The position numbers were made by a program, and so were the translations under genes. Source: Alphaproteobacteria bacterium (GTDB lineage Bacteria; Pseudomonadota; Alphaproteobacteria; CALKHQ01). From it: a stretch of 64,000 nt of DNA. The notes below the pieces were generated by a model that worked only from the letters and a program-made list of their open reading frames with translations, was not told the origin of the DNA and did not search any database. Positions 1 to 64,000 of the stretch are shown piece after piece. The stretch is from positions 3,328,001 through 3,392,000 of the forward strand of contig CBDDFZ010000001.1 in assembly GCA_965227515.1 (NCBI GenBank), in the 5' to 3' direction. How positions within the stretch are numbered: position 1 is the first letter of the stretch; every line of letters starts with the position of its first letter.

Positions 1-428
1 TGGGCGCCGGCGAGGAGTTCATCCTCTCGGTCACCGAGAACGGCTATGGCAAGCGCTCGTCGGCCTACCAGTACCGGGTCACCGGCCGCGGCGGCCAGGG
101 CATCGGCAGCATCGAGACGTCGGCGCGCAACGGCTCGGTGGTGGCCGAGTTTCCGGTGGCCGACGGCGACCAGATCATGCTGGTGACCAATGGCGGCCAG
201 TTGATCCGCACCTCCGTCGACGAGATCGGCATCATGCGGCGCAACACCCAGGGCGTGCGCCTGTTTAAGGTGGACGATGACGAGCGCGTCGTCTCCGTCA
301 CCCACATCGCCGAGGACGATATCGCCGACGACGAGGATGCCGACGACGAGGATCAAGGCCCCGATGATGCCGGTGATGCCGGCGACGCGGCCCCAGACGG
401 CGCCCCCGATGACGCTGGGGAAGACTGA
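1..428 (+). CDS. gyrA: DNA gyrase subunit A, C-terminal part (5' truncated by window)
   Basis: Frame from nt 3 reads ILSVTENGYGKRSS..YRVTGRGGQG..IMLVTNGGQLIR..RRNTQGVRLF (beta-pinwheel repeats) plus an acidic tail; gyrA-coaD-tRNA synteny. Confidence 0.93.
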   Translation, partial: GAGEEFILSVTENGYGKRSSAYQYRVTGRGGQGIGSIETSARNGSVVAEFPVADGDQIMLVTNGGQLIRTSVDEIGIMRRNTQGVRLFKVDDDERVVSVTHIAEDDIADDEDADDEDQGPDDAGDAGDAAPDGAPDDAGED

Positions 429-429
429 G

Positions 430-927
430 ATGCGGGTTGCCGTCTACCCGGGCACCTTCGATCCGGTTACCAACGGGCACATGGACGTCATCTCCCGCGC
501 CGTGCGGGTGGTGGACAAGCTGGTCATTGCCGTTGCGTCCAACCTGGACAAGCAGCCGCTGTTCTCGCTGGAGGAGCGCACCGATATGGTGCGCGCCGAG
601 ATCCACGCCCTGAACGGCGGCTCCGCCGAGACCGAGGTGCGGCCCTTCGATTGCCTGCTGATGGACTTCGTGGCCGAGGCCGGGGCCAGCATCATCGTGC
701 GCGGGCTGCGCGCGGTCAGCGACTTCGAGTACGAGTTCCAGATGGCCTCCATGAACCGGCGCCTGAACCCGAAGGTGGAGACGGTGTTCCTGACCGCGTC
801 GGAGACCAACCAGTTCATCGCGTCGCGGTTCGTGAAGGACATCGGCCGGCTGGGCGGCGACATATCCCACTTCGTCTCGCCCCGGGTGGCCGCACGCCTG
901 ACCGAGAAATTCGCTGGCCAAGGGTGA
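430..927 (+). CDS. coaD: Phosphopantetheine adenylyltransferase
   Basis: MRVAVYPGTFDPVTNGH, RGLRAVSDFEYEFQMA; ATG at 430. Confidence 0.97.
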   Translation: MRVAVYPGTFDPVTNGHMDVISRAVRVVDKLVIAVASNLDKQPLFSLEERTDMVRAEIHALNGGSAETEVRPFDCLLMDFVAEAGASIIVRGLRAVSDFEYEFQMASMNRRLNPKVETVFLTASETNQFIASRFVKDIGRLGGDISHFVSPRVAARLTEKFAGQG

Positions 928-957
928 TTTGCGCTGGGTAGTTGCCTTTCTTCCTAA

Positions 958-1082
958 CCGTCATTGCGAGGAGCGCCGATCAGGCGCGACGCGGCAATCC
1001 AGAGAACTGTTGGCGCAGCACCGCAATCGCCTGGATTGCCACGCCGCCCCCATAAGGAATGGGACGCGGCTCGCAATGACGG
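958..1082. repeat. CGTC-type REP-like palindromic doublet
   Basis: Outer IR CCGTCATTGCGAG (958-970) / CTCGCAATGACGG (1070-1082); inner IR GGCAATCCAG (993-1002) / CTGGATTGCC (1031-1040). Confidence 0.8.
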
Positions 1083-1120
1083 ATCAAGGGTTGGTTGGTT
1101 CGGTCAAGACCGCTTTGCGG

Positions 1121-1149
1121 TTGACGGCGCGCCGGGCCTTACCTACCGT
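1121..1149 (+). promoter_or_regulatory. Putative sigma70 promoter of tRNA-Lys
   Basis: TTGACG-N17-TACCGT followed by a GC-rich discriminator, upstream of the tRNA. Confidence 0.5.
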
Positions 1150-1197
1150 CCGCCCGGCCTTGGCTGGCGCGCAATGCGCCACCACATGGTGTGTTAC

Positions 1198-1273
1198 GGG
1201 CCCGTAGCTCAGCTGGCAGAGCACCTGACTTTTAATCAGGTTGTCGCAGGTTCGAACCCTGCCGGGCTCACCA
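1198..1273 (+). tRNA. tRNA-Lys (anticodon UUU), integration target
   Basis: 76-nt cloverleaf: acceptor GGGCCCG/CGGGCTC, anticodon arm CCTGA-CTTTTAA-TCAGG, T-loop TTCGAAC, encoded CCA. Confidence 0.98.
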
Positions 1274-1274
1274 A
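1226..1274 (+). repeat. att core, left copy (49 bp, 3' part of tRNA-Lys)
   Basis: TGACTTTTAATCAGGTTGTCGCAGGTTCGAACCCTGCCGGGCTCACCAA identical to 13900-13948. Confidence 0.96.
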
Positions 1275-1277
1275 CAA

Positions 1278-1290
1278 AATCAATTACTTA
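1278..1290 (+). promoter_or_regulatory. IHF-binding consensus next to the att core
   Basis: AATCAA-TTAC-TTA matches WATCAA-N4-TTR, 3 bp inside the left att repeat. Confidence 0.6.
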
Positions 1291-1359
1291 GACCGAGAAG
1301 CATTTGCCAGCGCGACACGCTTCCTCCAAATAGGTACGACATAGGTCCAGGAGTGCATA

Positions 1360-1635
1360 ATGGCTTTGCAGATGTTTCACATTGGCCCCGACCCTGCAGC
1401 TTTCGGGAACTCTCTCTGGCAGGGTCGGCCCACCAAGGAAGGTGCGCTCATCGCCGCGTCGTCTGCGCAACAGGCCAGAGAGATTGCAGCGGATGCCTAT
1501 GCCGATCCGACGGCAGGCGGCAGGTCACCATGGCTGCAGCCCATCACGACCTTCTGCTATGCGGTGCCATGTGTCGGCCCGATACCCAGCGATCCCGGCA
1601 TCATGGTTGAAGGCTTGAAAAGTCCCGGCCAATAA
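1360..1635 (+). CDS. Hypothetical protein (91 aa), element cargo
   Basis: AGGAG RBS before ATG; followed by a terminator hairpin. Confidence 0.6.
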   Translation: MALQMFHIGPDPAAFGNSLWQGRPTKEGALIAASSAQQAREIAADAYADPTAGGRSPWLQPITTFCYAVPCVGPIPSDPGIMVEGLKSPGQ

Positions 1636-1638
1636 AGA

Positions 1639-1663
1639 GGCCCCGCCGAAGCGGGGCCAGTTT
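1639..1663. terminator. Intrinsic terminator between convergent genes
   Basis: GGCCCCGC-CGAA-GCGGGGCC then AGTTT. Confidence 0.7.
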
Positions 1664-1687
1664 CAAGATGCAAATTTGCGGCTTGAT

Positions 1688-2200
1688 TTACGCGGCGCGA
1701 CGCTTCCGCCCGGCCTCGATGACCTCGTTATCGACCAGCTCGGTATTGTCACCCGGCCCGCGAATGACCAGCGTCTTGCCCTCCGGGATGACCTTGGGAA
1801 TGTAGGTCAGCGGCGGGTCGCGATGCCGGCCCGCATCCATTCGGTAGTGATCGTTGCCGTAACAGTCCTGGTCATAGTCGGGATCGTCCGCTGCCACCGG
1901 GCTCGCTTCACCGCCTTCCTCCTGCCAGCCGCAGTCATCGCACGTCTCGCCCTCCCCTTCGCATTGGGCGCCCTCGTCCTCGCAGTCCTCCTCCACGTCT
2001 TCCAAGTCAGCGTCGAAACCGAACAGGCGTTCCGCGACGCTCCACGGCACGACGATCTCCAGAGTCACGCCATCGTCCGACTGGTCGATGACGTGCCCGG
2101 CGTTGAACATGACGCTTGCCAGGGCCAAGGCATTCTCGATGCCCAGGGACTCTGGAATCGCTGGCGATGTAAGGGATGTGATATGCGTGCCATCAGGCAT
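1688..2200 (-). CDS. Acidic hypothetical protein (170 aa), element cargo
   Basis: Strong AAGGAGGT RBS; D/E-rich middle with several Cys. Confidence 0.65.
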   Translation of the reverse strand: MPDGTHITSLTSPAIPESLGIENALALASVMFNAGHVIDQSDDGVTLEIVVPWSVAERLFGFDADLEDVEEDCEDEGAQCEGEGETCDDCGWQEEGGEASPVAADDPDYDQDCYGNDHYRMDAGRHRDPPLTYIPKVIPEGKTLVIRGPGDNTELVDNEVIEAGRKRRAA

Positions 2201-2277
2201 TGCCGTACCTCCTTCATAGGTCGGTTGTGCTTAGGCCGGGTGGGGTGCTCCAACACCTCGCCCGGCCGGTGGGGAAT

Positions 2278-2772
2278 TCAGATCTTGTCCGCGACCTCGT
2301 TCCACACGTCGCTGGCACCCTCGATGAAGGCGTCAACAAACTCGACGGACACGCCGCTCAAGTGTTCCGGCTCAATGCCGAGAAAGATCGCGACATTCTC
2401 GAAGCTCGCTTCGTCGTCGCTAAACACCTGGCCATACAGCCAAGTTGCAGCGTCATCGCCCTGTCCCATGTCCCAAATGACAGCGCTATCTACCTTGGAC
2501 ATAGCCAGAAGCTCGCGGTAACCGGCGCGCTGGCGAGCCCAATGCATACCATTGGCCTTCCCGCCTTGCCCCTCTTCGGCCTGGTAGTTCTCTTTGCTCG
2601 CACGGAGCCTTGCGATAACATCGTCCATTGATGCGATCTCCTTCACGGTTTCGATGTGTCTGAGCTCGCTCTCGAAGGCCCGCTGGGCTGCGGCTGACCA
2701 GTTTGCAGCTTCGCCGGCCGCGTCCATGCGGGCCTTCATTTCATCGGGAACATACACATTCACTCGTGGCAT
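2278..2772 (-). CDS. Protein with N-terminal ribbon-helix-helix (Arc/CcdA-like) domain
   Basis: MPRVNVYVPDEMKARMD..NWSAAAQRAFESEL pattern; GGAGG RBS. Confidence 0.65.
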   Translation of the reverse strand: MPRVNVYVPDEMKARMDAAGEAANWSAAAQRAFESELRHIETVKEIASMDDVIARLRASKENYQAEEGQGGKANGMHWARQRAGYRELLAMSKVDSAVIWDMGQGDDAATWLYGQVFSDDEASFENVAIFLGIEPEHLSGVSVEFVDAFIEGASDVWNEVADKI

Positions 2773-2790
2773 TCGGTTCCTCCGAACTCA

Positions 2791-2852
2791 GTGTGTGTAT
2801 GTTGGTCCGACTATGCGCATATGTCAAGCGCCGTCACCAAACATACACACAC
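2791..2852. promoter_or_regulatory. Inverted-repeat operator pair around the promoter of the RHH gene
   Basis: GTGTGTGTATGTT (2791-2803) / AACATACACACAC (2840-2852) flank a minus-strand TTGACA (2827-2822). Confidence 0.6.
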
Positions 2853-2865
2853 ACGGGTGCGTTTG

Positions 2866-2888
2866 TCCCACCCTTGGTAAGGGTGGGA
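2866..2888. terminator. Hairpin at the 3' end of the packaging operon
   Basis: TCCCACCCTT-GGT-AAGGGTGGGA directly after the last stop codon; no U-tract. Confidence 0.45.
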
Positions 2889-3086
2889 TCAGTGCACCGT
2901 CCCTGCCGGCGCCTGTAGGGCCTCGACGGCGCGGAGGATACGCAGCCAAGCCGCATGGCCGTCGTCGTCGCCGCGCTGCTGCATCTCTTCGGCCCGCACC
3001 TGTGCCTCAAGTGCGGCGGTGCTGCCAAGGCGCTGAATCAGCAGGTTGGCTGTGCGATAGATGTCCAGGTCACTTGGCTGCGGCAT
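2889..3086 (-). CDS. Small helical hypothetical protein (65 aa)
   Basis: MPQPSDLDIYRTANLLI..WLRILRAVEAL; TGATG overlap with the upstream gene. Confidence 0.7.
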   Translation of the reverse strand: MPQPSDLDIYRTANLLIQRLGSTAALEAQVRAEEMQQRGDDDGHAAWLRILRAVEALQAPAGTVH

Positions 3087-5935
3087 CAGAAGTTCGGCAT
3101 CTCGATATCGCGCTCGTCTAGTATCTGGCGCGCCAATTTCTCGCGCTCGCGTTCCCGTCGGTCGTCGGTCCACGGGACGGTGGACAGGCGCTCCATCTCA
3201 GCAAGTTCGGCCTCCAAGCGCTCCATCTCCTGCGTGTTCAGATACGGGACATTTGACTCACGTTCAGGCGCCTCTTCCTCAACCTCGATATCGGCGCTGA
3301 TACCAACGGCGGCGGCCGCCGCACCAGCGCCGCCAGTCATCGCATCAAGAGCCCCATCAACCAATGCGTCAACCGCGATATCGGCGCCTTGTTCCAAGGC
3401 CTCCTGTTCGTCGACATGCAGCGGCGCAAGGGCCACCAGTTCCTCGGCGGTCCAGGTGCGGATATTGCCTTGCGCATCCACCAGCAACCGCCCAAAGGAC
3501 CGCACGCCCGGCCCGTCGGTTGGCATGACAAGCGCGAAGTTGCCCTGGTGGTTGATCCAGCGTGCCCCGTCAACCCGCCCCGTCCAGGTAGCTCGCATTA
3601 TGCGCTGCTCTACTGGCGACGAAAAGGCGCCATCCAAGAAGTCGGCATAGTAGGTCAGCGGATCAATGGCATGTAACATCTCCCGCGCAACCTGCATGCC
3701 CTCGACGATCTCTTGTCCCTGGGCTCTCGGCACAAACGCGGCGCCGACGGCGGAGTCGATGGGAACCTCGTCCTTGTAGAGAAGATCTATCGCCATCTTG
3801 ATCGCGCGCTCGGCAGGCGTGCTTGTGTCGCCAAAAGCCATCACGCCGATGCTCTGCCCAAAGCCCCCCTCAACCTGCTCGGGCGTGCGGGCCAGGATCG
3901 CAATGGCAAGCTGCGTTGCCGCCGCCTTGTCCTCGTCCGCTATCTCACGCAACAGTTCGGTCGAGCCGACCATGCCCATGAGGTCGGCATAGACATGGCC
4001 GCGTGCAGCCTCGTAGTACGTGTTGACGTCTCGCAACACGTGGTTTCGATCAGCCTCTGACGAATATTGCTCCTTGAAGCGGTCCATCGCCCCGCTATCC
4101 ATGAGCATGTTGGCGATGAATGTGCGCTCGGTGAACGAGTCTGCCGGTGCCGAGACCACGTGACGCCAGAACGGATTGATGCCGGCGTCGATCAGTTGAT
4201 CCATGACCGCCAGTTCCATCGGCTCATCGTCCAGCGCCACCGTCAGGCCCATCAACAACTCGGTCTTGTCGCCCATGTCCTCGGCACGGCGGAAGGTATC
4301 CAGCACGCTGTCCATCATGGCGGCGGGGAATGGCTTCCATTGTTCGGCGTCGGCCGCCAAGGCGCCTTGGCGGCTCCACAGTTCGCGAATGACGGCGCGT
4401 TGCTGCGATGCAGTCCCGCCGTCCGCGAAAGCCGTCGCGAACCGCTCGGCAAGCTCCGGTGACTGCTGCAGCACATAGCCCGGAAGGTCAGCCCCGCGCT
4501 CGCCTAGGATCTTCTGAGCTTGCCCCTGCAATGCCTCGGCGCGGCGCATCCGCGTGGCCAGGTCAGGCCCGCCAGCTTCTAGCGCCGCGCGCTCGTCTGC
4601 GATCATCGCTTCCAGCTCGGCATTCGACATGCCGTGCATGGCCTCGAACTCGCCGGCAAGGCTTCGTGCAGCCTGCAACCCTTCCATCACCTCCGTGCCG
4701 GATGCCGGGTCGAAGCGGTAGGCGCGCATCACCTGGTCGGTCGTCAAGGGATCGGTCACGGGAATGCCGAGTTGCAGCGCCGCGACTTCATCCTCCACCC
4801 GTGCCGCAACGTCGGCCCGCAAGGCGGAGTCCATGTCGAATGCGCGGGCCTCGGCACGGGCATAGAGCCGGTCGGCCTGTTCAGGCGTCAGGCCCTCGAT
4901 CGGCACGCGCTCCGGCAGCATCGGCGCGACAGGCGTCGCGGGCGGCGGTGCCGACTGGACGGGTGTAGACGGCTCGGGCACCGCCAACGCCAGTTCGCGA
5001 AGCTCGTCCAGGCCCTCGGCGGTGTCTTCTACGTCGTTGTTGTCCAACACCCGCGCCAGCTCGCGCACGTAGTCCATTGGCGCGACTGCCTCGCCGGCAC
5101 CGGGCGGGCCACCGGTCTGCACCGCAAACCGCGCGTGATCGCCAAACAACTCGACCGCCCGGTTGAACACCGCAGCGCCTCGTTCGCGGTCGCCAACTTC
5201 GGGCGCATAGACCGTGTCGTCCGGTGGTGCGGCGGCAGGTTGTGGCGGTGCCGTTGGCACGGCGCCATGCGCCTGTAGCCATCCATGCGGGTCGCGGGAA
5301 ATGGCAGCCGAGTGATAGGCATAGCGGTAATCAGCACGCCGCGACTCGAGCAATTCCACGCCAGCCGTGCGCGTGATCAGGCCAGATGAAACCATGCCGC
5401 CGATGGTGAGCCCGATGGTGTCCAGATCGGCCGCCATGTTTGCGGTCGGCATCGAGGCATGAGCCACAAGGTCGTTCAGCGCGGCGGTGGACTGCGCCAG
5501 GTTGTGGTCATCCTCGCGCGCCAATGCCAGGTCACGGACAGCGATGCCAACCCGTCCGACCAGCCCCTCATTGCGGTTGCCGACCGTATCCAGCAAGTCG
5601 GTCTGCAATGCATCCATGACGGTGGGATCGTAGTTCTGTTGCCCCAGCACGCCCGGCAGCGTGGCCCGAAATTCCTCGAACTTCACGGCATAGCTGGCGA
5701 AGTCCTGGTCCTGGTCGAGCTGCTGGAGGAACTGGTCCGACAGATTGCGGATGGTCGCCCTGCCCTCCGACAGTTGCACCGCGCGCAACTGCTCTAGGCG
5801 CTGGTCGACCTCTCCGGTGGCCAGTTCCCCAAACTGCTGCAGCGCTGCACCGCCCTGCCCGAACGATGCCGGGTTGACGGTGGCCGCCCGCCCGGCCTGG
5901 ACCGTCGTGCGCGGCGTGTAGGGAATGATCGGCAT
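3086..5935 (-). CDS. Large helical protein (949 aa), podophage internal virion / DNA-ejection-like
   Basis: Long open frame coupled by TGATG overlaps; N-terminus MPIIPYTPR..NPASFGQGGAALQQFG; Ala/acidic helical composition; function inferred. Confidence 0.55.
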   Translation of the reverse strand: MPIIPYTPRTTVQAGRAATVNPASFGQGGAALQQFGELATGEVDQRLEQLRAVQLSEGRATIRNLSDQFLQQLDQDQDFASYAVKFEEFRATLPGVLGQQNYDPTVMDALQTDLLDTVGNRNEGLVGRVGIAVRDLALAREDDHNLAQSTAALNDLVAHASMPTANMAADLDTIGLTIGGMVSSGLITRTAGVELLESRRADYRYAYHSAAISRDPHGWLQAHGAVPTAPPQPAAAPPDDTVYAPEVGDRERGAAVFNRAVELFGDHARFAVQTGGPPGAGEAVAPMDYVRELARVLDNNDVEDTAEGLDELRELALAVPEPSTPVQSAPPPATPVAPMLPERVPIEGLTPEQADRLYARAEARAFDMDSALRADVAARVEDEVAALQLGIPVTDPLTTDQVMRAYRFDPASGTEVMEGLQAARSLAGEFEAMHGMSNAELEAMIADERAALEAGGPDLATRMRRAEALQGQAQKILGERGADLPGYVLQQSPELAERFATAFADGGTASQQRAVIRELWSRQGALAADAEQWKPFPAAMMDSVLDTFRRAEDMGDKTELLMGLTVALDDEPMELAVMDQLIDAGINPFWRHVVSAPADSFTERTFIANMLMDSGAMDRFKEQYSSEADRNHVLRDVNTYYEAARGHVYADLMGMVGSTELLREIADEDKAAATQLAIAILARTPEQVEGGFGQSIGVMAFGDTSTPAERAIKMAIDLLYKDEVPIDSAVGAAFVPRAQGQEIVEGMQVAREMLHAIDPLTYYADFLDGAFSSPVEQRIMRATWTGRVDGARWINHQGNFALVMPTDGPGVRSFGRLLVDAQGNIRTWTAEELVALAPLHVDEQEALEQGADIAVDALVDGALDAMTGGAGAAAAAVGISADIEVEEEAPERESNVPYLNTQEMERLEAELAEMERLSTVPWTDDRREREREKLARQILDERDIEMPNF

Positions 5936-6312
5936 CAGGGACCGTCGTACGGCTCGACCGTGATGTGCCATGCCGAGACGCGACCGTGATCCTCCGCCTT
6001 CGGCTCGCGACTGGTAACTAGCAGTTGCATGCGGCTGTGAGGCTTCACGCCACCGCGCCAGGTCGGGCTACCAGCCGCGCGGGCCTCGAACTTGCCAGGG
6101 CCGTATAGGCATAGGATTGTGTCGTCGACGTACAGGATTTCGCCATAGGCGCTGTCGAACCAGCCCGGCGCCAGGATTTCCTCCGGCGTTGCGTGCGTCA
6201 TTAGCGTCCAACGCGAGGGGCACGATCCAACTGATTCCGTCCGAACCATGTCTTGCCTGCCCAGGTGAACCGGCGGACGATCTGTCGGCTTTTCGAGCGT
6301 TTTGGTAGTCAT
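5935..6312 (-). CDS. Hypothetical protein (125 aa), possibly capsid-associated
   Basis: ATGA-coupled to the TerL nuclease gene; W-x-x-x-T..EEILAPGWF..LYVDDTI motif. Confidence 0.55.
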   Translation of the reverse strand: MTTKTLEKPTDRPPVHLGRQDMVRTESVGSCPSRWTLMTHATPEEILAPGWFDSAYGEILYVDDTILCLYGPGKFEARAAGSPTWRGGVKPHSRMQLLVTSREPKAEDHGRVSAWHITVEPYDGP

Positions 6313-7055
6313 CTCTTTCTCCGTTCAATGTTGTAGTGCGTAGGCATTGGTCGCCGTCTTTCCGCTGTGCGCGGCTTGGCGAAGCGCAGGCTCATGACGG
6401 CAATGCGCGTTGCCGACAGCAAGTCGTCGGCTTCCTTCACGATCTTCCCGGCCTTGCGGTGATAAAGGCGGAATTCCTCGAACCAGTCGGCCAGGTGCGA
6501 GAACACCTTGAAGCGGCCGGCCTGCATGTATTCCAGCATCTGAGTGATGCCGGCCTCGGTGCCGAAGCCGCCGTCCTCGTGGGTCGCGTGCTCAGGCAGC
6601 ATGTTGAGCCCCCGGCGGCGGTATCCGCCCGCCAGCGCCTCGCCTGAGCCCTTGTCGTGCTGGTGACCGTCGTGCGGCCAGGCCCAGGGCATCGCCGGTC
6701 CCCAGGGCTTGATGGCGTCGACGTGGATGGCCGGAGTTTCCTCGCGCGCCCGATAGCACTGCGCCACGTAGATCACGTCATCGTCGCGGTCCCAGGCCAG
6801 CTTCACGGCGCCGAAAGGATGGTCCCAACCGAAGTCCATGCCACCGATGCAGGCGTAAAAGTCCGGCACCTTGAACGGCGCGCAGGTGATGCCTTCCTCG
6901 GCCACAGGAAAAACCCGGCCGCTGCCCAGCATCGGCACGCCCTTGGCACGGGCTTCGCGCTCGTGGGCGGGGTAGTCCGCAGCGATGCGCTCGCGTTCCT
7001 CCGGGCTGAAATGCTCGGCATCGTCCAGCGTCAGGAAGGTGACGTGTTTCGTCAT
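6309..7055 (-). CDS. Terminase large subunit, C-terminal nuclease half (P22 gp2-like)
   Basis: DDAEH..YPAHEREARAKGVPMLGSGRVF, GMDFGWDHP, WPHDGHQH, FEEFRLYHR, DDLLSATR. Confidence 0.92.
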   Translation of the reverse strand: MTKHVTFLTLDDAEHFSPEERERIAADYPAHEREARAKGVPMLGSGRVFPVAEEGITCAPFKVPDFYACIGGMDFGWDHPFGAVKLAWDRDDDVIYVAQCYRAREETPAIHVDAIKPWGPAMPWAWPHDGHQHDKGSGEALAGGYRRRGLNMLPEHATHEDGGFGTEAGITQMLEYMQAGRFKVFSHLADWFEEFRLYHRKAGKIVKEADDLLSATRIAVMSLRFAKPRTAERRRPMPTHYNIERRKR

Positions 7056-7834
7056 CGGCGCCGCACCCGGTAGTGGCTTGGAAGCGGCTTCGGCGGGATC
7101 TTCACGCCCATCGGGTCGTCATCGGCCTCGGTCCAACCCGGCGGGTCAACCAGTTCGGGTTCGCCCTCGTCCACGTCCTGGTGGATGAAGCCGCGCACCA
7201 CTTCCGACATGCCCAACAGCGGTGTCATCGTCGCCAATGCGATGCCGCGGTTGTCGGATAGCCGGGCCAAGCCCTCGTTGTAGATATCGACGGGCGGTTC
7301 CTCGTCGTACCAAATCAAATGCAGCGCCGCGCCCTGCCACTTCTCGCGGCCCTTTTCATAGGTCTTGAAGCCCAGGATGGATTGGCCGCCGGTCACATGC
7401 TTGATGATCACCTGGTCGAGCGCGTCGGCAACCGTGCGGGCCATCGAGTGCGGCCCCAGGGCATCGCCCGGTATCATCCCCGTGCCCCAGGACGATCTGT
7501 CGGCGGGCGGGCCAATCAGCTTCTCTTGCGGAACGTCGCGCGTGGACTCGGACGTGATGCCGGATGCCCAGGCAACTATCGGCTCGCCAAACCGCTTGCC
7601 CTTCCACCAGTCCGGATATCGGCCAGTCAGGTGCATCGCGACTTCGGCGCCGCCGGCCAGCGTCTTGCCGCATCGATTGCCTCCCAACAGCAAGCGCTCG
7701 CGGTGCTCGGCACCAGCGGCATGGAACTCAGCCTGTTTCGGATAGGGTCGATACCTGGATAGCTTGCGGCGGGCCTTGCGGCGGGCCAGCTCGGCAAGCT
7801 CGGCATCGAGTTCCTTGAGCGCCTCAGCCGTCAT
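7052..7834 (-). CDS. Terminase large subunit, N-terminal ATPase half (P22 gp2-like)
   Basis: YPKQAEFH, Walker A GGNRCGKT, HLTGRYPDWW, Walker B IWYDEEP, coupling motif TMTP. Confidence 0.92.
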   Translation of the reverse strand: MTAEALKELDAELAELARRKARRKLSRYRPYPKQAEFHAAGAEHRERLLLGGNRCGKTLAGGAEVAMHLTGRYPDWWKGKRFGEPIVAWASGITSESTRDVPQEKLIGPPADRSSWGTGMIPGDALGPHSMARTVADALDQVIIKHVTGGQSILGFKTYEKGREKWQGAALHLIWYDEEPPVDIYNEGLARLSDNRGIALATMTPLLGMSEVVRGFIHQDVDEGEPELVDPPGWTEADDDPMGVKIPPKPLPSHYRVRRR

Positions 7835-8258
7835 GTTCGATGACCTTCGCGGCCAGCCCCAACTGACGCATCTTCGCCGCAATGGATGCCTCGATCTGTT
7901 CGTCGGTGCGAGTGTCCATCTGCACCCGCGCGTCTACCCGGTCGACAAGGTGGCCACTCAGCTTGCCCTGCAACTCGGTCGCCTTCACGGCGGCGCTGTG
8001 CTGGCCGGCTTCCCGTGCCGCCTCACGGTCTTCCTTGAGCTGGGTCATCAGCTTGTCGACGGTGAATTCGTTCCGCTTTGCCGTCTCGGCCTGGATCTCG
8101 GCAATGCGAACCTTCACGTCGTCGCGCTTGAGCAACTCCCGCGCCCGGTACCGCCCGCCCCGATAGCCCGCCTGCCGCGCGGCCTCAGCCCCGGAATTCC
8201 CGGCGGCATAGGCAATGGCAAACGCTTCCATGCGAGGATTCCAGCGGTAACGGGCCAT
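7824..8258 (-). CDS. Terminase small subunit
   Basis: HTH AFAIAY..GAEAARQAGY..ARELLKRDDVKVRIAE; SAAVKATELQGKL; directly upstream of TerL. Confidence 0.88.
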   Translation of the reverse strand: MARYRWNPRMEAFAIAYAAGNSGAEAARQAGYRGGRYRARELLKRDDVKVRIAEIQAETAKRNEFTVDKLMTQLKEDREAAREAGQHSAAVKATELQGKLSGHLVDRVDARVQMDTRTDEQIEASIAAKMRQLGLAAKVIEHDG

Positions 8259-8938
8259 CAGCCCAAGCTGCCATCCGCCGGCTTGTCGCCGTACAACCGC
8301 GTCGCCAACCGCATGCCGATATCGGCCAGCCGCTTGGCTTCGTCACGGTCGCCGCGCCTGTTTGCATCTATGGACTGCCCCACAGCCTTCTGACGGGCGC
8401 GCTCCAGCCGGGCACGCTCCGTTGCACTCAATTCCTCGGGTTCCACTCCATCACTCCTTTCACCAACTTCGCCATGGTCGGCGGGGGTTGCGTAGATTCC
8501 AGGCCATGCCGTCTGGCGGCGGGCCGATAGCTCCCGCTTGGCCAGGGCCGACAACAGGCCGACATCCTTGTCCAGCCCCGCCTTCACGCCAGCGTTCACC
8601 AATGCCGGAGGAAGGCTGGACAGGGCGGACTGCACCAACCGGACGTTCAGGTCGTAGTCGCCGCCCCAGGCCCGCTTGAGGTTGCCCGCAAGGGTCGGGT
8701 CCGTCTTGGCGAACTCGGCAGGCGTCGGCACGTCATCGCCCAGCGTGCTGCCCAGGTAGCTCGTCAGGTTGCGCAGCGACTCCGGGCTCTGCCCCTCAAC
8801 GCCAGGCGCAAGCCCAGGTGTCGGGTCGTCGTGCTCGAACTCCGCGAAGTCCTCTACCGGGGCGGGCCTGTCCTCAAGGAACGCCTCGACATCGGCGTCG
8901 ATAAGCGCCTCTTGCGCTTCGGCGGGAATCTCACTCAT
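8258..8938 (-). CDS. Hypothetical protein (226 aa), scaffolding-protein-like
   Basis: Acidic disordered N-terminus, LKRAWGGDYDLNVRLVQSAL..GLDKD core, C-terminal helical hairpin; function inferred. Confidence 0.5.
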   Translation of the reverse strand: MSEIPAEAQEALIDADVEAFLEDRPAPVEDFAEFEHDDPTPGLAPGVEGQSPESLRNLTSYLGSTLGDDVPTPAEFAKTDPTLAGNLKRAWGGDYDLNVRLVQSALSSLPPALVNAGVKAGLDKDVGLLSALAKRELSARRQTAWPGIYATPADHGEVGERSDGVEPEELSATERARLERARQKAVGQSIDANRRGDRDEAKRLADIGMRLATRLYGDKPADGSLG

Positions 8939-9165
8939 CGACCGGCAAGCCGCTTGTTGCGCTCGGCAGGCGTCTCGGTCTTGCCAATGCCGTAGTCAGC
9001 TTCGGCGAAGTGCTGCCGCAGCGGCCCCCTGCCATGGCCGCCAATCAAGCCGTGCAGGCCACCGGCGGGAACGTCCATGCTGACGCGCCAGCATCCGCCC
9101 GGCAGGCCCTGCAACACCTTCATCTCGGATTGGTCGTCAATGACCGCGCACACCAGCTTCGCCAT
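8935..9165 (-). CDS. Hypothetical protein (76 aa)
   Basis: ATGA overlap with the downstream gene, within the operon. Confidence 0.6.
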   Translation of the reverse strand: MAKLVCAVIDDQSEMKVLQGLPGGCWRVSMDVPAGGLHGLIGGHGRGPLRQHFAEADYGIGKTETPAERNKRLAGR

Positions 9166-9167
9166 CG

Positions 9168-9356
9168 TCAGGCCGCCTGCGCCGTGATCGTCACGACACC
9201 TGCCGTGGTGCCGTTCGTGGCGAACTCTTGCGCAATTGTCCGCAGCACCGGGTCACGGTGGCTGGTCAGGTTGTTGTGAACGTCGTACCCCGCGTCCGCG
9301 CTGCCGATCTTTATCGACACCGCGTCAGCCTCGTATCTCACTGTCGTGCTGGCCAT
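9168..9356 (-). CDS. Hypothetical protein (62 aa), first gene of the packaging operon
   Basis: GGAGG RBS before ATG 9356. Confidence 0.6.
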   Translation of the reverse strand: MASTTVRYEADAVSIKIGSADAGYDVHNNLTSHRDPVLRTIAQEFATNGTTAGVVTITAQAA

Positions 9357-9554
9357 GTGGCCCTCCGTACCTATCACGTACCTATTTCTGAGTATGGACT
9401 AAAAACGCCACAAAAACAATGATGAACAACTGATAAAAGGTCAGTCACTCGTTTCCAGTGGCGATGCGAGATGCGCGGCAGGTTGGTTCAAGGCAGTCAT
9501 CGCGCGCGTGGCTCGAAGTGGCTTGCAGAGGCTCTCTCCACGCCATCAGAAACA

Positions 9555-9672
9555 AACCGGACAAGACGGACACAACCGGACATGTCCGCCAAATGTCCGG
9601 AAGCACTGCCAACCGGACAGACAGGACATGGACATAAGTAATGTCCTGTCCTGTCCGGGTGCTTTGTCCGGC
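9555..9672. repeat. GGACA/TGTCC iteron cluster, putative replication origin
   Basis: Six GGACA plus six TGTCC pentamers in about 115 bp, downstream of the helicase operon. Confidence 0.7.
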
Positions 9673-9674
9673 TC

Positions 9675-10001
9675 TCAGAAGTGGAAGTGAGGGTCGTCGT
9701 TGTCGTTTGCAATTTCGGTGCGATGGTCATCGGTGCACTGGCCGGCTGCCGGATTGTGGATGGGCTCGACTTCTTTGTAGTCCTCCAGCTTCCTGGCGTT
9801 GGCGTCCCAGTCTGCCTGGGTTTCCAGGTGCCAGTCTGAGAACATGTCCACGCCGCCGGACCAAGCGGTGCGGTGCTCATCGCAGACGAACACATGCACC
9901 CTTCCCACGTTGAGGTAGCCGTCCGACTTGCCGCAACGAGGGCAGCCGCCGAAATAGTGCTCGGCAGCGTTCGCCATGATCTGGTCGTGTGTCAGTGCCA
10001 T
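9675..10001 (-). CDS. Small putative zinc-binding protein (108 aa)
   Basis: CPRC..CDEH ligand set; follows the helicase gene. Confidence 0.65.
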   Translation of the reverse strand: MALTHDQIMANAAEHYFGGCPRCGKSDGYLNVGRVHVFVCDEHRTAWSGGVDMFSDWHLETQADWDANARKLEDYKEVEPIHNPAAGQCTDDHRTEIANDNDDPHFHF

Positions 10002-10012
10002 CGGTCTTCCCT

Positions 10013-11089
10013 TCATGAAGTCCATGCGTAGTTCCCCCAGACGCCAACCATCCCCTTCTCCTGGAGGCTGGTAAGCGAACGCTTGAAGGCCTTCTGGCGT
10101 GCGTCCTGTCCGTCGATGCCGGCACCTTCGTAGAAGTACGAGCGCCACAAGCTCAGCGTTACGACAGGCTGGTTCATCGGTATGTGGTTGCTGGCTGGCG
10201 CTATCTCGCCTTCATCGGCTAATGCCTTTTTCAACAGATCCAGCGCCACCTTCGCCTGTCCGCGCACCTGGCGGCCGACCGGCTCGGCCTGATAGTCGTC
10301 TTCCTCGACCACGCATGAGGTGAGGTCGTCGCCGTCGTCGTCCACGCCGACCGTGACGGATGCGAGCCTGGAAGCGATCACGTCGCCCTCGGGGCCGTCC
10401 TTCATGTCCTCGACAGTGGCGGTGATGGTTCCGCTGGCGGTGCGCTGCACGGCGATCTGTGCATCGGCTGCGGCGGTCAGGGACGTGTGTCCGCGCGGGC
10501 GGGTGCCATCGATACCGCAGTGATGGACCACAACGACGGCGCAATCGAACGCCTGGCGGATGGCGTCGGCTGCCGCGATGTATGCGCCCATGGCTTCGTC
10601 GTCACGCTCAGAACCGACCAATGAGCGGTTCAGGGTGTCCAGGACGACTGCGACAGGTGGCTGATCCTGCATCTGTGTGCGGATAGCTGGGATCAGGGCC
10701 TCATGCTCCCTGATCAGGTCAATGCGCACCGGAAGCAGGCGGAATGGTACCGGCTCCACCGACTCCGCCAGCTTGACCATACGGAAGGCCTCGGCTCGCA
10801 GATTGAAGCCGTCGGCGCCCTCGAAGGCGCAATAGACCACCGGGCCTTGCGTGACACGCCGACCGCGATATTCCCAGCCCAGCGCCACGTGCATCGCGGC
10901 ATCGAAGGCCCAGAACGACTTGCCGCACTTCGGCGGTCCCCAAACCACCGTCAGTCCGCGCCTCGGCATCAGGCCTTTGATCAAATATTGACGGCCGCCG
11001 CGGGGGCGTAGGGCATCGAACGGCAGCAATGCGAACCGGGGCGGTGTCGCCTTGTCGAAGTCGTCATTCAGATCCCTAAGCTGCTGCAT
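10013..11089 (-). CDS. SF4/AAA_25 (RepA-like) helicase
   Basis: Walker A GPPKCGKS, Walker B VVLDT, VVHH..PRGHTSL. Confidence 0.88.
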   Translation of the reverse strand: MQQLRDLNDDFDKATPPRFALLPFDALRPRGGRQYLIKGLMPRRGLTVVWGPPKCGKSFWAFDAAMHVALGWEYRGRRVTQGPVVYCAFEGADGFNLRAEAFRMVKLAESVEPVPFRLLPVRIDLIREHEALIPAIRTQMQDQPPVAVVLDTLNRSLVGSERDDEAMGAYIAAADAIRQAFDCAVVVVHHCGIDGTRPRGHTSLTAAADAQIAVQRTASGTITATVEDMKDGPEGDVIASRLASVTVGVDDDGDDLTSCVVEEDDYQAEPVGRQVRGQAKVALDLLKKALADEGEIAPASNHIPMNQPVVTLSLWRSYFYEGAGIDGQDARQKAFKRSLTSLQEKGMVGVWGNYAWTS

Positions 11090-11771
11090 CCAACTCTCCC
11101 GCCGGCCACAGTCGTGCGTCGATGCCGGCAGTCGTCAGCTTCAGCAGCGCCTCGGTGTCGTCGGTCAAGGCGCGGTCGACACCCCACAGCTCGTGCGGAT
11201 CGTCGTTCAGCCACACGACGCCAGGGCCATGCACCTGCCTGTGCCATGCCGCGACTGTGCCGTAGACGACCAGCGGCTCGTCGCAGATCAGGGCGCGGTC
11301 GATGGGATCAGGCCCGATGCCGCAGCCCAGGATGCCGGGGAAGCGTAGCCGCAGGTAGGTCTGGCGACTGTTCGGCCTCCACGCTACCGAATTGAGCACC
11401 TCCCCGTGAGGCGAGCGCATCGGGCTGATACACCACAGTTCGGATGGCCGGGTCAGCCGGTCGGACAGAAGGTGGTCGGGGAACGGCGCGTATCGCCCGG
11501 CCCCAACCAGGATGCGGTCAACGCCGATCAGGTCGGTTGCCTTCTGCATCTCCAGCGTGATGGCGTGGGCGCGCAACCGGTCGTTCAGGCCGTAACGCTC
11601 GGCCAGGCGCTGAGCGATGGCCAACTCGTGGTGGAAGTCCACGTCCGGTTGAACATCTGCGGCGAAGGCGGTATGATCAGCGTCGGAATTGAAGCCAGCC
11701 AGCTCAATCCATTCTTCCGCCGCCCCGGTTCCGCCAACCGTGGGCGGCGGTTTCGTATCAAGCTGCGTCAC
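11076..11771 (-). CDS. Hypothetical protein (231 aa) in the primase position
   Basis: Overlaps the helicase start; first gene of the leftward operon. Confidence 0.6.
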   Translation of the reverse strand: MTQLDTKPPPTVGGTGAAEEWIELAGFNSDADHTAFAADVQPDVDFHHELAIAQRLAERYGLNDRLRAHAITLEMQKATDLIGVDRILVGAGRYAPFPDHLLSDRLTRPSELWCISPMRSPHGEVLNSVAWRPNSRQTYLRLRFPGILGCGIGPDPIDRALICDEPLVVYGTVAAWHRQVHGPGVVWLNDDPHELWGVDRALTDDTEALLKLTTAGIDARLWPAGELDAAA

Positions 11772-11783
11772 CCGAAATTCCCT

Positions 11784-11837
11784 GTTGACGTGGCTTCATA
11801 ATGACACCATCATAAGTGGCTTCATTATGAAGTCAAC
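11784..11837. promoter_or_regulatory. Overlapping divergent promoters with a tandem operator
   Basis: GTTGAC..GTCAAC termini enclosing GTGGCTTCAT(A/T)ATGA twice (11790-11804, 11816-11830). Confidence 0.7.
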
Positions 11838-11851
11838 CGGGGAGTTCGTGC

Positions 11852-12346
11852 ATGCCGCCGAAAGACCGGAAAGCCGGTGACCGTGCGACGATCACGTTGC
11901 GCCTGCCGGAGAACATTCGGGCGGAGTTGGAGATAGAAGCCGAACGCTCAGGCGTCTCGATGAACGCGCTGATTACACAGCAGCTTGAGCGCGCGGCACG
12001 AGCCAACAAGGCGCTATCTGCAATGGAACGTGTCACTGGTATGCTCGCAAGGCATCAAGACACAATGCTGAAGGTATTTGATAGCCACGCCGCGCAAATA
12101 AAGCAGCTCAATATTGTTGAGCAAAAGCTATTTAATGTCATAGATATTTGCACTGAAACAATCCACGACTACGAACAAGACATGAGTAGGCGCAATATTA
12201 GCTTCACTCCCGTTGCCGATAGAATTCGCGGTCAGCTGGATATGCTTAAGATATTGGCAGAGACTGTGCACGCGCATTATCTGGAAGAAGAGCGCGCGGC
12301 AAGAAACGAAATGCAGGTCAAGGAAGGTGAGGCGGCCGATGACTGA
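11852..12346 (+). CDS. Arc-family (RHH) repressor with coiled-coil C-terminus
   Basis: ITLRLPENIRAELEIEAERSGVSMNALITQQLE. Confidence 0.82.
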   Translation: MPPKDRKAGDRATITLRLPENIRAELEIEAERSGVSMNALITQQLERAARANKALSAMERVTGMLARHQDTMLKVFDSHAAQIKQLNIVEQKLFNVIDICTETIHDYEQDMSRRNISFTPVADRIRGQLDMLKILAETVHAHYLEEERAARNEMQVKEGEAADD

Positions 12347-12533
12347 TACCGTCATGGATCGCATCGTCCGGGAGCCTGAGGCTCGCCAGATTTCCGGGCT
12401 GTCCCGGTCTCAGCGTTATCGCCTGGAGCGCGAGGGGAAGTTCCCCAAGAAGCGTGCGATCACCGGCAGCCTGTACGGTTACAGGCTCTCCGAGTTGATG
12501 GCATGGGTCGAGGGGCTACCGGAGCGGAACTAG
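12339..12533 (+). CDS. AlpA-family excisionase/regulator
   Basis: RIVREPEARQISGLSRSQRYRLEREGKFPK..YRLSELMAW. Confidence 0.87.
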   Translation: MTDTVMDRIVREPEARQISGLSRSQRYRLEREGKFPKKRAITGSLYGYRLSELMAWVEGLPERN

Positions 12534-13735
12534 CCCCGCTCCATCACCACGACGTTGCCACCGATGCCGAGCAGCTGACGAAGTTTCAAGCCCCACGATT
12601 CCAGCGCCGCCGTCTTTTCGGCCAGGTAGTCGTGCCGATCATAGACCCGCCCGACGCCGACCTCCGTGTGGTTCAGCACACGGTCAACGATGAAGCGCGT
12701 GTGGCCCAGCTTCGTCATGCCGGTGGATGCGGTGCGCCGCAGGTCGTGCGCCCGGAAGTTTGCCACGCCTGACAGGTTCTTGATGGCCTCCGACGCTTTC
12801 GAGGACGCCCGCACGTGCGTGTTCCGGCGGGTTGGCGATGGAAAGACCAGCGCGTCGTCGAGCCCCTGCTGGTCCCGCACGATATCCATGGCGAGATCGC
12901 TCAGCGGCACGATGTGCGTTTTCTTGTTCTTCGTGCGGTCGCCGGGGATGGTCCATTGGTGGGCCTCAAGGTCGACTTCATCCCACCGCATGCCGCAGAC
13001 CTCGTTCGGGCGCTGTGCGGTGACCAGGATCGCTTTCAAGGCTGCGCCGTGGATGCCGCGCACATCGAATGCCTGCCACAGCGCATGGATCTCAGCGTCA
13101 GTGTAGACACGCTCGCGCTCAACCTCGGCGCCTGGCGCCGGCAGCTTGTGCGCCGGGTTGTTCTCGATACCACCAGTGTCGGTCGCCAGCGCCCAGTTGT
13201 ACATCTTGCGCACGACGGCGAGGCACCGGTTAGCCTGATAGGGACCATTCCGCGAGGCGATGGCGTGCAAGCGCTCGTTCACCTCGCGCCGTGCGATATC
13301 TTCCGCCGGGCGCTTCTGCCAGTCGGCGAAATAGGTGTCGAGGATGCGTTTGTCCTCTGCCCAGCTCCGCTTTTTCACCATGGCCCAGCGTTCGATATAC
13401 AGGTCCGCCAGTCCCTTGAACGTCAGGCGGGCGGCCTCGACTTCGGCCCGTGCCTTCGCGGCACGTTTTTCCACGACGGAATCAACGCCCTTCTGCGCCA
13501 AGCCTCTTTTCTCGACGGCCATCTGGCGAGCATCTTTAAGACCAATCTCCGGGAATGTGCCGAAGGTCTCGCGGCGCTGTTTGCCGTTCACTGCATATCG
13601 GCAGAACCATGCGACCCGACCGCCGGGACTGACACGGACACCAAGACCGCGCGTCTCGGTATCGAACCAGTCGACCTGCCCTTCGCCCGGCTTCAGACTT
13701 TCCAGCCAACGGGCCGTAAACTTATGCTGCGCCAT
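12530..13735 (-). CDS. Tyrosine integrase (P4-like, with arm-binding domain)
   Basis: Arm-binding domain DTETRGLGVRV; catalytic TAQR, TKN, HDLRRT, LNH, VY. Confidence 0.96.
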   Translation of the reverse strand: MAQHKFTARWLESLKPGEGQVDWFDTETRGLGVRVSPGGRVAWFCRYAVNGKQRRETFGTFPEIGLKDARQMAVEKRGLAQKGVDSVVEKRAAKARAEVEAARLTFKGLADLYIERWAMVKKRSWAEDKRILDTYFADWQKRPAEDIARREVNERLHAIASRNGPYQANRCLAVVRKMYNWALATDTGGIENNPAHKLPAPGAEVERERVYTDAEIHALWQAFDVRGIHGAALKAILVTAQRPNEVCGMRWDEVDLEAHQWTIPGDRTKNKKTHIVPLSDLAMDIVRDQQGLDDALVFPSPTRRNTHVRASSKASEAIKNLSGVANFRAHDLRRTASTGMTKLGHTRFIVDRVLNHTEVGVGRVYDRHDYLAEKTAALESWGLKLRQLLGIGGNVVVMERG

Positions 13736-13899
13736 GTCTGCCTCCGCGATAGGTACCTCATAGGTACAGACAGGACATGGCACGCACCGGCACGCATTGC
13801 AACAGCACGAAACACAACGAACCGATAACATATTGACATATAATGAGAAAAAACTCCACACGCGAGACAATCAGAAACACACCGAAACATGACCTCAAA

Positions 13900-13948
13900 T
13901 GACTTTTAATCAGGTTGTCGCAGGTTCGAACCCTGCCGGGCTCACCAA
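13900..13948 (+). repeat. att core, right copy (truncated tRNA-Lys)
   Basis: Exact 49-bp copy of 1226-1274; 5' half of the tRNA is absent. Confidence 0.96.
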
Positions 13949-13953
13949 TCTTC

Positions 13954-14775
13954 TCAACGAATCCGGGTAGCCAGATCACGCGCGCTGCGCGTGTCGAGAA
14001 TCTCCCCGCGTCGCCAGCGCGGATGGCTCGCTGCGATCCGATCCTCAAACGAGCCTGCCGGCTCGGGCAGCGGCAGCAGCCTGAAATCCACGCTGACACG
14101 CGTGGCGTCCTCGTTGTTTTCCGCGCCGCCGTGGATCGTGCGCGCGTCGAACAGCACGAGATCGCCGGCCGCCATCCCCAGCGGCGTGCAATGTCTCGCA
14201 ATATCGTCGGCAAAGGCCTTGTCGCGCCTCTGCCGCTCATAGAACGCAGCCAGTTGGCCGTCCATTCCGTTCGTTTGCCCGGCGGCAAACGCGTCCAACT
14301 GCGCGATGCTCCAGTCAAGCGGAGCCAGATGCAGAGCTGCGCCACCGGCCGCGTCGGTCAGCGCGAGCCAGCCGTTGATCATGCCGGGCGGGTGGCCGCC
14401 CAGCAGGTCGCTGTGAAACTGCGCGCCGCGCCCATTGGCCATGCGCAGCGCCGGGGGAAAGCGCTCCGGGGCATGGATGCGCACGATGGGACTGGCCTGG
14501 AACAGGACATCGAAGCCCTGGAGATGGTCGCCGAGCGCGGCAATCAGATCGTGATAGAGCCGGAGAAAACGCGCATCCAGCGCATAGAGCGCGCGTGTCA
14601 GGTCGTTCATGTAGTTGTCGTCGAGCGCCAGACGCTCCGGCGGGACATGCCGATGCAGATCGACCAGCCCCAGGCCGCGCTCCACAAAACCACGCGACAC
14701 CAGCATGTCCGTGACGGCATCCGCGAACAACCGGTGATCAACAGGTCGCAGGATGGCTGGCGTTGTGAGGTCCAT
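13954..14775 (-). CDS. 2OG-Fe(II) oxygenase, PhyH-like
   Basis: FHSD..GH..INGWLALT, HGG..N..TRVSVDFR. Confidence 0.75.
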   Translation of the reverse strand: MDLTTPAILRPVDHRLFADAVTDMLVSRGFVERGLGLVDLHRHVPPERLALDDNYMNDLTRALYALDARFLRLYHDLIAALGDHLQGFDVLFQASPIVRIHAPERFPPALRMANGRGAQFHSDLLGGHPPGMINGWLALTDAAGGAALHLAPLDWSIAQLDAFAAGQTNGMDGQLAAFYERQRRDKAFADDIARHCTPLGMAAGDLVLFDARTIHGGAENNEDATRVSVDFRLLPLPEPAGSFEDRIAASHPRWRRGEILDTRSARDLATRIR

Positions 14776-14928
14776 GTGCCCATCCGCCCAATTCCAGGCG
14801 TCTCGTATCGGCGGTCTTGCGACTGCTGCTTTCCTGCAACAGCATCGCTATTGTGCAATGCAACATATTGCCCGTCCGCGCGCGCCTCACGATATAGACG
14901 TCCGAGGCAGCAACGGAGCACGAGAACG

Positions 14929-16230
14929 ATGCCCGAAGAACCAGGGGCCGAAAAGGCCTCAAACCCGACTGACACAGCGATCCGCAAGGTTGTGGTCGTC
15001 GGCGCCGGCTTCGGCGGGCTGGCGGTCACCAAGGCGCTGGCCAAGGCACCGGTCGAGATCACCCTGCTCGACCGCCAGAACTATCACCTGTTCCAGCCCC
15101 TGCTCTACCAGGTCGCGACCGCAGCCCTGACGCCGGCGGAGATCGCCGCCCCGATTCGCGGTGTGCTGCGGCGGCAGAAGAACGTGACCGTGTTCATGGA
15201 TGAGGTTTGCGCCGTCGACACCGCCGCGCGATCCGTCGCCACCAAGGCCGGTCGCCACATCCCCTATGACGCGCTGGTGCTCGCCACCGGTGCCCGGCAC
15301 AGCTATTTCGGCCGTGACGACGACTGGGCCGGCCACGCGCCCGGGCTGAAGACCCTCGACGACGCGCTCGGCCTGCGCCAGCGCATCCTGCTCGCCTTCG
15401 AACGGGCCGAGATGGCGGCCGCGGACGACCATGCCGGCCGCGCGGCACTACAGACCTTCGTCATCATCGGCGGCGGCCCGACGGGCGTGGAGACCGCGGG
15501 CGCGATTGCCGAACTCGCGCGCTCCATCGTCTACGACTTCCGCCGCATCGACACCGCCAACACCCGGATCATCCTGCTGGAGGGCGGGCCGCGCATCCTG
15601 TCCAGCTTCGCGCCGAACCTGTCGGAGCGCGCCACTCGCGACCTGCGGGACCTGGGCGTCGAGGTGCGGACCGACGCCATGGTCACCGATATCGATGGCA
15701 AGGGCGTGCATATCGGCGACGAGACGATCCCGTCGCGGACCGTGGTGTGGGCGGCGGGCGTGCAGGCGTCGCCGGCGGCGGAATGGCTGGGCATGGCAAC
15801 CGACCGCGCCGGTCACCTGCCCGTCGGCCCGACCCTGGAGGTCGAAGGCCTGGCGAACGTCTATGCCATCGGCGATACCGCGCGCTTCGTGCCGGAGGGT
15901 GCCGAGCAGCCCCTGCCCGGCATCGCGCCGGCCGCAAAGCAGATGGGCATCTATGTCGGCCGCCGGCTTGCGCGGTTGGCTGCCGGCCAGAACGCCGACA
16001 GGCCGTTCAAGTACTCCGATCCAGGCGCGCTCGCCACCATCGGGCGCAACCGCGCCATTGCCAACATCTACGGCATGCGGTTCACGGGGTTCATCGGGTG
16101 GCTGTTGTGGGGCCTGGCCCACGTGTATTTCCTGATCGGGTTCCGCAGCCGGCTGTTCGTCATGCTGAGCTGGATCTGGTCCTACATCACATGGCAGCGC
16201 GGCGTGCGCCTGATCACCCACGATCGCTGA
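14929..16230 (+). CDS. ndh: Type II NADH dehydrogenase
   Basis: VVVGAGFGG, NYHLFQPLLYQVATA, GGGPTGVE, YAIGD; ATG 14929. Confidence 0.9.
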   Translation: MPEEPGAEKASNPTDTAIRKVVVVGAGFGGLAVTKALAKAPVEITLLDRQNYHLFQPLLYQVATAALTPAEIAAPIRGVLRRQKNVTVFMDEVCAVDTAARSVATKAGRHIPYDALVLATGARHSYFGRDDDWAGHAPGLKTLDDALGLRQRILLAFERAEMAAADDHAGRAALQTFVIIGGGPTGVETAGAIAELARSIVYDFRRIDTANTRIILLEGGPRILSSFAPNLSERATRDLRDLGVEVRTDAMVTDIDGKGVHIGDETIPSRTVVWAAGVQASPAAEWLGMATDRAGHLPVGPTLEVEGLANVYAIGDTARFVPEGAEQPLPGIAPAAKQMGIYVGRRLARLAAGQNADRPFKYSDPGALATIGRNRAIANIYGMRFTGFIGWLLWGLAHVYFLIGFRSRLFVMLSWIWSYITWQRGVRLITHDR

Positions 16231-16259
16231 TCGCGCCGCCGAGCATCGAGGAGAGTTCA

Positions 16260-17042
16260 ATGCCTGCAACCAGAACCGCCGTCGTGACCGGCTCGTCGAG
16301 CGGGATCGGCAACGCCATCGCGCGCGCCTTTGCCGCCGAGGGCATGAACGTGATGCTGAACGGCATCGAGCCGGCGGAGGAGATGGCGGCCGCGGTGGAC
16401 GAACTGGCGGCGGCCCATGGCGTGAAGGTTGGCTACCGCCCTGCCAATCTGATGAAGCCCGAGGGCGTGCGCGAGCTGATCTCAGCGGCGGAACAGGAAC
16501 TGGGCCCGGTGGACGTGCTGGTGAACAACGCCGGCATCCAGTTCGTGTCGCCGATCGAGGACTTCCCTGACGAGAAATGGGCCGCGATCATCGCGCTCAA
16601 CCTGTCGGCGGCGTTCCACACCACCAAGGCGGTCGCGGCGGGCATGAAGGAGCGCGGCTGGGGGCGCATCATCAACATCGCGTCCGCCCACGGCCTGGTC
16701 GCCTCCCCGTTCAAGTCGGCCTATGTGGCGGCCAAGCACGGCATACTGGGCCTGACCAAGACCGTGGCCCTGGAGGTGGCCGAGCACGGGGTCACCGTGA
16801 ACGCCATCTGCCCCGGCTATGTCTGGACGCCGCTGGTCGAGAAGCAGATCCCGGACACCGCCAAGGCGCGCGGCATGACCGAGGAAGAGGTGAAACGCGA
16901 CGTGCTGCTGGCCGCGCAGCCGACCAAGCAGTTCGCCACGGTCCAGGAGATTGCCGACGTCGCGCTGTTCCTGTGCTCCGACGGCGCCAAGTCGATCACC
17001 GGTGCCGCACTGCCGGTGGATGGCGGCTGGACGGCGCACTAG
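16260..17042 (+). CDS. bdhA: 3-hydroxybutyrate dehydrogenase (SDR)
   Basis: TGSSSGIG, NNAGIQFVSPIEDFP, ASAHGLVASPFKSAYVAAKHG, DGGWTA. Confidence 0.92.
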   Translation: MPATRTAVVTGSSSGIGNAIARAFAAEGMNVMLNGIEPAEEMAAAVDELAAAHGVKVGYRPANLMKPEGVRELISAAEQELGPVDVLVNNAGIQFVSPIEDFPDEKWAAIIALNLSAAFHTTKAVAAGMKERGWGRIINIASAHGLVASPFKSAYVAAKHGILGLTKTVALEVAEHGVTVNAICPGYVWTPLVEKQIPDTAKARGMTEEEVKRDVLLAAQPTKQFATVQEIADVALFLCSDGAKSITGAALPVDGGWTAH

Positions 17043-17204
17043 TGTCCCGAATCTGAAGTTCGTAACAGCGTTTGCTGGCCTCGATCGAACTTCAGATTCG
17101 ATTGGGACACTAGCAAGTTATTGAATCTAGTGTGGTTCCTGGTTTCGAAGTTCGTCAAGATGGCTGCGGCGATAATCGGACGAACTTCGAAACCACCACA
17201 CTAG
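17039..17204. repeat. CTAG-bounded double-hairpin MITE/REP-like element
   Basis: CTAGTGTCCC..GAAGTTCG/CGAACTTC..GGGACACTAG (17039-17113) and CTAGTGTGG..GAAGTTCGTC/GACGAACTTC..CCACACTAG (17127-17204). Confidence 0.8.
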
Positions 17205-17236
17205 CCACCGTCCAGCATTCCCCCCGGGCTGCGGGC

Positions 17237-19723
17237 CTAAGCCGGCGCGGCGGCGAGGCCGGAGACGTTCCCCACCGCTTCTTCCATCGCGTGCTCGGCC
17301 GCACCCAAGCCGCTCATCAGCTGGTCCAGGCGGCGCGCGATCTCCGCCACGTGTCGCGAGCTTTCCGAGACCTGATCGGCACAGCGCAGGTTGTCGGCGG
17401 CAATCGCCTCCACGCTCTCGATCTCGGCCAGCATTTCGCCGGTGTGCGCGGAGGCATCCCGCGCCGCTTCCACCGATACGGTCATCTCGCGGTCGACCTT
17501 GTCGATGTTATCGGAAACCTCCGCGGTATCGGCGTCGGCGGCGTCGATGGTCCGGGCGATATCGGCCGTGTGTTCGGCCTGTTCGTTCACCGAGGCAATG
17601 ATCTGCCGCATCACGTCACCCATGGCGTTGGTGGTGCCCATGATGTCCTCGATGGCGGCAACCGCATCGTTGGACTCCGCGGTCACGTCACGGACGCGGC
17701 TGCGAATCTCCTCCACTGCGTTCCTGGCCGCCGACGACAGGCTCTTTACCTCGCCCGCCACCACCTTGAAGCCGTTGCCCGCCTCCCCGGCGCGCGCCGC
17801 CTCGATGGTCGCGTTGAGCGCCAGCAGGTTGGTCTTCTCAGAGATGTCGTCGATTAGGGTCAGCACCTCGGAGATCGACCCGATGGCATGGGTCAACCGC
17901 TGTACCTTCGCCTGCACCAGCTCCGACGATTGGGCCGCATGCTCAATCACGTTTGTGGAGTTCTGACCTGTCTCGCGCAATGCCTCCAGGTCCGAAGCCA
18001 CGGCGGAGGCGCGCGCGCTGGCTTGGCGCACGCCGTCACGCATCCGGGCCGCACTCTCGCTGATCCGCGTGGTGTTCCCGCCAGCCGAATGCAGCGTGGC
18101 GGCGGCACTGTCGGCGTGCTGGGCCACCGATTCAGACAGCCGCTTGGCCTCGTGCGCCTGATCCGCGGTGGTGCGTGACTGTTCGGCAAGGGTGTTCGAG
18201 ACCGACGACATCCGGCCCGCCGCCTGCAGCAGTTCGTGCGACTGGGCGGAGATGCCCTGCACCATGGTCTCGATGTTGTCCATCACCTGATTGTAGGCGT
18301 GGGCCAGCTCTGCGGCCTCGTCGCCGCTGTCGGTCGCCAGACGGTCCGACAGCTTCGCCTCGCCGCTGGAGAGCGCCTGCATGCGCGCCAGCAACATGCC
18401 GGTGCCCAAGGTGGCGCCGTGCTCGGCCTCGTTCAGACCGGCCATCTCGTGCTCCGCCGATACGCGGACCGAGCCGAACACGAACTGATAGCCCTTGATG
18501 GCGGCGTACGTGATGCCGAACGACCAGACAAAGGCCAGCCCGACACCTTCGAGCTGCACCATGAACTGGGACCAGCGGTCGCCCGCCAGCAGCGTCTCGG
18601 CCGGGGCGAACAGCGGGATGGCCAGGGTGCCGAAGGCGCCGGCAAAGCCGTGCACCGACACCGCGCCCACGGCGTCGTCCAGCTTCCACTTGCGCTCCAT
18701 CACCTCGCCCATGGTGAAGGCGACAACACCGCCCAGGAAACCGGTGGCGACCGCGCCATAGGTCGTCATCACGTCGCAGCCGGCGGTGATGGCGACCAGG
18801 CCGCCAAGCACGCCGTTGATCGACCGCTCGGCCCGGAACAGGCCGTCATAGGCGCGGCCGGCGACCATGCTGCCCAGTCCGCCGATGGCGCCGGCAATGA
18901 CAGTGTTGGCGACGATCATGGCGAAGGCCGGCGTGCCGGTGGTTGTGGAGCCGCCATTGAAGCCGATCCAGCCGATCCACAGGATGATGGCGCCGGAGGT
19001 GGCCAGCACCGGGCTGTGGCCCTGGATGCGCACCGGCCGGCCATTGGCGTCGAACCGGCCGATGCGGGCGCCCAGGCAGATGACCGCCGCAAGCGCGGCC
19101 CACGCGCCAATCGAGTGCACGACGGTGGACCCGGCAAAGTCCATGAACCCGGCATCGCCCAGCAGGGTCGCGTTGTCCATCAACAGGCTGCCCCAGGCCC
19201 AATGGCCGAACACGGGGTAGACCAGGACCGAGATCAGGATCGTCAGTGCAAGGTAGCCAGTGAACTTCATCCGCTCGGCAACCGCGCCCGACACGATGGT
19301 GGCGGCGGTGCCGCAGAACACGGCCTGGAATACGAAGAACGTGTATGACCAGTCGCTCTGCCAATCGAACGCGAACAGCTCGCCGTCCCAGCCGAACAGC
19401 CCGCCGACACTGCCACCGAACATCAGCATGAAGCCGACTGCCCAGTAGCAGGCGACCGCCACGACCATGTCGGCGATGTTCTTTTGCGCGACGTTGATGG
19501 AGTTCTTGGAGCGGACCAGGCCCGCCTCCAGCAGCAGGAAACCCACCTGCATGAAGAACACCAGGGCAGCGGCCAGCATGGTCCAGACGAAATCCAGGTT
19601 CGTCTGCGGCACCGTGACGGCTGTCTCGAGCTCAGCGATGCGCGCTTCGAGCGCGCCCAGGTCCTGGGCGCTTGCCCCGACCGCCGGCAATAGGAGTAGG
19701 ATGGGTAGAAAGGCGAAGCGCAT
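17237..19723 (-). CDS. Ammonium transporter (Amt) fused to HAMP and MCP signalling domains
   Basis: Amt motifs [31 protein letters not shown]; MCP tip [19 protein letters not shown]; single open frame. Confidence 0.93.
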
Positions 19724-19968
19724 GCCAGAAGGCCCCGAAACAACGATTCGTCCGCGATGCAGTCCATGGGTGCGGTAAATTGGCCGCCTGACACCCCATG
19801 TGGAACGAAGCTACCGAGAGCCGGTTAGCACTTGCCTAATTCGATCCTTTGTTGTCTCAAATCATTCTTCATCTTGCGCGTGCTGGCAGTCGCAGGAGCA
19901 ACTGAAGCAATCCGACGGGAAAGATTTGAGCGATCCCTTGCGCTAACATCACGAGTCTTGGAGATGTC

Positions 19969-20334
19969 ATGAAACAGCTTGCCTTCGCGCTCGACCTGAA
20001 GGACGACCCGCAGACGATCGCGACCTACGACGAGTACCATCGCGCGGTGTGGCCCGAGATACTGCGCGGGATGGAGCGGATCGGCGTCCGGTCGCAGAAG
20101 ATCTGGCGCACCGGCAACCGCCTGTTCATGCTGGTGGAAGTCGACGACGATTTCGACTGGGATGCCCAGTGGGCGCGCTACATGGCAGAGACGCCGCGCG
20201 CCAAGGAATGGGACGACCTGATGCACACGTTCCAGAGTCGTGTGCCGAGCGCCGGTCCCGACGACTGGTGGACGCCGATGCCGAAGGTCTATGACATGTA
20301 CGAGCAGTTGGACGCGCTGCCGCCAGGCGACTGA
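19969..20334 (+). CDS. L-rhamnose mutarotase-family protein
   Basis: FALDLKDDP..YDEYHRAVWPEI..IWRTGNRLFM. Confidence 0.82.
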   Translation: MKQLAFALDLKDDPQTIATYDEYHRAVWPEILRGMERIGVRSQKIWRTGNRLFMLVEVDDDFDWDAQWARYMAETPRAKEWDDLMHTFQSRVPSAGPDDWWTPMPKVYDMYEQLDALPPGD

Positions 20335-20386
20335 CTTCGCCGATCGGTCTCGCCGCTTGACCGCGCGCGCCTACCCGTCTCCAGAA

Positions 20387-20614
20387 CTAGAACAGGTGTC
20401 CGAGCGCGCCCAGGATCCGCAGCAGGCCGTCGCCCTCGCCCGTGATCGTCGCCAACACGATGCCGAACAGCATCAGGATGCCGAACACGATGGCGGGCCC
20501 CTTGGATCCGCCGGAGTTGTTGGCGACGTCGTCAAAGTAGTCGCGATTGCCGCGCTCGCCGCTGACATCGTGGCCACCGAAGCGACTGTTGCGCCCAAAT
20601 CCATTCATCGACAT
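20387..20614 (-). CDS. Small membrane hypothetical protein
   Basis: AAGGAGAG RBS; one hydrophobic segment. Confidence 0.45.
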   Translation of the reverse strand: MSMNGFGRNSRFGGHDVSGERGNRDYFDDVANNSGGSKGPAIVFGILMLFGIVLATITGEGDGLLRILGALGHLF

Positions 20615-20701
20615 AGCCCTCTCTCCTTGGCTGGTGTGCCTTGGATGTGGGGCTGAACGGATGGCGTGCCGGTGAGGCAGATCACCGATGGCGCGAGATT
20701 G

Positions 20702-21421
20702 TCAGATGAACCCTTCCAGGCGGGTGTTGGCGACCAGTTCGGCGACGTTGGCCTGGTTCGGCAGGTCGATGACGAAGGCGACGATATCGGCCACCGTTTC
20801 CGGTTGCAGGCGCTTGTCTCTCGGCGTGGCGCCGACTAGGCCGGCGATCATCTCGGTGTCGATGGCGCCGGGGCAGATGGCGGTGGCGCGCACGCCCTCC
20901 TCCCATCCGGCGAAACGCACGGCGTGGGTCATCGCCATCAGCGCGTGCTTGGTCATGGCATAGCCGAGGGGTGCTGTGATGTCGCGGATGCGCTTGGCGT
21001 CGGTGGAGGCGATGTTGACCACCCGGCCCTGCCCGGCCTGTTTCAGGTGCGGCAGGGCGGCGCGGATCAGCCGGAACGGGCCCTTGACGTTGACCTGCCA
21101 CATGGCGTCGAGGTCGGCCTCGTCACCCTGGGCGAAGTCGACCATGCGCAGGATGCCGGCATTGTTGACCAGCGCGTCCAGCCGGCCGAAGCGGGCGACG
21201 GTCTCGTCGACCCAGGCCTGCGCGGTTGGCGGGTCGTCGGCATCGAAACGCGCCACCATCACCCGGTCGTCGGGTTGGCCGGCGAAGCGCGCGCGCACCT
21301 TGTCCGGGTCGCGCACGCCGGCGGAAACAGCCCATCCGTCGGCCAGCAGGCGGTCGGCAATCGCGGCCCCCACGCCGCGGCCGGCGCCCGATACCATGGC
21401 GACCCGAAGGGGCTGCGTCAC
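20702..21421 (-). CDS. Short-chain dehydrogenase/reductase
   Basis: SGAGRGVG, NNAG, YAMTK; GTG start overlapping the upstream stop. Confidence 0.88.
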   Translation of the reverse strand: MTQPLRVAMVSGAGRGVGAAIADRLLADGWAVSAGVRDPDKVRARFAGQPDDRVMVARFDADDPPTAQAWVDETVARFGRLDALVNNAGILRMVDFAQGDEADLDAMWQVNVKGPFRLIRAALPHLKQAGQGRVVNIASTDAKRIRDITAPLGYAMTKHALMAMTHAVRFAGWEEGVRATAICPGAIDTEMIAGLVGATPRDKRLQPETVADIVAFVIDLPNQANVAELVANTRLEGFI

Positions 21422-22203
21422 TAGAACAGCCCCTGGTAAACGCCGCCGTCGTTGACGATGTTCTGGCCGGAAATGAAGCCGGCCTGCGCGCTGCACAGGA
21501 ACGCGACCAGGTCGCCGCACTCGCTGGGATCGGCGAAACGGCCAGCCGGGCAGCCCTTCAGCCGGTCCTCGACGATTGCCTCATAGGTCGTGTTGCCTCG
21601 CCGGGCGTGGCCATGCAGGTTGGTGTGCAGCGCGTCGGTGTCGAACAGGCCGGGGCACACCCCGTTGATGGTGACGTTGTGCGGCAGCAGTTCGCGGGTC
21701 ATCGCCGCCGAGGCACCGGCCAACGCCAACCGTGCGGCATGGCTGTGGGCGAAGCCAACTTGCGGAAACTTGATGAAGCTGACCGACATATTGACGATGC
21801 GGCCGAACTTCCGGTCGCGCATGCCTGGCGCCACCGCCTGCACCATCTCGATGGACGACAGGAAGTGGACCTCCAGCCAATAGCGCCAGGCATCGGCGTC
21901 GATCTTCTCGAACGGGTCCGGGGTCTGCCGCACGCCGGGGTTGTTGACCACGATGTCGGGGTCCGGGCACGCATCAAGCAGCGCGGCGCGCCCGTCGGCG
22001 CTATTGAAATCCACTGCCACCGCCGTAACCTCGACGCCGAAATCGTCGCGGATTTCCTGCGCCGTCGCCTCCAGCGCGTCGGCCGTGCGGGCGTTCAGGA
22101 CCAGCGAGACGCCCTCTGCCGCGAGTGAGCGGGCGCAGGCGCGGCCCAGGCCCTTGCTTGCCGCGCTGACGATGGCCTTGCGGCCCTTGATACCCAGTTC
22201 CAT
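21421..22203 (-). CDS. Short-chain dehydrogenase/reductase (atypical, no YxxxK)
   Basis: MELGIKGRKAIVSAASKGLG; SHAAR replaces YxxxK. Confidence 0.88.
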   Translation of the reverse strand: MELGIKGRKAIVSAASKGLGRACARSLAAEGVSLVLNARTADALEATAQEIRDDFGVEVTAVAVDFNSADGRAALLDACPDPDIVVNNPGVRQTPDPFEKIDADAWRYWLEVHFLSSIEMVQAVAPGMRDRKFGRIVNMSVSFIKFPQVGFAHSHAARLALAGASAAMTRELLPHNVTINGVCPGLFDTDALHTNLHGHARRGNTTYEAIVEDRLKGCPAGRFADPSECGDLVAFLCSAQAGFISGQNIVNDGGVYQGLF

Positions 22204-22214
22204 GTCCCTTCCCC

Positions 22215-23132
22215 TCAGGCCGCGTCAGCCGGCGAGGCCAGTAATTCGGTAAAGCCGGCTTCCAGTTCGCGCAACGTGGCGCCTTCCAACGGGCGCAAGG
22301 GCGGGCGCGGTGGGCCACCGCCATAGCCCAGCATGTCCATCGCCGCCTTGGTCGACGGGTAGAGCTTGCGCGTCTCGGTCACGAACAGCCGGGTCATGTC
22401 CTGGCCGATCCGCTGCAGGGCCCACGCCTCGTCCAGGCGCCCGGCGCGGGTGGCGTGCCACAGGTCCATGCAGCCCTTCGGCCAGACATTGGGGAAGCAG
22501 TCGATCAGCCCGTCGGCGCCGGCCAGGGTGGCGGCCACGCCAAACACCGACGACGGGCCGCAGAACACGCGGATGCGGTCGCGCACGGCGTACAGCGTCT
22601 CATGGAAATTGGTCCAGTTGCTGGAGCTTTCCTTGATCGCCACGACCTTGTCGAGGTCGGCCAGCTCGTCGGCGATCTCAGGCGTGATCGCGTTCCCCGG
22701 CGGGCGATGGATGTTGTAGAGCACCACCGGCAGCGGTGCCGCCTCGGCCACCTGCTGGAAAAACGCGATCATGTCGCGCCGCGTCAGGTCGACGAAATAG
22801 GGCGGCATCACCAGCACGCCGTCGCAGCCGGCGTCCTTGGCGGCATGCGCCACCTCGATCGCCTCTTCGGGGCGGATCGCACCGGTGCCGACGATGGCCG
22901 GACCGCGGCCGGCGCATCCCTTCACCGTCAGGGCAGCCAGGCGCGCCCGCTCCTCCAGCGTCAGCGACCAGAACTCGCCAGTGCAGCCGGCGGCAATGAT
23001 GCCGGTGGCGCCATTGGCGAACATGCGCTCGATGTTGGCGGTGAAAGCCGCCTCGTCAATCGACAGGTCCGGCGCGAAATTGGTGATGACCGCGGGCATC
23101 GGCCCGGTCCAGTCGATATCGTTGCGATCCAA
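22215..23132 (-). CDS. DHDPS/NAL-family aldolase or deaminase
   Basis: GCTGEF, PPYF, LYN, AIKESS. Confidence 0.88.
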   Translation of the reverse strand: MDRNDIDWTGPMPAVITNFAPDLSIDEAAFTANIERMFANGATGIIAAGCTGEFWSLTLEERARLAALTVKGCAGRGPAIVGTGAIRPEEAIEVAHAAKDAGCDGVLVMPPYFVDLTRRDMIAFFQQVAEAAPLPVVLYNIHRPPGNAITPEIADELADLDKVVAIKESSSNWTNFHETLYAVRDRIRVFCGPSSVFGVAATLAGADGLIDCFPNVWPKGCMDLWHATRAGRLDEAWALQRIGQDMTRLFVTETRKLYPSTKAAMDMLGYGGGPPRPPLRPLEGATLRELEAGFTELLASPADAA

Positions 23133-23183
23133 TTCCCGCGTCCTCCTTCGATCCGGCCGGCCAGGGGTGCCGACCAGGCTGAT

Positions 23184-24272
23184 TCATCCGTCGGCGTTCA
23201 GCCGGCGCCCGTCCCCGTCGCCGGCAAAGACGTGCAGGTGCGCCGCAACCAGATCCACCGGCACCAGGTCGTCGACGGCAATGGGCGACGTGGCCGGCGT
23301 GCGCGCCGTCAGCTTCGGGCCGCCGCCCTCCAGCTCCAGGATCACGATGTTCTCGTGCCCGGTCGGCTCGACGATCTTGACCATGGCGTTGTGGGCGCCG
23401 CTCTGCCCCAGAATGACATCTTCCGGCCGCGCGCCGATCACGACGGGCCCCGGCGCATCGGCCGCCAGCGGCACGCCGTCGAGCGGCAGCCGCATGCCGG
23501 GCGCGGTGAACGTCGGCACGCCGTTCTCCACCGCCAGCATCCCCTCGACCATGTTCATCGACGGGGTGCCGATGAAGTCGGCGACGAAGCGGTTGGCGGG
23601 CCGGCGATAGACTTCCTGCGGGCCGGCGAACTGCTGCAGCCGGCCGGCGTTCATCACCGCGATCCGGTCCGACATGGTCATGGCCTCGAGCTGGTCGTGG
23701 GTGACATAGACCATGGTGCGGCCCAGCCGGCGGTGCAGTTCCACCAGTTCGGCACGCATGTAGGCGCGCAGCTTGGCGTCCAGGTTCGACAGCGGCTCGT
23801 CGAGCAGGAACACGTCCGGGTCGCGCACCAGCGCGCGGCCCAGGGCCACCCGTTGCTGCTGCCCGCCGGAAAGGTGCCGGGGCTTGCGTTGCAACAGCTC
23901 GGTCAGTTGCAACAGCTCGGCGGTTTGCGCCACCGCGCGCTTGCGTTCGGCCGGCGGCACACGGCGCTTGCGCAGGGGATAGGCGATGTTCCGCTCCACC
24001 GTCATATGCGGATAGAGCGCATAGGACTGGAACACCATCGCGATATTGCGCTTGCCGGGCGGCACGTCGTTCACCACCCGCTCGCCAATGCTGATGGTGC
24101 CGGCGCTGGGGAACTCCAGGCCGGCCAGCATGCGGAGCGTCGTGGTCTTGCCGCAGCCGGATGGGCCCAGCAACGACACGAACTCGCCCGAAGCGATCTC
24201 CAGGTCGAGGCCGTGCACGGCGACGAAATCGCCGAAAGCCTTGCGCACGCCCTGCAGCACCACGTCCGCCAT
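23184..24272 (-). CDS. CUT1 sugar ABC transporter ATPase
   Basis: GPSGCGKT, LSGGQQQR, LLDEPLSNLD, TOBE tail. Confidence 0.95.
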   Translation of the reverse strand: MADVVLQGVRKAFGDFVAVHGLDLEIASGEFVSLLGPSGCGKTTTLRMLAGLEFPSAGTISIGERVVNDVPPGKRNIAMVFQSYALYPHMTVERNIAYPLRKRRVPPAERKRAVAQTAELLQLTELLQRKPRHLSGGQQQRVALGRALVRDPDVFLLDEPLSNLDAKLRAYMRAELVELHRRLGRTMVYVTHDQLEAMTMSDRIAVMNAGRLQQFAGPQEVYRRPANRFVADFIGTPSMNMVEGMLAVENGVPTFTAPGMRLPLDGVPLAADAPGPVVIGARPEDVILGQSGAHNAMVKIVEPTGHENIVILELEGGGPKLTARTPATSPIAVDDLVPVDLVAAHLHVFAGDGDGRRLNADG

Positions 24273-24279
24273 GGCTACC

Positions 24280-25119
24280 TCAGCCCTTCACCGCGCCGGC
24301 GCCGAAGCCGCGCGTCAGATAGCTCTGCAGGAAGGCGAAGATGACGATCAGCGGCAGGCTCATCATCACCGAGGCCGCCATCAGCAGCGACCATTCGATG
24401 TTGAACGCCGACGTCAGCATCGTCATGACGCCGGTGGTCAGCGGCCGCGCCTCGTCGGAATTCACCAGCACCAGCGCGTAAAGATACTCGTTCCAGGACA
24501 GGATGAACGTGAACAGCGCGGTGGAGATGATCCCAGGCAGAAGCTGCGGCAGGATCACATCCCAGAACGCGCCCAGCCTGGACGCGCCGTCGACCATGGC
24601 AGCCGATTCCAGATCCTCCGGCACGCCGGCCATGAACGAGCGCAGCAGCCACAGCCCATACGGCAGCGCGAAGGTGGTGTAGGCGATGACCAGGCTGAAG
24701 ATGGTGTTGGAGAGCCCCAACTCCACCATCATCAGGTAGAGCGGCAGGATCAGCACCACCGACGGCAGCAGATAGGTGAACAGCACCAGCAGCGCCAGGG
24801 ATTCGCGGCCGCGGTACTTGAACCGGATCAGGCTGTAGGCGCCGAGCGAGGCGATCACCACCACCAGCACGGTGGTGGCCACCGACAGGATGACCGAGTT
24901 GCGGAAGAACTTCAGGAAGTCGGTCTCGTCGAGCAGCCGCCAGTAGTGCTCGAAGGTCACCTCGCCGGGCAGGAAGGTCGGCGGGATCTTGAACAGCTCG
25001 GTCTGCGGCTTGATCGACGTCATCACCATCCACAACAGTGGAAACGCGACCAGCAGCACCAGGATCCAGGTGACGATGTTGCGGGCGATGCCACGGCCCG
25101 TATGGGTGCGCGCGCTCAC
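24280..25119 (-). CDS. Carbohydrate ABC permease
   Basis: EAA loop LESAAMVDGAS; WNEYLYAL. Confidence 0.93.
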   Translation of the reverse strand: MSARTHTGRGIARNIVTWILVLLVAFPLLWMVMTSIKPQTELFKIPPTFLPGEVTFEHYWRLLDETDFLKFFRNSVILSVATTVLVVVIASLGAYSLIRFKYRGRESLALLVLFTYLLPSVVLILPLYLMMVELGLSNTIFSLVIAYTTFALPYGLWLLRSFMAGVPEDLESAAMVDGASRLGAFWDVILPQLLPGIISTALFTFILSWNEYLYALVLVNSDEARPLTTGVMTMLTSAFNIEWSLLMAASVMMSLPLIVIFAFLQSYLTRGFGAGAVKG

Positions 25120-25122
25120 CGC

Positions 25123-26031
25123 CTATGGCTCCCGCCGCGCAGCACCACGGATGTAGACGATCATGAACGTCAGCATGATCAGCATCATCACCACGGCATA
25201 GGCCGACGCCATGCCCATCTCGTTGAGCGAGAACGCCTCCTTGTAGACCAGCAGCGGCAGTGTCTGGGTGGCGGTAACCGGGCCGCCGCCGGTCATCAGG
25301 TAGATCAGGTCGAATTCCTTGAAGTCCCAGATCGCGCGCAGCATCACGATCACCACCAGCACGCTCCTGAGCTGCGGCAGCGTGATGTCGAAGAACCGGG
25401 CGATCGGACCCGCACCGTCGATGCGCGCCGCCTCGTACAGCGGTTCCGGGATCGTCTGCAGCCGCGCCAGCACGGCAATGACCACGAACGGGAAGTATTT
25501 CCAGGCGCCGACGAAGATGACCGAGATCATCGCGTTGGGCATCGTGCCCAGCCAGTCGACCGGCATGTCGACCACGCCGGCGCCCATCAGCATGTGGTTG
25601 AGGATGCCGTAGAGGTCGTTGAACAGCCACCGCCAGATCAGCACGGCGACCACCGTCGACACGAAATAGGGAAACAAGATCAGGCTGCGGGCGAGCGAGC
25701 GGAACCAGAGGTTCTGGTGCAGCAGCAGGGCCATGCCGACGCCGAACACGATCTGCAGCACCAGGGTGCCTACGGTCCAGATGACATTGGCTTTTAGGGC
25801 CGACCAGAAGTCGCCCGATGCCAGCAGCTCGGCATAGTTGTCGAAACCGACCCACTCGCCCTCCAGTGTCGGCGTGTAGATGGAAAACAGGCTCAGGTAG
25901 ATGGCGGAGATCAGCGGGTAGACGATGACCAGGCAGAACACCAGCACGCTGGGCGCGATCAGCAGCATGCCGAGCCGCGCATAGCGCCGCTCCAACAGGG
26001 TCGACGGGCGTGCGGTTGCCGTTGCGGTCAT
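25123..26031 (-). CDS. Carbohydrate ABC permease
   Basis: LYEAARIDGA; FDLIYLMTGGGP. Confidence 0.93.
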   Translation of the reverse strand: MTATATARPSTLLERRYARLGMLLIAPSVLVFCLVIVYPLISAIYLSLFSIYTPTLEGEWVGFDNYAELLASGDFWSALKANVIWTVGTLVLQIVFGVGMALLLHQNLWFRSLARSLILFPYFVSTVVAVLIWRWLFNDLYGILNHMLMGAGVVDMPVDWLGTMPNAMISVIFVGAWKYFPFVVIAVLARLQTIPEPLYEAARIDGAGPIARFFDITLPQLRSVLVVIVMLRAIWDFKEFDLIYLMTGGGPVTATQTLPLLVYKEAFSLNEMGMASAYAVVMMLIMLTFMIVYIRGAARREP

Positions 26032-26100
26032 GTGTCAAAAGAAGCGGCGGGCACCCCCATTTGCCCGCCGCCGATTCCTGTCCGAAGCTTAGCCAGCGGC

Positions 26101-27450
26101 TCAGGAATTCATGATCTCTTCGATCGCCATCGCGGTGTCGCCGATCACCGCGGCCGCGTCCTCGTCGTTCAGCACGATCCGCTGCACCATCTCGGCCAGC
26201 ACGCCGGAATTGACGATGTCGCCGGCCTTCACGTTCGGCTTGTGCTCCGGCGTCTCCCAACCCAGATTGTGGCCGGCCGCCGCCGCCGCCGACATCAGTT
26301 CCACCTCGGCGGTGTACTTCTCGATGATCGGGTTATCCAGATAGCGCTCGTCCTCGGCGATGGTCTGCAGCACCGGCAGTACGTGGCCGGGTGCGGCGTG
26401 GAGCTGCTGGATGTAGCCCTCCGGGTCGTACAGGAACGCGGCGAACTGCTTGGTCACGTCCATGTTCGACGCCGCAGCCGGGATGAACACGCTGGGGAAG
26501 TCGTTGAAAGTCCACGGCGACACGTCGGTGGAAATGCGCGGGTAGGTCACGCAGGTCACCGAGTCGGCGATATCAGGGTTCTGGTTGTTGACGTTGATCA
26601 GCGCACGCCCGGTGTAGATGCCGGTTGCGGTGGCCCCGCTGACGAACGCGGTCAGGCTCTCGCCCCACGAGTAGTTGGTGGCCCCCGGCGGGCAGAATTC
26701 GCGCATGGAGCGATAGAATTCCAGCGCGTTGCGGGTCTCGTCGCTGTCCAGCGTGATGTCGAGGTCGGGCGAGAACACCGAGCCGCCGGCCAGATGGATG
26801 AACCCGATGATGGTGAGCGTGGTCATCGAGTTATAGGCATAGGGCAGCGGCGCGCCATAGATGCCCCCGCCCTGCATGGCGGCACAGGCCGCGCGCAGCT
26901 CGTCCCAGGTCTCCGGCGCCTTGTCGATGCCGGCGGCCTCCATCAGGTCGGTGCGCAGCCAGCACATATTGGCGGCCGAGTTGCCGATGCCGCTGCCGGC
27001 ATACTGGCCCGCGTCGATCTCATAGATGTCGTTGGCGCCGGGGTAGTACTTGTCGGCGCCGACCATGTCGATCACGTCATTGAACGGCTCCAGCAGCCCC
27101 GCGCTCCAGTAGTCGGAGACCGCGAAGGACGGCAGGTGGGTCACGACGTTCGGCACCTCGCCGCTGGCGAAGGCGGCGGCAAGCTGCGGGGCATAACCCT
27201 CGTCGGAGGTCTTTTCGAACACCACGGTGACGCCGGGGTGCATCTCCATGAACTGGGCAATCTGGAACTCATAGGCCGCGAGCTGTTCCGGCGAGGACTG
27301 CGGCGACCACCAGCGGATGGTCACGTCCTCTTGCGCGCGTGCCGCACGCGGCAGGCCGGCTGCCGCGACAGCGGCCGTCGCCGCCATGCCGCCCAGCGCC
27401 GTGCGCCTGCTGAAACCGTTCCGAAGTGTGTGCTTGGCAGAACCGCTCAT
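26101..27450 (-). CDS. ABC solute-binding protein (family 1), Tat signal
   Basis: FSRRTALGG..ARA signal; APETWDEL. Confidence 0.9.
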   Translation of the reverse strand: MSGSAKHTLRNGFSRRTALGGMAATAAVAAAGLPRAARAQEDVTIRWWSPQSSPEQLAAYEFQIAQFMEMHPGVTVVFEKTSDEGYAPQLAAAFASGEVPNVVTHLPSFAVSDYWSAGLLEPFNDVIDMVGADKYYPGANDIYEIDAGQYAGSGIGNSAANMCWLRTDLMEAAGIDKAPETWDELRAACAAMQGGGIYGAPLPYAYNSMTTLTIIGFIHLAGGSVFSPDLDITLDSDETRNALEFYRSMREFCPPGATNYSWGESLTAFVSGATATGIYTGRALINVNNQNPDIADSVTCVTYPRISTDVSPWTFNDFPSVFIPAAASNMDVTKQFAAFLYDPEGYIQQLHAAPGHVLPVLQTIAEDERYLDNPIIEKYTAEVELMSAAAAAGHNLGWETPEHKPNVKAGDIVNSGVLAEMVQRIVLNDEDAAAVIGDTAMAIEEIMNS

Positions 27451-27469
27451 GTCGCTCCCCATCCCATTT

Positions 27470-27503
27470 GTTCACATATCGCACGATCGTTCGATAATGA
27501 CAC
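27470..27503. promoter_or_regulatory. Tandem IclR (PcaR/PobR-type) operator
   Basis: GTTCACATATCGCAC-N4-GTTCGATAATGACAC; the core recurs at five other intergenic sites. Confidence 0.65.
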
Positions 27504-27668
27504 ACCATCTCTCTGATCCGCGCAAGCATCTTCCATCGTCGCGGCCGGAATGTGCGCAAATGTGCGGATCGTGCTTGCCTCGACCGCCCCGAACGTGAGA
27601 ATTGGCCGGCTCCCGTCGCACCGGCGCAGCTTTTTTCACAAGGGTAGATTTATCATGGCAGGCCGGAC

Positions 27669-28526
27669 ATGACAGGCAATCAGGGAGTAGCTCCCAAGAT
27701 CATGGGCGGGCGCGAGGGGCTGATCTCCACCTCCACGCCGACTCCGGCCAATGGCGACAATGGCGCGATCAAGAACCGCGATTATGTCAGCTCGCTCGCG
27801 CGCGGGCTTGAGATCTTGCGCGCGTTCAGCCGTAAGCGCCGCCGCATGACGCTGAGCGAGGTGGCGGCGGAGACCGGCATCAACCGGGCCGCGGCGCGCC
27901 GCTTTCTGCTGACCCTGGTGCACGAGGGCTATGCCGTGGCCGACGGCAAGCTGTTCGACCTGACGCCCCAGGTGCTGGAACTGGGGTTCTCGGTGCTGTC
28001 GTCGATGGGGGTGTGGGACCTGTCGCGCCCGTTCCTGGAGCGGCTGGCCGAGGAGATCGAGGAATCGGTGTCCGCCGCGGTGCTGGACGGCAGCGACGTG
28101 GTCTATGTCTGTGGGGCACAGTACCATCGCGTGATCTCGGTCGGGGTTACCCTGGGCAACCGCCTGCCCGCCTATTGCACCGCCACCGGGCGGGTACTGC
28201 TGGCCGAGCGCCCGGTCGAGGAATGGGACGTGATGATCGCCGGCCTGCAGTTGGAGCCGCGCACCCGCCGTACCGTCACCTCGAAGACGCGTTTCCGCGA
28301 GATCCTGGAGGAAGTGCGCGAGCATGGCTGGGCGCTGGTGGACCAGGAGCTTGAGGCCGGCCTCGTCTCCATCGCCATTCCCCTGCGCAAGCGCTCGGGC
28401 GAGGTGTTCGGCGCCATCAATGTCGGCTGCCCTACCGTGCGCGCCACACCGGCCGACATGGTGGAGCGCATGCTGCCGCGCCTGAAGGACGTCGCCCACG
28501 ACATCTCCCAGGCTATCGCGCGGTAG
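27669..28526 (+). CDS. IclR-family regulator (PcaR/PobR-like)
   Basis: YVSSLARGLEIL, RRFLLTL, RLPAYCTATGRVLL, DQELEAG. Confidence 0.93.
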   Translation: MTGNQGVAPKIMGGREGLISTSTPTPANGDNGAIKNRDYVSSLARGLEILRAFSRKRRRMTLSEVAAETGINRAAARRFLLTLVHEGYAVADGKLFDLTPQVLELGFSVLSSMGVWDLSRPFLERLAEEIEESVSAAVLDGSDVVYVCGAQYHRVISVGVTLGNRLPAYCTATGRVLLAERPVEEWDVMIAGLQLEPRTRRTVTSKTRFREILEEVREHGWALVDQELEAGLVSIAIPLRKRSGEVFGAINVGCPTVRATPADMVERMLPRLKDVAHDISQAIAR

Positions 28527-28545
28527 CATTCCGCAGCAGGGCGGC

Positions 28546-29691
28546 TCACCCGAACCGCCCCACCCCATACGGTTCCGTATCGAACGGTGCATCGTCGCCC
28601 AGCGCGATGGCAGCGGCGGCGCGGCCGACCAGAGGGCCCAGCGTGTAGCCGGCGTCGCCCGGCACCGCGAACACCACCCGTGCTGCACCCGGCGCACGCC
28701 CGATGATCGAGCCGCCGTCGGCGACGTTGTTCAGCCCGGCCCATGTGCGCAGGATGCGAAGTCCACCGATGGCCGGGGCCAACCGGGCGGCCAGCGCCAC
28801 GTTGCCGACCAGGCTGTCCGCCTTCACCTCCGGCGTCTTGTCGCCGCCATCGAAGCGGGCCGGCCAGCCGCCGCCGATGACGATCTGGCCCGATACGAAC
28901 TGCTTCAGCGTGATCGGCCGCTCGGCATGTTGCACGAGGTGGCGCATGGCATAGGCCGCCGGTTCGGTGATGTTCATGTGCAGCGGTTCCCAGGTAATCG
29001 GCACCGTGAGGCCCAGGCCCGTCGCCAGCTCGCGCACGCCCCAGGATGCCGCCAGGATGGCCTGGCCGGCCCTGTGCGAACGCGCACCGCGTGCCACGAT
29101 GCCGGTGCCATCCGTTTCCAGCGCCCTGATCCTGTCGACAGCGAAAGTGGTGCCGACGTCCTCCGCCACCGACCTCAGTTTCGCGTTGGTAATCAGAGGG
29201 TTGAGCTTGCCTTCTTCACGGCATAGTTCAGCGCCGACGACGTGCGGGCCGAGCCATGGCGCGATCGCCTCCAGCGCGGGCCGGTCCAGCATCTCGGCAT
29301 CCACGCCCATGCGTCGCTCGCGCTCGGCCTTGGCCTCCAGGAAGCGCATCTGGTCGGCGTCCTCCGCGACCATCAGGCCACCGTCGCGCACCAGTTCGAA
29401 TCCGCCATATGCGGCCTCCAGGCGCTCCCATTCGGCGACGGCCTGGACGTAGAGCGGCAGCGACGCCTCGATTTGCGGGGCCAGTTCGGGGAACTGGCGC
29501 AGAACCCGGCTTTGCATCTGCACGTGCAGGCTGCCGGCATTGGCTGTGGAGCCGGCATTGCGGCCCCAGTCGACCACGGTGACGGCCATGCCGGCCTGCG
29601 CCGCCGCCAGCGCCGCCGTCGTGCCGACGACACCGCCGCCTATGATCAGCAGGTCGGCGCGGGCCTCGTCACGTGTCACCCGGCGCCTCAT
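28546..29691 (-). CDS. FAD-dependent oxidoreductase (DAO / opine oxidase B-like)
   Basis: IIGGGVVG, STANAGSLH, LRTWAG, GYTLGP. Confidence 0.87.
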   Translation of the reverse strand: MRRRVTRDEARADLLIIGGGVVGTTAALAAAQAGMAVTVVDWGRNAGSTANAGSLHVQMQSRVLRQFPELAPQIEASLPLYVQAVAEWERLEAAYGGFELVRDGGLMVAEDADQMRFLEAKAERERRMGVDAEMLDRPALEAIAPWLGPHVVGAELCREEGKLNPLITNAKLRSVAEDVGTTFAVDRIRALETDGTGIVARGARSHRAGQAILAASWGVRELATGLGLTVPITWEPLHMNITEPAAYAMRHLVQHAERPITLKQFVSGQIVIGGGWPARFDGGDKTPEVKADSLVGNVALAARLAPAIGGLRILRTWAGLNNVADGGSIIGRAPGAARVVFAVPGDAGYTLGPLVGRAAAAIALGDDAPFDTEPYGVGRFG

Positions 29692-31354
29692 GCTCCGCGA
29701 GGACATCGTTCGCCGCGAGCACGGTGGCGATGGCGACCGGCTTGATCGGCGCGCGCGGGGCGAAGAAGCTCAAGTCGCCGATGTCGGTGCCGCGATCCGC
29801 CGCCATTCGCCGGGCCAGCGCCGGTGCGCAGTACCGCCCCTGGCAGCGCCCCATGCCAAGCCGGGTCGCGCGCTTCACTGAGCCGATATCCCCCAGTCGG
29901 TTGGCCGGATCGTCACCGAATGTGTCGTCCAGCATGGCGCCTGAAACTTCCTCACAGCGGCAGGCCAGTGCATCGGCACTCGGGAGCGCCGGAGCGCCAG
30001 CCCTGTAGAGGGTCCACAGCGCGTCCTGGAAGCTGCGATGTCTTGCCAGGCGCCGGTGGGCATCGCGAGGATCGGCAGCGTCCCGGCCGCAGAGCCGCGC
30101 CGCAGCAGCGCCGGCAATCGCACCCTCCTCCACCGCGGCGGGCGCGCCGCCGAGGCCGCAACAGTCGCCGACCGCAAACACGGCGGCAACGCTGGTTTCC
30201 ATCGCATCGCTGCGCGCCGGGCGAAGCTGGTCGAATGCCCTGTCGTAGCGCATGTCCGCGCCCAGCAGGCGCAGGACCTCGTTCTGCGGCTGAAAGCCGT
30301 AGTTCATGCACACGGTGTCGACCGAGACGGCGGTCTCGCCGGATGCAGACCGGAACGTCGCGGCCAATTCGTCGCCCTCGCGCGCGATGCGCACGAGCTC
30401 GGTGCCGTAGCGCATCTTGACGCCCCGCCGCTTGAGCCCGGCCAGCATGGCAGCGCCCTTGGCGGCCAATCCCGGTGATGTCGCCCACATCCGCGCCACG
30501 GCGCCGATACTCCGCCACGGCGCGGGCGCGGCTTCCGCCACCAGCACCACGTCGGCACCGCCGGCCGCCAGCTCCAGCGCCACCTGCGCATTCAGCGGCC
30601 CGGAGCCGCAGATCGCCACCCGCTGCCCCGGCAGAGTGCGGTAGCTGCGCCACAAGGTCTGTGCGGCACCGGTGGTCATCACGCCGGGCAGGTCCCAGCC
30701 CGGCACCATCGCCGGCCGCTCATAGGCGCCGGTCGCGACGACGATCGTCTTTGGCGAGACGACGAGCGCGGTGCCGCCGACTTCCGCGAACACCAGCGGG
30801 CCGTCGAACGCACCCCACACTTCCGCACCGCCGACGATGCGCGCGCCCGACGCGTGCGCCCGCGCCACCAGGTCGGCGCCCCTCGCCTGTTGCGCGTCCA
30901 GGGGCTGCCGGCCCAGCGCCTCGGCGGTTTGCTTGTAGAACTGGCCGCCGGCGACCTTGCGCTCGTCCAGCACGAGGACGTCGGCCCCGGCCTCCGCCGC
31001 GGCTATGGCGGCGTTGAGCCCCCCGGCCCCGCCGCCAATGACCAGCACGTCCGGGGACAGGCGTTGCGCGGGCTTAGGTTCCGGCGCCGCCCCGCCCAAT
31101 TGCGGCAGTGCGGTCTGTGTCTTGATCGCCTGCCGTGGCGCGGCGGGCGTCATGCAGGCGCGGCGGTTCGGCTGGCCGTCGATCTCGACCAGGCATTCCT
31201 GGCAGACCCCCATGCCGCAGAACATGCCGCGCCGCGCTCCGCTGGGCGTCTCGCGGAATGCGCGGATGCCGGCCTCGGTCAGTGCCGCCGCCACCGACTG
31301 CCCTGTTCGGAACGGGATTGGGCGGCCGTCGAATGTGAGCGATGATTCAGCCAT
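29669..31354 (-). CDS. Fused 2Fe-2S / FAD-NAD oxidoreductase / BFD-like protein (opine oxidase A or hydroxyproline dehydrogenase gamma-alpha type)
   Basis: FCGMGVCQEC..RAC, VIGGGAGG, ATGAYER, CRCEEV..GMGRCQGRYC. Confidence 0.87.
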   Translation of the reverse strand: MAESSLTFDGRPIPFRTGQSVAAALTEAGIRAFRETPSGARRGMFCGMGVCQECLVEIDGQPNRRACMTPAAPRQAIKTQTALPQLGGAAPEPKPAQRLSPDVLVIGGGAGGLNAAIAAAEAGADVLVLDERKVAGGQFYKQTAEALGRQPLDAQQARGADLVARAHASGARIVGGAEVWGAFDGPLVFAEVGGTALVVSPKTIVVATGAYERPAMVPGWDLPGVMTTGAAQTLWRSYRTLPGQRVAICGSGPLNAQVALELAAGGADVVLVAEAAPAPWRSIGAVARMWATSPGLAAKGAAMLAGLKRRGVKMRYGTELVRIAREGDELAATFRSASGETAVSVDTVCMNYGFQPQNEVLRLLGADMRYDRAFDQLRPARSDAMETSVAAVFAVGDCCGLGGAPAAVEEGAIAGAAAARLCGRDAADPRDAHRRLARHRSFQDALWTLYRAGAPALPSADALACRCEEVSGAMLDDTFGDDPANRLGDIGSVKRATRLGMGRCQGRYCAPALARRMAADRGTDIGDLSFFAPRAPIKPVAIATVLAANDVLAEHEAPGDT

Positions 31355-32309
31355 CATTGCCGACAATCTGCCGGCGTGCGGCGATCAGCCTGGCAAGCGC
31401 GGCCTCACGCCATGCGGCGCGGTCGGCCAGTTGCTCGGCCGGCAGGATCGCGCGGCGCTGGCGCTCGACCTCGGCGACCAGGTCCGGCGTCCATTCGCAG
31501 CCGGTCTCGCCCCGCCCCTCGCCGATGGCACGATAGGCCGGGCCGAGCCTGGCGGCATGGGCTGCAATGCCGCCGGCGGTGTTGAGGTCGGCGGTTTCGA
31601 ACGGGCCGCCCAGCGCCCAGCGCAGCCCCAGGCCGTCGCGCACCAGCCGGTCGAGGCCGTCGACGTCGATCACGCCCTCGCGGACCAGCCGGTAGGCTTC
31701 GCGCAGGACGGCGCTTTGCAGGCGATTGAACACGAACCCCGGCACTTCCGCGCCCAGCGCGACGGGAGAGAAGCCGGCGGCCGCAAACACTTCGCTTGCT
31801 TTCGCCAGCGCGGCTTCGTGCGTTTCGGGCGCCGGCACCAGCTCCACCACCCGGATCAGGGTCGGCGGATTGGCCGGATGCGCAACCAGGCAGCGTGCGC
31901 GTTGGTCCGGCGCGTCGAGGATTTGCGAAACGGTCATCGCCGATGATGTGGTGGCGATCACCGCGTCCGTGTTCAAGTGGCTGAACAGGTCTGCAAAGAT
32001 CGCCTGCTTGGCCGCCAGGTTCTCCGGCCCGGCCTCCAGCACCAGGGCAGGATCGGTAGGCGCGCCTTGCAGGCTGGCCACAACGGCGATGCGCGCCGCC
32101 GCGTCGTCGGGTGCCGATACCGCGAGCCCGGCGTCCCGCATGGTCGCGTGGCGGCGCGCGATGTCGGCGCCAAGATCGCCGCGCCGCGCGTCATCGGGCT
32201 CGATCAGCCAGACCCGCGCACCGTGGTCGGCGAACACCGTGGCCAGGCTGGCGCCAATGGCCCCGCCGCCGACAACCACCACGCCTAGCTCGCCGGATTC
32301 GCTCGTCAA
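31347..32309 (-). CDS. 3-hydroxyacyl-CoA dehydrogenase-family protein
   Basis: VGGGAIG, EAGPENL..K, AHPANPP, GFVFNRLQ. Confidence 0.87.
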   Translation of the reverse strand: MTSESGELGVVVVGGGAIGASLATVFADHGARVWLIEPDDARRGDLGADIARRHATMRDAGLAVSAPDDAAARIAVVASLQGAPTDPALVLEAGPENLAAKQAIFADLFSHLNTDAVIATTSSAMTVSQILDAPDQRARCLVAHPANPPTLIRVVELVPAPETHEAALAKASEVFAAAGFSPVALGAEVPGFVFNRLQSAVLREAYRLVREGVIDVDGLDRLVRDGLGLRWALGGPFETADLNTAGGIAAHAARLGPAYRAIGEGRGETGCEWTPDLVAEVERQRRAILPAEQLADRAAWREAALARLIAARRQIVGNDG

Positions 32310-32395
32310 TGTTGCCTCGGTCGCTCGCAATTTCCGAATTCGCACAAACGTGCGATGTTGCTGCCCAGCCTACACGCATACGCCGGAGAAGTCGC

Positions 32396-33169
32396 ATGGA
32401 TCGAACGCCACCGCCCCGCATTCTCAATGGGCGATCCGCCGTCATCACCGGCGGCGCGCGGGGCCTGGGCCGCGCGATCGCGGATCTGTTCGAGGCAGCG
32501 GGCGCGCAGATCACGATCTGCGACCTGCCCGACGTACTCAAGCAGACCGACGTGCCGGAAAACTGGTGGGCGGAACCTCTCGACCTGGCAACCGCCGAAG
32601 CCGAGGAGTATCTCGCCACGGTTGCCACCGACCTGCGCGCCGTCGACATCGTCGTCGCCAATGCCGGTGTCGTCCCGCCGTGGCGGCGGATTGCCGACCT
32701 CGACCGTGGGGAATGGGACAGGGTCTTCGCGGTCAACGTTTGGGGGGCCGCGGCGACGCTGAAGGCGTTTGCGCCGGCCCTCGCCCGCTCAGATCGTGCC
32801 AGCGCGATTCTGATGGCCTCGATCAACGGCTACCGCGCCCATCCCGACCAGACTCTCTACACCGCGACCAAGCACGCGGTGGTCGGGCTGATGCGCGCCG
32901 CGGCGCTGGACATGGGCCGCGACGGCATCCGGGTGAATGCGCTTGCCCCCGGCCCGATTGCCACCGATGCGTTGCAGGGCCGCATTGCCACCCGCCATGC
33001 CCAGGGCGGTCCGGCGCCGGACGATGCGATTGCCGCACTGGCTGCAGAAACCGCGCTCGGCCGCATCGCCACGGCTCAGGACGTGGCGAACGCCGCGCTC
33101 TACCTCGCCAGCGACCTGTCGGCCGGTGTTACCGGCACGCTGCACCCGGTGGAGTGCGGGTTGGGGTGA
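32396..33169 (+). CDS. Short-chain dehydrogenase/reductase
   Basis: TGGARGLG, ANAG, YTATK. Confidence 0.88.
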   Translation: MDRTPPPRILNGRSAVITGGARGLGRAIADLFEAAGAQITICDLPDVLKQTDVPENWWAEPLDLATAEAEEYLATVATDLRAVDIVVANAGVVPPWRRIADLDRGEWDRVFAVNVWGAAATLKAFAPALARSDRASAILMASINGYRAHPDQTLYTATKHAVVGLMRAAALDMGRDGIRVNALAPGPIATDALQGRIATRHAQGGPAPDDAIAALAAETALGRIATAQDVANAALYLASDLSAGVTGTLHPVECGLG

Positions 33170-33188
33170 GACTCATGCACGGCTAGTT

Positions 33189-33274
33189 GTAGCCTGGGTG
33201 GAACGAAGTGCAACCCAGGGCACTTCGCGCAACCCCGGTAACCCCCGGGTTACGCTGCGCTTCACCCGGGCTAC
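33189..33274. repeat. GTAG-type REP doublet
   Basis: GTAGCCTGGGTG..AACCCAGG and CCCGGGTTACG..CACCCGGGCTAC between convergent genes. Confidence 0.8.
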
Positions 33275-33294
33275 GGATTCTTGCCGTGGGATCC

Positions 33295-34137
33295 CTACCC
33301 CTTCCGGGCTTCCCAGCCGTGCTGCGCCATGATGTCGTGGCTGACGCGGAAATCCTCGTCGGGGTCGGTGCCGGGCTGCAGCTTGTCGGCGATCATTTCC
33401 AGCACCGTCACCTCGCTGTAGCCGATCTCCTGCAGGGCCGCGCCGGCCGCTGCGGTGTCGACCACGCCGGTACCGAGGCGGGTGTGCAGGAATTCGTCAT
33501 AGCCGGAGTCCGACATGTGCACGTTCTTGATCAGCGACCCCAGCATGCGGATGGCGCCGGGCACGTCTTCCTTGATGTAGGCTGAGTTGCAGACATCGAA
33601 GTTGACGCCGACTTCCGGGCCGATCAGCTCTGCCGTCGACTTCATGTCCTCCGCCGTCGGCAGGAACGCGAACGGCACGTTCTCCATCAGCATCTCGACC
33701 CCGGCGCCCTTGGCGTGGGCGACCAGTTCCTTCATGCCCTCCACGAACCATTCCAGCATCCATTCGTGGGGCGGGTTGATCAGGCTGTTCACCGGGCCGG
33801 GAATGCACACCACGTAGGGGCACTTCCACTGCGCGGCGAGGTCGATCGCCTCCAGATAGCGGTCCAGCGTGTAGCGGCGCATCAGCACGTCGACGCCGTT
33901 GGGGTTGTTGTCCAGTAGCGGATAGCAGAACGAGGTGATGGCGGTGCCCTCCCCATCCATCCAGCTCGCCACTTCCTTCTTCTGGCCGGCGGTCATCTCG
34001 CGCGGCCAGCAGTGGGGCGGGAACACCAGCATTTCATAGGCGTCGTAGCCCAGGCCGTGCAGGTGCTTAATGGCATCGAAGCCGCTGTGGGAATAGAGAT
34101 ATGGAAACGTACTCGCTGCGACTTTCATGCCGGCCAT
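33295..34137 (-). CDS. Sugar phosphate isomerase/epimerase (xylose-isomerase-like TIM barrel)
   Basis: MEN, NFDVCN, VHMSD, LGTGVVD, VLE. Confidence 0.83.
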   Translation of the reverse strand: MAGMKVAASTFPYLYSHSGFDAIKHLHGLGYDAYEMLVFPPHCWPREMTAGQKKEVASWMDGEGTAITSFCYPLLDNNPNGVDVLMRRYTLDRYLEAIDLAAQWKCPYVVCIPGPVNSLINPPHEWMLEWFVEGMKELVAHAKGAGVEMLMENVPFAFLPTAEDMKSTAELIGPEVGVNFDVCNSAYIKEDVPGAIRMLGSLIKNVHMSDSGYDEFLHTRLGTGVVDTAAAGAALQEIGYSEVTVLEMIADKLQPGTDPDEDFRVSHDIMAQHGWEARKG

Positions 34138-34273
34138 CGGCTGCACCCCCGTTTTTGGTCGTTTGGTCGGTCGTCTGTTCGGCCTTTTCGTGCGCGCCCA
34201 GATTTGTTCTATATGCGCACGTTTGTAACTATATCGCACACCGACCTGCCTTCAACGGGTTTCCGGAGCCGCC

Positions 34274-35374
34274 GTGACCAGCCACTTGTTCTCTCCCTTC
34301 CGCCTGCGCGGCCTGGAGCTTGCCAACCGCATCGTCGTCGCCCCCATGTGCCAGTATTCCGCCACCGACGGTGTGGTCGGCGACTGGCACCTGATGCACC
34401 TGGGCCATCTGGCACTGGCCGCACCGGGCCTGCTGCTGATCGAGGCGACGGGGGTGGAGCCGCAGGGCCGCATCTCGCCCAACTGCACCGGCCTGTACTC
34501 GGATGCCTGCGAGCAGGCGTTCGCGCGGGTGGTCGAGTTCTGCCGTGAGATCTCGCCGACGCCGATCGGCATCCAGCTCGGCCACGCCGGCCGCAAGGGC
34601 TCGACCACGGCGCCCTGGCTGGGCGGCCAGCCGCTGGGGCCGGACGAGGACCCGTGGGTGCCGGATGCGCCCTCCGCCGTGCCCTATTTGGAGCATTGGG
34701 AGACCCCCACCGCACTCGACGCAGCAGGTTTGGCCCGCGTGCGCGACGCATTCGCTGACGCAGCCCGGCGCGCGGCCCGGCTCGACCTCGACATCATCGA
34801 GGTGCATGCCGCCCACGGCTATCTGTTGCACCAGTTCCTCTCGCCGCTGAGCAACCGGCGCGACGACGCCTATGGCGGCGACCTGGAGGCCCGGATGCGC
34901 TTTCCGCTGGAGGTTTTCGACGCGGTGCGCGACGTGTTCCCCGACGACAAGCCGGTGATCGTGCGGCTGTCGGCGACCGACTGGGTCGACGGCGGCTGGG
35001 ACATGGAGCAGAGCGTCGCGTTCTCTGAGGCGCTGAAGGCGCGCGGCTGCGACGCCATCCACGTTACCAGCGGCGGGCTCAGCCAGGACCAAGCGATCGA
35101 GGTCGGCCCCGGCTACCAGACCGGCTTTGCCGCCGAAATCGGGCGCCAGACTGGCATGCCGGTCATCGCGGTCGGCCAGATCACCGAGCCGGTGCAGGCC
35201 GAGACCATCGTCAAGACCGGCCAGGCCGATTTAGTGGCGCTGGCCCGGGGCATGCTGTGGGACCCGCGCTGGGTGTGGAAGGCGGCACTGGAACTGGGTG
35301 CGGAGATCGAGCTGCCGGCGCCCTACGCGCGCTGCAACCCGGCGCTGCGCGCCAAGCCGTTCGTGAAGAGGTAG
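34274..35374 (+). CDS. Old yellow enzyme NADH:flavin oxidoreductase (NamA-like)
   Basis: NRIVVAPMCQYSA, QLGHAGRK, HAAHGYLLHQFLSPLSN. Confidence 0.92.
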   Translation: MTSHLFSPFRLRGLELANRIVVAPMCQYSATDGVVGDWHLMHLGHLALAAPGLLLIEATGVEPQGRISPNCTGLYSDACEQAFARVVEFCREISPTPIGIQLGHAGRKGSTTAPWLGGQPLGPDEDPWVPDAPSAVPYLEHWETPTALDAAGLARVRDAFADAARRAARLDLDIIEVHAAHGYLLHQFLSPLSNRRDDAYGGDLEARMRFPLEVFDAVRDVFPDDKPVIVRLSATDWVDGGWDMEQSVAFSEALKARGCDAIHVTSGGLSQDQAIEVGPGYQTGFAAEIGRQTGMPVIAVGQITEPVQAETIVKTGQADLVALARGMLWDPRWVWKAALELGAEIELPAPYARCNPALRAKPFVKR

Positions 35375-35383
35375 GGGAACACG

Positions 35384-36151
35384 ATGACCGATCTTTCCGG
35401 CAAGACCGTGCTGGTCACCGGCGCCTCCAAGGGCATCGGGGCCGCCATCGCCGCGACCGTTGGCGCCGCTGGGGCCCATGTCGCCGCGCACTACGGCCGC
35501 GACCGCGACGGCGTTGAGGTGGCGACCGCCGATATTCCGGCGGACCGCCTGAAACTGATCGCGGCCGATTTCAGCGACCCCGCCTCGGCCGACGAGGTCT
35601 GGGCGCAGGCCACCGCTTGGCGCGGCGGGGTCGACGTGCTGGTCAACAACGCCGCCGTCATGCGGCTGAAGGGCGGCATCGACGACGACATCGCCGCCTG
35701 GGACGAGGTGTGGGACGAGGCACTGAAGGTGAACGTGCTGGCCCCTGCCCGGCTGATGCGCGCGGCTACCCGCGCCTTCGTCGCGGCCGGCGGCGGCAGC
35801 CTGATCACGCTGTCGAGCTGGGTCGCCACCCGCGGCACCGCCAACCCGCAGGGCATCGCCTATGCCGCCAGCAAGGCGGCGATGCTGGCCGCGACCAAGA
35901 CCGTGGCCCGCGCCTACGCCAAGCAGGGCGTGCTCGCCTATGTCATCGCGCCCGGCGTGGTGCGCACCCAGATGTCCATCGACAGCGCGGCCACACTGGG
36001 CGGCGAGGATGCGGTGACCGCCGGGCTCGCCATGGGCGAGTGGGTGCCGCCGAGCGACCTCGCCGAACTGGTCGTGTTCCTCGCCTCCGGCCGCTGCCGC
36101 CACCTGACCGGCGCCACCCTCGACGTCAACGGCGCCACCTACATGCGGTGA
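35384..36151 (+). CDS. Short-chain dehydrogenase/reductase
   Basis: TGASKGIG, NNAA, YAASK. Confidence 0.88.
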   Translation: MTDLSGKTVLVTGASKGIGAAIAATVGAAGAHVAAHYGRDRDGVEVATADIPADRLKLIAADFSDPASADEVWAQATAWRGGVDVLVNNAAVMRLKGGIDDDIAAWDEVWDEALKVNVLAPARLMRAATRAFVAAGGGSLITLSSWVATRGTANPQGIAYAASKAAMLAATKTVARAYAKQGVLAYVIAPGVVRTQMSIDSAATLGGEDAVTAGLAMGEWVPPSDLAELVVFLASGRCRHLTGATLDVNGATYMR

Positions 36152-36231
36152 CATTCAGTTCAAGACAATTGATAATGCTGGCCAAACCGACACTGGATTT
36201 CATGAATTGAATGCATTGAGGGGAGGCCAGA

Positions 36232-37206
36232 TTGTCCGACGATCAGCGCTTCGAGGAAGCCTACGCCACCCAGGTGGCGCCGCATCTGCCGGAATTGGAG
36301 GCACTGCGCCAGAGTTACCGCAAGCAACGGCTCAACACGGCGTTGGTCATCACCGCCGTTGGCGTTGCGGTGGTCATCGCCACGGCAGCCGGGTTTATTG
36401 GAAGCGGATTCAGCCGGATCATTATCATTTTGGTCTCAATGGTAGGCATCGCCGTTGGCTGGTTCCTCGTCTACGCGAAGTATGCCGAGCGTTACCGCGC
36501 CGCGCTGAAAGAGCGCGTGATGAATGTGATGTGCGGTCTTGTCGGGGACATGGAGTGGTCCGGCAAGAGCGTGGGCCATCACATCGTTACGGCCTCTCGG
36601 GACATTGGCGTGGTGCCGAAAGGCAACCGCACCAAGGTGGACGACCAGTTCTCCGGTCGCTACCGGGACTGCGAGTTCCACTTGATCGACCTGGAGGTGT
36701 GGCGGGAAACGAACAGCGGCAGCGACAACACCTCCAGCAGCAAGCGCGTCTTCAACGGCCTCGCGCTGAGCGTATCGGTGCCGCAGCAATTCGACACCCG
36801 CCTCGTCCTCGACCGGGACTACGGCCGGGTCGGCAACGCCATCTCCAACTGGTTTGCCGGCTTCAAGGGCTGGCGCAAGGTCGCCTTCGAAGACGACCCC
36901 GACTTTGAGCGGGCGTTCGAGGTTCGCGCGGAGGACGAGGCGGGTGCGCGCGAGCTACTGTCGCCGGGCTTTCGCCGCATCATGATGACACTGTGCCAAA
37001 GGTTTCCTGACGCCCGGCTGCGGGCCGGTTTCGTCAACGGTGAATTCCTGCTCTCGCTGGAGATGAAGGGGCGTTCCTTCGAGCCGGGGAACATCCACAT
37101 GCCGGTCGCCGATCTCGAGCCCGTCCTGCGCGCGATGCAGGCCGAACTCAGGATCGGCCACGACATCATCGACATCCTGCACGGGGATGCGGCGGTCACC
37201 TCATGA
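36232..37206 (+). CDS. DUF3137-like membrane protein
   Basis: Two N-terminal TM helices; DDQFSGRY, FNGL, FERAFEV..AR.LLSP. Confidence 0.7.
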   Translation: MSDDQRFEEAYATQVAPHLPELEALRQSYRKQRLNTALVITAVGVAVVIATAAGFIGSGFSRIIIILVSMVGIAVGWFLVYAKYAERYRAALKERVMNVMCGLVGDMEWSGKSVGHHIVTASRDIGVVPKGNRTKVDDQFSGRYRDCEFHLIDLEVWRETNSGSDNTSSSKRVFNGLALSVSVPQQFDTRLVLDRDYGRVGNAISNWFAGFKGWRKVAFEDDPDFERAFEVRAEDEAGARELLSPGFRRIMMTLCQRFPDARLRAGFVNGEFLLSLEMKGRSFEPGNIHMPVADLEPVLRAMQAELRIGHDIIDILHGDAAVTS

Positions 37207-37240
37207 TCGTCATGGTCGGGACAAGCCCGAGCATGACGAT
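37206..37240. repeat. Single CGTC-type REP hairpin (same family as 41027-41113)
   Basis: ATCGTCATG-GTCGGGACAAGCCCGA-GCATGACGAT. Confidence 0.7.
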
Positions 37241-37254
37241 GGTGTTCAGGCGCC

Positions 37255-38205
37255 TTACTGCGCCGCGGTCGCGGTGGCCTGCAACTCGTCCACCAGGTCG
37301 TCGAGCTGCTGCATGATCGGCACCAGGCGCTCCAACCGCTGCTCGCCTTCCGCGCCGAGGGCGGCGAAGGTGGTCAGCGGCGCGCGCACGTCGCCGACCG
37401 GGTAACCCGCCGCCCGCGCCAATGCCTTGGAATAGCACTGGTGGCCGTAGGTCGGGTGCCCCTCGCCGATGATCTCCTGCATGTGGTCGATCAGCCGCTG
37501 GATCCGCTTGGCGTCCTCCCACCGGCCCTGCTCGCAGTAGTCGCAGAACAGCCACGAGGCGCGCGGCACGTAGTTGCCGTAAGGGTTCACATAGCCCTTG
37601 GCGCCGAGCGCATAGGACTCCACCACCCGCTCGCCGGCCCACACGTTCATCACGCCCTCGGTCGCCTCGATGATGTCGTACACCCGGGCGACGTCCATCG
37701 ATGCTTCCTTGATGTAGCGGACCTGCTCGAACGCCGCTGTGATCTTCGCCACCAGCTTCGCCGACATGTCGACATTGGTGGTGAACGGGTTGTTGTAGAG
37801 CATGATCGGCAAGTTAACTTTCTCACATATCGATCTGTAATAGTTGAATATTTCGTCCTCGGTCGGCGTGTAGTAGTAGGGCGGCACGATCATCAGGCCA
37901 TCGGCGCCCAGAGCCTCCGCCTCGGCCGAGTAGCGCACGGCATTCGGGGTGTGCGCGTTCATGGTGCCGACCAGAACCGGGATGCGCCCGGCGATGTGCT
38001 TCACCGTCGCTTCCACGAACGCGCTGCGCTCGTCGTCGGTCAGGGTCAGGAATTCGCCGGTGGTGCCCAGGATGATGATGCCCGGCACGCCCGTCTCAAG
38101 CTGCCAGTCCAGGAATGCGCGCCAACGGTCGTAGTCGATCGCCGAGCCGTCGTCGGTGAACGGCGTGATCGTGACGGTGTAGCTGCCCCGAAACGTTTGG
38201 CTCAT
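37255..38205 (-). CDS. DHDPS/NAL-family protein
   Basis: ITPF, GTTGEF, PPYY, LYNNP, YIKEAS. Confidence 0.9.
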   Translation of the reverse strand: MSQTFRGSYTVTITPFTDDGSAIDYDRWRAFLDWQLETGVPGIIILGTTGEFLTLTDDERSAFVEATVKHIAGRIPVLVGTMNAHTPNAVRYSAEAEALGADGLMIVPPYYYTPTEDEIFNYYRSICEKVNLPIMLYNNPFTTNVDMSAKLVAKITAAFEQVRYIKEASMDVARVYDIIEATEGVMNVWAGERVVESYALGAKGYVNPYGNYVPRASWLFCDYCEQGRWEDAKRIQRLIDHMQEIIGEGHPTYGHQCYSKALARAAGYPVGDVRAPLTTFAALGAEGEQRLERLVPIMQQLDDLVDELQATATAAQ

Positions 38206-38281
38206 GGCCACCTCCCCTAAGCACTTGCGCACAACTGTGCGAAATAGCACACAACGACATGACCGCACCACTCCCGCCACG

Positions 38282-39382
38282 ATGAGTCTCACCCGAACCG
38301 ACGTTCTGATCGTCGGCGGCGGGCTCGTCGGCTGCGCCACGGCCTATTACCTGGCGCGCGAGGGCGTCGGCGTGACGGTCGTGGAGCGCAATGACCTCAA
38401 CACCGCGGCATCGGGCGCCAATGCCGGCTCGCTGCACGTGCAACTGCCCTACGAGGATTTTGTCGCCAAGGGCGAGGAGTGGGCGCGCGCGTTCGGGCCG
38501 ACCCAGGTCCTGCTGCGGGACTCGGTGGCGATGTGGGCCACCCTGTCCGACGAGCTGGGCGAGAACCTGGACGTGGCGCAGAAGGGCGGCTTGCTGGTCG
38601 CCGAGACCGACGCGCAGATGGCGAACCTTGCCCGCATGGCGGCGATCCAGCGGGAGCAAGGCATCGAGATCGACCTGCTGGGCCGCGACGACCTGCGCGC
38701 CCTCGCCCCCTACATCACCGAGTGTGCCATTGGTGCCGCCTACTGCGCCAGCGAGGGCAAGGCCAACCCACTGCGGGCGACGCCGGCCTTCGCCCGAGCC
38801 GCGCGCGGGCTGGGTGCCCGCATCCTCACCCACACCACGCTAGACGGCTTGGAGACGGACGGCAGCGGCTACCGGGCGACGACTTCGGCCGGCACGATCG
38901 CTGCCGGCCGGGTGGTGAACGCGGCCGGCGCCGAGGCGGCCAGTGTGGCGGCCATGTTGGGGGTGGATATCCCGGTCGAGGGCTGGCCGTTGCAGGTCAG
39001 CGTGACCGAGCCCCTCGCCCCGCTGGTCCCGCACCTGGTCTATTCCGCCGCGCAGAGGCTGACATGCAAGCAGATGGCGAACGGCACCTGCATCATCGGC
39101 GGCGGCTGGCCTTCCACGAGGCGGGCCGACGGCCGGCTTGCGGTCAACCCGCATTCGCTGACCGGCAACATGGCGACCGCCATCGGCGTCGTGCCGGCGC
39201 TGGCGACGGCCCGCGTGGTGCGCACATGGCCGGCGGCCGTCAACGGCACGCCGAACTGGCAGCCGATCATCGGCGAGGCGCCCGGCCGTCCCGGCTTCTT
39301 CATCGCGGCGTTCCCGTGGATGGGTTTCACCGCCGGCCCGATCACCGCGCGAATGACGGCTGATTTGGTGCTGGGGCGGTAG
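38282..39382 (+). CDS. FAD-dependent oxidoreductase (DAO family), paralogue of 28546-29691
   Basis: IVGGGLVG, SGANAGSLHVQ, IGGGWP, GFTAGP. Confidence 0.88.
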   Translation: MSLTRTDVLIVGGGLVGCATAYYLAREGVGVTVVERNDLNTAASGANAGSLHVQLPYEDFVAKGEEWARAFGPTQVLLRDSVAMWATLSDELGENLDVAQKGGLLVAETDAQMANLARMAAIQREQGIEIDLLGRDDLRALAPYITECAIGAAYCASEGKANPLRATPAFARAARGLGARILTHTTLDGLETDGSGYRATTSAGTIAAGRVVNAAGAEAASVAAMLGVDIPVEGWPLQVSVTEPLAPLVPHLVYSAAQRLTCKQMANGTCIIGGGWPSTRRADGRLAVNPHSLTGNMATAIGVVPALATARVVRTWPAAVNGTPNWQPIIGEAPGRPGFFIAAFPWMGFTAGPITARMTADLVLGR

Positions 39383-39396
39383 ACGGTTCAAACACG

Positions 39397-39560
39397 ATTG
39401 TCGCCCTCGCCCTTGTGGCGAGGGCCCATTTTTGGGCCGGTAGAGATGACGCTGAGGTACCGGCACCATCCGGGCCGACCTCCGGCGAGCGTCTACGTAA
39501 CTCCGCCCATTCGCGAATTGGACTTGGATGGGCCCTCGCCACAAGGGCGAGGGCGACAAT
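39397..39560. repeat. REP doublet, family A copy 1
   Basis: Perfect 33-bp IR ATTGTCGCCCTCGCCCTTGTGGCGAGGGCCCAT around a 98-bp interior. Confidence 0.9.
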
Positions 39561-39570
39561 ATTTCTTCCC

Positions 39571-40335
<765 letters not shown>

Positions 40336-41026
40336 GTCGTTTTTCCAGATACTGCCCGTAACGGCTGAGCGGGTAGGAGATGATGAAGTAGCAAAGGGCC
40401 ACGGTGCCGAACACCAGCACACCGGAATAACCCTGGTTGTTCAGTTCCTTGCCGCGGAACGTTAACTCAAAGACGCCGATCTGGCTGACCAGTGCCGTGT
40501 CCTTGATGAAGGACACCGCGAAGGCAACCGCCGGCGGGATGATGACCGGCCAGGCCTGCGGCAGCACAACGCTGGTCAGCGTGCGCAGGCGGCCCATGTT
40601 CATGGCGCGCGCCGCCTCGATTTGCTGGCGCGGCACCGATTCCAGGCCGCCGCGGATGATCTCGGCGGAATACGCGATGGCGTAGATGCAGATCGCGACC
40701 ACCGCGATGGTGAACAGCGAGGCGTCCTGCACGAACGCCTGGATGAAGAACAGCACCAGGTAGACGATGACCAGGAACGGGATGCGGCGGAACACCTCGA
40801 CATAGGCGATGCATAGCCAGCGCATGGGCATCGCCGCCAGGCCCGGGGTCTGGCGCAGGTAGACCAGCACGAAGGCAAGCCCGAAGCCGATCAGGCAGCC
40901 GATGGCGGTCATCCCCACCGTCACCCCGGCGGCCTCGACCAGCAGCACCATGTTGTTCCAGGAGAAGAACCGCGGCGCCTGTTCCAGAATGCGGTCCATG
41001 GCTCAGGCGGTCCGCCTCTTCTCTGA

Positions 41027-41113
41027 CGTCATGCCCGCACTTGTTGCGGGCATCCACGTCTTGGCAACATCGGACGTAAGTCGTGGATGCTCGGGACAAG
41101 CCCGAGCATGACG
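41027..41113. repeat. CGTC-type REP doublet
   Basis: CGTCATGCCCGCACTTGTTGCGGGCATCCAC..GTGGATGCTCGGGACAAGCCCGAGCATGACG. Confidence 0.85.
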
Positions 41114-41148
41114 AGGTGGGTTGGCGGACAAAATGGGCGCAATCAACA

Positions 41149-41826
41149 TCAAAATACCTTGGCCTTGACGCGGAAGGCCCAGCGGCCGACCAGTGCCAGC
41201 CCGATGGAGGCGATGAAGGTGAGCACCACGTACATGCCGGCGGCGACGGAGAAGTATTCCAGCCAGCGGTAGTTGACGGTGGAGAGGTTGATCGCCTGGC
41301 CGGTCAGCTCGTCGACGCCGATCACGGCACCGACCGAGGTGCCCATCACCAGGATGACGACGAAGAAGTTGGCCAGCGCCGGATAGATGGTCTTCGCGAT
41401 GTGCGGCACGATGATGTACCAGACCTGCTGGCGGATCGACATTCCGAGCGTGATGCCCGCCTCCATCTCGGTGCGGCGCACCGACAGGAAGCCCGCGCGC
41501 ATGATGATGGCGAGGTAGGCGCCGGCATTCAGCGTCAGCCCGATCAGCACGCAGAGCTCGTTCGACAGCACGATCCCGAAATCGGGCAGCCCGTGATAGA
41601 GGAAATAGATCTGGATCAGCGCCGGCGTGTTGGTCAGGAACACGATGTAGACGTTGACGAACCAGCCGGCGACCCGGCCGCCGAAGCTGGTGATCGCGGC
41701 CAGGACCAGGCCGATCAGCGCCCCGCCCCAGAACGCCATGACGCCCAGTTGGAACGTCAGCAACGCGCCGTCCAGCAGCTCGCCGATGTTGTCCCAGACG
41801 ATGCCGTATTGGAACGTGTAGTTCAT
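41149..41826 (-). CDS. Amino-acid ABC permease
   Basis: NTPALIQ, AYLAIIMRAG, MEAGITLG. Confidence 0.9.
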   Translation of the reverse strand: MNYTFQYGIVWDNIGELLDGALLTFQLGVMAFWGGALIGLVLAAITSFGGRVAGWFVNVYIVFLTNTPALIQIYFLYHGLPDFGIVLSNELCVLIGLTLNAGAYLAIIMRAGFLSVRRTEMEAGITLGMSIRQQVWYIIVPHIAKTIYPALANFFVVILVMGTSVGAVIGVDELTGQAINLSTVNYRWLEYFSVAAGMYVVLTFIASIGLALVGRWAFRVKAKVF

Positions 41827-41836
41827 TACGCCTCAA

Positions 41837-42006
41837 CGTCGTCCTCGCCCCTGTGGCGAGGACCCATTCCTGTCCAACGCGTCGATAGCCCAACGAGTAT
41901 GCGGTGAGTAGCTGGCAGCTTCGGAGCCGTCAGCCAAGATATCGCCCACTACGCAGGAACCCTGCCCCCGGAAAAATGGGCCCTCGCCACAAGGGCGAGG
42001 GCGACG
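41837..42006. repeat. REP doublet, family A copy 2
   Basis: CGTCGTCCTCGCCCCTGTGGCGAGGACCCAT..ATGGGCCCTCGCCACAAGGGCGAGGGCGACG. Confidence 0.88.
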
Positions 42007-42028
42007 AAAAGATTTCTGGTGCAGGCGA

Positions 42029-42838
42029 TCAGAAGTACGGGTTCGGCTCCACGGTGCGCAGCATCGGCGCGCCGTAGTTCTCTTCCCAGGTCGCGTTCAC
42101 CACGCCCGACGAATGCAGGTCGTACAGGATGATGTTCAGCACCTCGGTCAGGTTGTCGTTGCCTTGGGCCACGCCGATGGCGCAATAGGCGACGAAGATC
42201 GGCGTCTCGACCACGCGCCAGTTGACGTCGGGGTGGTTCTCGGTGAACGCCATGAAGAAGTCGATGTTCTCCACGATGGCGTCGGCACGGCCCTGGGCCA
42301 CCAGGCGCACGGTGTCGGCGATCGTGTCGACCAGCTCCAGCTCGACGTTGGCCATGTTCTCTTCGATCCAACCCACGGTCCAGTTGCCGCGCATGTTGGC
42401 GAGCGTCACGCCCTCGACATTGAAGTCTTCCCAGCTGTCGCCTTCGATGGCGTCGGTCGCCAGCACCGCCAGCACCTCGGTGTGCAGCGGCACGGTGTAG
42501 TCGATCAGCTTGGCGCGCTCGGAATTGCGGGTCAGCGCACCCAGCGAAATGTCGATGCGGTCGGACACCAGGAACGGCACGCGCTGTGCCGTTTCGGTCG
42601 GCACCCACTCGACCTCGACGCCAAGGCGGCTGGCGATTTCGGCACCGATGGAGATATCGAAGCCTTCCCATTCGCCGGCATCGTTGCGGGCCGACATATT
42701 GGGGAAGTTCGGGTTGATGCCGATGCGCAGCACGCCGTCGGACAGGATGTCGTCCAGCGACTTGGCCTGCGCGGCAGTGACGGACAGCAGGGCAGCGCCA
42801 ATGACGGCAATGCCGCCCACCAATATGTTACGAATCAC
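42029..42838 (-). CDS. Amino-acid ABC solute-binding protein (family 3)
   Basis: Signal peptide; GVLRIGI..GFDISIG..RVPFLVSDRID..ERAKLIDY. Confidence 0.9.
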   Translation of the reverse strand: MIRNILVGGIAVIGAALLSVTAAQAKSLDDILSDGVLRIGINPNFPNMSARNDAGEWEGFDISIGAEIASRLGVEVEWVPTETAQRVPFLVSDRIDISLGALTRNSERAKLIDYTVPLHTEVLAVLATDAIEGDSWEDFNVEGVTLANMRGNWTVGWIEENMANVELELVDTIADTVRLVAQGRADAIVENIDFFMAFTENHPDVNWRVVETPIFVAYCAIGVAQGNDNLTEVLNIILYDLHSSGVVNATWEENYGAPMLRTVEPNPYF

Positions 42839-43041
42839 CTTCAGTCCTCCTCTCGCGCACGTCCGGCCGTGGTTCCCCGCACGGCCGGAGCGCGTCATGG
42901 CTTGCACACGCTGCCGCGCCGTACTGGCATGGCGTTGTGCGCTAGTCGAACTTTTGTTCGCAAGAGTAGGATCACGGAACGCGCGGCAGTAGTCAATGCC
43001 GCCGCGCGTTCCCAGGCCATGTTCGTGCCAGTTGGAACCGG

Positions 43042-44517
43042 CTACTGAATCGGGCAGCTTGGGCTGCTTCCGTGCAGATTCTCCACCGGGCCGTTGTCCA
43101 ACAGTGCCTGATAGGCCTGCGGCAGGCCGTCCAGCGGGAAGTCGTCAACTTCACTGCCGGCCGGGCTGCTGTTGACGATCCGGAGCATCTGACCGTTCAG
43201 CAGCGCATCGAAATACGGGCTGAAGTCGTCGATGACCGTGCCGCCGGTCAGGCCCTCAACGAACCAGTCCGGGTAGACGATGGTGTGCGCCGTCTCGCCA
43301 TCGACGATCAGCTCCAGCACATCGTCGCTACCGGTCGGCTCGGGCAGGCTGGTGGTCAGGTAGTAGCGCATCAGAAGCGGGTTTGCGTCTCCGACATGGA
43401 CGTCGAACGTCAGATTGTCGTAGCCGGAAATCAACTGGCAGGTGCCGCCGTCCTCCGGATGGCGGCAGGGATCGCATTCCGCGATCCACGAGCCGTAGCC
43501 GACGACCAGGGCCCCGGGCAGGCCCGCGCCGAGCAGATAGGATCCGCGGTTCGGCGCGTCCACCGGCACAATCGGCGCCAGATAGGTGTGCGATGCCCAT
43601 CCGGTCATGTTGCCATAGCGGACGTAGACCCATTCGCCGTTGCGCTGGCCCAGGTCCTCGATGCCCGTCGCCAGCGGCGGGATGCCGCCAACCGGATCGC
43701 CGGTGCCCGAGGGCGCGTTGCGCACCAGCAGATTGGCCACGCGGTTCAGGTTCTGATACTCGGTCGCCCCGCCGGAGACCGGGCGCAGCGCTGACAGCTC
43801 GATCCAGAACGGGCTGCCCTCGCCCCGCGCGGTGGCGACCTGGATGTACTCGACACCCTCGTGGCTGCCATAGGTGTTGGTCGACATGACCTCGGTGTTC
43901 TCGACGATGGTGCCGATGGACGGTCCGCCCTGGAAGTCTGCGTACATGGTCGCGTTGTAGGGCACCACCACGTACAGCGGCCCGGCCAGCGGCTGGACGT
44001 CGGCATCGGCGTTCACATCGTCACTGACGGCCGGCGCCACCTCGGCGCAGCGGGCCAGGAACGCGGAGATCGCGGCGTGGCTGCCGGACAGATTGAAGTC
44101 CGACCAGGCGCCGTCGGTCAGGCCGATGCTGCCGGCGCGGCCGTCCATCAGGACCTGCCAAAGCTCGTCATCGCCATCCAACGTGATCTGGCCATACCGG
44201 CCCATGCCGGTCTCGAGCACGGACGCCGGCAGCACGATGACACTGTCGCCCACGGCAAAGGTGGCTTCGACGTCGCTGCCCGGATCGTTGGGGCCGGTGT
44301 CGACGTACAGCCGCAGCTCGATCTCACCGGGGCGCTGGTTATTGCAGTCGGCGCTCAGGCGCATGTCGTCGGTCTGCGGCACGCCGAACACCAGCCAGCC
44401 GCCTTGCAGCGCGGTGCCGTCGTCATAGGTGTCGCTCGCCCACTGGTATTGCGCAAACGCCTGGCCGGCACTTGCCATGGTGGCCACGAATGCCGCGGCC
44501 GTCAGGATAGGTTTCAT
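43042..44517 (-). CDS. Secreted multidomain protein with SH3b-like domain(s)
   Basis: Signal peptide; LLVRNAPSG..WVYVRYGNMTGW. Confidence 0.7.
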   Translation of the reverse strand: MKPILTAAAFVATMASAGQAFAQYQWASDTYDDGTALQGGWLVFGVPQTDDMRLSADCNNQRPGEIELRLYVDTGPNDPGSDVEATFAVGDSVIVLPASVLETGMGRYGQITLDGDDELWQVLMDGRAGSIGLTDGAWSDFNLSGSHAAISAFLARCAEVAPAVSDDVNADADVQPLAGPLYVVVPYNATMYADFQGGPSIGTIVENTEVMSTNTYGSHEGVEYIQVATARGEGSPFWIELSALRPVSGGATEYQNLNRVANLLVRNAPSGTGDPVGGIPPLATGIEDLGQRNGEWVYVRYGNMTGWASHTYLAPIVPVDAPNRGSYLLGAGLPGALVVGYGSWIAECDPCRHPEDGGTCQLISGYDNLTFDVHVGDANPLLMRYYLTTSLPEPTGSDDVLELIVDGETAHTIVYPDWFVEGLTGGTVIDDFSPYFDALLNGQMLRIVNSSPAGSEVDDFPLDGLPQAYQALLDNGPVENLHGSSPSCPIQ

Positions 44518-44644
44518 CGGTATTGTCCCTCGTGTCGTCTGCGCGCCGGTGCGGCAATGGCCGACCGCGCACGCTTGTTCGGTTGTGTGTTGGTTGAGAG
44601 CGTTCCCCACGCCGGCCGTCAGGTCAACGGCCGCGTCAGGTGCG

Positions 44645-45160
44645 CTATTGCGGGTTTTCCGCGGCAATCGCCTCGCACTCGGCAATGAATTCGGCGATAG
44701 GCTCGGCGCTGTCAGAGAAACTCAGTTCGGTCGGCTCGCCATAGAACAGCGAAACGTCACCGGCCGGGCCCGCCTGTAGCGCTGCCCACAGGGGATCGTC
44801 GATGGCGACTTCGATCCGGCCATACGGCACGAAGTCGGAATCGTGCGCTATGGCTGGGAACGCATGCTGATAGCTGTCGATCATGAAGTGCGCCGTTGTG
44901 CGCGCGCCCGGCACGGCGGGGCCAAGGTCGATCAGCAGATCGACGACCGCGACCCGCGGATGATCCGAACCGCAGACCGCGTCGATCACAACATTATCGC
45001 TGTTCGGTTCGCCGTAGACGAGCCGGGCAGACACGTCGCCACCTTCGCGGTAGTCGATGAATGTTTCCCAACCCAGATCGGGATCGGCAAACGCGCTCGA
45101 TGCCGTCAGGCATGCAGCGATCAGGACAGCGCCTGAGGTAAGGCCGGTGAGCGGAACCAT
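44645..45160 (-). CDS. Secreted hypothetical protein, paralogous to the N-domain of the downstream gene
   Basis: LVYGEPNSDN..C vs LVFGVPQTDD..C; DDPLWAAL vs DDELWQVL. Confidence 0.65.
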   Translation of the reverse strand: MVPLTGLTSGAVLIAACLTASSAFADPDLGWETFIDYREGGDVSARLVYGEPNSDNVVIDAVCGSDHPRVAVVDLLIDLGPAVPGARTTAHFMIDSYQHAFPAIAHDSDFVPYGRIEVAIDDPLWAALQAGPAGDVSLFYGEPTELSFSDSAEPIAEFIAECEAIAAENPQ

Positions 45161-45245
45161 GATGGTTTTCCTTGTTGTTATTTGGTCTCGCTCAGCTTGG
45201 TCGCCCCTAATTGTAAGATGGTTCAATTAATTTGCCGGAACGTGC

Positions 45246-46832
45246 TTATTCAGGCTTGGCGACCGCGCGCGAAGCCGGCGCCTGCCCGCCGCCAGACGAC
45301 GCCTGGGCGCCCCGATGCTTGCGCAGGAAGGCCCGCCAGGTCATCGCCCAACGCGCGGGATCCTCGAACGCCTCGGCATCCACCTGCGCGATCGGCTGGT
45401 TGTGCGGCGCGGTCTTGACCAGTTCCGGGTCGGCGTAGGCCTCTTCCGAGATTTTGGCCAGCACCCCGATCCACTCGTCCAGGTCCTCCTTGGACCACAA
45501 CTCGCCCGCCTCCGGCGTGAACGGCTCCGGCACCACCCATGGCTCGTGGCTCATCCACCACGGGTCGATGCCGTAGTCGGCCATGCGGTTGGCGACGTCT
45601 GCGGTGCCTATGCCGGTCTCCTCCTGCATCGGCCCCAGGCTCCAGCGCGTCATCTCCATGCGGCGCTGGGTCAGGTGCGGGTGGGACTTTGCCACGCCGC
45701 GGATCCGGGCGAGTTGCGTGTCCATGTAGTTGTTGGCGACGACCGAGATGTCGGCGGCGAGCTTGATGCCCTCCGCCCCCATCGCGCGCGCCCACGCGTA
45801 CGCCTTCACCACTTGCGGAACGTTGCCCCAGAACTCTCTGATCTTGCCGGCGGATTTCGGCCTGTCGTCGTCCAGCGCGTAGCGGTCGCCGTCCCGCGTG
45901 ACAACCGGCGTCGGCAGGTAGGGCGCCAGCGCCTCGGAACAGCCGAACGCGCCAACCGCCGGGCCGCCGCCGCCCTTCGGCGCGCCGAAGGTCTTGTGCA
46001 GCATGAACATGCAGGCGTCGAAGCCCAGCTCGCGCGCGCTCAGTCGCCCCATGACGCCGTTGAAGTTGGCGTGGTCGTAGAAGCTCAGCGCACCGGCCTC
46101 GCGCACCACCCGCAGCCATTCCTTGATCTCCGGGTTGTAGACGCCCATGTCGTCCGGGTTGTTGATCATCAACAGCGCCGTCTTCGGCCCCACAGCGGCC
46201 TTCAGTGCGTCCAGGCTGGGATAGCCATTGTCTTCCAGCGGCAGGGTCACGACATCGAAGCCGGCGGCCGCCGATGTCGCCGCATTGCAGGGGTGGGCCT
46301 GGATCGAGGTCACCACTTCCGTGCGCTGGCCGAGTTCGCCGCGATCGGCCCAATAGGCCCGCGCCATCGCCGCCATGGTGTAGGCGGCATCCGCCCCGCC
46401 GCCGGCCTGGAACACAAACCGGTCCATGCCGCTCAACTCGCGCAGGATCAGGTCGAACTCGTGGAAAACCTGCAGCACGCCCTGCAGCGTGTCGGGGTGC
46501 TGCAACGGGTGCACTTCGGCCAGTTCCGGCCGGTTGGCCAGCATTTCCGCCAGCTTGGAATTGTATTTCATGGTGCAGGTGCCGAACAGGCTGACCCCCA
46601 TCATGCCCAGCGTCATCTGGCTGAGGTGGAGGTAGTGGCGCTGCACCTCGAACTCGGTCATCTCCGGCAATGCGGGCCGTTCGGCGCGGCGCATGCCGGC
46701 GGGCACCAGATCAGCCGCATCACCGGCCTCGGGCGCCGGGAAGATCTGCCCGCGCGCGCCGGGACGGCCCAGCTCCATGACCACCGGCTCATCCCACTTG
46801 GCGGCGTGAAAATTGCGCAATTTCATGCTCAT
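45246..46832 (-). CDS. gcvPB: Glycine dehydrogenase (decarboxylating) subunit 2-like, divergent
   Basis: GTCTMKYN, LHKTF (PLP Lys), GGGGP. Confidence 0.85.
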   Translation of the reverse strand: MSMKLRNFHAAKWDEPVVMELGRPGARGQIFPAPEAGDAADLVPAGMRRAERPALPEMTEFEVQRHYLHLSQMTLGMMGVSLFGTCTMKYNSKLAEMLANRPELAEVHPLQHPDTLQGVLQVFHEFDLILRELSGMDRFVFQAGGGADAAYTMAAMARAYWADRGELGQRTEVVTSIQAHPCNAATSAAAGFDVVTLPLEDNGYPSLDALKAAVGPKTALLMINNPDDMGVYNPEIKEWLRVVREAGALSFYDHANFNGVMGRLSARELGFDACMFMLHKTFGAPKGGGGPAVGAFGCSEALAPYLPTPVVTRDGDRYALDDDRPKSAGKIREFWGNVPQVVKAYAWARAMGAEGIKLAADISVVANNYMDTQLARIRGVAKSHPHLTQRRMEMTRWSLGPMQEETGIGTADVANRMADYGIDPWWMSHEPWVVPEPFTPEAGELWSKEDLDEWIGVLAKISEEAYADPELVKTAPHNQPIAQVDAEAFEDPARWAMTWRAFLRKHRGAQASSGGGQAPASRAVAKPE

Positions 46833-48229
46833 CGCACGATCTCCTCAACCGCTGATGCAAGCCGGGCGATATCCTCCGCCGTGTGCACCTCGGTCACGCA
46901 ATAGAGCGCCGCCTGCCCCAGGTCCGGCAGTTCGGCCGACAGGTCCTTGCCACCGAAGATATTGTTCTCGCGTAGAGCGTCGTTGATCGCGGCCACGGTC
47001 TTGCCGGTGCCGGAGAAATCCACCACGAACTCCTTGAAGAAGCCGTCCGGCCAGAGCACCGACACGCCGTCGATGGCATCCAGGCGCCGCGCCGCGTTGC
47101 GGGCGTTCGCCAGGATCAGGTCGCCGACCTCGCGGAAGCCCTCCGGCCCCAGCAGGCTCATATAGACCGCGTTGGCGATCGCCCACAGATAGGTCGAGTT
47201 GCCGGTCCAGTCCTTGCCCTCCTCGCGCATGCCGTAGGAGGTCTGGTGCGAGCACGACAGGCCGAACCCGCACTGCCCCTCTTCCCGCGTGGTGCCAACG
47301 GAGACCAGGAAGCCATTGAACTCGCGTACATATTTCTCATCGTCGCGGGAGGCCAGGAACCCGCCGACTCCGCCGCCGCAGTTCATGTGCACGCCCATGG
47401 GCTGGGTCGGGCCGACCACGATGTCGGCGCAATAGTCGGCCGGCGGCACCAGCACGCCGAGCGAGATCGGGTCGGCGCCGACGATGGTCTCTGCCCCCAC
47501 AGCCCGCGCCAGGCGCGCGATCTCCGCCCCGTTCGGGTCGATGGTGCCCAGATAGGCCGGGTTCTCGAAGTAGACCGCGGCCACGTCGTCGCCGAGCTTG
47601 GCTTCAAGATCGGCCAGATCCAGGCGACCGGTCGCCATGTCGGCGTCCACCAGCACGACCTCGATATGACGCGCCATCTCCGGCGGCTCGCAATAGGTGC
47701 GGATGACCGCCAGCCGTTCCGGGTCGGACAGGCGCGGCACCAGAACCTTGCTGCGGCCGGTGATGCGTGCGGCCATGCGAATGGCGTGCCCGGCGGCGCA
47801 GCCCCAGGAGTACACGGGTAGCTGCACCACCTCCATGTTCAGCAACTCGCCGAGTTGGCTGTTGAACTCGAACCAGGCCTGGTTGCGCCCGTGGTCGGAC
47901 TGGTAGGAGCCCCACACCGGGGTCAGGAACTCGGTCCGCCCGACGATCTCGTCCACCACCGCCGGCACATGGTGTTGCCAGCAGCCGGCGCCGAGGAAGT
48001 TCAGATTGCGCTCGCAATCCTGGTTGCGGCCGAGCTTGGACCGCAGGTCGCGGCGCAGTTCCAGCTCCGACGACAGCATCGGCGGCAGCTGCGGCGGCGC
48101 CTTGCGGTAGTGGTCTCTCGGCACTTGCTCGAACAGCGACTCCACATCCGGCACGCCGATGTCGCGCAGCATCTCCTCGATCGCGCCGGGGGCGGACAGC
48201 GCCATCCATGGGTGGGAACGAATGCTCAC
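46829..48229 (-). CDS. gcvPA: Glycine dehydrogenase (decarboxylating) subunit 1-like, divergent
   Basis: FLGAGCWQHHVP, EFLTP, GGVGGFLA, LYCVTEVHT. Confidence 0.85.
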   Translation of the reverse strand: MSIRSHPWMALSAPGAIEEMLRDIGVPDVESLFEQVPRDHYRKAPPQLPPMLSSELELRRDLRSKLGRNQDCERNLNFLGAGCWQHHVPAVVDEIVGRTEFLTPVWGSYQSDHGRNQAWFEFNSQLGELLNMEVVQLPVYSWGCAAGHAIRMAARITGRSKVLVPRLSDPERLAVIRTYCEPPEMARHIEVVLVDADMATGRLDLADLEAKLGDDVAAVYFENPAYLGTIDPNGAEIARLARAVGAETIVGADPISLGVLVPPADYCADIVVGPTQPMGVHMNCGGGVGGFLASRDDEKYVREFNGFLVSVGTTREEGQCGFGLSCSHQTSYGMREEGKDWTGNSTYLWAIANAVYMSLLGPEGFREVGDLILANARNAARRLDAIDGVSVLWPDGFFKEFVVDFSGTGKTVAAINDALRENNIFGGKDLSAELPDLGQAALYCVTEVHTAEDIARLASAVEEIVR

Positions 48230-48326
48230 GCCTGGCTCCTCTGATTCAGCTCTGATTCTGCGACGTTTTCGAACAAACGGTCGCATATCGCACAAGCTGG
48301 ATCAACGCCACCCTTGTCCTCATGCG

Positions 48327-49457
48327 TCACGCCAGCCGCATCATCATGGATCGGCCGCGCCCGGTGCGCACGCGGACATAGCCGGCGAGGTCGCGGTCCA
48401 GCGCCGGATCGCCGGTGTCGACCAGCAGACGCCCGCCCGGCAGCATGGAGAGCTTGGCCTCGTCGGCGACAATGACGATGCCATCGGGTCCAGCGCGGCG
48501 GATCATAACAGGCGCGATCTGCTGGTTGCCGCGCCCGAACACGAACCCCTGCCCCCCGGTTACGCCAACAATGATGCGCACCGGCCCGTCGCCAGCAAGC
48601 GTCGCCACCTGGTCTGCGCTCAAGTCCCGGCCCACCAGGGTGCCATCGCGTATGGCATCGACGCCCAGCAGCGTGCCTTCAAGGCCCAGTGCCGACAGCA
48701 CACGTTTGGTCGTGGCACCCGGCCCGATCAGGGTCAGTGCATCCGGCGGCAGATTGGCGGCGATCTCGGCACATGCGGCGCCGACGCCCGCCCCGCCCAC
48801 GCCGGGTGCGGAACCTGCCTTTACCGCTTGCAACAGATTGCGGGCATGCGGCGCGCGGGCATAGCCATGGAGGCGTGGCGCGATCCGGTCCTGGCGCACA
48901 GCGGCCTCGTCGATGTCCATGATCTCGACCCGCCTGAGCCCGACGCGGCGCTCACCCGCCGTCACCAGATCAGCGGCGAGCCGTCCTGCCGCCTCCGGGC
49001 TGACCGCGAAGACGCCCGATTGCATCTTCACGCCGCACGGAATGCCGAGGATGGGGGTATCGAGCCCGGCCACGTCGGCAATGTCGCGCGCGGTGCCGTC
49101 GCCACCGGCAAACAGGATTAGCGCCACCCCGCGGTCGATCATTTCGCGTGCTGCACGCCTGGTGTCGTCCGCCGTCGTGGTGTCGCCGACGGGGGCGTCG
49201 AGAAGCTCGACCGAAACTCCGAGACCATCGACGGCAGCGCTGCCCATCGGTCCCGCAACTGTCAGAACCGTAACGCCGGGCATCTCGGCAAGCGCTCGGC
49301 GCGCGCGCTCGGCGGCATGCGGCACCGCACCGCGCGCCCGCGCCTGCTCCAGGATGTCGGGGCCGTCCGTGCCCTTCAGGCCGACCGCGCCGCCCATGCC
49401 GGCGATGGGATTAACGATCAGGCCGACGATTGGGTGTGCGTTATCGCTCTCGGACAA
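48327..49457 (-). CDS. ATP-NAD kinase / AcoX-like family protein
   Basis: VNPIAGMGG..LKGTDG, GGDGTARD, GVKMQSGVF, GQGFVFGRGNQQ. Confidence 0.85.
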   Translation of the reverse strand: MSESDNAHPIVGLIVNPIAGMGGAVGLKGTDGPDILEQARARGAVPHAAERARRALAEMPGVTVLTVAGPMGSAAVDGLGVSVELLDAPVGDTTTADDTRRAAREMIDRGVALILFAGGDGTARDIADVAGLDTPILGIPCGVKMQSGVFAVSPEAAGRLAADLVTAGERRVGLRRVEIMDIDEAAVRQDRIAPRLHGYARAPHARNLLQAVKAGSAPGVGGAGVGAACAEIAANLPPDALTLIGPGATTKRVLSALGLEGTLLGVDAIRDGTLVGRDLSADQVATLAGDGPVRIIVGVTGGQGFVFGRGNQQIAPVMIRRAGPDGIVIVADEAKLSMLPGGRLLVDTGDPALDRDLAGYVRVRTGRGRSMMMRLA

Positions 49458-50916
49458 CCGCCTCGGCCTCGATCTCGACCAGGTAATCGCCGACCAGGCC
49501 GCCCACCTGCAGCAGCGTGTTGGCCGGCGGGCTCGCCCCGAACACACGCTTGTGCTGCCGGGCGACCGCCTGCCATTGGTTGGCATCGGCCATGTAGATG
49601 CGGGTGCGCACGACGTCTGCCATGTCGCCACCCAGAGCCTCGATGGCGGCGGCGATCTTGTCGAAGATGTAGGTCGCCTGCCCGCCGGCATCGCCGGGAC
49701 ACACGCATTTGCCGGCGGGGTCGGTGGCCGTGGTGCCGCTGACCAGGATGCGGTCGCCATCACGCACCGCACGACTGAAACCGGCCGCGTCCTCCCACTC
49801 CGAGCCGCTGTCGACCGCCAGCCGCGTGGGCACGGCCGGCATGGGCGCGGCAGCATACATGCGCTCGGTCTCGTCCAGATGGTGGCTCAGGTCGCCCGAT
49901 GCGGTCAGGAACGGTGGCTTACGGTACTCGTCGCCGCAATCGCCTGAGATGGGCGTGGTGTCCGCCAACGCGGCGTCGATGGCGGCCCCGTCCTGGTCGT
50001 CAAAGTCGAACGCGAAGGTCCTCAGATTGTCGTCGCGGTGCTGGCGCTCGCCCAGCCGCGCACCGACGATGACGGCAGCGACATGGCTATGGTCCAGCAC
50101 CCAGCGTGTCGCGACGTTGGCAATGGATACGCCATGCCGCCGGGCCACCTGGTCGAGCGCTCGCAACAGCCCCTGGAACGCCGCCCAGCCGCCCGACGCA
50201 TCGACGAAGCGCTTGTACTTCATCTTCGACCAGTCGGCGATGTCGGCCGGCTCCGGCGCGCCGAGCCAGCGGTCGCTGAGGAAGCCGCCGCCCAGCGTGC
50301 CGAACGCCAGCACCTTCACGCCGAGGTCTTGGCAAGCCGCCGCCATCTCGCCTGCGGCGCGCCGGTCGAGCAACGAGAAGCAGACCTGGTTGGTGGCGAT
50401 CTCGATGCCGTTGCGCACCACCATCTCCAGGTGCGCGGTGTCGAAATTGGTCAGTCCGATGTGGCGGATCAGCCCCTCGCCCTTCAGCCGCATCAATTCG
50501 GCAAGCGCGTCGAGGTAGCTCAGATGCTCATATCGCCACCAATGGAACTGCATGACGTCGACGGTGTCGGCCTCCAGCCGGTCGAGCGCGCGGTGCACGC
50601 CATCGCGCACGACGTCCGGCGTCATCGGGCCTGGCGGCGGGCACCACTTGGTCATGATGACCGGTGCCGGCCCACCCCCCTCCGCCAGTAGGCGCGCGGC
50701 ACGCCCGGCAACGATCTCCGCGCTGCCGTAGTGGTCGGCCATGTCGAAGGTATCGAACCCGGCGCGCGCATAGTCCGCCAGGGCGGCGGCGGCCGCATCC
50801 AGGTCGATGGCGCCATTGCGCTCCTGGTCGGCCATCTGCCATAGACCGACGGCCATCCGGCGCAGGCTGAGGTCGGGGGCGATCTGAATGCGGGGTGGTT
50901 GTGTATCGGTCGTCAT
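49441..50916 (-). CDS. Aldo/keto reductase fused to a C-terminal Rid (YjgF/YER057c) domain
   Basis: FDMADHYG, TK, QFHWW, IGLTNF; Rid domain WEDAAGFSRAVR..VSGTT..LVEIEAEA. Confidence 0.88.
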   Translation of the reverse strand: MTTDTQPPRIQIAPDLSLRRMAVGLWQMADQERNGAIDLDAAAAALADYARAGFDTFDMADHYGSAEIVAGRAARLLAEGGGPAPVIMTKWCPPPGPMTPDVVRDGVHRALDRLEADTVDVMQFHWWRYEHLSYLDALAELMRLKGEGLIRHIGLTNFDTAHLEMVVRNGIEIATNQVCFSLLDRRAAGEMAAACQDLGVKVLAFGTLGGGFLSDRWLGAPEPADIADWSKMKYKRFVDASGGWAAFQGLLRALDQVARRHGVSIANVATRWVLDHSHVAAVIVGARLGERQHRDDNLRTFAFDFDDQDGAAIDAALADTTPISGDCGDEYRKPPFLTASGDLSHHLDETERMYAAAPMPAVPTRLAVDSGSEWEDAAGFSRAVRDGDRILVSGTTATDPAGKCVCPGDAGGQATYIFDKIAAAIEALGGDMADVVRTRIYMADANQWQAVARQHKRVFGASPPANTLLQVGGLVGDYLVEIEAEAVVRER

Positions 50917-50960
50917 GCGGCGGGTGATAGCCGATGGCACACGCCTTGGCGAGCCACTAG

Positions 50961-51959
50961 CTAGGGCGACTTGCCCACGGTGTCGGCCACGAACGCACCG
51001 CGCTCGCCGAACGGCTGGTCGCCGCCATCGGTGGAGTCGCGCGTCGTCTGGTGCTCCAGCTCGGAGTTCAGTTCCGCGCCGACCAGCACCACATAGGCCG
51101 ACAACCAGAACCACATCAGCAGAATGACCACGGCGCCCAGCGAGCCATAGGTCTCGTTGTAGCTGGCGAAGTTTCGCACATAGATGGAAAAGCCGACCGA
51201 CCCCACGATCCACAGCAGGGCGGCCAGTGCCGCGCCCCAACTCACCCATTGCCAGCGCGGCTTGGAACGGCTGGGCGCGAAGCGGAAGATGACGCCAAGC
51301 GACAGGATCACGACCGTCAGCAGGATCGGCCAGCGCAGCCAGGTGAGCAACTGCTCCGTCGATTCCGGCAGCAGCAGGTAGTTCAGAGCCACCGGAAGCA
51401 CCGCAATGACGGCCAGGGTCGCCAGGGTGCCGACAATGGCGCACACGGTCAGGACGAAATTGACCACTTGCAGGCGGAAGAAGCTGCGTTTCTCACGCTC
51501 GTTGTAGACGATGTTGAGCCCGCCGATCATCGCGCGCATGCCCTTGGTGGCGCTGTATAGCGCGAGCAACAGGCCGACGACCGCGGCCAGGGTGACGCCG
51601 CCCTGCGAGGACGCTGAGGTCAGGTCGCGCGCCTGCGAGCGGATGATGTCGGCCGCCTCCTCCGGCAACAGGGCGCTGATGTTGGCCAATTGCGCCTCGA
51701 CCTCGGCCGGATCGAACAGCAGCCCCCACAGCGCGATCAGCGCGGCAAGCGCGGGGAATAGGGCCAACAAGGCATAGAACGCGATGCCGGCGGCGATGAT
51801 GCCGAGATTGTCGTGGCCTATGGACTTCCAGGTCCGGATCAGCACATCGCGCCAGCCGGCCTTTGGCACGTCCCGCGGGCGTTGGGCCTGTCGCCCACGG
51901 TCCTCGGTCTCCTCGGCCAATTTCCGTGCATCCGCCGTCTGTTTGGTCTCGGTCCGCAA
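50961..51959 (-). CDS. YihY/BrkB-family membrane protein
   Basis: AAGIAFYALLALFP, YNETYGSLGAVVILLMW, GAELN. Confidence 0.9.
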   Translation of the reverse strand: MRTETKQTADARKLAEETEDRGRQAQRPRDVPKAGWRDVLIRTWKSIGHDNLGIIAAGIAFYALLALFPALAALIALWGLLFDPAEVEAQLANISALLPEEAADIIRSQARDLTSASSQGGVTLAAVVGLLLALYSATKGMRAMIGGLNIVYNEREKRSFFRLQVVNFVLTVCAIVGTLATLAVIAVLPVALNYLLLPESTEQLLTWLRWPILLTVVILSLGVIFRFAPSRSKPRWQWVSWGAALAALLWIVGSVGFSIYVRNFASYNETYGSLGAVVILLMWFWLSAYVVLVGAELNSELEHQTTRDSTDGGDQPFGERGAFVADTVGKSP

Positions 51960-52038
51960 GAATCGCCTCCATGCCGCGCACAGAATGTGCCCTCTACGGT
52001 CAACGCATGGAACGGCGTCTTGTTGCGTGTAGCTGCAT

Positions 52039-53292
52039 CTAGGCCGGGGTCGCGACCGCTGCCAATGCGCGGTCACGGGCCCGTTTCAACAGGAACAACG
52101 TGATCGCGATGTTCATGATGTTGAAGGCGATCGCGGCGACGAACGACATGGTGTAGTCGCCGGTCAGGTCAAACAGCTCGCCGCCCATCCAGCCGCCGAT
52201 GGCCATGCCGATGATGGTGAACAGGAGCGCCAGTCCGATACGCCACCCAGCCTCGCCGGCCGGGAAGAACGTCCGGATGATGATGGCGTAGGACGGTACG
52301 ATGCCGCCCTGGGCCAGGCCGAACGCGATGGAGACGATGTAGAACGAGGTCAGGCTGTCGGCGAACAGGAACATCGTCAGCACCGTCGCCTGCAGCGCGC
52401 CGCCCAGCAGCAATGTGCGCAGCCCGCCGATGCGGTCGGAAATCCAGCCCGACACCAGTCGGCTGACGATGCCGAAACCGAGCATCAGCGACAGCATCTC
52501 CGCACCCCGCGCGGCGGCGTGGCCAAGATCGGTCATGTAGGCGACGATGTGGACCTGGGGCACGGCCATGGCCGCGCAACAGCCGATGCCGGCGGCGCAG
52601 ATCGCGCATTGCAAGGCGCCCGGGCTGACCCCCAGACCCTGGCGCGGCGACGCGTACTCCACTTGCACGGCGCCGGGCCGCTGATTGGGCGGGCGGCGCC
52701 AGAACAACAGGCCGACCAGGGGGATCGCGATCAGCACGAAGATGCCGACGTCGTAGAAGGCATCGCGCCAGCCGCCGTCGTCGATCATGTCCTGGACGAT
52801 GGGCGGCCACACCGCCCCGCCGACATAGGACCCGCTGATGACGAAGCCGACCGCCAGCCCCCGCCGTCGGGTGAACCAGTGCGAGGAATCGGCCACTACC
52901 GGCGCGAACGTGGCGGACGCGCCGCAGAACCCGCACAACAGGCCGACGGCGGCGGCGTACTCCCACAGCGAGGTCGCGCCCGACGCCACCACGAACCCGG
53001 CCGCCAGCCCGACCGCGCCGATGACGAGCGGCACCAGGATGCCGATCTTGTCGGCCATCCGGCCGAAGACGATGCCGCCGACGCCGAAGCCGAGCATGAA
53101 CAGAGTGTAGGTGAACGAAGCCGTGCCCCGGCTGACGTCGAACGTCGCCGCCACCGGCTTGATGGCGACGATGGTGGCGTACATGCCGGCCCCGCCGATG
53201 GTCATCGCCGCCAGTGCGGCGACGATGCGCACAATCGGGTAGACGGGTATGGGTTCGTTGCGGTTCAGCGGTTGCATCGGCGCATGTGACAT
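52039..53292 (-). CDS. MFS transporter
   Basis: About 12 TM segments; GRMADKIG, GWISDRIG. Confidence 0.9.
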   Translation of the reverse strand: MSHAPMQPLNRNEPIPVYPIVRIVAALAAMTIGGAGMYATIVAIKPVAATFDVSRGTASFTYTLFMLGFGVGGIVFGRMADKIGILVPLVIGAVGLAAGFVVASGATSLWEYAAAVGLLCGFCGASATFAPVVADSSHWFTRRRGLAVGFVISGSYVGGAVWPPIVQDMIDDGGWRDAFYDVGIFVLIAIPLVGLLFWRRPPNQRPGAVQVEYASPRQGLGVSPGALQCAICAAGIGCCAAMAVPQVHIVAYMTDLGHAAARGAEMLSLMLGFGIVSRLVSGWISDRIGGLRTLLLGGALQATVLTMFLFADSLTSFYIVSIAFGLAQGGIVPSYAIIIRTFFPAGEAGWRIGLALLFTIIGMAIGGWMGGELFDLTGDYTMSFVAAIAFNIMNIAITLFLLKRARDRALAAVATPA

Positions 53293-53366
53293 GGCGCCGA
53301 CTGCCTACGCAATGTGCAACTTTGGCAGCCCTGCCGAATCTGCGGCGCCGGTCAGGCGGGCGACAC

Positions 53367-53807
53367 TCAAGCAGGCGACGGGCGCATCCTGCCGATCATC
53401 TCCACGACCAGCATCCCGGCCGCCATGGCTGCCAGGAATATCAGCACCTGCGTGCCGCCCAGCGTGATGGCGGAGATCGCCGGTCCGGGGCACAGCCCGA
53501 CCAAGCCCCAGCCGATGCCGAACAACAAGGCACCGCCCATCAGCCGGCCGTCGATGTCGCGCTTGGTCGGCAGATGGAACTGGGCCGCGAGCACCGGTGC
53601 CGGGCGCGCGTGGACGACCCTATAGCCGACCGCCGCCACCACCAGCGCAGCACCCATCACGAACGCCAGCGACGGGTCCCAATTGCCGAAGATGTCCAGG
53701 AAAGACAGCACCTTGGCCGGGTTGACCATCTGCGAGACGGTGAGGCCGACACCGAAGATCAGGCCGGCCACCAGGCCGACCAGCGCGCCCAAGTAGGTCT
53801 GTCTCAC
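53367..53807 (-). CDS. YeeE/YedE-family sulfur transport membrane protein (second half)
   Basis: PAKVLSFLD..WDPSL, FGIGWGLVGLCPGP. Confidence 0.88.
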   Translation of the reverse strand: MRQTYLGALVGLVAGLIFGVGLTVSQMVNPAKVLSFLDIFGNWDPSLAFVMGAALVVAAVGYRVVHARPAPVLAAQFHLPTKRDIDGRLMGGALLFGIGWGLVGLCPGPAISAITLGGTQVLIFLAAMAAGMLVVEMIGRMRPSPA

Positions 53808-54235
53808 ATCAGCCCCCTGATCACGGCAACGGTGGCGATGCCCGCGACCATGAACGCCATGGTGGCGGCGATGGAGCGTGGGGAGAAGCGGGCGATGCCG
53901 CAGACGCCATGGCCGCTGGTGCAGCCTCCGCCCAGTCGGGTGCCGATACCGACCAGCAGACCGCCCGCCACCAGCAAACCGACATTGTCCTGGATGGCGA
54001 ACGGGATCGGGTCGGCCAGGAACAGGCCGTAGACGACCGGGCCCGCGACCAGGCCGACAACGAACAGGATGCGCCAGATCCGGTCGGTGCCATCGGCGAA
54101 CGCCATGCCCGCGAAAATACCGCTGATGCCGGCGACCCGGCCGTTCAGCGCCATCAGCATCACGGCGGACAATCCAATCAGCGCACCGCCGATCGCCGCC
54201 GACAAGGGTGTGAAGTTCTCCACTTCCATCTCCAT
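53804..54235 (-). CDS. YeeE/YedE-family sulfur transport membrane protein (first half)
   Basis: GGALIG..GRVAGISG, GCTSGHGVCG. Confidence 0.88.
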   Translation of the reverse strand: MEMEVENFTPLSAAIGGALIGLSAVMLMALNGRVAGISGIFAGMAFADGTDRIWRILFVVGLVAGPVVYGLFLADPIPFAIQDNVGLLVAGGLLVGIGTRLGGGCTSGHGVCGIARFSPRSIAATMAFMVAGIATVAVIRGLM

Positions 54236-54431
54236 ACAAGGGCCCCCGGACGGCGCGCATAGACCGCTCGCCCGGGCAGATCTTGACCACAGCATATGCG
54301 CAGCGGTTTGCAAGTCTTTGTAACCTAGGTCACACTTCTGCGGCGCGGTCGGCCGCAACGTCATGGCCACCGCAATAACGGTGCGTCCCCTGACAACGAA
54401 AGCACCGAGGCACCGATCGGAGGAGAAGTTC

Positions 54432-55652
54432 ATGCGCAGATCGATTACGGGCATCGCGCTGTTCGCGGGCATGGCGTTTGGCGCCGCCCAGGCCCAGGCG
54501 GAATCGACCGTCCGCTTTTGGTACCACTTCGACAACCCGGACAACCCGATGACCGATCTGGTCGCGGAGTTCGAGGCGGCCCATCCCGACATCACGATCG
54601 AGGCCGAGAACATTCCGTGGAACAGCTATTACGACAATCTCTACAACGCGATCATCGCCGGCGACGCGCCGGACGCCGCGATGGTGAAGATGTTCGCGCA
54701 GCCCCGCCTGATCGAGATGGGCGCGCTGGAGCCGATCGGCGACCGGATCGACGGTTGGGCCGGCAAGGACGACATCCCCAATGACCTGTTCACGCTGACC
54801 CAGTCGGCGGACGGCGGCAGCTACTACCTGCCGGTGCAGTACGTGGTGCTCTATCTCTACTACCGCGTCGATATGTTCGAGGAACTGGGCCTTGCGCCGC
54901 CCACGACCTGTGACGAGTTCCGGGCCGCCGCCCAGGCGCTGACCCGCGACACCGATGGCGACGGGCGCACCGACGTCTATGGTTTCGGCTTCCGTGGCGG
55001 CCGCGGCGGCCACGACCATTGGGCGAGCCTGGTGCTGTCGCGCGACGGCGTCGGCTTCGGGCCGGGCGAGATGACCAATGATGCGGCCGTCGCCGGCACC
55101 CAGTTCGTGGTCGACCTGTTCCGCGAGGATGGTGTTTTCCCGCCGTCCGCGCCCAATGACGGCTTCCAGGAGATTATCGGTGCCTTCCAGGCCGGCGTGA
55201 CCGCGATGACCATTCACCACATCGGCTCGTCGGCCGGCATGGTCGAAGCGCTGGGCGACAACGTGTCGGCGGTGCCGGTGCCGGAATGTGGCGGCGGCCA
55301 CTGGACGGCGTTCGGCGACGAGTCGACGGCGGTGCTGTCCTCGGCTTCCGACAAGGACGCGGCCTGGGAGTGGATCGCCTTCCTGTCCTCCGCCGGCGCC
55401 AACGCCAGGTTCAACGAGGCCACCGGCCAGCTTCCGGTCACCAAGACCGACAGCGACGCCTGGGACCTGCACGAGACCCGGTTCGTGGAGGCGACCGTCG
55501 CCTCTCTGCCCTATGCACGGCTGCTGCCGAACGTGTCGCAGACTTCGGACTTCGTCAGCACCGCATGGCCGGTGAACATGCAACGCGCGCTGACCGGCGA
55601 GATCACGGCCGCCGAAATGAATGCGGAGATCGACGCGCTGTATAACGAGTAG
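54432..55652 (+). CDS. Sugar ABC solute-binding protein
   Basis: Signal peptide; FEAAHPDI, YYRVDMF..PPTT. Confidence 0.9.
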   Translation: MRRSITGIALFAGMAFGAAQAQAESTVRFWYHFDNPDNPMTDLVAEFEAAHPDITIEAENIPWNSYYDNLYNAIIAGDAPDAAMVKMFAQPRLIEMGALEPIGDRIDGWAGKDDIPNDLFTLTQSADGGSYYLPVQYVVLYLYYRVDMFEELGLAPPTTCDEFRAAAQALTRDTDGDGRTDVYGFGFRGGRGGHDHWASLVLSRDGVGFGPGEMTNDAAVAGTQFVVDLFREDGVFPPSAPNDGFQEIIGAFQAGVTAMTIHHIGSSAGMVEALGDNVSAVPVPECGGGHWTAFGDESTAVLSSASDKDAAWEWIAFLSSAGANARFNEATGQLPVTKTDSDAWDLHETRFVEATVASLPYARLLPNVSQTSDFVSTAWPVNMQRALTGEITAAEMNAEIDALYNE

Positions 55653-55666
55653 CGCCAAGTCCATCC

Positions 55667-55848
55667 TGTCGCCCTCGCCCTTGTGGCGAGGGCCCATTCC
55701 GTTCGCGGTCTCGTTCGGCGTTACTCTGCATGTGCGCAGATGATCGCGGGCGCTGTGTAATGCGCGCCTCGACCTGTCAAATATCCCTCGCAGCTGATTG
55801 GCGTATCGGCCAAAAATGGGTCCTCGCCACAAGGGCGAGGACGACAAT
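55667..55848. repeat. REP doublet, family A copy 3
   Basis: TGTCGCCCTCGCCCTTGTGGCGAGGGCCCATT..AATGGGTCCTCGCCACAAGGGCGAGGACGACAAT. Confidence 0.88.
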
Positions 55849-55860
55849 GAAGTGATTCAG

Positions 55861-56787
55861 ATGGCGGAAACGACCCACATCTACGTGAAGCCGCCAACTG
55901 CATCGACCCGTCCCCCGCTCGGGCAGATCGTGCTGCCGTATGCGCTGTTGTCGCCGGCGGTGCTGGTGACGCTCACCATCGTGTTCCTGCCGATGTTGCA
56001 GGCCGGGTGGATGAGCCTGCACGACTATGTGCTGTTTCGGCCCAACGACATCGACTTCGTCTGGTTCGACAACTTCATCGCCGCCCTGGGCGACGAGGTG
56101 TTCTGGATCTCGGCATGGCACACGCTGATCTGGATCGGCCTTACGGTGCCGCTGCAGATGCTGCTGGGGCTGGCAACCGCGCTGCTGCTGAACCAGCGCT
56201 TCTGGTGGCGGCCGATCGCCCGCGCCCTGGTGATCATCCCGTGGGCGCTGCCCAGCGTGGTCATCGCGCTGATGTGGACCTGGCTTTATGACGCCAATTA
56301 CGGCGTGCTGAACGAGTTCCTGCTGCGGTTCGACCTGGTGCAGGACACGGTGCCCTGGCTGGCCGACCCGGACACCGCGCTCTATGCCATCGTGCTGACG
56401 CTCACCTGGCAGGGCTTCCCGTTCTTCGCGGTGATGATCTTGGCCGGGCTCCAGTCCATTCCCGCCACATATTACGAGGCCGCGGCCATCGACGGTGCTG
56501 GGCCGTGGCGGAAGTTCTGGCACATCACCCTGCCCGGCATCTCCGGCGTGCTGATGACGGCGGTGCTGCTGCGGGTGATCTGGGTCGCCAACTCCATCGA
56601 CGTCATCTTCGTGATGACCGAAGGCGGCCCCGGCTACGCCACCTACACGCTGCCGCTCTATGCCTTCATCAAGGCGCGCGCCAACCAGGACTACGGCTAC
56701 GGCTCCGCGCTGGCGGTGATGTTCACCCTGCTGCTGATCGCCTTCGTGGTGCTCTATCTGCGCCGTGCCGGGCGGTCGATACGATGA
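55861..56787 (+). CDS. Carbohydrate ABC permease
   Basis: YEAAAIDGA; MTEGGP. Confidence 0.92.
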   Translation: MAETTHIYVKPPTASTRPPLGQIVLPYALLSPAVLVTLTIVFLPMLQAGWMSLHDYVLFRPNDIDFVWFDNFIAALGDEVFWISAWHTLIWIGLTVPLQMLLGLATALLLNQRFWWRPIARALVIIPWALPSVVIALMWTWLYDANYGVLNEFLLRFDLVQDTVPWLADPDTALYAIVLTLTWQGFPFFAVMILAGLQSIPATYYEAAAIDGAGPWRKFWHITLPGISGVLMTAVLLRVIWVANSIDVIFVMTEGGPGYATYTLPLYAFIKARANQDYGYGSALAVMFTLLLIAFVVLYLRRAGRSIR

Positions 56788-57617
56788 TGCATCGCCCGAG
56801 CGCCATGGCCCTGCGGCTGGTGACCATTCACCTGCCGATGCTGCTGATCCTCGGCTTCACCCTGGGGCCGTACCTGTGGATGGCGCTGACCTCGATCACC
56901 CCGAAGCAGCAGCTGTTCACCGCGGGGCCGTCGCTGATCGGCGCCACGCTGGAGCACTACGACCGGCTGTTCCGCACCGTGGGGTTCGAGGTCAACCTGA
57001 TGCACAGCGCCATCATCGCCGGCGGCACCGTGGTGGTCGGCCTGACGCTGAGCGTGACAGCGGCCTACGCCTTCTCGCGGTTCCGGTTCCCGGGGCGGCG
57101 CCTGCTGCTGTTGCAGTTCCTGCTGATCAATATGTTCCCGCTGGTACTGTTGATCCTGCCGTTGTTCGTGCTGATGCGCACGCTGGACCTTAACGGCACC
57201 CATGTCGGCCTGATCATCGCCAACGCGACCATCGCCATCCCGTTCTCGGTGTGGATGATGACAAGCTATATCAACAACATACCGACCGATCTTGATGAAG
57301 CGGCGATGACCGACGGCTGCACCCGGCTGGGCGCGCTGAGGCGGGTGATCCTGCCGCTCGCCATGCCCGGCATCGTCGCCACCGGCATCTACATCTTCAT
57401 CACCGCCTGGAACGAGTACCTCTATGCGCTGACCCTCGGCAGCTCCAACGTGCGGCCGATCACCGTCGCGATCCAGACCCTGGTCGGCGAATACAGCATC
57501 GAATGGGGGCTGCTGTCGGCCGGCGGCATCGTCGGCGCGATGCCGGCGACCGTGCTGTTCCTGCTGATCCAGAAGCGGTTGATCTCCGGCCTCACCCAGG
57601 GCGCGGTGAAGGGTTAG
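56784..57617 (+). CDS. Carbohydrate ABC permease
   Basis: [10 protein letters not shown]; WNEYLYAL; GLTQGAVKG. Confidence 0.92.
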
Positions 57618-57632
57618 ATTCGGAGTAGAAGG

Positions 57633-58007
57633 GTGCCTGATCCATCCAACGCGGCTGTCGAGCGCGCCCGTTTGCTTCGCCGCCAAGCCACGGACGCCGA
57701 GCGCCTGCTGTGGCGTCATCTGCGAAACCGCGGGGTGGCCAAAGCCAAATTCCGGCGCCAGGTTCCCATCGCCGGAATTACGGTGGACTTCGCCGATATT
57801 GAGCACCGCATCGCTGTCGAGGTGGATGGCGGACAGCATGCCAAGCGCAATCGGCAGGATCAGGTGCGCGACACCCTGCTGCGGGACCGTGGTTTCCTGG
57901 TGCTGCGGTTCTGGAACAACGAGGTGCTGGCCAATATTGAAGGCGTCACACGCCGGATTGCCGAGGCTGTGGAGCGCAGAGAAGGCCCCTCACCCTCCCA
58001 GACCTGA
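57633..58007 (+). CDS. DUF559 (Vsr-like) endonuclease
   Basis: ARLLRR.ATDAERLLW..FRRQ..VDF..EVDGGQH..D..RD..VLRFWNNEV. Confidence 0.9.
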   Translation: MPDPSNAAVERARLLRRQATDAERLLWRHLRNRGVAKAKFRRQVPIAGITVDFADIEHRIAVEVDGGQHAKRNRQDQVRDTLLRDRGFLVLRFWNNEVLANIEGVTRRIAEAVERREGPSPSQT

Positions 58008-58126
58008 CAGGTCTGGGTCCCTCCCTCTCCCACAGGGAGAGGGATATTGATGGCGCGCCGGATACCCCTCTCCCTGTGGGAGAGGGAGGGGCCCGGCCGG
58101 CACAAGCCGGACGGGAGGGTGAGGGG
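57986..58126. repeat. CCCTCTCCC-type palindromic doublet overlapping the DUF559 3' end
   Basis: CCCCTCACCCT-[hairpin]-CCCTCCCTCTCCCACAGGGAGAGGG (57986-58043) and an inverted copy (58065-58126). Confidence 0.88.
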
Positions 58127-58133
58127 AAATCCC

Positions 58134-59432
58134 TCAGTCCGGCAGGAAGTCCTTCAGGTCGACGTCGGCCAGGTTCTTCGGCATCGCGCGTTCGAAGACG
58201 GCGCGGTTCTCCGGCTGGGTCAGCGGCGGCATGGTGGAGTCCACGAACCACTTGGTGACCGCACGGCTCTGCCCCTCGCCCGCTTTGTCGGCCGATGTCG
58301 CGGCCATGCCGGCGATGGTGCCGACATCAACTTCGCCGTGCAGGCGGCTTGCCGTCGACCAGATCACGTCGCGCAGATCGTGGACGTTGATGTCCTCGTC
58401 GACGCCGAACGCCACGTCCGGGCCGAGATTGGTGGACGCCAGTGCCGCCATCAGGGCGGTCTTCGACTGGCCGCCGATGCGGGGCCGGATTTTGCAGGCC
58501 GCCAGCCGGTTACCCGTCTCCGGGTAGACCACGACATCGAGCACATCGACGCCGCCCTCGACCATGCCGATGTGGCGGTGAAGCGCAATTTCCATCGCTA
58601 GGGCCTCGACGGACAGCAATTCGCGCGACCGGTCGGCACCGCCAAACAGGTGAAGAACCTGCGCCTCTCGGGCGCACGCGCCATGGATGGTCAGGATGGC
58701 ACGGGCGCCGTCGTCCGCAGCCGACAACACGCCATAGGCCGCCGCCTCGGCATCGGCCGGTATGGGCGGTGCGTCGTTGGACGGCACCACGCACGCCAGG
58801 CCCTCGCCGTCCAGACCACCTGCCATCGCATAAGCATCGCCGCTGATGGCCCCCGCCAATCCACCGGCCAGCAGCGCCGCCGGTGGTGCGCCCAGAACGA
58901 ACGCTGCCGGACGGCCATCGGCCACAGCGGCGGCAACCGCCTTGCGGGCGCGCCAGGGGATCGGTCCAAGGCGCACGCCGTCGCCGCCCACGCTCTCGAT
59001 GGTTGTCAGCGCCAATGCCGGCGCCTCACTGCCGGAGCCGGCAATAACCAGCAGTCCGGCCATGCCCGCAGGCATCGGTTCGAGCGGCCGCTCGCTGCGG
59101 CGCGCCGCAACAGGTGCATCGGCCGCGGCCACGGTCACGGGCTCATGCAGGCTGGCCAGTCGCTCGGCCAGTTCCCCCGGCAGGCCATCCGCCTGACCGC
59201 CCAGCGCCGCCGCCAATCGCGCGCGACCCGCATAGACGTTGGCCAGGGCCGTCCCCTGCCCCGCCACATCGCCGAAGCGGGCGGCCTTGTCCATGCGGTG
59301 GTCGATAGCCGCGCCCACCTGCGCGGCTTCGCTGAGATCCGCCACCGGTTTGCGGACCTCGGCCAGCAGCTCGGCGGCATCCAGCCGCTCGGCCGCCGCG
59401 CGCAGGTCCTTGGCCGTGCCGTCGCCCGCCAT
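58134..59432 (-). CDS. Degenerate UbiD-like protein (catalytic motifs absent)
   Basis: DLRAAAERL, IPADAE, FGVDEDINVHDLRDVIW, WFVDST; no EGPFGE; TGATG-coupled to the upstream UbiD. Confidence 0.75.
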   Translation of the reverse strand: MAGDGTAKDLRAAAERLDAAELLAEVRKPVADLSEAAQVGAAIDHRMDKAARFGDVAGQGTALANVYAGRARLAAALGGQADGLPGELAERLASLHEPVTVAAADAPVAARRSERPLEPMPAGMAGLLVIAGSGSEAPALALTTIESVGGDGVRLGPIPWRARKAVAAAVADGRPAAFVLGAPPAALLAGGLAGAISGDAYAMAGGLDGEGLACVVPSNDAPPIPADAEAAAYGVLSAADDGARAILTIHGACAREAQVLHLFGGADRSRELLSVEALAMEIALHRHIGMVEGGVDVLDVVVYPETGNRLAACKIRPRIGGQSKTALMAALASTNLGPDVAFGVDEDINVHDLRDVIWSTASRLHGEVDVGTIAGMAATSADKAGEGQSRAVTKWFVDSTMPPLTQPENRAVFERAMPKNLADVDLKDFLPD

Positions 59433-60826
59433 CACAGATACGCCGCCAGGTCGATTTGATCGGCATCGGCCCCGAATGGATAACCGGTCAACTGGTCCGC
59501 GCCGGCCTCCGCCGGCAATGTCGCGTCGATCATCACCTTGGTGCCCATACGGTACATGGCACTCTTGCCCGGCTCGATGGGCGACGCGTTGTCGAGCGTG
59601 AAGGTCCGTGCGGCGTTGACCTTCTGGATGTCGGTCGCCGCGTCGACCCGGTTGGCCAGCGACCAGAACACTTGGCGCGGGTCCGACGCATCGATATCCA
59701 TGTCCACCGCCACCGCGATCTTGGGATGGAGATAGGGGCTGGAGAGTGCTGCCGTCAGCGCGGTCATCGCCTGCCCCGCCATCTGGGGCCGGAGCTTGAT
59801 GACCACCATCATCGGCGACATCGTGGCGAGGCAACGCACGTCGCCGAGGTCCAGGCCGCCGCACACATCCTGCAGATGGCGCCACAGCCGCATCTCGATG
59901 GTGGCGCAGATGATGGAATGGGTGTCGCTGGGCGGCAGGCCGCACTGCATGGCGTAGAAAATCGGGTCGGCGCGCCGGGTCACCGCCTTCACCCGGAACA
60001 ACGGTGTCGAGCCCTCCTGGGCATAGGTCCCGGTCACCTCGCCGAACGGTCCCTCCGGCGTGCGCTCGCCAGGGTGCAACTCGCCCTCCAGCACCAGTTC
60101 GGCCTCCGCCGGCACTTCCATGTCGATGGTCTCGCAGCGGACCATGCGGATCGGGTCGTCCAGCAGGCCGCCGGCAATGTAGAGCTCGTCCTGGCCGTAG
60201 GGTGCGACGTAGCCGGCCGCGAACATGATCAGCGGGTTGCCGCCGATCACCATCGCCGCTTCCATCGGCCGGCTCAATTCCTCGTAACGCTGATAGATCT
60301 TCAGCGCCTGGCGCGGGCAGATCAAATAGCCTGTGGTGTCCTGCGAGACGATCTGGGCGCGATGGACCGACATATTGCGGATCCCGGTGTCCGGGTCCTT
60401 GATGATGCACATGCCGGACGCGATGTAGCGGCCCGGATCGCGCGACGAAGTCCACATTGCCGGGATCTGCGTCAGGTCGACCTCGTCCCCGATCTGGATG
60501 ACCTGCTTGACCGGCGCGTCGCTTGGTTCGACATCGACGGGCGGCAGCGGGTTGGCGATGCGGCGCTCCAGTGTCGCCACCACGTCGTCCTCCGGCACGC
60601 CCAGCGCCACGCCCCACTTGCGCCGGTTGGCGACGATCTGGCTGGCGACCCGCCAGTCGCGATGGCCTTTCACGTTCTCGAACAGGCAGCTTTGGCCGCG
60701 CTCCGCGAAGGTCTTCCAGCTCACCGCCGACAGGTTGTTGTCGGGGTCGATCTCGGCGCCGACGCGCGTCAACTCCCCCGCACGCTCCAGGGCGTCGAGA
60801 TGGCCGCGAAGAGACTGATCCGTCAT
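59432..60826 (-). CDS. UbiD-family prFMN-dependent (de)carboxylase
   Basis: RNMSVHR, VPAEAELVLEG, EGPFGE, VDMDID, IDAT. Confidence 0.93.
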   Translation of the reverse strand: MTDQSLRGHLDALERAGELTRVGAEIDPDNNLSAVSWKTFAERGQSCLFENVKGHRDWRVASQIVANRRKWGVALGVPEDDVVATLERRIANPLPPVDVEPSDAPVKQVIQIGDEVDLTQIPAMWTSSRDPGRYIASGMCIIKDPDTGIRNMSVHRAQIVSQDTTGYLICPRQALKIYQRYEELSRPMEAAMVIGGNPLIMFAAGYVAPYGQDELYIAGGLLDDPIRMVRCETIDMEVPAEAELVLEGELHPGERTPEGPFGEVTGTYAQEGSTPLFRVKAVTRRADPIFYAMQCGLPPSDTHSIICATIEMRLWRHLQDVCGGLDLGDVRCLATMSPMMVVIKLRPQMAGQAMTALTAALSSPYLHPKIAVAVDMDIDASDPRQVFWSLANRVDAATDIQKVNAARTFTLDNASPIEPGKSAMYRMGTKVMIDATLPAEAGADQLTGYPFGADADQIDLAAYL

Positions 60827-60836
60827 GACTGCTCGG

Positions 60837-61553
60837 TCATGCGGCGTACCTGCGGTCGATCACCCGTGCCAGCGCCGCATACCGGGCATCGAGCATGTGC
60901 GCCGGGCTGCCATCGTCGCTGGCGCATGCCGGGCACATGACGATACCGGTGCGCGGCGCGACCTCGGCATGCAACAGGTCGCCCATGGCGGCCGCCGGCG
61001 GCTGCCAGTTGGCGCTGGCCAGGCGGTAGGCGCGGGTAAGATCGCCGTTCGCCGTGGCAACGGTTGCGGCCGCCGCACGCCGATGAAACCGGCGCCGCCA
61101 GTCCCGGTGATGTTCGGTGCAGCAAGCAGGGTAGCCGAGCAGCGATGCCTCCAATTCAGGCGCCAATGCCGGCTCGTCGCCTATGAAAGGCGACAGATCG
61201 TCCTCATCGCGCGCAATCGCCAACAGCGTGGTGCGCGCACGGTGCTGGACCACGCAGTCGCGATACCAGTCCGGCACGCCAGCGAACTCTCCCTCGGTTG
61301 TCCAGGCAGTGACTACGGCTGTTTCGAGCCCTGCCTCGGCAACGCAGGACGAGACATCTGCCAGCATGCTGCTGGCCTCGGCGTAGCCAACCACGGCAAC
61401 CGGTTTCCAGCCGGCGGCGATCGCAAGGATGTCGAGGCACTCGCTGCCAAGGCCGCGCAGCGTTCGATGAATGCGCGCAAGTCCAGGCTCGGTGTCGATA
61501 CGATCGCCGGGGGCAAGATCGGGCACGGCGTTGTGATGCGGCAAGCTACTCAT
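60837..61553 (-). CDS. Hypothetical Cys-motif protein upstream of ubiD
   Basis: AGWKPV, LLGYPACC, CPAC; 10 bp from the UbiD start. Confidence 0.6.
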   Translation of the reverse strand: MSSLPHHNAVPDLAPGDRIDTEPGLARIHRTLRGLGSECLDILAIAAGWKPVAVVGYAEASSMLADVSSCVAEAGLETAVVTAWTTEGEFAGVPDWYRDCVVQHRARTTLLAIARDEDDLSPFIGDEPALAPELEASLLGYPACCTEHHRDWRRRFHRRAAAATVATANGDLTRAYRLASANWQPPAAAMGDLLHAEVAPRTGIVMCPACASDDGSPAHMLDARYAALARVIDRRYAA

Positions 61554-61740
61554 CGCACGCAGGATATCTGAGTCTAATCGCTTTAGGGAATAGCTTTGTT
61601 ACAAATCTTTCTCGGCGACACGGCGCCCTCCTGCCCCCGATGCTCCATTCCGATTCATGCAATTTTCGCTTTGCCATTTAGCTTTGCCACTTCGTCAAAT
61701 TCGCATCGCCTCACCCTTCGAAACCGGATAGACAGCAGGC

Positions 61741-63060
61741 ATGGCCCGCCTGAAACCGCTCAAGGGAGTCGACTTTTCCGCCGTCCGCCGGCTCGCGCAC
61801 AACCGCGACTTCGCAATCTATTCGTCAGGCAAGATTCTGGCCAACCTGGGCGAATGGGCCCAGCGGGTCACGATCGCCTGGCTGACATGGGAACTGACCC
61901 AGTCGGCATTCTGGCTCGGCATCATCGCCTTTGCAGACCTTTTTCCGACGGTGGTGATCGGCGCCATTGCCGGCGCGGTGGTCGACCGCACCGACTATAT
62001 GCGGCTGGTGCGCCTGGTGCAGGCAGTGGCCCTGGCGGTTTCGATTGCGCTGACCCTGTTCATGGCGTTCGAGGCCATGACCATCTATGTGCTGGCGCTC
62101 CTGACCCTGCTGCGCGGCACCGCGCAGGCGCTCTATCGCCCTGCCCGCATGGTGCTGGTCTATAATCTGGTCGACGATCGCGACCTCACGTCGGCCATCG
62201 CCATCAGTTCGATCATCTTCAACGCCGCGCGCTTCGTCGGCCCTGCGCTGGGTGGCGGGTTGATGGTCCTGGGCGGTCCGATCCTCGCGTTCGGGGTAGC
62301 GGCGATGACCTACGCGGTCTTCCTCGCCGCGCTCTACATGATGCGGCAGCGGCAGATGGCGCCGTCGCCCAAGTCCAAGCGCAACCTGCTCGGCGACGCC
62401 GCCGATGGCATTCGCCACGCCTTCACCAGCGAAGGCATTGCGCTTCTGTTGCTGGTGACCATCGCCATAGCGCTCGCCGTGCGGCCGTTCCTCGAGCTGT
62501 TACCGGCGTTCGCCGACCAGGTGTTTGCCCCGGATGACGGCGGCGGCGGCATCGGCAATCTGACGCTGCTGCTCACGGCCAATGGCCTCGGCGCCATGCT
62601 GGCGGGACTGTGGCTGGCGGGACGGCCCGGCGGCATCGTCGGCCTGACCCGGGTGGTGGTGTTCAACATCCTGCTGGTCGGCGTCACATCGGCCGGCTTC
62701 GCGCTGATGCCCTATCTGTGGCTGGCAATGCCGTTCCTGGTGGCGGTCGGCTTCTGCCTCGTGGTCCAGGGCGTTGCCGTCCAGACCCTGATCCAGGCGT
62801 CGGTGGATTCCGGCATGCGCGGGCGGGTTCTGGGGCTGTATGCGTTGCTGGCCCGGGGGTGCCCGGCGTTGGGCGCGCTTGCCATCGGGGCGCTGGCCGA
62901 ATGGCTGGGGCCGCGGGTGCCGGTGGTGGCCGGCGGTGCAATTGCCGTGGCGCTGTGGCTGCTTGTGCTGGGGCGCCGCGATGCCGTGGCCAAGGCAGTG
63001 GAGCGCAAGCCTTCCGAACGCGCCAAGCCGGTCAGCGAACACGGCGACGTGACCGAATAG
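61741..63060 (+). CDS. MFS transporter (MFS_3 type)
   Basis: W..WELTQSAFWLG, GAVVDR, FNAARFVGPALGG, MRGRV. Confidence 0.9.
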   Translation: MARLKPLKGVDFSAVRRLAHNRDFAIYSSGKILANLGEWAQRVTIAWLTWELTQSAFWLGIIAFADLFPTVVIGAIAGAVVDRTDYMRLVRLVQAVALAVSIALTLFMAFEAMTIYVLALLTLLRGTAQALYRPARMVLVYNLVDDRDLTSAIAISSIIFNAARFVGPALGGGLMVLGGPILAFGVAAMTYAVFLAALYMMRQRQMAPSPKSKRNLLGDAADGIRHAFTSEGIALLLLVTIAIALAVRPFLELLPAFADQVFAPDDGGGGIGNLTLLLTANGLGAMLAGLWLAGRPGGIVGLTRVVVFNILLVGVTSAGFALMPYLWLAMPFLVAVGFCLVVQGVAVQTLIQASVDSGMRGRVLGLYALLARGCPALGALAIGALAEWLGPRVPVVAGGAIAVALWLLVLGRRDAVAKAVERKPSERAKPVSEHGDVTE

Positions 63061-63181
63061 CCCCCGGTCTGGCCGCGCGCGGCTGTCTGTCGGGCCAATC
63101 CCCGCTTGACTCGCCGGTGGCGGCACGCGCCATAATAGATAAGTAAGTTAGCTTTGGATGAAACCTATGAAGGGGGACACG

Positions 63182-64000
63182 ATGGTGAGCCTGAAGACGA
63201 CCGGCCTGATGAGCGGCGTTGCCCTGCTCTGCCTTGCACCCGCGATGGCGTCGGCGCAAACCGCGTTCGAGCAGCTTGTCGAGCAGTCCAAAGCGGAAAT
63301 GGAAGCCCATGACGGCAAGCTGGTGATCGCCATGGACTGGACCGAAGGCGACGCCGAGGCAGCCCTGGCAGCTTTCGTCGAAGAGTTCGATTTCATCGAC
63401 GAGATCGAATACACCCGCGAAACCGGCGTCGGGCCGTTCGGCCGCTACCTGATCGAGATCGAGCAGGGTATCGCGCCGCCGTACGACATCATGCACGTGG
63501 CGAGCGAGTTCGAGGAACAGTACTGGGAGGACGGTGCGTTCGTGATGCCGCCGTTCGACTACAACGAGATCAACGCGTCGCTGCCGGACGACTGGCCGGA
63601 GATCAACGCCGCAGCGATGGACCCGGAAGGTCGGTTCCTGGCCACCACCGGCAACACCCGCGGCATCGCCTGGAACCCCGAGCTTATCAGCGGCGACGAC
63701 ATCCCGACAACGTGGGACGACTGCGCCGATCCGAAGTGGGCCGGCCAAGTGGTGATGGACGCCCGCAACAAGGGCCAGGCCCTGCAATATGACGCGCAGG
63801 AGCGTGAGCGGCATATCGCCTGGCTCCACACAATGCGTGAGAACGATACCGTTTTCGAGCGTGGCCAGGGCCGGATCTTGCAGGCTGTCGCCGCCGGTGA
63901 GTATGCGTTTGCCTGCCTGGTCAACTTCCACACCGCGACCCGGCTGATCGAGCGCGACGGTGTCGATACCTTGGTGTTCGGCCTTGCGGAATCTATTCCG
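63182..64000 (+). CDS. ABC solute-binding protein (3' truncated by window)
   Basis: Open frame from ATG 63182: MVSLKTTGLMSGVALLCLAPAMASAQ..IAWNPEL..IPTTWDDCADPKW. Confidence 0.8.
   Translation, partial: MVSLKTTGLMSGVALLCLAPAMASAQTAFEQLVEQSKAEMEAHDGKLVIAMDWTEGDAEAALAAFVEEFDFIDEIEYTRETGVGPFGRYLIEIEQGIAPPYDIMHVASEFEEQYWEDGAFVMPPFDYNEINASLPDDWPEINAAAMDPEGRFLATTGNTRGIAWNPELISGDDIPTTWDDCADPKWAGQVVMDARNKGQALQYDAQERERHIAWLHTMRENDTVFERGQGRILQAVAAGEYAFACLVNFHTATRLIERDGVDTLVFGLAESIP

Follow-up and report, generated by a model that had tools for sequence, protein, structure and literature searches.

An alphaproteobacterium carries, within the 64-kb window analysed here (the whole stretch of DNA examined), a 12.67-kb element whose best reading (probability about 0.6) is a phage satellite of the integrative type, or failing that a mobilisable island resembling one, with a temperate T7-like podophage as its ancestor. 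With its two closest relatives it probably represents a new family of phage satellite, and it would be a phage parasite that has its own packaging enzyme and DNA-injection protein and borrows a T7-like capsid, portal and tail. Excision, helper dependence and transfer are predicted from sequence. The satellite idea itself came from an earlier inspection of the bare letters (the original prediction); it stands in that the element is a bounded, coherent unit of a small family under purifying selection, but the helper type proposed with it, P22/BPP-1, does not.

Boundaries and gene content

Exact 49-nt direct repeats at 1226-1274 and 13900-13948 are spaced 12,674 bp apart, confirming the repeat length and circle size first proposed. 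The left repeat overlaps the 3′ end of a tRNA-Lys(ttt) gene and rebuilds that end. The features of the element are listed below.

1198..1273, plus strand: tRNA-Lys (ttt), integration target (ARAGORN)
1226..1274: attL, exact 49-nt direct repeat (repeat comparison)
1639..1658, minus strand: terminator-like GC hairpin with T-rich tail, just past the last leftward gene (consensus scan only)
1688..2200, minus strand: p170, acidic; ORF 95% identical to one in the sister element, without Pfam, PHROG or PADLOC match
2278..2772, minus strand: p164, ORF without family match
2889..3086, minus strand: p65, last operon-coupled gene (TGATG overlap with the 949-aa gene)
3086..5935, minus strand: predicted internal virion (ejectosome-type) protein, 949 aa (profile, fold and BFVD matches)
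5935..6312, minus strand: p125, family-specific small protein (family comparison)
6309..7055, minus strand: TerL-C, ATPase lid and RNaseH-like nuclease (Terminase_6C 1.3e-22; Terminase_6N positions 163-213; phrog_5653)
7052..7834, minus strand: TerL-N, ATPase core (Terminase_6N positions 2-154; phrog_31467 2e-48)
7824..8258, minus strand: TerS (Terminase_2 3.5e-7; phrog_51; solved small terminase 21di_E 1.7e-10)
8258..8938, minus strand: p226, helical, partly disordered (predicted fold; 27% identical homologue in the G003 element)
8935..9165, minus strand: p76, small ORF (comparison with sister)
9168..9377, minus strand: p69, first ORF of the packaging operon (sister comparison, junction reading)
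9555..9673: iteron-like cluster of AACCGGACA type, 3 direct and 2 inverted copies, candidate replication origin
9675..10025, minus strand: small ORF 3′ of the helicase gene (at most 157 aa, from GTG 10148), without family match
10013..11089, minus strand: AAA_25 (RepA/DnaB-like) replicative helicase (AAA_25 4.6e-33; phrog_2850, phrog_906)
11076..11771, minus strand: p231, first gene of the replication operon, without family match (Pfam, PHROGs)
11785..11836: divergent promoter-like sites, candidate switch/operator region (consensus matches only)
11852..12346, plus strand: ribbon-helix-helix (RHH) regulator (HicB 1.2e-5; Arc-like PHROGs)
12339..12533, plus strand: AlpA-type excisionase/regulator (Phage_AlpA 2.2e-13; phrog_2790)
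12530..13870, minus strand: tyrosine integrase with Arm-DNA-bind_3 domain (Pfam; phrog_1 1.1e-60)
13900..13948: attR, exact 49-nt direct repeat (repeat comparison)

The integrase, which probably starts at ATG 13735, matches Phage_integrase (5.9e-20) and Arm-DNA-bind_3 (1e-15) in Pfam; the longest AlpA ORF runs from TTG 12213, with ATG 12339 the probable start. Integrase, AlpA, helicase and iteron cluster were all found as originally described, but the "Arc repressor" is downgraded to an RHH regulator because its Arc match (8.8e-4, 19.5 bits) lies under the Pfam cut-off of 20.4 bits; FitA and CopG matches are likewise below cut-off. The candidate operator region contains a 19-nt inverted repeat (11791-11809 and 11817-11835). 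Exact copies of AACCGGACA occur three times in the window, all at 9555-9619, and two inverted copies with one mismatch lie at 9652-9673.

The packaging operon runs in the order p69-p76-p226-TerS-TerL-N-TerL-C-p125-949-aa protein-p65, with junctions read directly as TGAcgATG, ATGA, TGATG, an 11-nt overlap, ATGA, ATGA, TGATG and TGATG. The nine genes from 9377 down to 2889 are therefore coupled, and the tight coupling first noticed is borne out. The gene after the 949-aa protein has a probable length of 65 aa (2889-3086) once its start is corrected. Beyond the operon, the N-terminal 79 residues of p164 share 54% identity with an ORF located at the corresponding end of another island, G354a.

Scans of 19 ORFs against Pfam and PHROGs gave no match to capsid, portal, tail or lysis families, nor to protease, head-tail adaptor or connector families, which upholds the central observation of the original prediction that no capsid, portal, tail or lysis gene is recognisable. 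Models were predicted for the 949-aa protein and p226; both are all-helical and neither contains a capsid, portal or tail fold, so that the HK97 or portal fold named at the outset as contrary evidence is absent from the two folds modelled. Of the genes that would mark an intact T7-like podophage of the temperate kind, the element has no portal, scaffold, capsid, tail tubular A/B, fibre or lysis gene recognisable by Pfam or PHROGs.

Terminase and head-interior proteins

TerS is present as a gene and is predicted to redirect packaging. TerL is encoded by two genes, with a stop and restart that fall, by alignment, between the ATPase core and the lid, past a 39-residue TerL-N tail; the longest TerL-N ORF begins at TTG 7882, and ATG 7834 is the likely start. 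TerL-N is 41-55% identical to TerL of podophages Xfas53, Ralstonia Hennie/Firinga, Rhizobium RHph_N2 and Pelagibacter Baldr, all of which have the same Terminase_6N/6C architecture, but in those phages TerL is a single gene of about 470 codons. The split TerL highlighted in the original prediction is real but not specific to the element, as 8 of 79 related loci, among them several that look like full phages, have a two-gene TerL with the identical junction, and so do the resident clusters of genomes G000 and G001, which belong to two genera. Portal-sized and capsid-sized ORFs follow the two-gene TerL in most of the eight loci. Sequence comparison thus indicates that the split is a lineage trait occurring in full phages too, rather than damage, and junction conservation and the downstream ORFs indicate that it is functional in kin. 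The claim of an own packaging motor holds for this element, which has TerS and both TerL halves, but not for the relative in genome G003, which has TerS without TerL; such a motor is therefore no essential part of the family.

The 949-aa protein, starting at ATG 5935, is predicted to be an all-helical podophage internal virion (ejectosome) protein, in keeping with the head-interior protein expected in the operon. With a pLDDT of 74, its model matches 51 BFVD entries at E≤0.001, and those listed under a name are internal virion, structural or lysin-domain proteins from phages. In the PDB, the top match is a weak one to the T7 ejectosome tunnel chain 7k5c_A (E 2.6e-3), and profile matches reach the internal virion protein genes of prophage G354b (2.4e-27) and island G354a (3.5e-44). 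T7 gp15/gp16 and Ab31 ORF14-16 are likewise large helical proteins. T7 gp16 carries a peptidoglycan hydrolase domain, and it is resembled in this by relatives of the 949-aa protein, in which the domain is swapped: an M15, SLT or phage-lysozyme domain lies at one same position in 6 of 11 relatives scanned. The window's protein has a P/A-rich linker at that position and no peptidoglycan hydrolase domain detected by Pfam. Its gene also differs in location, for in phages the internal virion genes are found some 12 kb away from TerL, in the interval from tail tube B to the fibre, whereas this one is directly behind TerL and p125 without capsid or tail genes around it.

Two smaller proteins appear peculiar to these elements. 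p125 invariably has the terminase genes on one side and the large protein on the other, is 39-79% identical across the family and, among 401 genomes of the class, is present in 2; neither p125 nor p226 was found in any phage record or in any of 80 TerL loci. The model of p226 consists of helices only, at low confidence apart from a confident C-terminal helix hairpin. Its original description as scaffold-like is backed by a language-model lead (0.89) and the low-confidence fold, and a scaffold-like role is treated as a lead only.

Relatives and resident T7-like genes

Two further att-bounded elements have this architecture and nearly this size; they are relatives of the kind (11-14 kb, same gene order) that the original prediction proposed to look for. 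The sister element lies in the same genome at tRNA-Phe and has 12,400 bp and 56-nt exact repeats. The module at 5929-9366 is 95.5% identical to it and p231 is 73% identical; its integrase does not match that of the window, the helicases are 23% identical, and its large protein is a different one of 848 aa that matches phrog_684 at 5.6e-161, a family whose members in Pelagibacter podophages carry the annotation internal virion protein, and is 31% identical to Ab31 ORF16. The element in genome G003, of another genus, has 12,620 bp and 49-nt exact repeats at tRNA-Thr; it keeps the gene order, with identities of 58% for the integrase, 48% for AlpA, 33% for p231, 27% for p226, 48% for TerS and 39% for p125, and encodes a D5/P4-alpha-like primase-helicase. 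No TerL was found in it, and p226, TerS, p125 and a large protein are kept. These three elements form the core family, which is present in two of the order's four genomes. Islands G354a and G371 have internal virion proteins without a terminase match, and a full T7-like prophage (G354b) adjoins the related island in G354. Related podophages have genomes of 35-46 kb, about three times the 12.4-12.7 kb of these elements, a ratio compatible with small capsids or with headful packaging of about three copies.

Comparison with the sister indicates purifying selection on the shared packaging genes. dN/dS is 0.20 for p226, 0.10 for TerS and 0.16 for p125 (79 differences, dS 0.83); it is 0.16 for TerL-N, and none of three differences in TerL-C is non-synonymous, the TerL comparisons being based on few substitutions (3 and 12). 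A dN/dS near 1 across the operon, which the original prediction had set against itself, was not found; p76 gives 0.9 from only 12 differences, and its coding status is therefore uncertain. The near-identity of TerL in the two elements may reflect recent gene conversion.

Pfam, PHROGs and tblastn detect no capsid, portal or tail genes in the genome other than T7-like ones, which lie in two loci 318 kb apart. Locus A contains its own two-gene T7-like TerL, portal and scaffold, and locus B the capsid, tail tube and fibre; the families include a Head-tail_con portal and tail tubular A/B. Gene order in both loci is conserved in G001, a second genus, at 42-80% identity, and neither contains a recognised large internal virion protein. 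They hold possible helper parts, where a resident podophage was to be looked for. These genes and the internal virion families identify the presumed helper, as judged from gene families, as T7-like rather than P22/BPP-1. The satellite and resident TerL share only about 60% identity, so a fit of the former with the resident portal stays putative.

In the proposed cycle, RHH repression would be lifted by a helper, either a T7-like podophage that infects or is induced or the T7-like particle genes resident in the genome, AlpA and integrase would excise the 12.67-kb circle, and p231 and the helicase would replicate it from the iterons. TerS from the late operon would recognise the element's own DNA, and the two-chain TerL motor would dock on the helper portal and fill helper procapsids, for which p226 may serve as an alternative scaffold. 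The 949-aa protein would enter the capsid core and later form part of the channel delivering DNA into the next cell.

Alternative readings and known satellites

Several observations count against the satellite reading: the family is narrow, with three elements; the comparison with the sister has few substitutions in TerL to go on; the G003 relative is without TerL; the 949-aa protein is without the hydrolase domain of 6 of 11 relatives; and both the fit of TerL with the resident portal and the scaffold role of p226 are putative. The elements could instead be defective prophage remnants, immobile after deletion of the portal-to-tail genes from a temperate T7-like podophage, with the leftover genes inert passengers or retained only for integration and immunity. 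The element's genes (integrase, regulators, replication, TerS, TerL, internal virion protein) follow the order of an integrated T7-like prophage from which these genes have been taken out, which makes origin by deletion plausible; the Ab31-type integrated form used for this comparison is inferred from the Ab31 genome map, its structural order also being seen in prophage G354b. Of 11 genomes examined, 7 have the phrog_684 protein beside capsid, portal or tail genes, and no excision joint is present in the assembled contigs, which cannot reveal rare circles. Remnants are nevertheless unlikely, as all three elements have exact att repeats and sizes within 274 bp of one another (12,400, 12,620 and 12,674 bp) although they differ in integrase, tRNA target, helicase and large protein. 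p125, the junction gene, is conserved (dN/dS 0.16), translational coupling is unbroken, and no stops or frameshifts were seen beyond the lineage-wide two-gene TerL. The original argument against random prophage decay is strengthened by the same architecture in three elements, dN/dS of 0.1-0.2 and intact coupling.

A very unlikely alternative is an anti-phage interference island, whose terminase subunits and hydrolase-less internal virion protein would act as decoys that poison assembly or ejection of T7-like phages, the gain being host protection rather than transfer. Interference with helper packaging is common among satellites (10.1101/2024.04.22.590561, 10.1101/2022.09.08.507074), and the missing hydrolase domain and the terminase-less islands G354a and G371 would suit such a role. 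None of 10 element proteins scanned matched PADLOC, however, and the conserved size, the replication module with iterons, and the purifying selection on TerS and both TerL halves would be left unexplained; interference and transfer are in any case compatible in known satellites. The separation of loci A and B, with conserved order in G001 and no large internal virion protein in either, would also agree with a dispersed domesticated GTA-like system, in which the two 12-kb units are movable cassettes that give TerS, TerL and ejection proteins to the host's T7-like particle genes. This is highly improbable, because a two-gene TerL is already encoded in locus A, each element brings an integrase, att sites and replication genes of its own, and the elements are absent from 2 of the order's 4 genomes, unlike what a host-maintained system would show. 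That the elements are satellites of a domesticated GTA-like T7-type particle encoded by these two loci, rather than of a free phage, is unlikely; if so, they would supply just what that particle is short of for selfish transfer, namely a sequence-specific TerS with a matching two-chain TerL, and the large internal proteins to bring double-stranded DNA into the recipient cytoplasm, where the integrase can act.

Read as a satellite, the element resembles PICIs, whose integrase at one end is followed by an AlpA-type regulator and a primase/helicase-type replication module; here integrase and AlpA are in place and the replication module is a candidate. Against the definitions given in PMC10085698, its gene set fits none of PICI, cfPICI and P4, as originally claimed. 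Like the PICIs of Gram-negative bacteria described there, it is an att-bounded island of about 12 kb (within the 10-15 kb range) with an integrase, a TerS that would redirect packaging, dedicated regulators (AlpA and the RHH protein) and no capsid, tail or lysis genes, and it has an AAA_25 helicase and iteron-like repeats for replication, p231 being without family match. PICIs so described have no TerL or virion structural genes, and the element differs in adding a complete two-gene TerL and a large protein of internal virion (ejection) type, in its presumed T7-like podophage helper and alphaproteobacterial host, and in p125 and p226, which are without homologues in phage records.

P4-like satellites share the size of about one third of the presumed helper genome, the tRNA site, the P4-type integrase (Arm-DNA-bind_3) and, through the G003 relative, a D5/P4-alpha-like primase-helicase. 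No Pfam or PHROG match to sid, psu, delta or epsilon-type hijack genes or to the alpha primase was found in the element. P4 is not known to encode a terminase; it uses cos sites with the terminase of its helper.

With cfPICIs the element has TerS and TerL, integrase, regulator and replication genes in common. The cfPICI core genes named in PMC10085698 include capsid, head-tail adaptor, connector, HNH and protease, which were not found in the element by Pfam, PHROGs or the two folds. cfPICIs take only tails from their helpers, whereas the element would need shell, portal and tail.

Boundaries, gene content and the search for particle genes

The element is bounded by exact 49-nt direct repeats spaced 12,674 bp apart, just as the original prediction had it, and the integrase, AlpA, helicase and iteron-like cluster named with them are also present. 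The left repeat overlaps the 3′ end of tRNA-Lys(ttt), the sole tRNA of the window. G+C content is mostly 0.60-0.66 within the element, peaking between 4001 and 5500 (0.66-0.68) and reaching its lowest value, 0.56, at 11501-12500; further on to the right it is about 0.65-0.71.

Features of the window element
1198-1273, tRNA-Lys(ttt)
1226-1274, left 49-nt repeat
9377 to 2889, leftward, packaging operon from p69 to the end of the 65-aa gene
6309-6350, minus strand, TerL-C tail, RPMPTHYNIERR
7052-7090, minus strand, end of TerL-N, KPLPSHYRVRRR
9555-9619, three exact copies of AACCGGACA, the only ones in the whole 64-kb window
9652-9673, two inverted one-mismatch copies of AACCGGACA
13900-13948, right 49-nt repeat

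Scans with Pfam and PHROGs identify a tyrosine-type integrase that includes Arm-DNA-bind_3, AlpA, a ribbon-helix-helix (RHH) regulator, an AAA_25 helicase, and a small terminase subunit (TerS, Terminase_2). The large subunit (TerL) is encoded by two ORFs, with TerL-N matching Pfam Terminase_6N profile positions 2-154 and TerL-C matching positions 163-213 together with the Terminase_6C nuclease. What had been called an Arc repressor keeps its fold class only, and is named here an RHH regulator because the match to Arc itself falls under the Pfam cut-off. Read directly, the operon junctions are TGAcgATG, ATGA, TGATG, an 11-nt overlap, ATGA, ATGA, TGATG, and TGATG. Consensus scans give divergent promoter-like sites and a 19-nt palindrome in the interval between the RHH gene and p231, the first replication gene, and a strong hairpin 3′ of the last leftward gene, all of which are pattern matches only. 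PADLOC returned no match among 10 element proteins, the whole element was unmatched in the plasmid collection, and a PDB sequence search with p231, p125, and the 848-aa protein of a sister element gave no match.

Capsid, portal, head-tail, tail, and lysis families had no match in Pfam or PHROGs across the 19 ORFs scanned, and the models of the two candidates are helical, which bears out the claim that no capsid, portal, tail, or lysis gene is recognizable. Among element ORFs, only the 949-aa protein has a portal-compatible length, and p226 is the only other one of capsid-like length outside the replication module. A portal or capsid concealed in the 949-aa protein is ruled out by its almost wholly helical model and its structure matches. 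The single-sequence model of p226 (pLDDT 54.6, low confidence) is part helical and part disordered, with a helix hairpin at the C-terminus predicted confidently, and a language-model search returned a 'putative scaffolding protein' (0.89) and the T7 capsid assembly protein (0.87). The scaffold-like character proposed for p226 thus stands as a lead from these two scores and a low-confidence fold.

A joint at the att sites was reported in none of four sequencing runs, all of them contigs, and this absence is neutral because contigs cannot reveal rare excision. Run X1 probably represents the source sample; runs X2 and X3, which come from a second study, contain identical short pieces at 2-3x. At window position 1933, in the gene for p170, contigs of a source-like run carry a 21-nt insertion relative to the window, the counterpart of the 176-aa version of this gene in the sister element. 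The left- and right-flank genes of the element lie on separate contigs in G001, another genome of the comparison, and therefore allow no clean attB comparison.

A family of att-bounded elements

Relatives with the same gene order and att boundaries, which the original prediction proposed to look for, were recovered in two places. When the source genome was searched by BLAST with the element, the packaging module turned up a second time, in a 12,400-bp sister element with exact 56-nt repeats at tRNA-Phe (G000:C1:1750477-1762932; L010:5477-17932). Identity to the window element is 100% for TerL-C, 98.9% for TerL-N, 98% for p69, 97.9% for TerS, 96.5% for p226, 95% for p170, 92% for p76, 79% for p125, and 73% for p231, falling to 23% for the helicases, with no match between the integrases. 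In the slot 3′ of p125 the sister encodes a different 848-aa protein that cannot be aligned with the 949-aa protein, matches phrog_684 ('virion structural protein', 5.6e-161), and is about 25-31% identical to Ab31 ORF16 and to what is annotated in Pelagibacter podophages as 'internal virion protein'. The sister also has an Asp-protease-like 200-aa ORF, and about 4.4 kb from it (L010:1-1035) lies a long tandem repeat array of 54-nt period (a 270-nt copy repeated 12 times with overlap, and a 45-nt unit present 30 times) that probably encodes a repetitive protein.

The third member, in a genome (G003) from another genus of the same host family, is 12,620 bp long with exact 49-nt repeats at tRNA-Thr. 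Its genes follow the same order: integrase (58% identity to the window element), AlpA (48%), a p231 homologue (33%), a D5-type primase-helicase, a p226 homologue (27%), TerS (48%), p125 (39%), a 518-aa protein with an N-terminus like that of the 949-aa protein (25%), and a 1081-aa protein. No TerL was found in this element, so that the 'own packaging motor' of the original prediction holds for two of the three core members, the window element and its sister.

The original prediction also held that a dN/dS of about 1 across the operon would speak against a satellite. Values against the sister are 0.20 for p226, 0.10 for TerS, 0.16 for TerL-N, and 0.16 for p125 (79 differences, dS 0.83), and none of the three changes in TerL-C is non-synonymous; p76 is the sole gene near 1 (0.90, 12 differences). 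The family is narrowly distributed, with p125 present in two of four genomes of the order and two of 401 genomes of the class. Neither p125 nor p226 has a homologue outside the source genome in a collection of 5.8 billion proteins or in 50,697 phage records, and both are absent from 80 TerL loci. Class-wide tallies for p125, phrog_684, and the 949-aa family take in two unpublished genomes (G043 and G242), and no specific claim leans on either.

Putative virion protein, two-gene terminase and T7-like genes

The AlphaFold model of the 949-aa protein is almost entirely helical, with a mean pLDDT of 74 from a 9-sequence alignment. Against the PDB it had no match at E<=0.001; the best was 7k5c_A, a chain of the T7 DNA ejectosome tunnel (E 2.6e-3, probability 0.95, TM 0.14-0.19), and the same list holds two T7 core-protein entries and one PhiM1 ejectosome entry. 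Against predicted viral structures there were 51 matches at E<=0.001, and the named ones listed are phage proteins of 700-1200 aa with a GH108, SLT, SleB, or lysozyme domain, one 'structural protein' (Vibrio phage phiVC8), and entries from Aeromonas, Curvibacter, and Providencia phages that are labelled 'internal virion protein'. A HMMER search of 1.84 billion representatives gave 16 proteins at E<=0.001, counting the query, the best relative aligning end to end at 38% identity. In six of 11 relatives scanned, a peptidoglycan hydrolase domain occupies about residues 250-440 (Peptidase_M15 in P0002 and P0006, SLT in P0008, P0011, and P0014, and Phage_lysozyme2 in P0012); it is absent from the other five, and the window protein has a P/A-rich linker in its place. 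The textbook virion-borne protein that crosses the envelope in podophages is T7 gp16, and a conserved helical frame with swappable lysin domains is the look of such proteins. The 949-aa protein is accordingly classed, from its family and predicted fold, as a putative internal virion protein.

A profile of the family (alignment A1) matched mostly host SLT enzymes in the 401 class genomes, and true matches were confined to G003 and to two loci of another genome, G354. One is a gene between tail tube B and the fibre of a prophage (2.4e-27) and the other lies in a tRNA island (3.5e-44). In a PDB sequence search the SLT domain was the only part of A1 matched. P0002 is encoded on 38.7 kb of contig sequence and P0003 on eight contigs of at most 13.5 kb. 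Scans of viral contigs with P0003 and P0002 as queries gave no match, and metagenome scans with alignments of p125 (A2) and of the 949-aa family (A3) gave no relative.

Aligned against the undivided TerLs of Xfas53, Hennie, RHph_N2, and Baldr, the break in TerL separates the ATPase core (…GMSEVVRGFI) from the lid (VTFLTLDDAEH…), with TerL-N running on for 39 more residues before its stop. Each half has its own PHROGs family, phrog_31467 (2e-48) and phrog_5653 (8.8e-28). Among 79 GTDB loci encoding both halves, eight have the split at this junction and the other 71 an unbroken TerL, and the resident TerLs of the source genome and of G001, a second genus, share the split, so this is not peculiar to the element. 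A frameshift pseudogene is ruled out by the junction shared with other loci, by the alignment, and by the split in G001. In a quick tree both satellite TerLs group weakly (SH-aLRT 80) with the resident TerLs and three MAG loci, all split, and the split label needs at least two to three changes. Judged on these comparisons, the two-gene TerL is best described as a lineage trait, not damage. The eight split loci (L015, L016, L017, L028, L036, L041, L045, and L046) come from MAGs of several phyla, and in L017 the halves are 7.9 kb apart with opposite-strand genes in between. In most of them ORFs of about 700, 290, and 330 aa follow, which are portal, scaffold, and capsid sizes by length only. Of the 80 TerL loci, 70 extend 5 kb or more downstream, and tblastn with a few portal and capsid queries left 36 of these unmatched, though several have portal-sized ORFs.

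The end of TerL-N resembles the TerL-C tail, with a local score of 47 against 19.1 ± 3.6 in 2000 shuffles, none as high, and no similarity at the DNA level. Because the C-termini of TerL bind portals in lambda and T3, both chains may, speculatively and as a pattern noticed after the fact, carry a P-x-P-S/T-H-Y docking tail for the portal. A natural two-chain TerL that is kept in full phages offers a ready system to study the ATPase core apart from the part that holds lid and nuclease.

The P22/BPP-1-type helper first proposed gives way to a T7-like one, as Head-tail_con is the sole portal family found in the source genome, where Phage_portal, P22_portal, and HK97-type Phage_capsid are all unmatched. 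T7-like structural genes occur there in two clusters.

Resident T7-like clusters of the source genome
C1:2632585-2638508, locus A: DUF6456, two-gene TerL, portal, 97-aa gene, scaffold-like 290-aa gene
318 kb from locus A, locus B: major head protein (phrog_3437, 2.3e-78), tail tubular A and B, small internal virion protein, fibre

The wider spans are L011:12585-19665 (G000:C1:2632585-2639665), L097:11788 to L098:3570 (G000:C1:2951788-2963570), and, in G001, C2:36944-72275. The genes of both loci recur in G001 with order and strand preserved and identities of 42-80%; about 18 kb separates scaffold from capsid there. Compared with the TerL halves of locus A, those of the satellite show about 60% identity. 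Neither locus has a recognized large internal virion protein, and no integrase was seen adjoining the clusters. Directly after the scaffold-like gene, in the slot of a T7-like capsid gene, lies an ORF of 379 aa in which RTX calcium-binding repeats form seven stretches (L011:18526-19665; 2.6e-45); two ORFs of about 560 aa, both unassigned, come next. These scattered, conserved genes may represent a domesticated particle resembling a gene transfer agent, perhaps a new system of that kind that merits separate study, or an old rearranged prophage. They are possible candidates for making particles and for use by the elements.

The matching prophage in G354 (G354b) is a complete T7-like one, its genes running from portal through scaffold, capsid, tail A/B, and three large internal proteins to fibre. 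The island in the same genome (G354a) spans 16,495 bp between exact 65-nt repeats at tRNA-Ala (L111+L112; G354:C1:871927-888486) and encodes an integrase, a Prim-Pol/AAA_25 replicase, a p164 homologue, and three consecutive large internal virion proteins of 934, 557, and 857 aa; TerS, TerL, capsid, portal, and tail were not matched. The family of the sister's 848-aa protein, phrog_684, was found in 14 of the 401 genomes of the class. Seven of the 11 contexts fetched have capsid, portal, or tail genes close by, and the other four are a 7.3-kb contig, a broken gene, a low-G+C contig, and genome G371. Large internal virion proteins are therefore, as far as these contexts indicate, normally phage genes, a minority of which sit in capsid-less tRNA islands. 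The candidate island in G371 has 62-nt repeats 18,643 bp apart at tRNA-Glu (L123+L124; G371:C3:36873-55577), with no integrase identified by the queries used. The 16.5-kb and about 18.6-kb islands carry two to three large podophage internal virion protein genes, with terminase, capsid, portal, and tail unmatched.

A candidate satellite family and its place among known satellites

Gene order in the element is collinear with the integrated form inferred from the Ab31 genome map, minus the portal-to-tail genes, and descent by deletion from an Ab31-type phage is likely. That the element is a mere prophage remnant is the less probable reading, since the p125 junction gene and a size of 12.40, 12.62, or 12.67 kb are kept across deep divergence and despite different integrases and tRNA targets; exact att sites, unbroken translational coupling, and purifying selection on the common genes also argue against it. 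Comparative genomics best supports a satellite, at a probability of about 60%, and the elements are a candidate new family of phage satellite. In length they come to about one third of the genomes (35-46 kb) of most related phages listed, a ratio also seen in P4/P2 and SaPI/80alpha.

What is observed is anatomy, family, selection, and protein classes, and from these we infer each step of the following cycle. A helper signal would lift RHH repression, AlpA and integrase would excise the circle, and p231 and the helicase would replicate it from the iterons. The coupled operon would then supply TerS, which would recognize element DNA, and a two-chain TerL docking on a T7-type portal, with p226 as a possible scaffold. 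The internal virion protein would enter the capsid core and later assist DNA delivery.

Known satellites divide this labor in other ways: PICIs redirect the helper terminase by TerS, cfPICIs make their own heads, and P4 and SaPIs reshape helper capsids. A full-text literature search returned no paper joining 'phage satellite' with 'internal virion protein', titles and abstract openings on satellites, ejection proteins, helper phages, and integrases described no such element, and the broader satellite literature, at the same depth, gave known families only. In one comparison (PMC10085698), PICIs have an integrase, regulator, primase, and TerS in common, and cfPICIs are distinguished from them by terL, head-tail adaptor, and connector as core components, with capsid, HNH, and protease also among their components. 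Set against these features, the element has the att boundaries, integrase, regulator, and TerS of a PICI, with the AAA_25 helicase and iteron-like repeats as a candidate replication module, and departs from PICIs by carrying a TerL and a structural gene; it differs from cfPICIs in having no recognized capsid or connectors; no P4-type hijack gene was matched. The claim that its gene set falls outside the known satellite classes agrees with this comparison. If the reading is true, podophages would join the helpers of satellites, and satellites would be added to an alphaproteobacterial order that is poorly sampled, and it would become testable what sets which terminase a portal accepts and whether ejectosome make-up decides whose DNA enters the cytoplasm. 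A satellite that brings a whole motor and an ejection protein and takes the shell, portal, and tail of its helper would represent a different division of labor.

Follow-up and report, generated by a model that had tools for sequence, protein, structure and literature searches.

The window (the whole stretch of 64,000 nucleotides that was analysed) encodes its large terminase subunit (TerL) on the minus strand as two genes, one for an ATPase chain and one for a nuclease chain, and the cut between them falls inside the ATPase fold. We propose that the functional TerL consists of these two separately translated chains and belongs to a satellite-like island of 12.7 kb in a tRNA-Lys gene. Large terminases are, to our knowledge, the strongest molecular motors known, and current models picture a single chain in which a linker connects ATPase and nuclease. 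If our proposal holds, the island would have a natural viral packaging motor with an ATPase fold assembled from two polypeptides.

Two intact genes encode the large terminase

The two TerL genes are the following:

7052-7834, minus strand: TerL chain 1, ATPase gene, 260 aa; Terminase_6N positions 2-154, model pLDDT 87.5
6309-7055, minus strand: TerL chain 2, nuclease gene, 248 aa; Terminase_6N positions 163-213 and Terminase_6C, the nuclease matching 4DKW

Chain 1 ends with ..KIPPKPLPSHYRVRRR and chain 2 with ..RRRPMPTHYNIERRKR. After each of them the stop codon overlaps the next start codon by 4 nt as ATGA, the gene after chain 1 starting with MTKH.. and the gene after chain 2 with MTTK... 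An earlier note on this DNA had pointed to these overlaps, to the MT(T)K starts and to a P-[LM]-P-[ST]-H-Y motif with a basic end common to both tails, and all three were verified in the sequence. Since MTKH is the family-wide start of the nuclease chain (M-[ST]-[RK]-H-[VI]-T, the equivalent of the ..PDRHVT.. loop in single-chain forms), its resemblance to the MTTK of the next gene calls for no special explanation.

Positions 6236-8024 are bridged by one public contig (run X1, record 5; 1789 nt, depth 24), which spans the junction with 0 gaps, including the interval 7040-7200 in which the earlier note had suggested looking for an indel. Positions 7056-7259 are matched exactly by the independent run X2, which stems from another study and covers part of the stretch. 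A sister element in the same genome, at 1.756 Mb of G000:C1, has the same two genes with 10 and 3 base differences. These are almost all synonymous, with L59E as the only amino-acid change, which indicates that selection acts on both TerL genes. The third copy in the genome, a paralogue with 58-60% identity, has its cut in the same loop, with the junction TGA-a-ATG. All three Terminase_6N loci found in this genome are split.

The bridging contig without an indel, the synonymous differences of the sister copy, and the recurrence of this cut site in the paralogue and in thousands of homologues support the view that the split is not a lesion and that the two-chain terminase has evolved as such. 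This agrees with the earlier note, which had argued against a frameshift or nonsense mutation. A pseudogene or an assembly error would have the appeal of needing a mere stop inside a normally single gene and nothing more; the same three lines of evidence nevertheless refute it for practical purposes, and we rate its probability as practically nil.

The cut lies within the ATPase fold

Chain 1 matches Pfam Terminase_6N with 55.7 bits (cut-off 22). It carries Walker A at G51-T58 (GGNRCGKT), Walker B with the catalytic Glu at D177 E178 and motif III at T202-P205 (T202-x-T204-P205), followed by a helix (residues 211-218) and then the tail. G56, K57, D177, E178, T202, T204 and P205 are invariant in an alignment of 50 sequences, and the model of chain 1 folds like the ATPase domains of P74-26, D6E and T4 TerL. 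Against PDB sequences, phmmer gave no match for chain 1, and the profile of alignment A1 found 4DKW alone.

Chain 2 matches Terminase_6C with 80.9 bits (cut-off 22.6) and Terminase_6N with 27 bits. It comprises the last ATPase core strand, the lid helices (residues 18-37), an RNase H-like nuclease with the invariant acidic residues D74, D129, D134, D210 and D211, and a C-terminal tail. Residues 43-236 match the crystal construct of the P22 gp2 nuclease, 4DKW (E 8.1e-60). Residues 229-248 are modelled as coil (pLDDT 63-80) and end with ERRKR, so that the last nuclease helix is followed by a flexible, basic end.

The Terminase_6N profile is thus divided, with positions 2-154 in chain 1 and 163-213 in chain 2, and the match to 4DKW starts only at chain 2 residue 43. 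The cut lies within the ATPase fold, in a surface loop after the motif-III helix and before the last core strand, and not at the linker between ATPase and nuclease, where the earlier note had placed it. Since the last core strand and the lid are found on chain 2, the two chains must reassemble. A candidate for the contact is the following feature:

7029-7049, minus strand: predicted sheet-completing strand, chain 2 residues 3-9, with the lowest-error model contacts to chain 1 residues 43-50

The prediction of the two-chain complex scored 0.67, compared to 0.00 for the best of 3 controls, with runs that agree in at least 38% of the contacts and a partner pLDDT of at least 74. Of 80 solved complexes, 58 attain the mark for this score, as do 2 of 110 mismatched pairs; these counts apply only roughly here, where own alignments were used. 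Since single-chain TerL structures have been solved, the prediction may also pass through likeness to them; the model supports binding of the two chains rather than showing it. Its lowest-error contacts pair chain 2 residues 3-8 with the strand before Walker A (chain 1 residues 43-50). In chain 2 folded alone, residues 1-9 are disordered, with a pLDDT of 51 for residues 3-9.

Due to this predicted pairing, each ATPase fold would be built from both chains. The suggestion of the earlier note that a split terminase could uncouple cutting from pumping therefore appears unlikely, given the divided Pfam profile, the start of the 4DKW match and the complex model. Chain 1 contributes most of the ASCE ATPase core and chain 2 the last core strand, the lid and the nuclease. 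We propose that the ATGA overlap couples the translation of both chains, which, as the model suggests, may form one TerL protomer through strand complementation, and ATPase and nuclease would stay physically coupled. The two-chain family would then be a ready system to ask how lid, last core strand and nuclease communicate with the catalytic core, and it offers a natural precedent for engineered split packaging motors.

Split terminases are widespread among relatives of P22 gp2

Searches with chain 1 matched 2222 proteins of 143-455 aa at E<=1e-10, and searches with chain 2 matched 4447 proteins of 136-434 aa. Among the best 120 matches of each chain, 115 of the ATPase chains end at most 25 residues past the motif-III helix and 103 of the nuclease chains begin at most 8 residues from the MTIDDAEH block. 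When the length filter was omitted, 90 of the best 150 representatives were single-chain and 34 reached the motif-III helix without a nuclease part. In the class, 24 of 401 sampled genomes have a match, at 28 places in total (12 split, 14 single-chain, 2 broken). A two-gene layout cut at one loop is hence a widespread natural trait of P22-gp2-like terminases. The earlier note had asked whether the split point and the twin tails are conserved among homologues: this is true for the split point, at which thousands are cut, but the long tail of chain 1 is rare and the likeness of the two ends is strong only in the window element.

At the junctions of the homologues, the two genes overlap by up to 35 nt or lie up to 858 nt apart, with a 4-nt overlap, a 1-nt spacer, a 100-nt spacer and a whole intervening gene among the forms, in all three frame relations (0, +1, -1). 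The layout occurs with every kind of junction. The longest spacer, in relative L017, holds an unrelated 169-aa ORF, for which Pfam gave nothing at E<=1.

This diversity bears on the question whether expression yields one ordinary TerL chain from the two ORFs, through a programmed -1 frameshift or through splicing. The frame of chain 2, at -1 relative to chain 1, is open for 22 codons upstream of the chain 2 ATG, which would allow the former. For the latter there are precedents: according to the available text of these reports, terL genes split into several ORFs by group I introns, inteins or homing-endonuclease genes occur in Jug jumbo phages (PMC12880540) and Staphylococcus phage Twort (PMC13729910), where group I intron splicing heals the split terL. 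In splits of this type, as far as these texts describe them, RNA or protein splicing restores the product or a mobile element lies between the pieces, whereas the window ORFs overlap by 4 nt and leave no intervening sequence. Rfam finds no intron, its sole match in 1-14500 being a tRNA. Since the homologues show +1, -1 and 0 frames and spacers of -35 to +858 nt, there is no conserved recoding site, and a fusion would put an insert of ~40 residues in a loop that has 6-8 residues in one-chain forms. We therefore consider a joined product very improbable.

In a tree of 49 rows, which was built on the chain 2 region only and for which the split group was named after the first tree had been seen, the split forms did not fit a single clade (AU p 0.003, lnL difference 109). 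The split L024 is nested among single-chain forms (100* support). As judged from these sequences, the two-gene layout arose or reverted more than once, with the reservation that recombination could mimic repeated splitting.

The one-chain TerL of the P22 gp2 type belongs to the same family (Terminase_6N and Terminase_6C) and has the same catalytic motifs, and in P22 TerS lies upstream of TerL as in the window element. The window TerL differs from it by consisting of two polypeptides, cut behind the motif-III helix and ahead of the last core strand, and by the extra 43-residue tail on chain 1. The one-chain TerL proteins of Xylella phage Xfas53 and Rhizobium phage RHph_N2 show 48-67% identity to the window. 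In a collection of 50,697 records, the identity of a deposited phage to chain 1, chain 2 or P0049 never exceeded 60%. The 18 top-row phage records compared by match coordinates were all single-chain, 4 of them being also checked by annotation. P0049 itself is a typical split ATPase chain from Mesorhizobium.

A full-text literature search, with subscription journals and supplements outside its scope, found no description of intron-free two-gene terminases. Many such genes carry only 'domain-containing protein' or 'hypothetical' as a name, an annotation that can now be corrected.

The two chains end with a similar peptide

In addition to the split, chain 1 carries a C-terminal extension, the end of which resembles that of chain 2:

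7055-7183, minus strand: chain 1 tail, residues 218-260, missing from single-chain relatives and present in P0002-P0004 only
7055-7090, minus strand: first copy of the twin motif, KPLPSHYRVRRR, followed by the stop codon in ATGA (local alignment, six-frame scan)
6318-6353, minus strand: second copy of the twin motif, RPMPTHYNIERR, followed by KR and the stop codon in ATGA (local alignment, six-frame scan)

Chain 1 extends 43 residues beyond the last residue that can be aligned to single-chain relatives, which have 6-8 residues there; the earlier note had seen this excess and estimated it at about 35. The tail is modelled as coil (pLDDT 57-78) and comprises a proximal block, E-L-x-x-P-P-G-W..D-D-D-P, and a distal one, P-P-K-P..Y with a basic end. 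Tails of 43-50 residues with conserved blocks are found in the window chain and in three database relatives (P0002-P0004), that is in 4 of the best 120 matches, and their identity to the window is 26-41%, compared to 59-64% for the core. The proximal EL..PPGW..DDDP is the best-conserved block. Since the great majority of split TerLs have no long tail, it is not needed for the two-chain design.

A word search with residues 205-260 gave 2 candidates and matched only the window's own protein, so the tail has no closer indexed relatives. A degenerate DNA pattern for PPGW-x3-DDDP hit 38 stretches over genome contigs, 0 of which encode TerL. With the P0004 tail, viral contigs gave 22 pattern-matching stretches with 0 relatives, and metagenome contigs gave only its own contig, L074.

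The local alignment of the two terminal peptides scores 47 (BLOSUM62), a value reached by 0 of 119 other nuclease-chain tails of the family and by 3 of 20,000 shuffles. Most family members end with ..W-M-G-x or similar instead. P-[LMIV]-P-[ST]-H-Y occurs 4 times in the six-frame translation of the whole 5.5-Mb genome, and all four occurrences are TerL ends, those of chain 1 and chain 2 in each of the two sister elements. In the 12 aligned tail codons, 17 of 36 bases agree, so the likeness is at the protein level, and a recent DNA duplication of the tail is ruled out. In the relatives the likeness fades: the cognate pair of L074 scores 26 (reached by 2 of 119 family tails; shuffle p 0.03) and the P0003/P0122 pair 17 (reached by 23 of 119; p 0.5). 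Over 10 cognate pairs the permutation p is 0.006, and 0.06 when the window pair is left out. By these sequence comparisons, the twin motif of the window element greatly exceeds what chance would give; one relative shows it weakly and another lacks it. The twin tails described in the earlier note are thus real and non-random here, but they are not a family trait, as 115 of 120 ATPase-chain tails have at most 25 residues.

Taking these results together, we regard it as quite probable that the TerL is divided between two chains as described, that the layout is common in its family, that the chains are coupled in translation and reassemble, and that chain 1 has gained a tail of 43-50 residues whose last 12 residues here copy the C-terminal peptide of chain 2.

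Possible roles of the tails

The twin motif might have no function of its own, being the drifting end of an extension that arose from a moved stop, with a likeness due to an old local duplication or to convergence in Pro/Arg-rich sequence of 66% G+C. In agreement with this, length and sequence of the tail vary freely over the family, the tail is conserved less than the core and modelled as coil with moderate to low pLDDT, and among the 3 cognate pairs with long tails, the likeness is weak or missing in 2. We nevertheless judge such a neutral origin improbable, since the motif is found nowhere else in the 5.5-Mb six-frame translation, its score is missed by every family tail and by nearly all shuffles, the tail blocks are kept in proteins that are only 59-64% identical in the core, and the differing codons speak for a likeness maintained at the protein level.

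A second view regards the chain 1 tail as an internal device: its proximal block would clamp the two chains together and its basic end would replace the C-terminal arm in cis, with no docking involved. The model places tail residues 226-232, 234, 238 and 248-249 on chain 2, where residues 58-66, 89-94 and 185-187 face the tail region 226-249. The conservation of the proximal block and the Arg/Lys runs at the end of both window tails fit this view. The likeness of both ends would then reflect a common arm role, comparable to the arm of the one-chain D6E TerL, which reaches from the nuclease domain to the ATPase site and whose basic tip R421 tunes ATP binding, as stated in the available text (PMC5727402). 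On the other hand, 115 of the 120 split ATPase chains lack it, so a clamp is not required, residues 250-260 are without confident contact, as are the distal tails of both chains in the two-chain model, and the P-x-P-[ST]-H-Y core is not among the features given for the D6E arm in the available text (PMC5727402). We consider this a possible but doubtful explanation.

For a role outside the protomer, examples are the C-termini of lambda gpA and T3 gp19, which bind prohead or portal. According to the available text, the basic C-terminal arm of D6E TerL, which follows the last nuclease helix and touches the ATPase site, 'may interact with the portal' (PMC5727402), and for HK97 the fit placed the nuclease domains immediately beneath the portal clip (PMC10359639). 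The end of chain 2 is a short basic flexible one like this arm. The window element differs from D6E, as described there, by a second copy of the peptide on the ATPase chain and by the P-x-P-[ST]-H-Y core, which is specific to the window element. Portal docking by both tails appears plausible.

We tentatively suggest that the proximal part of the tail, EL..PPGW..DDDP, holds chain 1 on chain 2 like a strap, and that the two free P-x-P-[ST]-H-Y-basic ends may bind the same kind of site, most likely the portal clip, the presumed contact of TerL C-terminal arms, so that each protomer would have two docking peptides. This combination of strap and docking is a possible reading that we hold with considerable doubt. 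If the tails are docking peptides, they would open a new way to study how terminase and portal recognise each other and how satellites compete with helpers.

The terminase is carried by a satellite-like island

The surroundings of the TerL genes contain the following features:

1198-1273, plus strand: tRNA-Lys (TTT), integration target (ARAGORN; Rfam tRNA 71.7 bits)
1226-1274, no strand: attL, 49-nt exact direct repeat, the 3' part of the tRNA, 100% identical to 13900-13948
3086-5971, minus strand: 961-aa ORF, no Pfam or PHROG match
5935-6312, minus strand: 125-aa ORF that travels with the long-tail terminase module; homologue on L074, also in the sister element
7824-8258, minus strand: small terminase, TerS (Pfam Terminase_2 3.5e-7; phrog_51 6e-12)
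8258-8938, minus strand: 226-aa ORF, no family found, within a 95.7%-identical block common to the sister element
10013-11089, minus strand: AAA_25 / primase-helicase-like replication protein (AAA_25 4.6e-33; phrog_2850, phrog_906)
11852-12346, plus strand: candidate ribbon-helix-helix regulator (weak Pfam HicB/Arc/RHH, E 1e-5 to 5e-3)
12530-13870, minus strand: tyrosine integrase (phrog_1, 1.1e-60; Pfam Phage_integrase, Arm-DNA-bind_3)
13900-13948, no strand: attR, second copy of the 49-nt repeat (repeat search)

The attL and attR copies define an element of ~12.7 kb. No capsid, portal or tail genes were detected among the 16 ORFs scanned with Pfam and PHROGs, the 961-aa and several small ORFs being without a family, and Pfam gave nothing at E<=1 for the 125-aa and 231-aa ORFs. 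Due to its size, its att sites and the lack of structural genes detectable by Pfam and PHROGs, the tRNA-Lys island looks like a phage satellite, which gives context to the helper mentioned in the earlier note. The match of its replication protein to phrog_906 (DNA polymerase/primase) has an E-value of 1.2e-31.

PICIs carry TerS, and capsid-forming PICIs carry TerS and TerL. Like such packaging-gene satellites, the window island is integrated in a tRNA gene, is ~12.7 kb long and has an integrase, a replication protein and its own terminase genes. It differs from them by encoding a complete terminase, consisting of TerS and both TerL chains, with no portal or capsid detected, and hallmark PICI genes were not recognised in it. 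A search of the genome for a helper found as sole PF12236 portal one within a short remnant that has host genes on its flanks.

The satellite may have put a portal-docking peptide on both TerL chains, which would double the docking valency of each protomer, with ten peptides per pentamer for twelve portal subunits, and could allow it to out-compete the helper terminase for helper proheads. We consider this rather unlikely; if true, it would be a previously undescribed hijacking strategy of a satellite.

Directly after the nuclease chain on the metagenome contig L074 lies a homologue of the 125-aa ORF, with 40% identity. Protein-atlas neighbours of the 961-aa ORF are viral hypothetical clusters (0.93-0.94) and a T7 gp15-like protein (0.89); it is possibly an internal virion protein, which we mention as a lead only. 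The sister island, of 12.4 kb, sits in another tRNA of the same genome and has, in place of the 961-aa ORF, an unrelated-looking ORF of 848 aa, with likeness confined to the first ~109 aa.

Two terminase genes in an integrated island

The terminase large subunit (TerL) of the window is encoded by two genes, and this split is real, not an error. Every gene of the finding is carried by the minus strand:

7824-8258, minus strand: TerS (Pfam/PHROGs)
7052-7834, minus strand: TerL chain 1, ATPase, 260 aa (Pfam/PHROGs), C-terminus ..KIPPKPLPSHYRVRRR*
6309-7055, minus strand: TerL chain 2, nuclease, 248 aa (Pfam/PHROGs), C-terminus ..RRRPMPTHYNIERRKR*
5935-6312, minus strand: 125-aa ORF
3086-5971, minus strand: 961-aa ORF

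Pfam and PHROGs led to the same assignments as the gene names of the earlier note, and its observation of two TerL genes with like ends was confirmed by the gene calls, the tail ends and the ATGA overlaps, in which the stops of chain 1 and chain 2 both lie with the following start. Its proposal of an evolved two-chain terminase is borne out by sequence data across the junction, by a near-silent second copy, and by a third locus and relatives cut in the same loop. A public contig of sequencing run X1 (1789 nt, depth 24) bridges 6236-8024 without a gap; its 18 substitutions relative to the window appear to reflect the sister copy, or both copies collapsed into one. Run X2, from another study and another labelled organism, matches exactly at 7056-7259 and 6520-6802, which suggests that the terminase module may be present beyond the window's strain. 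All three TerL loci of this type in the window's genome are split. Gene 1 of the second locus has 10 base differences from the window and gene 2 has 3, which together change one amino acid (L59E); so few, near-silent differences are read as the mark of purifying selection on the two genes. At only 58-60% identity to the window, the third locus has its stop and restart in the same loop, with a TGA-a-ATG junction and a frame relation unlike that of the window.

Exact 49-nt repeats at 1226-1274 and 13900-13948 flank a 12.7-kb element in tRNA-Lys, which contains an integrase, an RHH candidate, an AAA_25 replication protein, small ORFs, TerS, both TerL chains, the 125-aa and 961-aa ORFs and two further ORFs. 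No structural family was detected in the element by Pfam or PHROGs, and no helper was identified. Since it is integrated and has its own terminase without a detected structural family, the island looks like a phage satellite with a complete terminase of its own. The 961-aa ORF is similar to unnamed viral clusters; its match to a T7 gp15-like family (0.89) is a lead only.

Distribution of the two-chain form

A search with chain 1 (proteins of 143-455 aa, E<=1e-10) yielded 2222 proteins. Measured from the equivalent of window residue 217, the C-terminus of the best 120 lies at most 10 residues away in 81 and 11-25 residues away in 34, while 4 have tails of 43-50 residues and 1 runs on. The chain-2 search (136-434 aa) yielded 4447 proteins; in the best 120, the start is no more than 8 residues from the conserved MTIDDAEH block in 103 and 9-20 residues ahead of this block in 4, and the other 13 are fragments of one-chain proteins. 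Since these length-limited searches are blind to full-length proteins, both overstate the split form. Less biased are a class-wide sample of 401 genomes, in which 24 had a TerL match at 28 places (12 split, 14 one-chain, 2 broken), and the best 150 matches among 1.84 billion 50%-identity representatives. The latter comprise 90 one-chain proteins, 34 that reach the motif-III helix but lack the nuclease part (roughly 25 of them ending within about 23 residues) and 26 fragments. The sources named on the matches are mostly Alphaproteobacteria (Mesorhizobium, Bosea, Rhodospirillaceae). In a phage collection of 50,697 records, identity to chain 1 and to a typical split chain 1 never exceeds 60%; for chain 2, this value is passed by Xfas53 alone (3 records, 67%). 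A comparison of match coordinates in 18 top-row phage records, extended to the annotation in 4, showed one-chain forms throughout. On these distributions, the two-chain design is widespread in the family and not peculiar to the window locus.

Searches of the openly available full-text literature found no intron-free two-gene terminase. The published split terL genes found there are intron or homing-endonuclease cases (PMC12880540, PMC13729910), from which the overlapping gene pair of the window, with no intron detected, differs.

Junctions and history of the split

The junctions of split relatives range from a 35-nt overlap to an 858-nt spacer, and all three frame relations between the halves are seen. 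The longer spacers are:

L012, L015 and L016 (loci of split relatives): spacer of about 100 nt
L024 (locus of a split relative): spacer of 409 nt
L017 (G120:C21), locus 865-1374: spacer of 858 nt with a same-strand 169-aa ORF between the TerL halves, without a Pfam family

This variation rules out a conserved recoding signal joining the halves and indicates that they are translated separately. Chain 2 starts nearly always with M-[ST]-[RK]-H-[VI]-T, aligned to ..P-D-R-H-V-T.. in one-chain forms.

In a FastTree phylogeny of the chain-2 region (145 rows), the split/one-chain label changes at least 11 times, at least 2 of these changes being forced by well-supported branches. A single split clade was rejected by an AU test (49 rows, long branches removed; p 0.003, lnL difference 109), in which the split group was named after the first tree had been seen and, with only the chain-2 region used, recombination could contribute. 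On these trees, the split is labile, having arisen or been undone through fusion at least twice in the same loop.

In L032 (G190:C1), a related TerL gene is broken directly after motif III by an ORF resembling a serine-recombinase or MerR-type insertion, and the nuclease part was not found nearby. Ten relatives of 548-860 aa (P0241, P0299, P0312, P0336, P0346, P0371, P0373, P0375, P0380, P0385) match chain 1 in two stretches around an insert of ~320-380 residues that directly precedes the Walker A region; these inserts look like inteins. The ends of P0241 and P0373 resemble those of split ATPase chains.

Position of the cut and reassembly of the ATPase

The cut does not lie at the ATPase/nuclease linker, where the earlier note had placed it. 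Pfam Terminase_6N is divided in all three genomic copies, with positions 2-154 on chain 1 and 163-213 on chain 2, and residue 43 is the first of chain 2 to align with 4DKW, the crystal construct of the P22 gp2 nuclease (E 8e-60). Modelled by AlphaFold (pLDDT 87.5), chain 1 is similar to the TerL ATPase domains of P74-26, D6E, T4, HK97 and Sf6, and its final fold elements are strand 198-203 (motif III) and helix 211-218. Chain 2 modelled alone shows disordered residues 1-9 (pLDDT 51) and helices 18-26 and 30-37, followed by the nuclease.

Modelling of both halves together, proposed in the earlier note, gave a score of 0.67 versus 0.00 for the best of 3 controls, with contact agreement between runs of at least 38% and partner pLDDT of at least 74. 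The score mark is reached by 58 of 80 solved complexes versus 2 of 110 mismatched pairs, a calibration that is only rough here because own alignments were used. The lowest-error contacts link residues 3-8 of chain 2 to the strand that precedes Walker A in chain 1 (residues 43-50). The model supports rather than demonstrates binding of chain 1 to chain 2; solved one-chain TerL structures exist, and its pass may reflect likeness to them. Taken together, the ATPase is predicted to receive its last core strand and its lid from chain 2. With these parts supplied by chain 2, ATPase and nuclease activities would not be easily uncoupled, which speaks against the suggested uncoupling of cutting from pumping.

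Tails and twin ends

The 43-residue extension of chain 1 after the motif-III helix is missing in one-chain relatives and, among the best 120 of the 2222 chain-1 matches, is common only to the database proteins P0002, P0003 and P0004. Its conserved blocks are EL..PPGW, D.DDP, PPKP and a near-terminal aromatic residue; identity to the window is 26-41% in the tail versus 59-64% in the core. A neutral extension is one rival explanation of this tail. P0003 has P0122 as partner, both from one Rhodospirillaceae MAG, and P0004 is paired with a nuclease chain on metagenome contig L074, where the junction is likewise ATGA and where homologues of TerS (44% identity) and of the 125-aa ORF (40% identity) are also present.

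The twin ends of the window pair (P-[LM]-P-[ST]-H-Y with a basic run) are real: their score of 47 was reached by none of 119 family tails and by 3 of 20,000 shuffles, and exceeds their scores to orthologues (23-31 and 20-24). The DNA of the two motifs is identical at 17 of 36 bases, and P-[LMIV]-P-[ST]-H-Y has no further occurrence in the six-frame translation of the genome. The L074 pair (SYDTRYRIHR / SYSTNYGVLR) scores 26, reached by 2 of 119 family tails (shuffle p 0.03), and the P0003 pair scores 17, no different from chance. Over 10 cognate pairs (7 short-tail), the permutation p is 0.006, or 0.06 without the window. The split point is shared across relatives; the twin likeness is strong in the window pair, weak in the L074 pair and at chance level in the P0003 pair.

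The two-chain model places tail residues 226-249 against chain 2 and leaves residues 250-260 as well as the end of chain 2 free. It is known that lambda gpA and T3 gp19 bind the prohead via their C-termini. In HK97, the nuclease domains are reported to lie directly under the portal clip (PMC10359639). The best reading is an obligate two-chain protomer, in which the chain-1 tail would strap onto chain 2 and two like ends would be presented to one kind of putative docking site, most likely the portal. As a rival explanation, the tail could be an internal regulatory arm; a study on D6E TerL describes a basic C-terminal arm in contact with the ATPase site, with portal engagement as a proposed further role (PMC5727402). 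The original interpretation is partly right: the evolved two-chain terminase and the twin ends are retained, the cut position is revised, and the docking role is putative.

Related loci in the same genome

Sister island: G000:C1 about 1750477-1762932 (L076 5477-17932), 12.4 kb, tRNA-Phe, 56-nt att repeats
Third TerL locus: G000:C1 2632500-2638600 (L077 7585-13508), short remnant between host genes

In the sister island, the integrase is another one (370 aa) and the 961-aa ORF is replaced by one of 848 aa. Both islands have a 3.4-kb block in common (window 5929-9366, 95.7% identical), with a near-identical TerS/TerL module. Their large ORFs (window 3086-5971, L076 13023-15569) are alike over ~109 N-terminal residues (32% identity) and then wholly divergent, and may be a specificity determinant.

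The third locus comprises DUF6456, an unassigned ORF, the two TerL chains, a PF12236 portal, the only one of the genome, and a phrog_3742 protein, flanked by host genes for an aldo/keto reductase, an FMN reductase, an RTX protein and a prolyl oligopeptidase. A PF12236-type portal also lies 1.4-4 kb downstream in 4 of 8 split relatives with longer flanks, 2 of the 8 being shortened by a contig end.

A gene adjoining the sister island contains a long array at L076 1-1035, in which 54-nt units rich in GCC/GGA/CCC form 12 copies of a 270-nt register; the array probably encodes a Gly/Ser-rich repeat protein. At 7.5-5.5 kb left of the window (G000:C1 3320490-3322549) lie two neighbouring multi-copy repeats, about 830 and 1210 nt long; with at least 11 and at least 3 further copies, respectively, at 98-100% identity around both contigs, they are probably insertion sequences.
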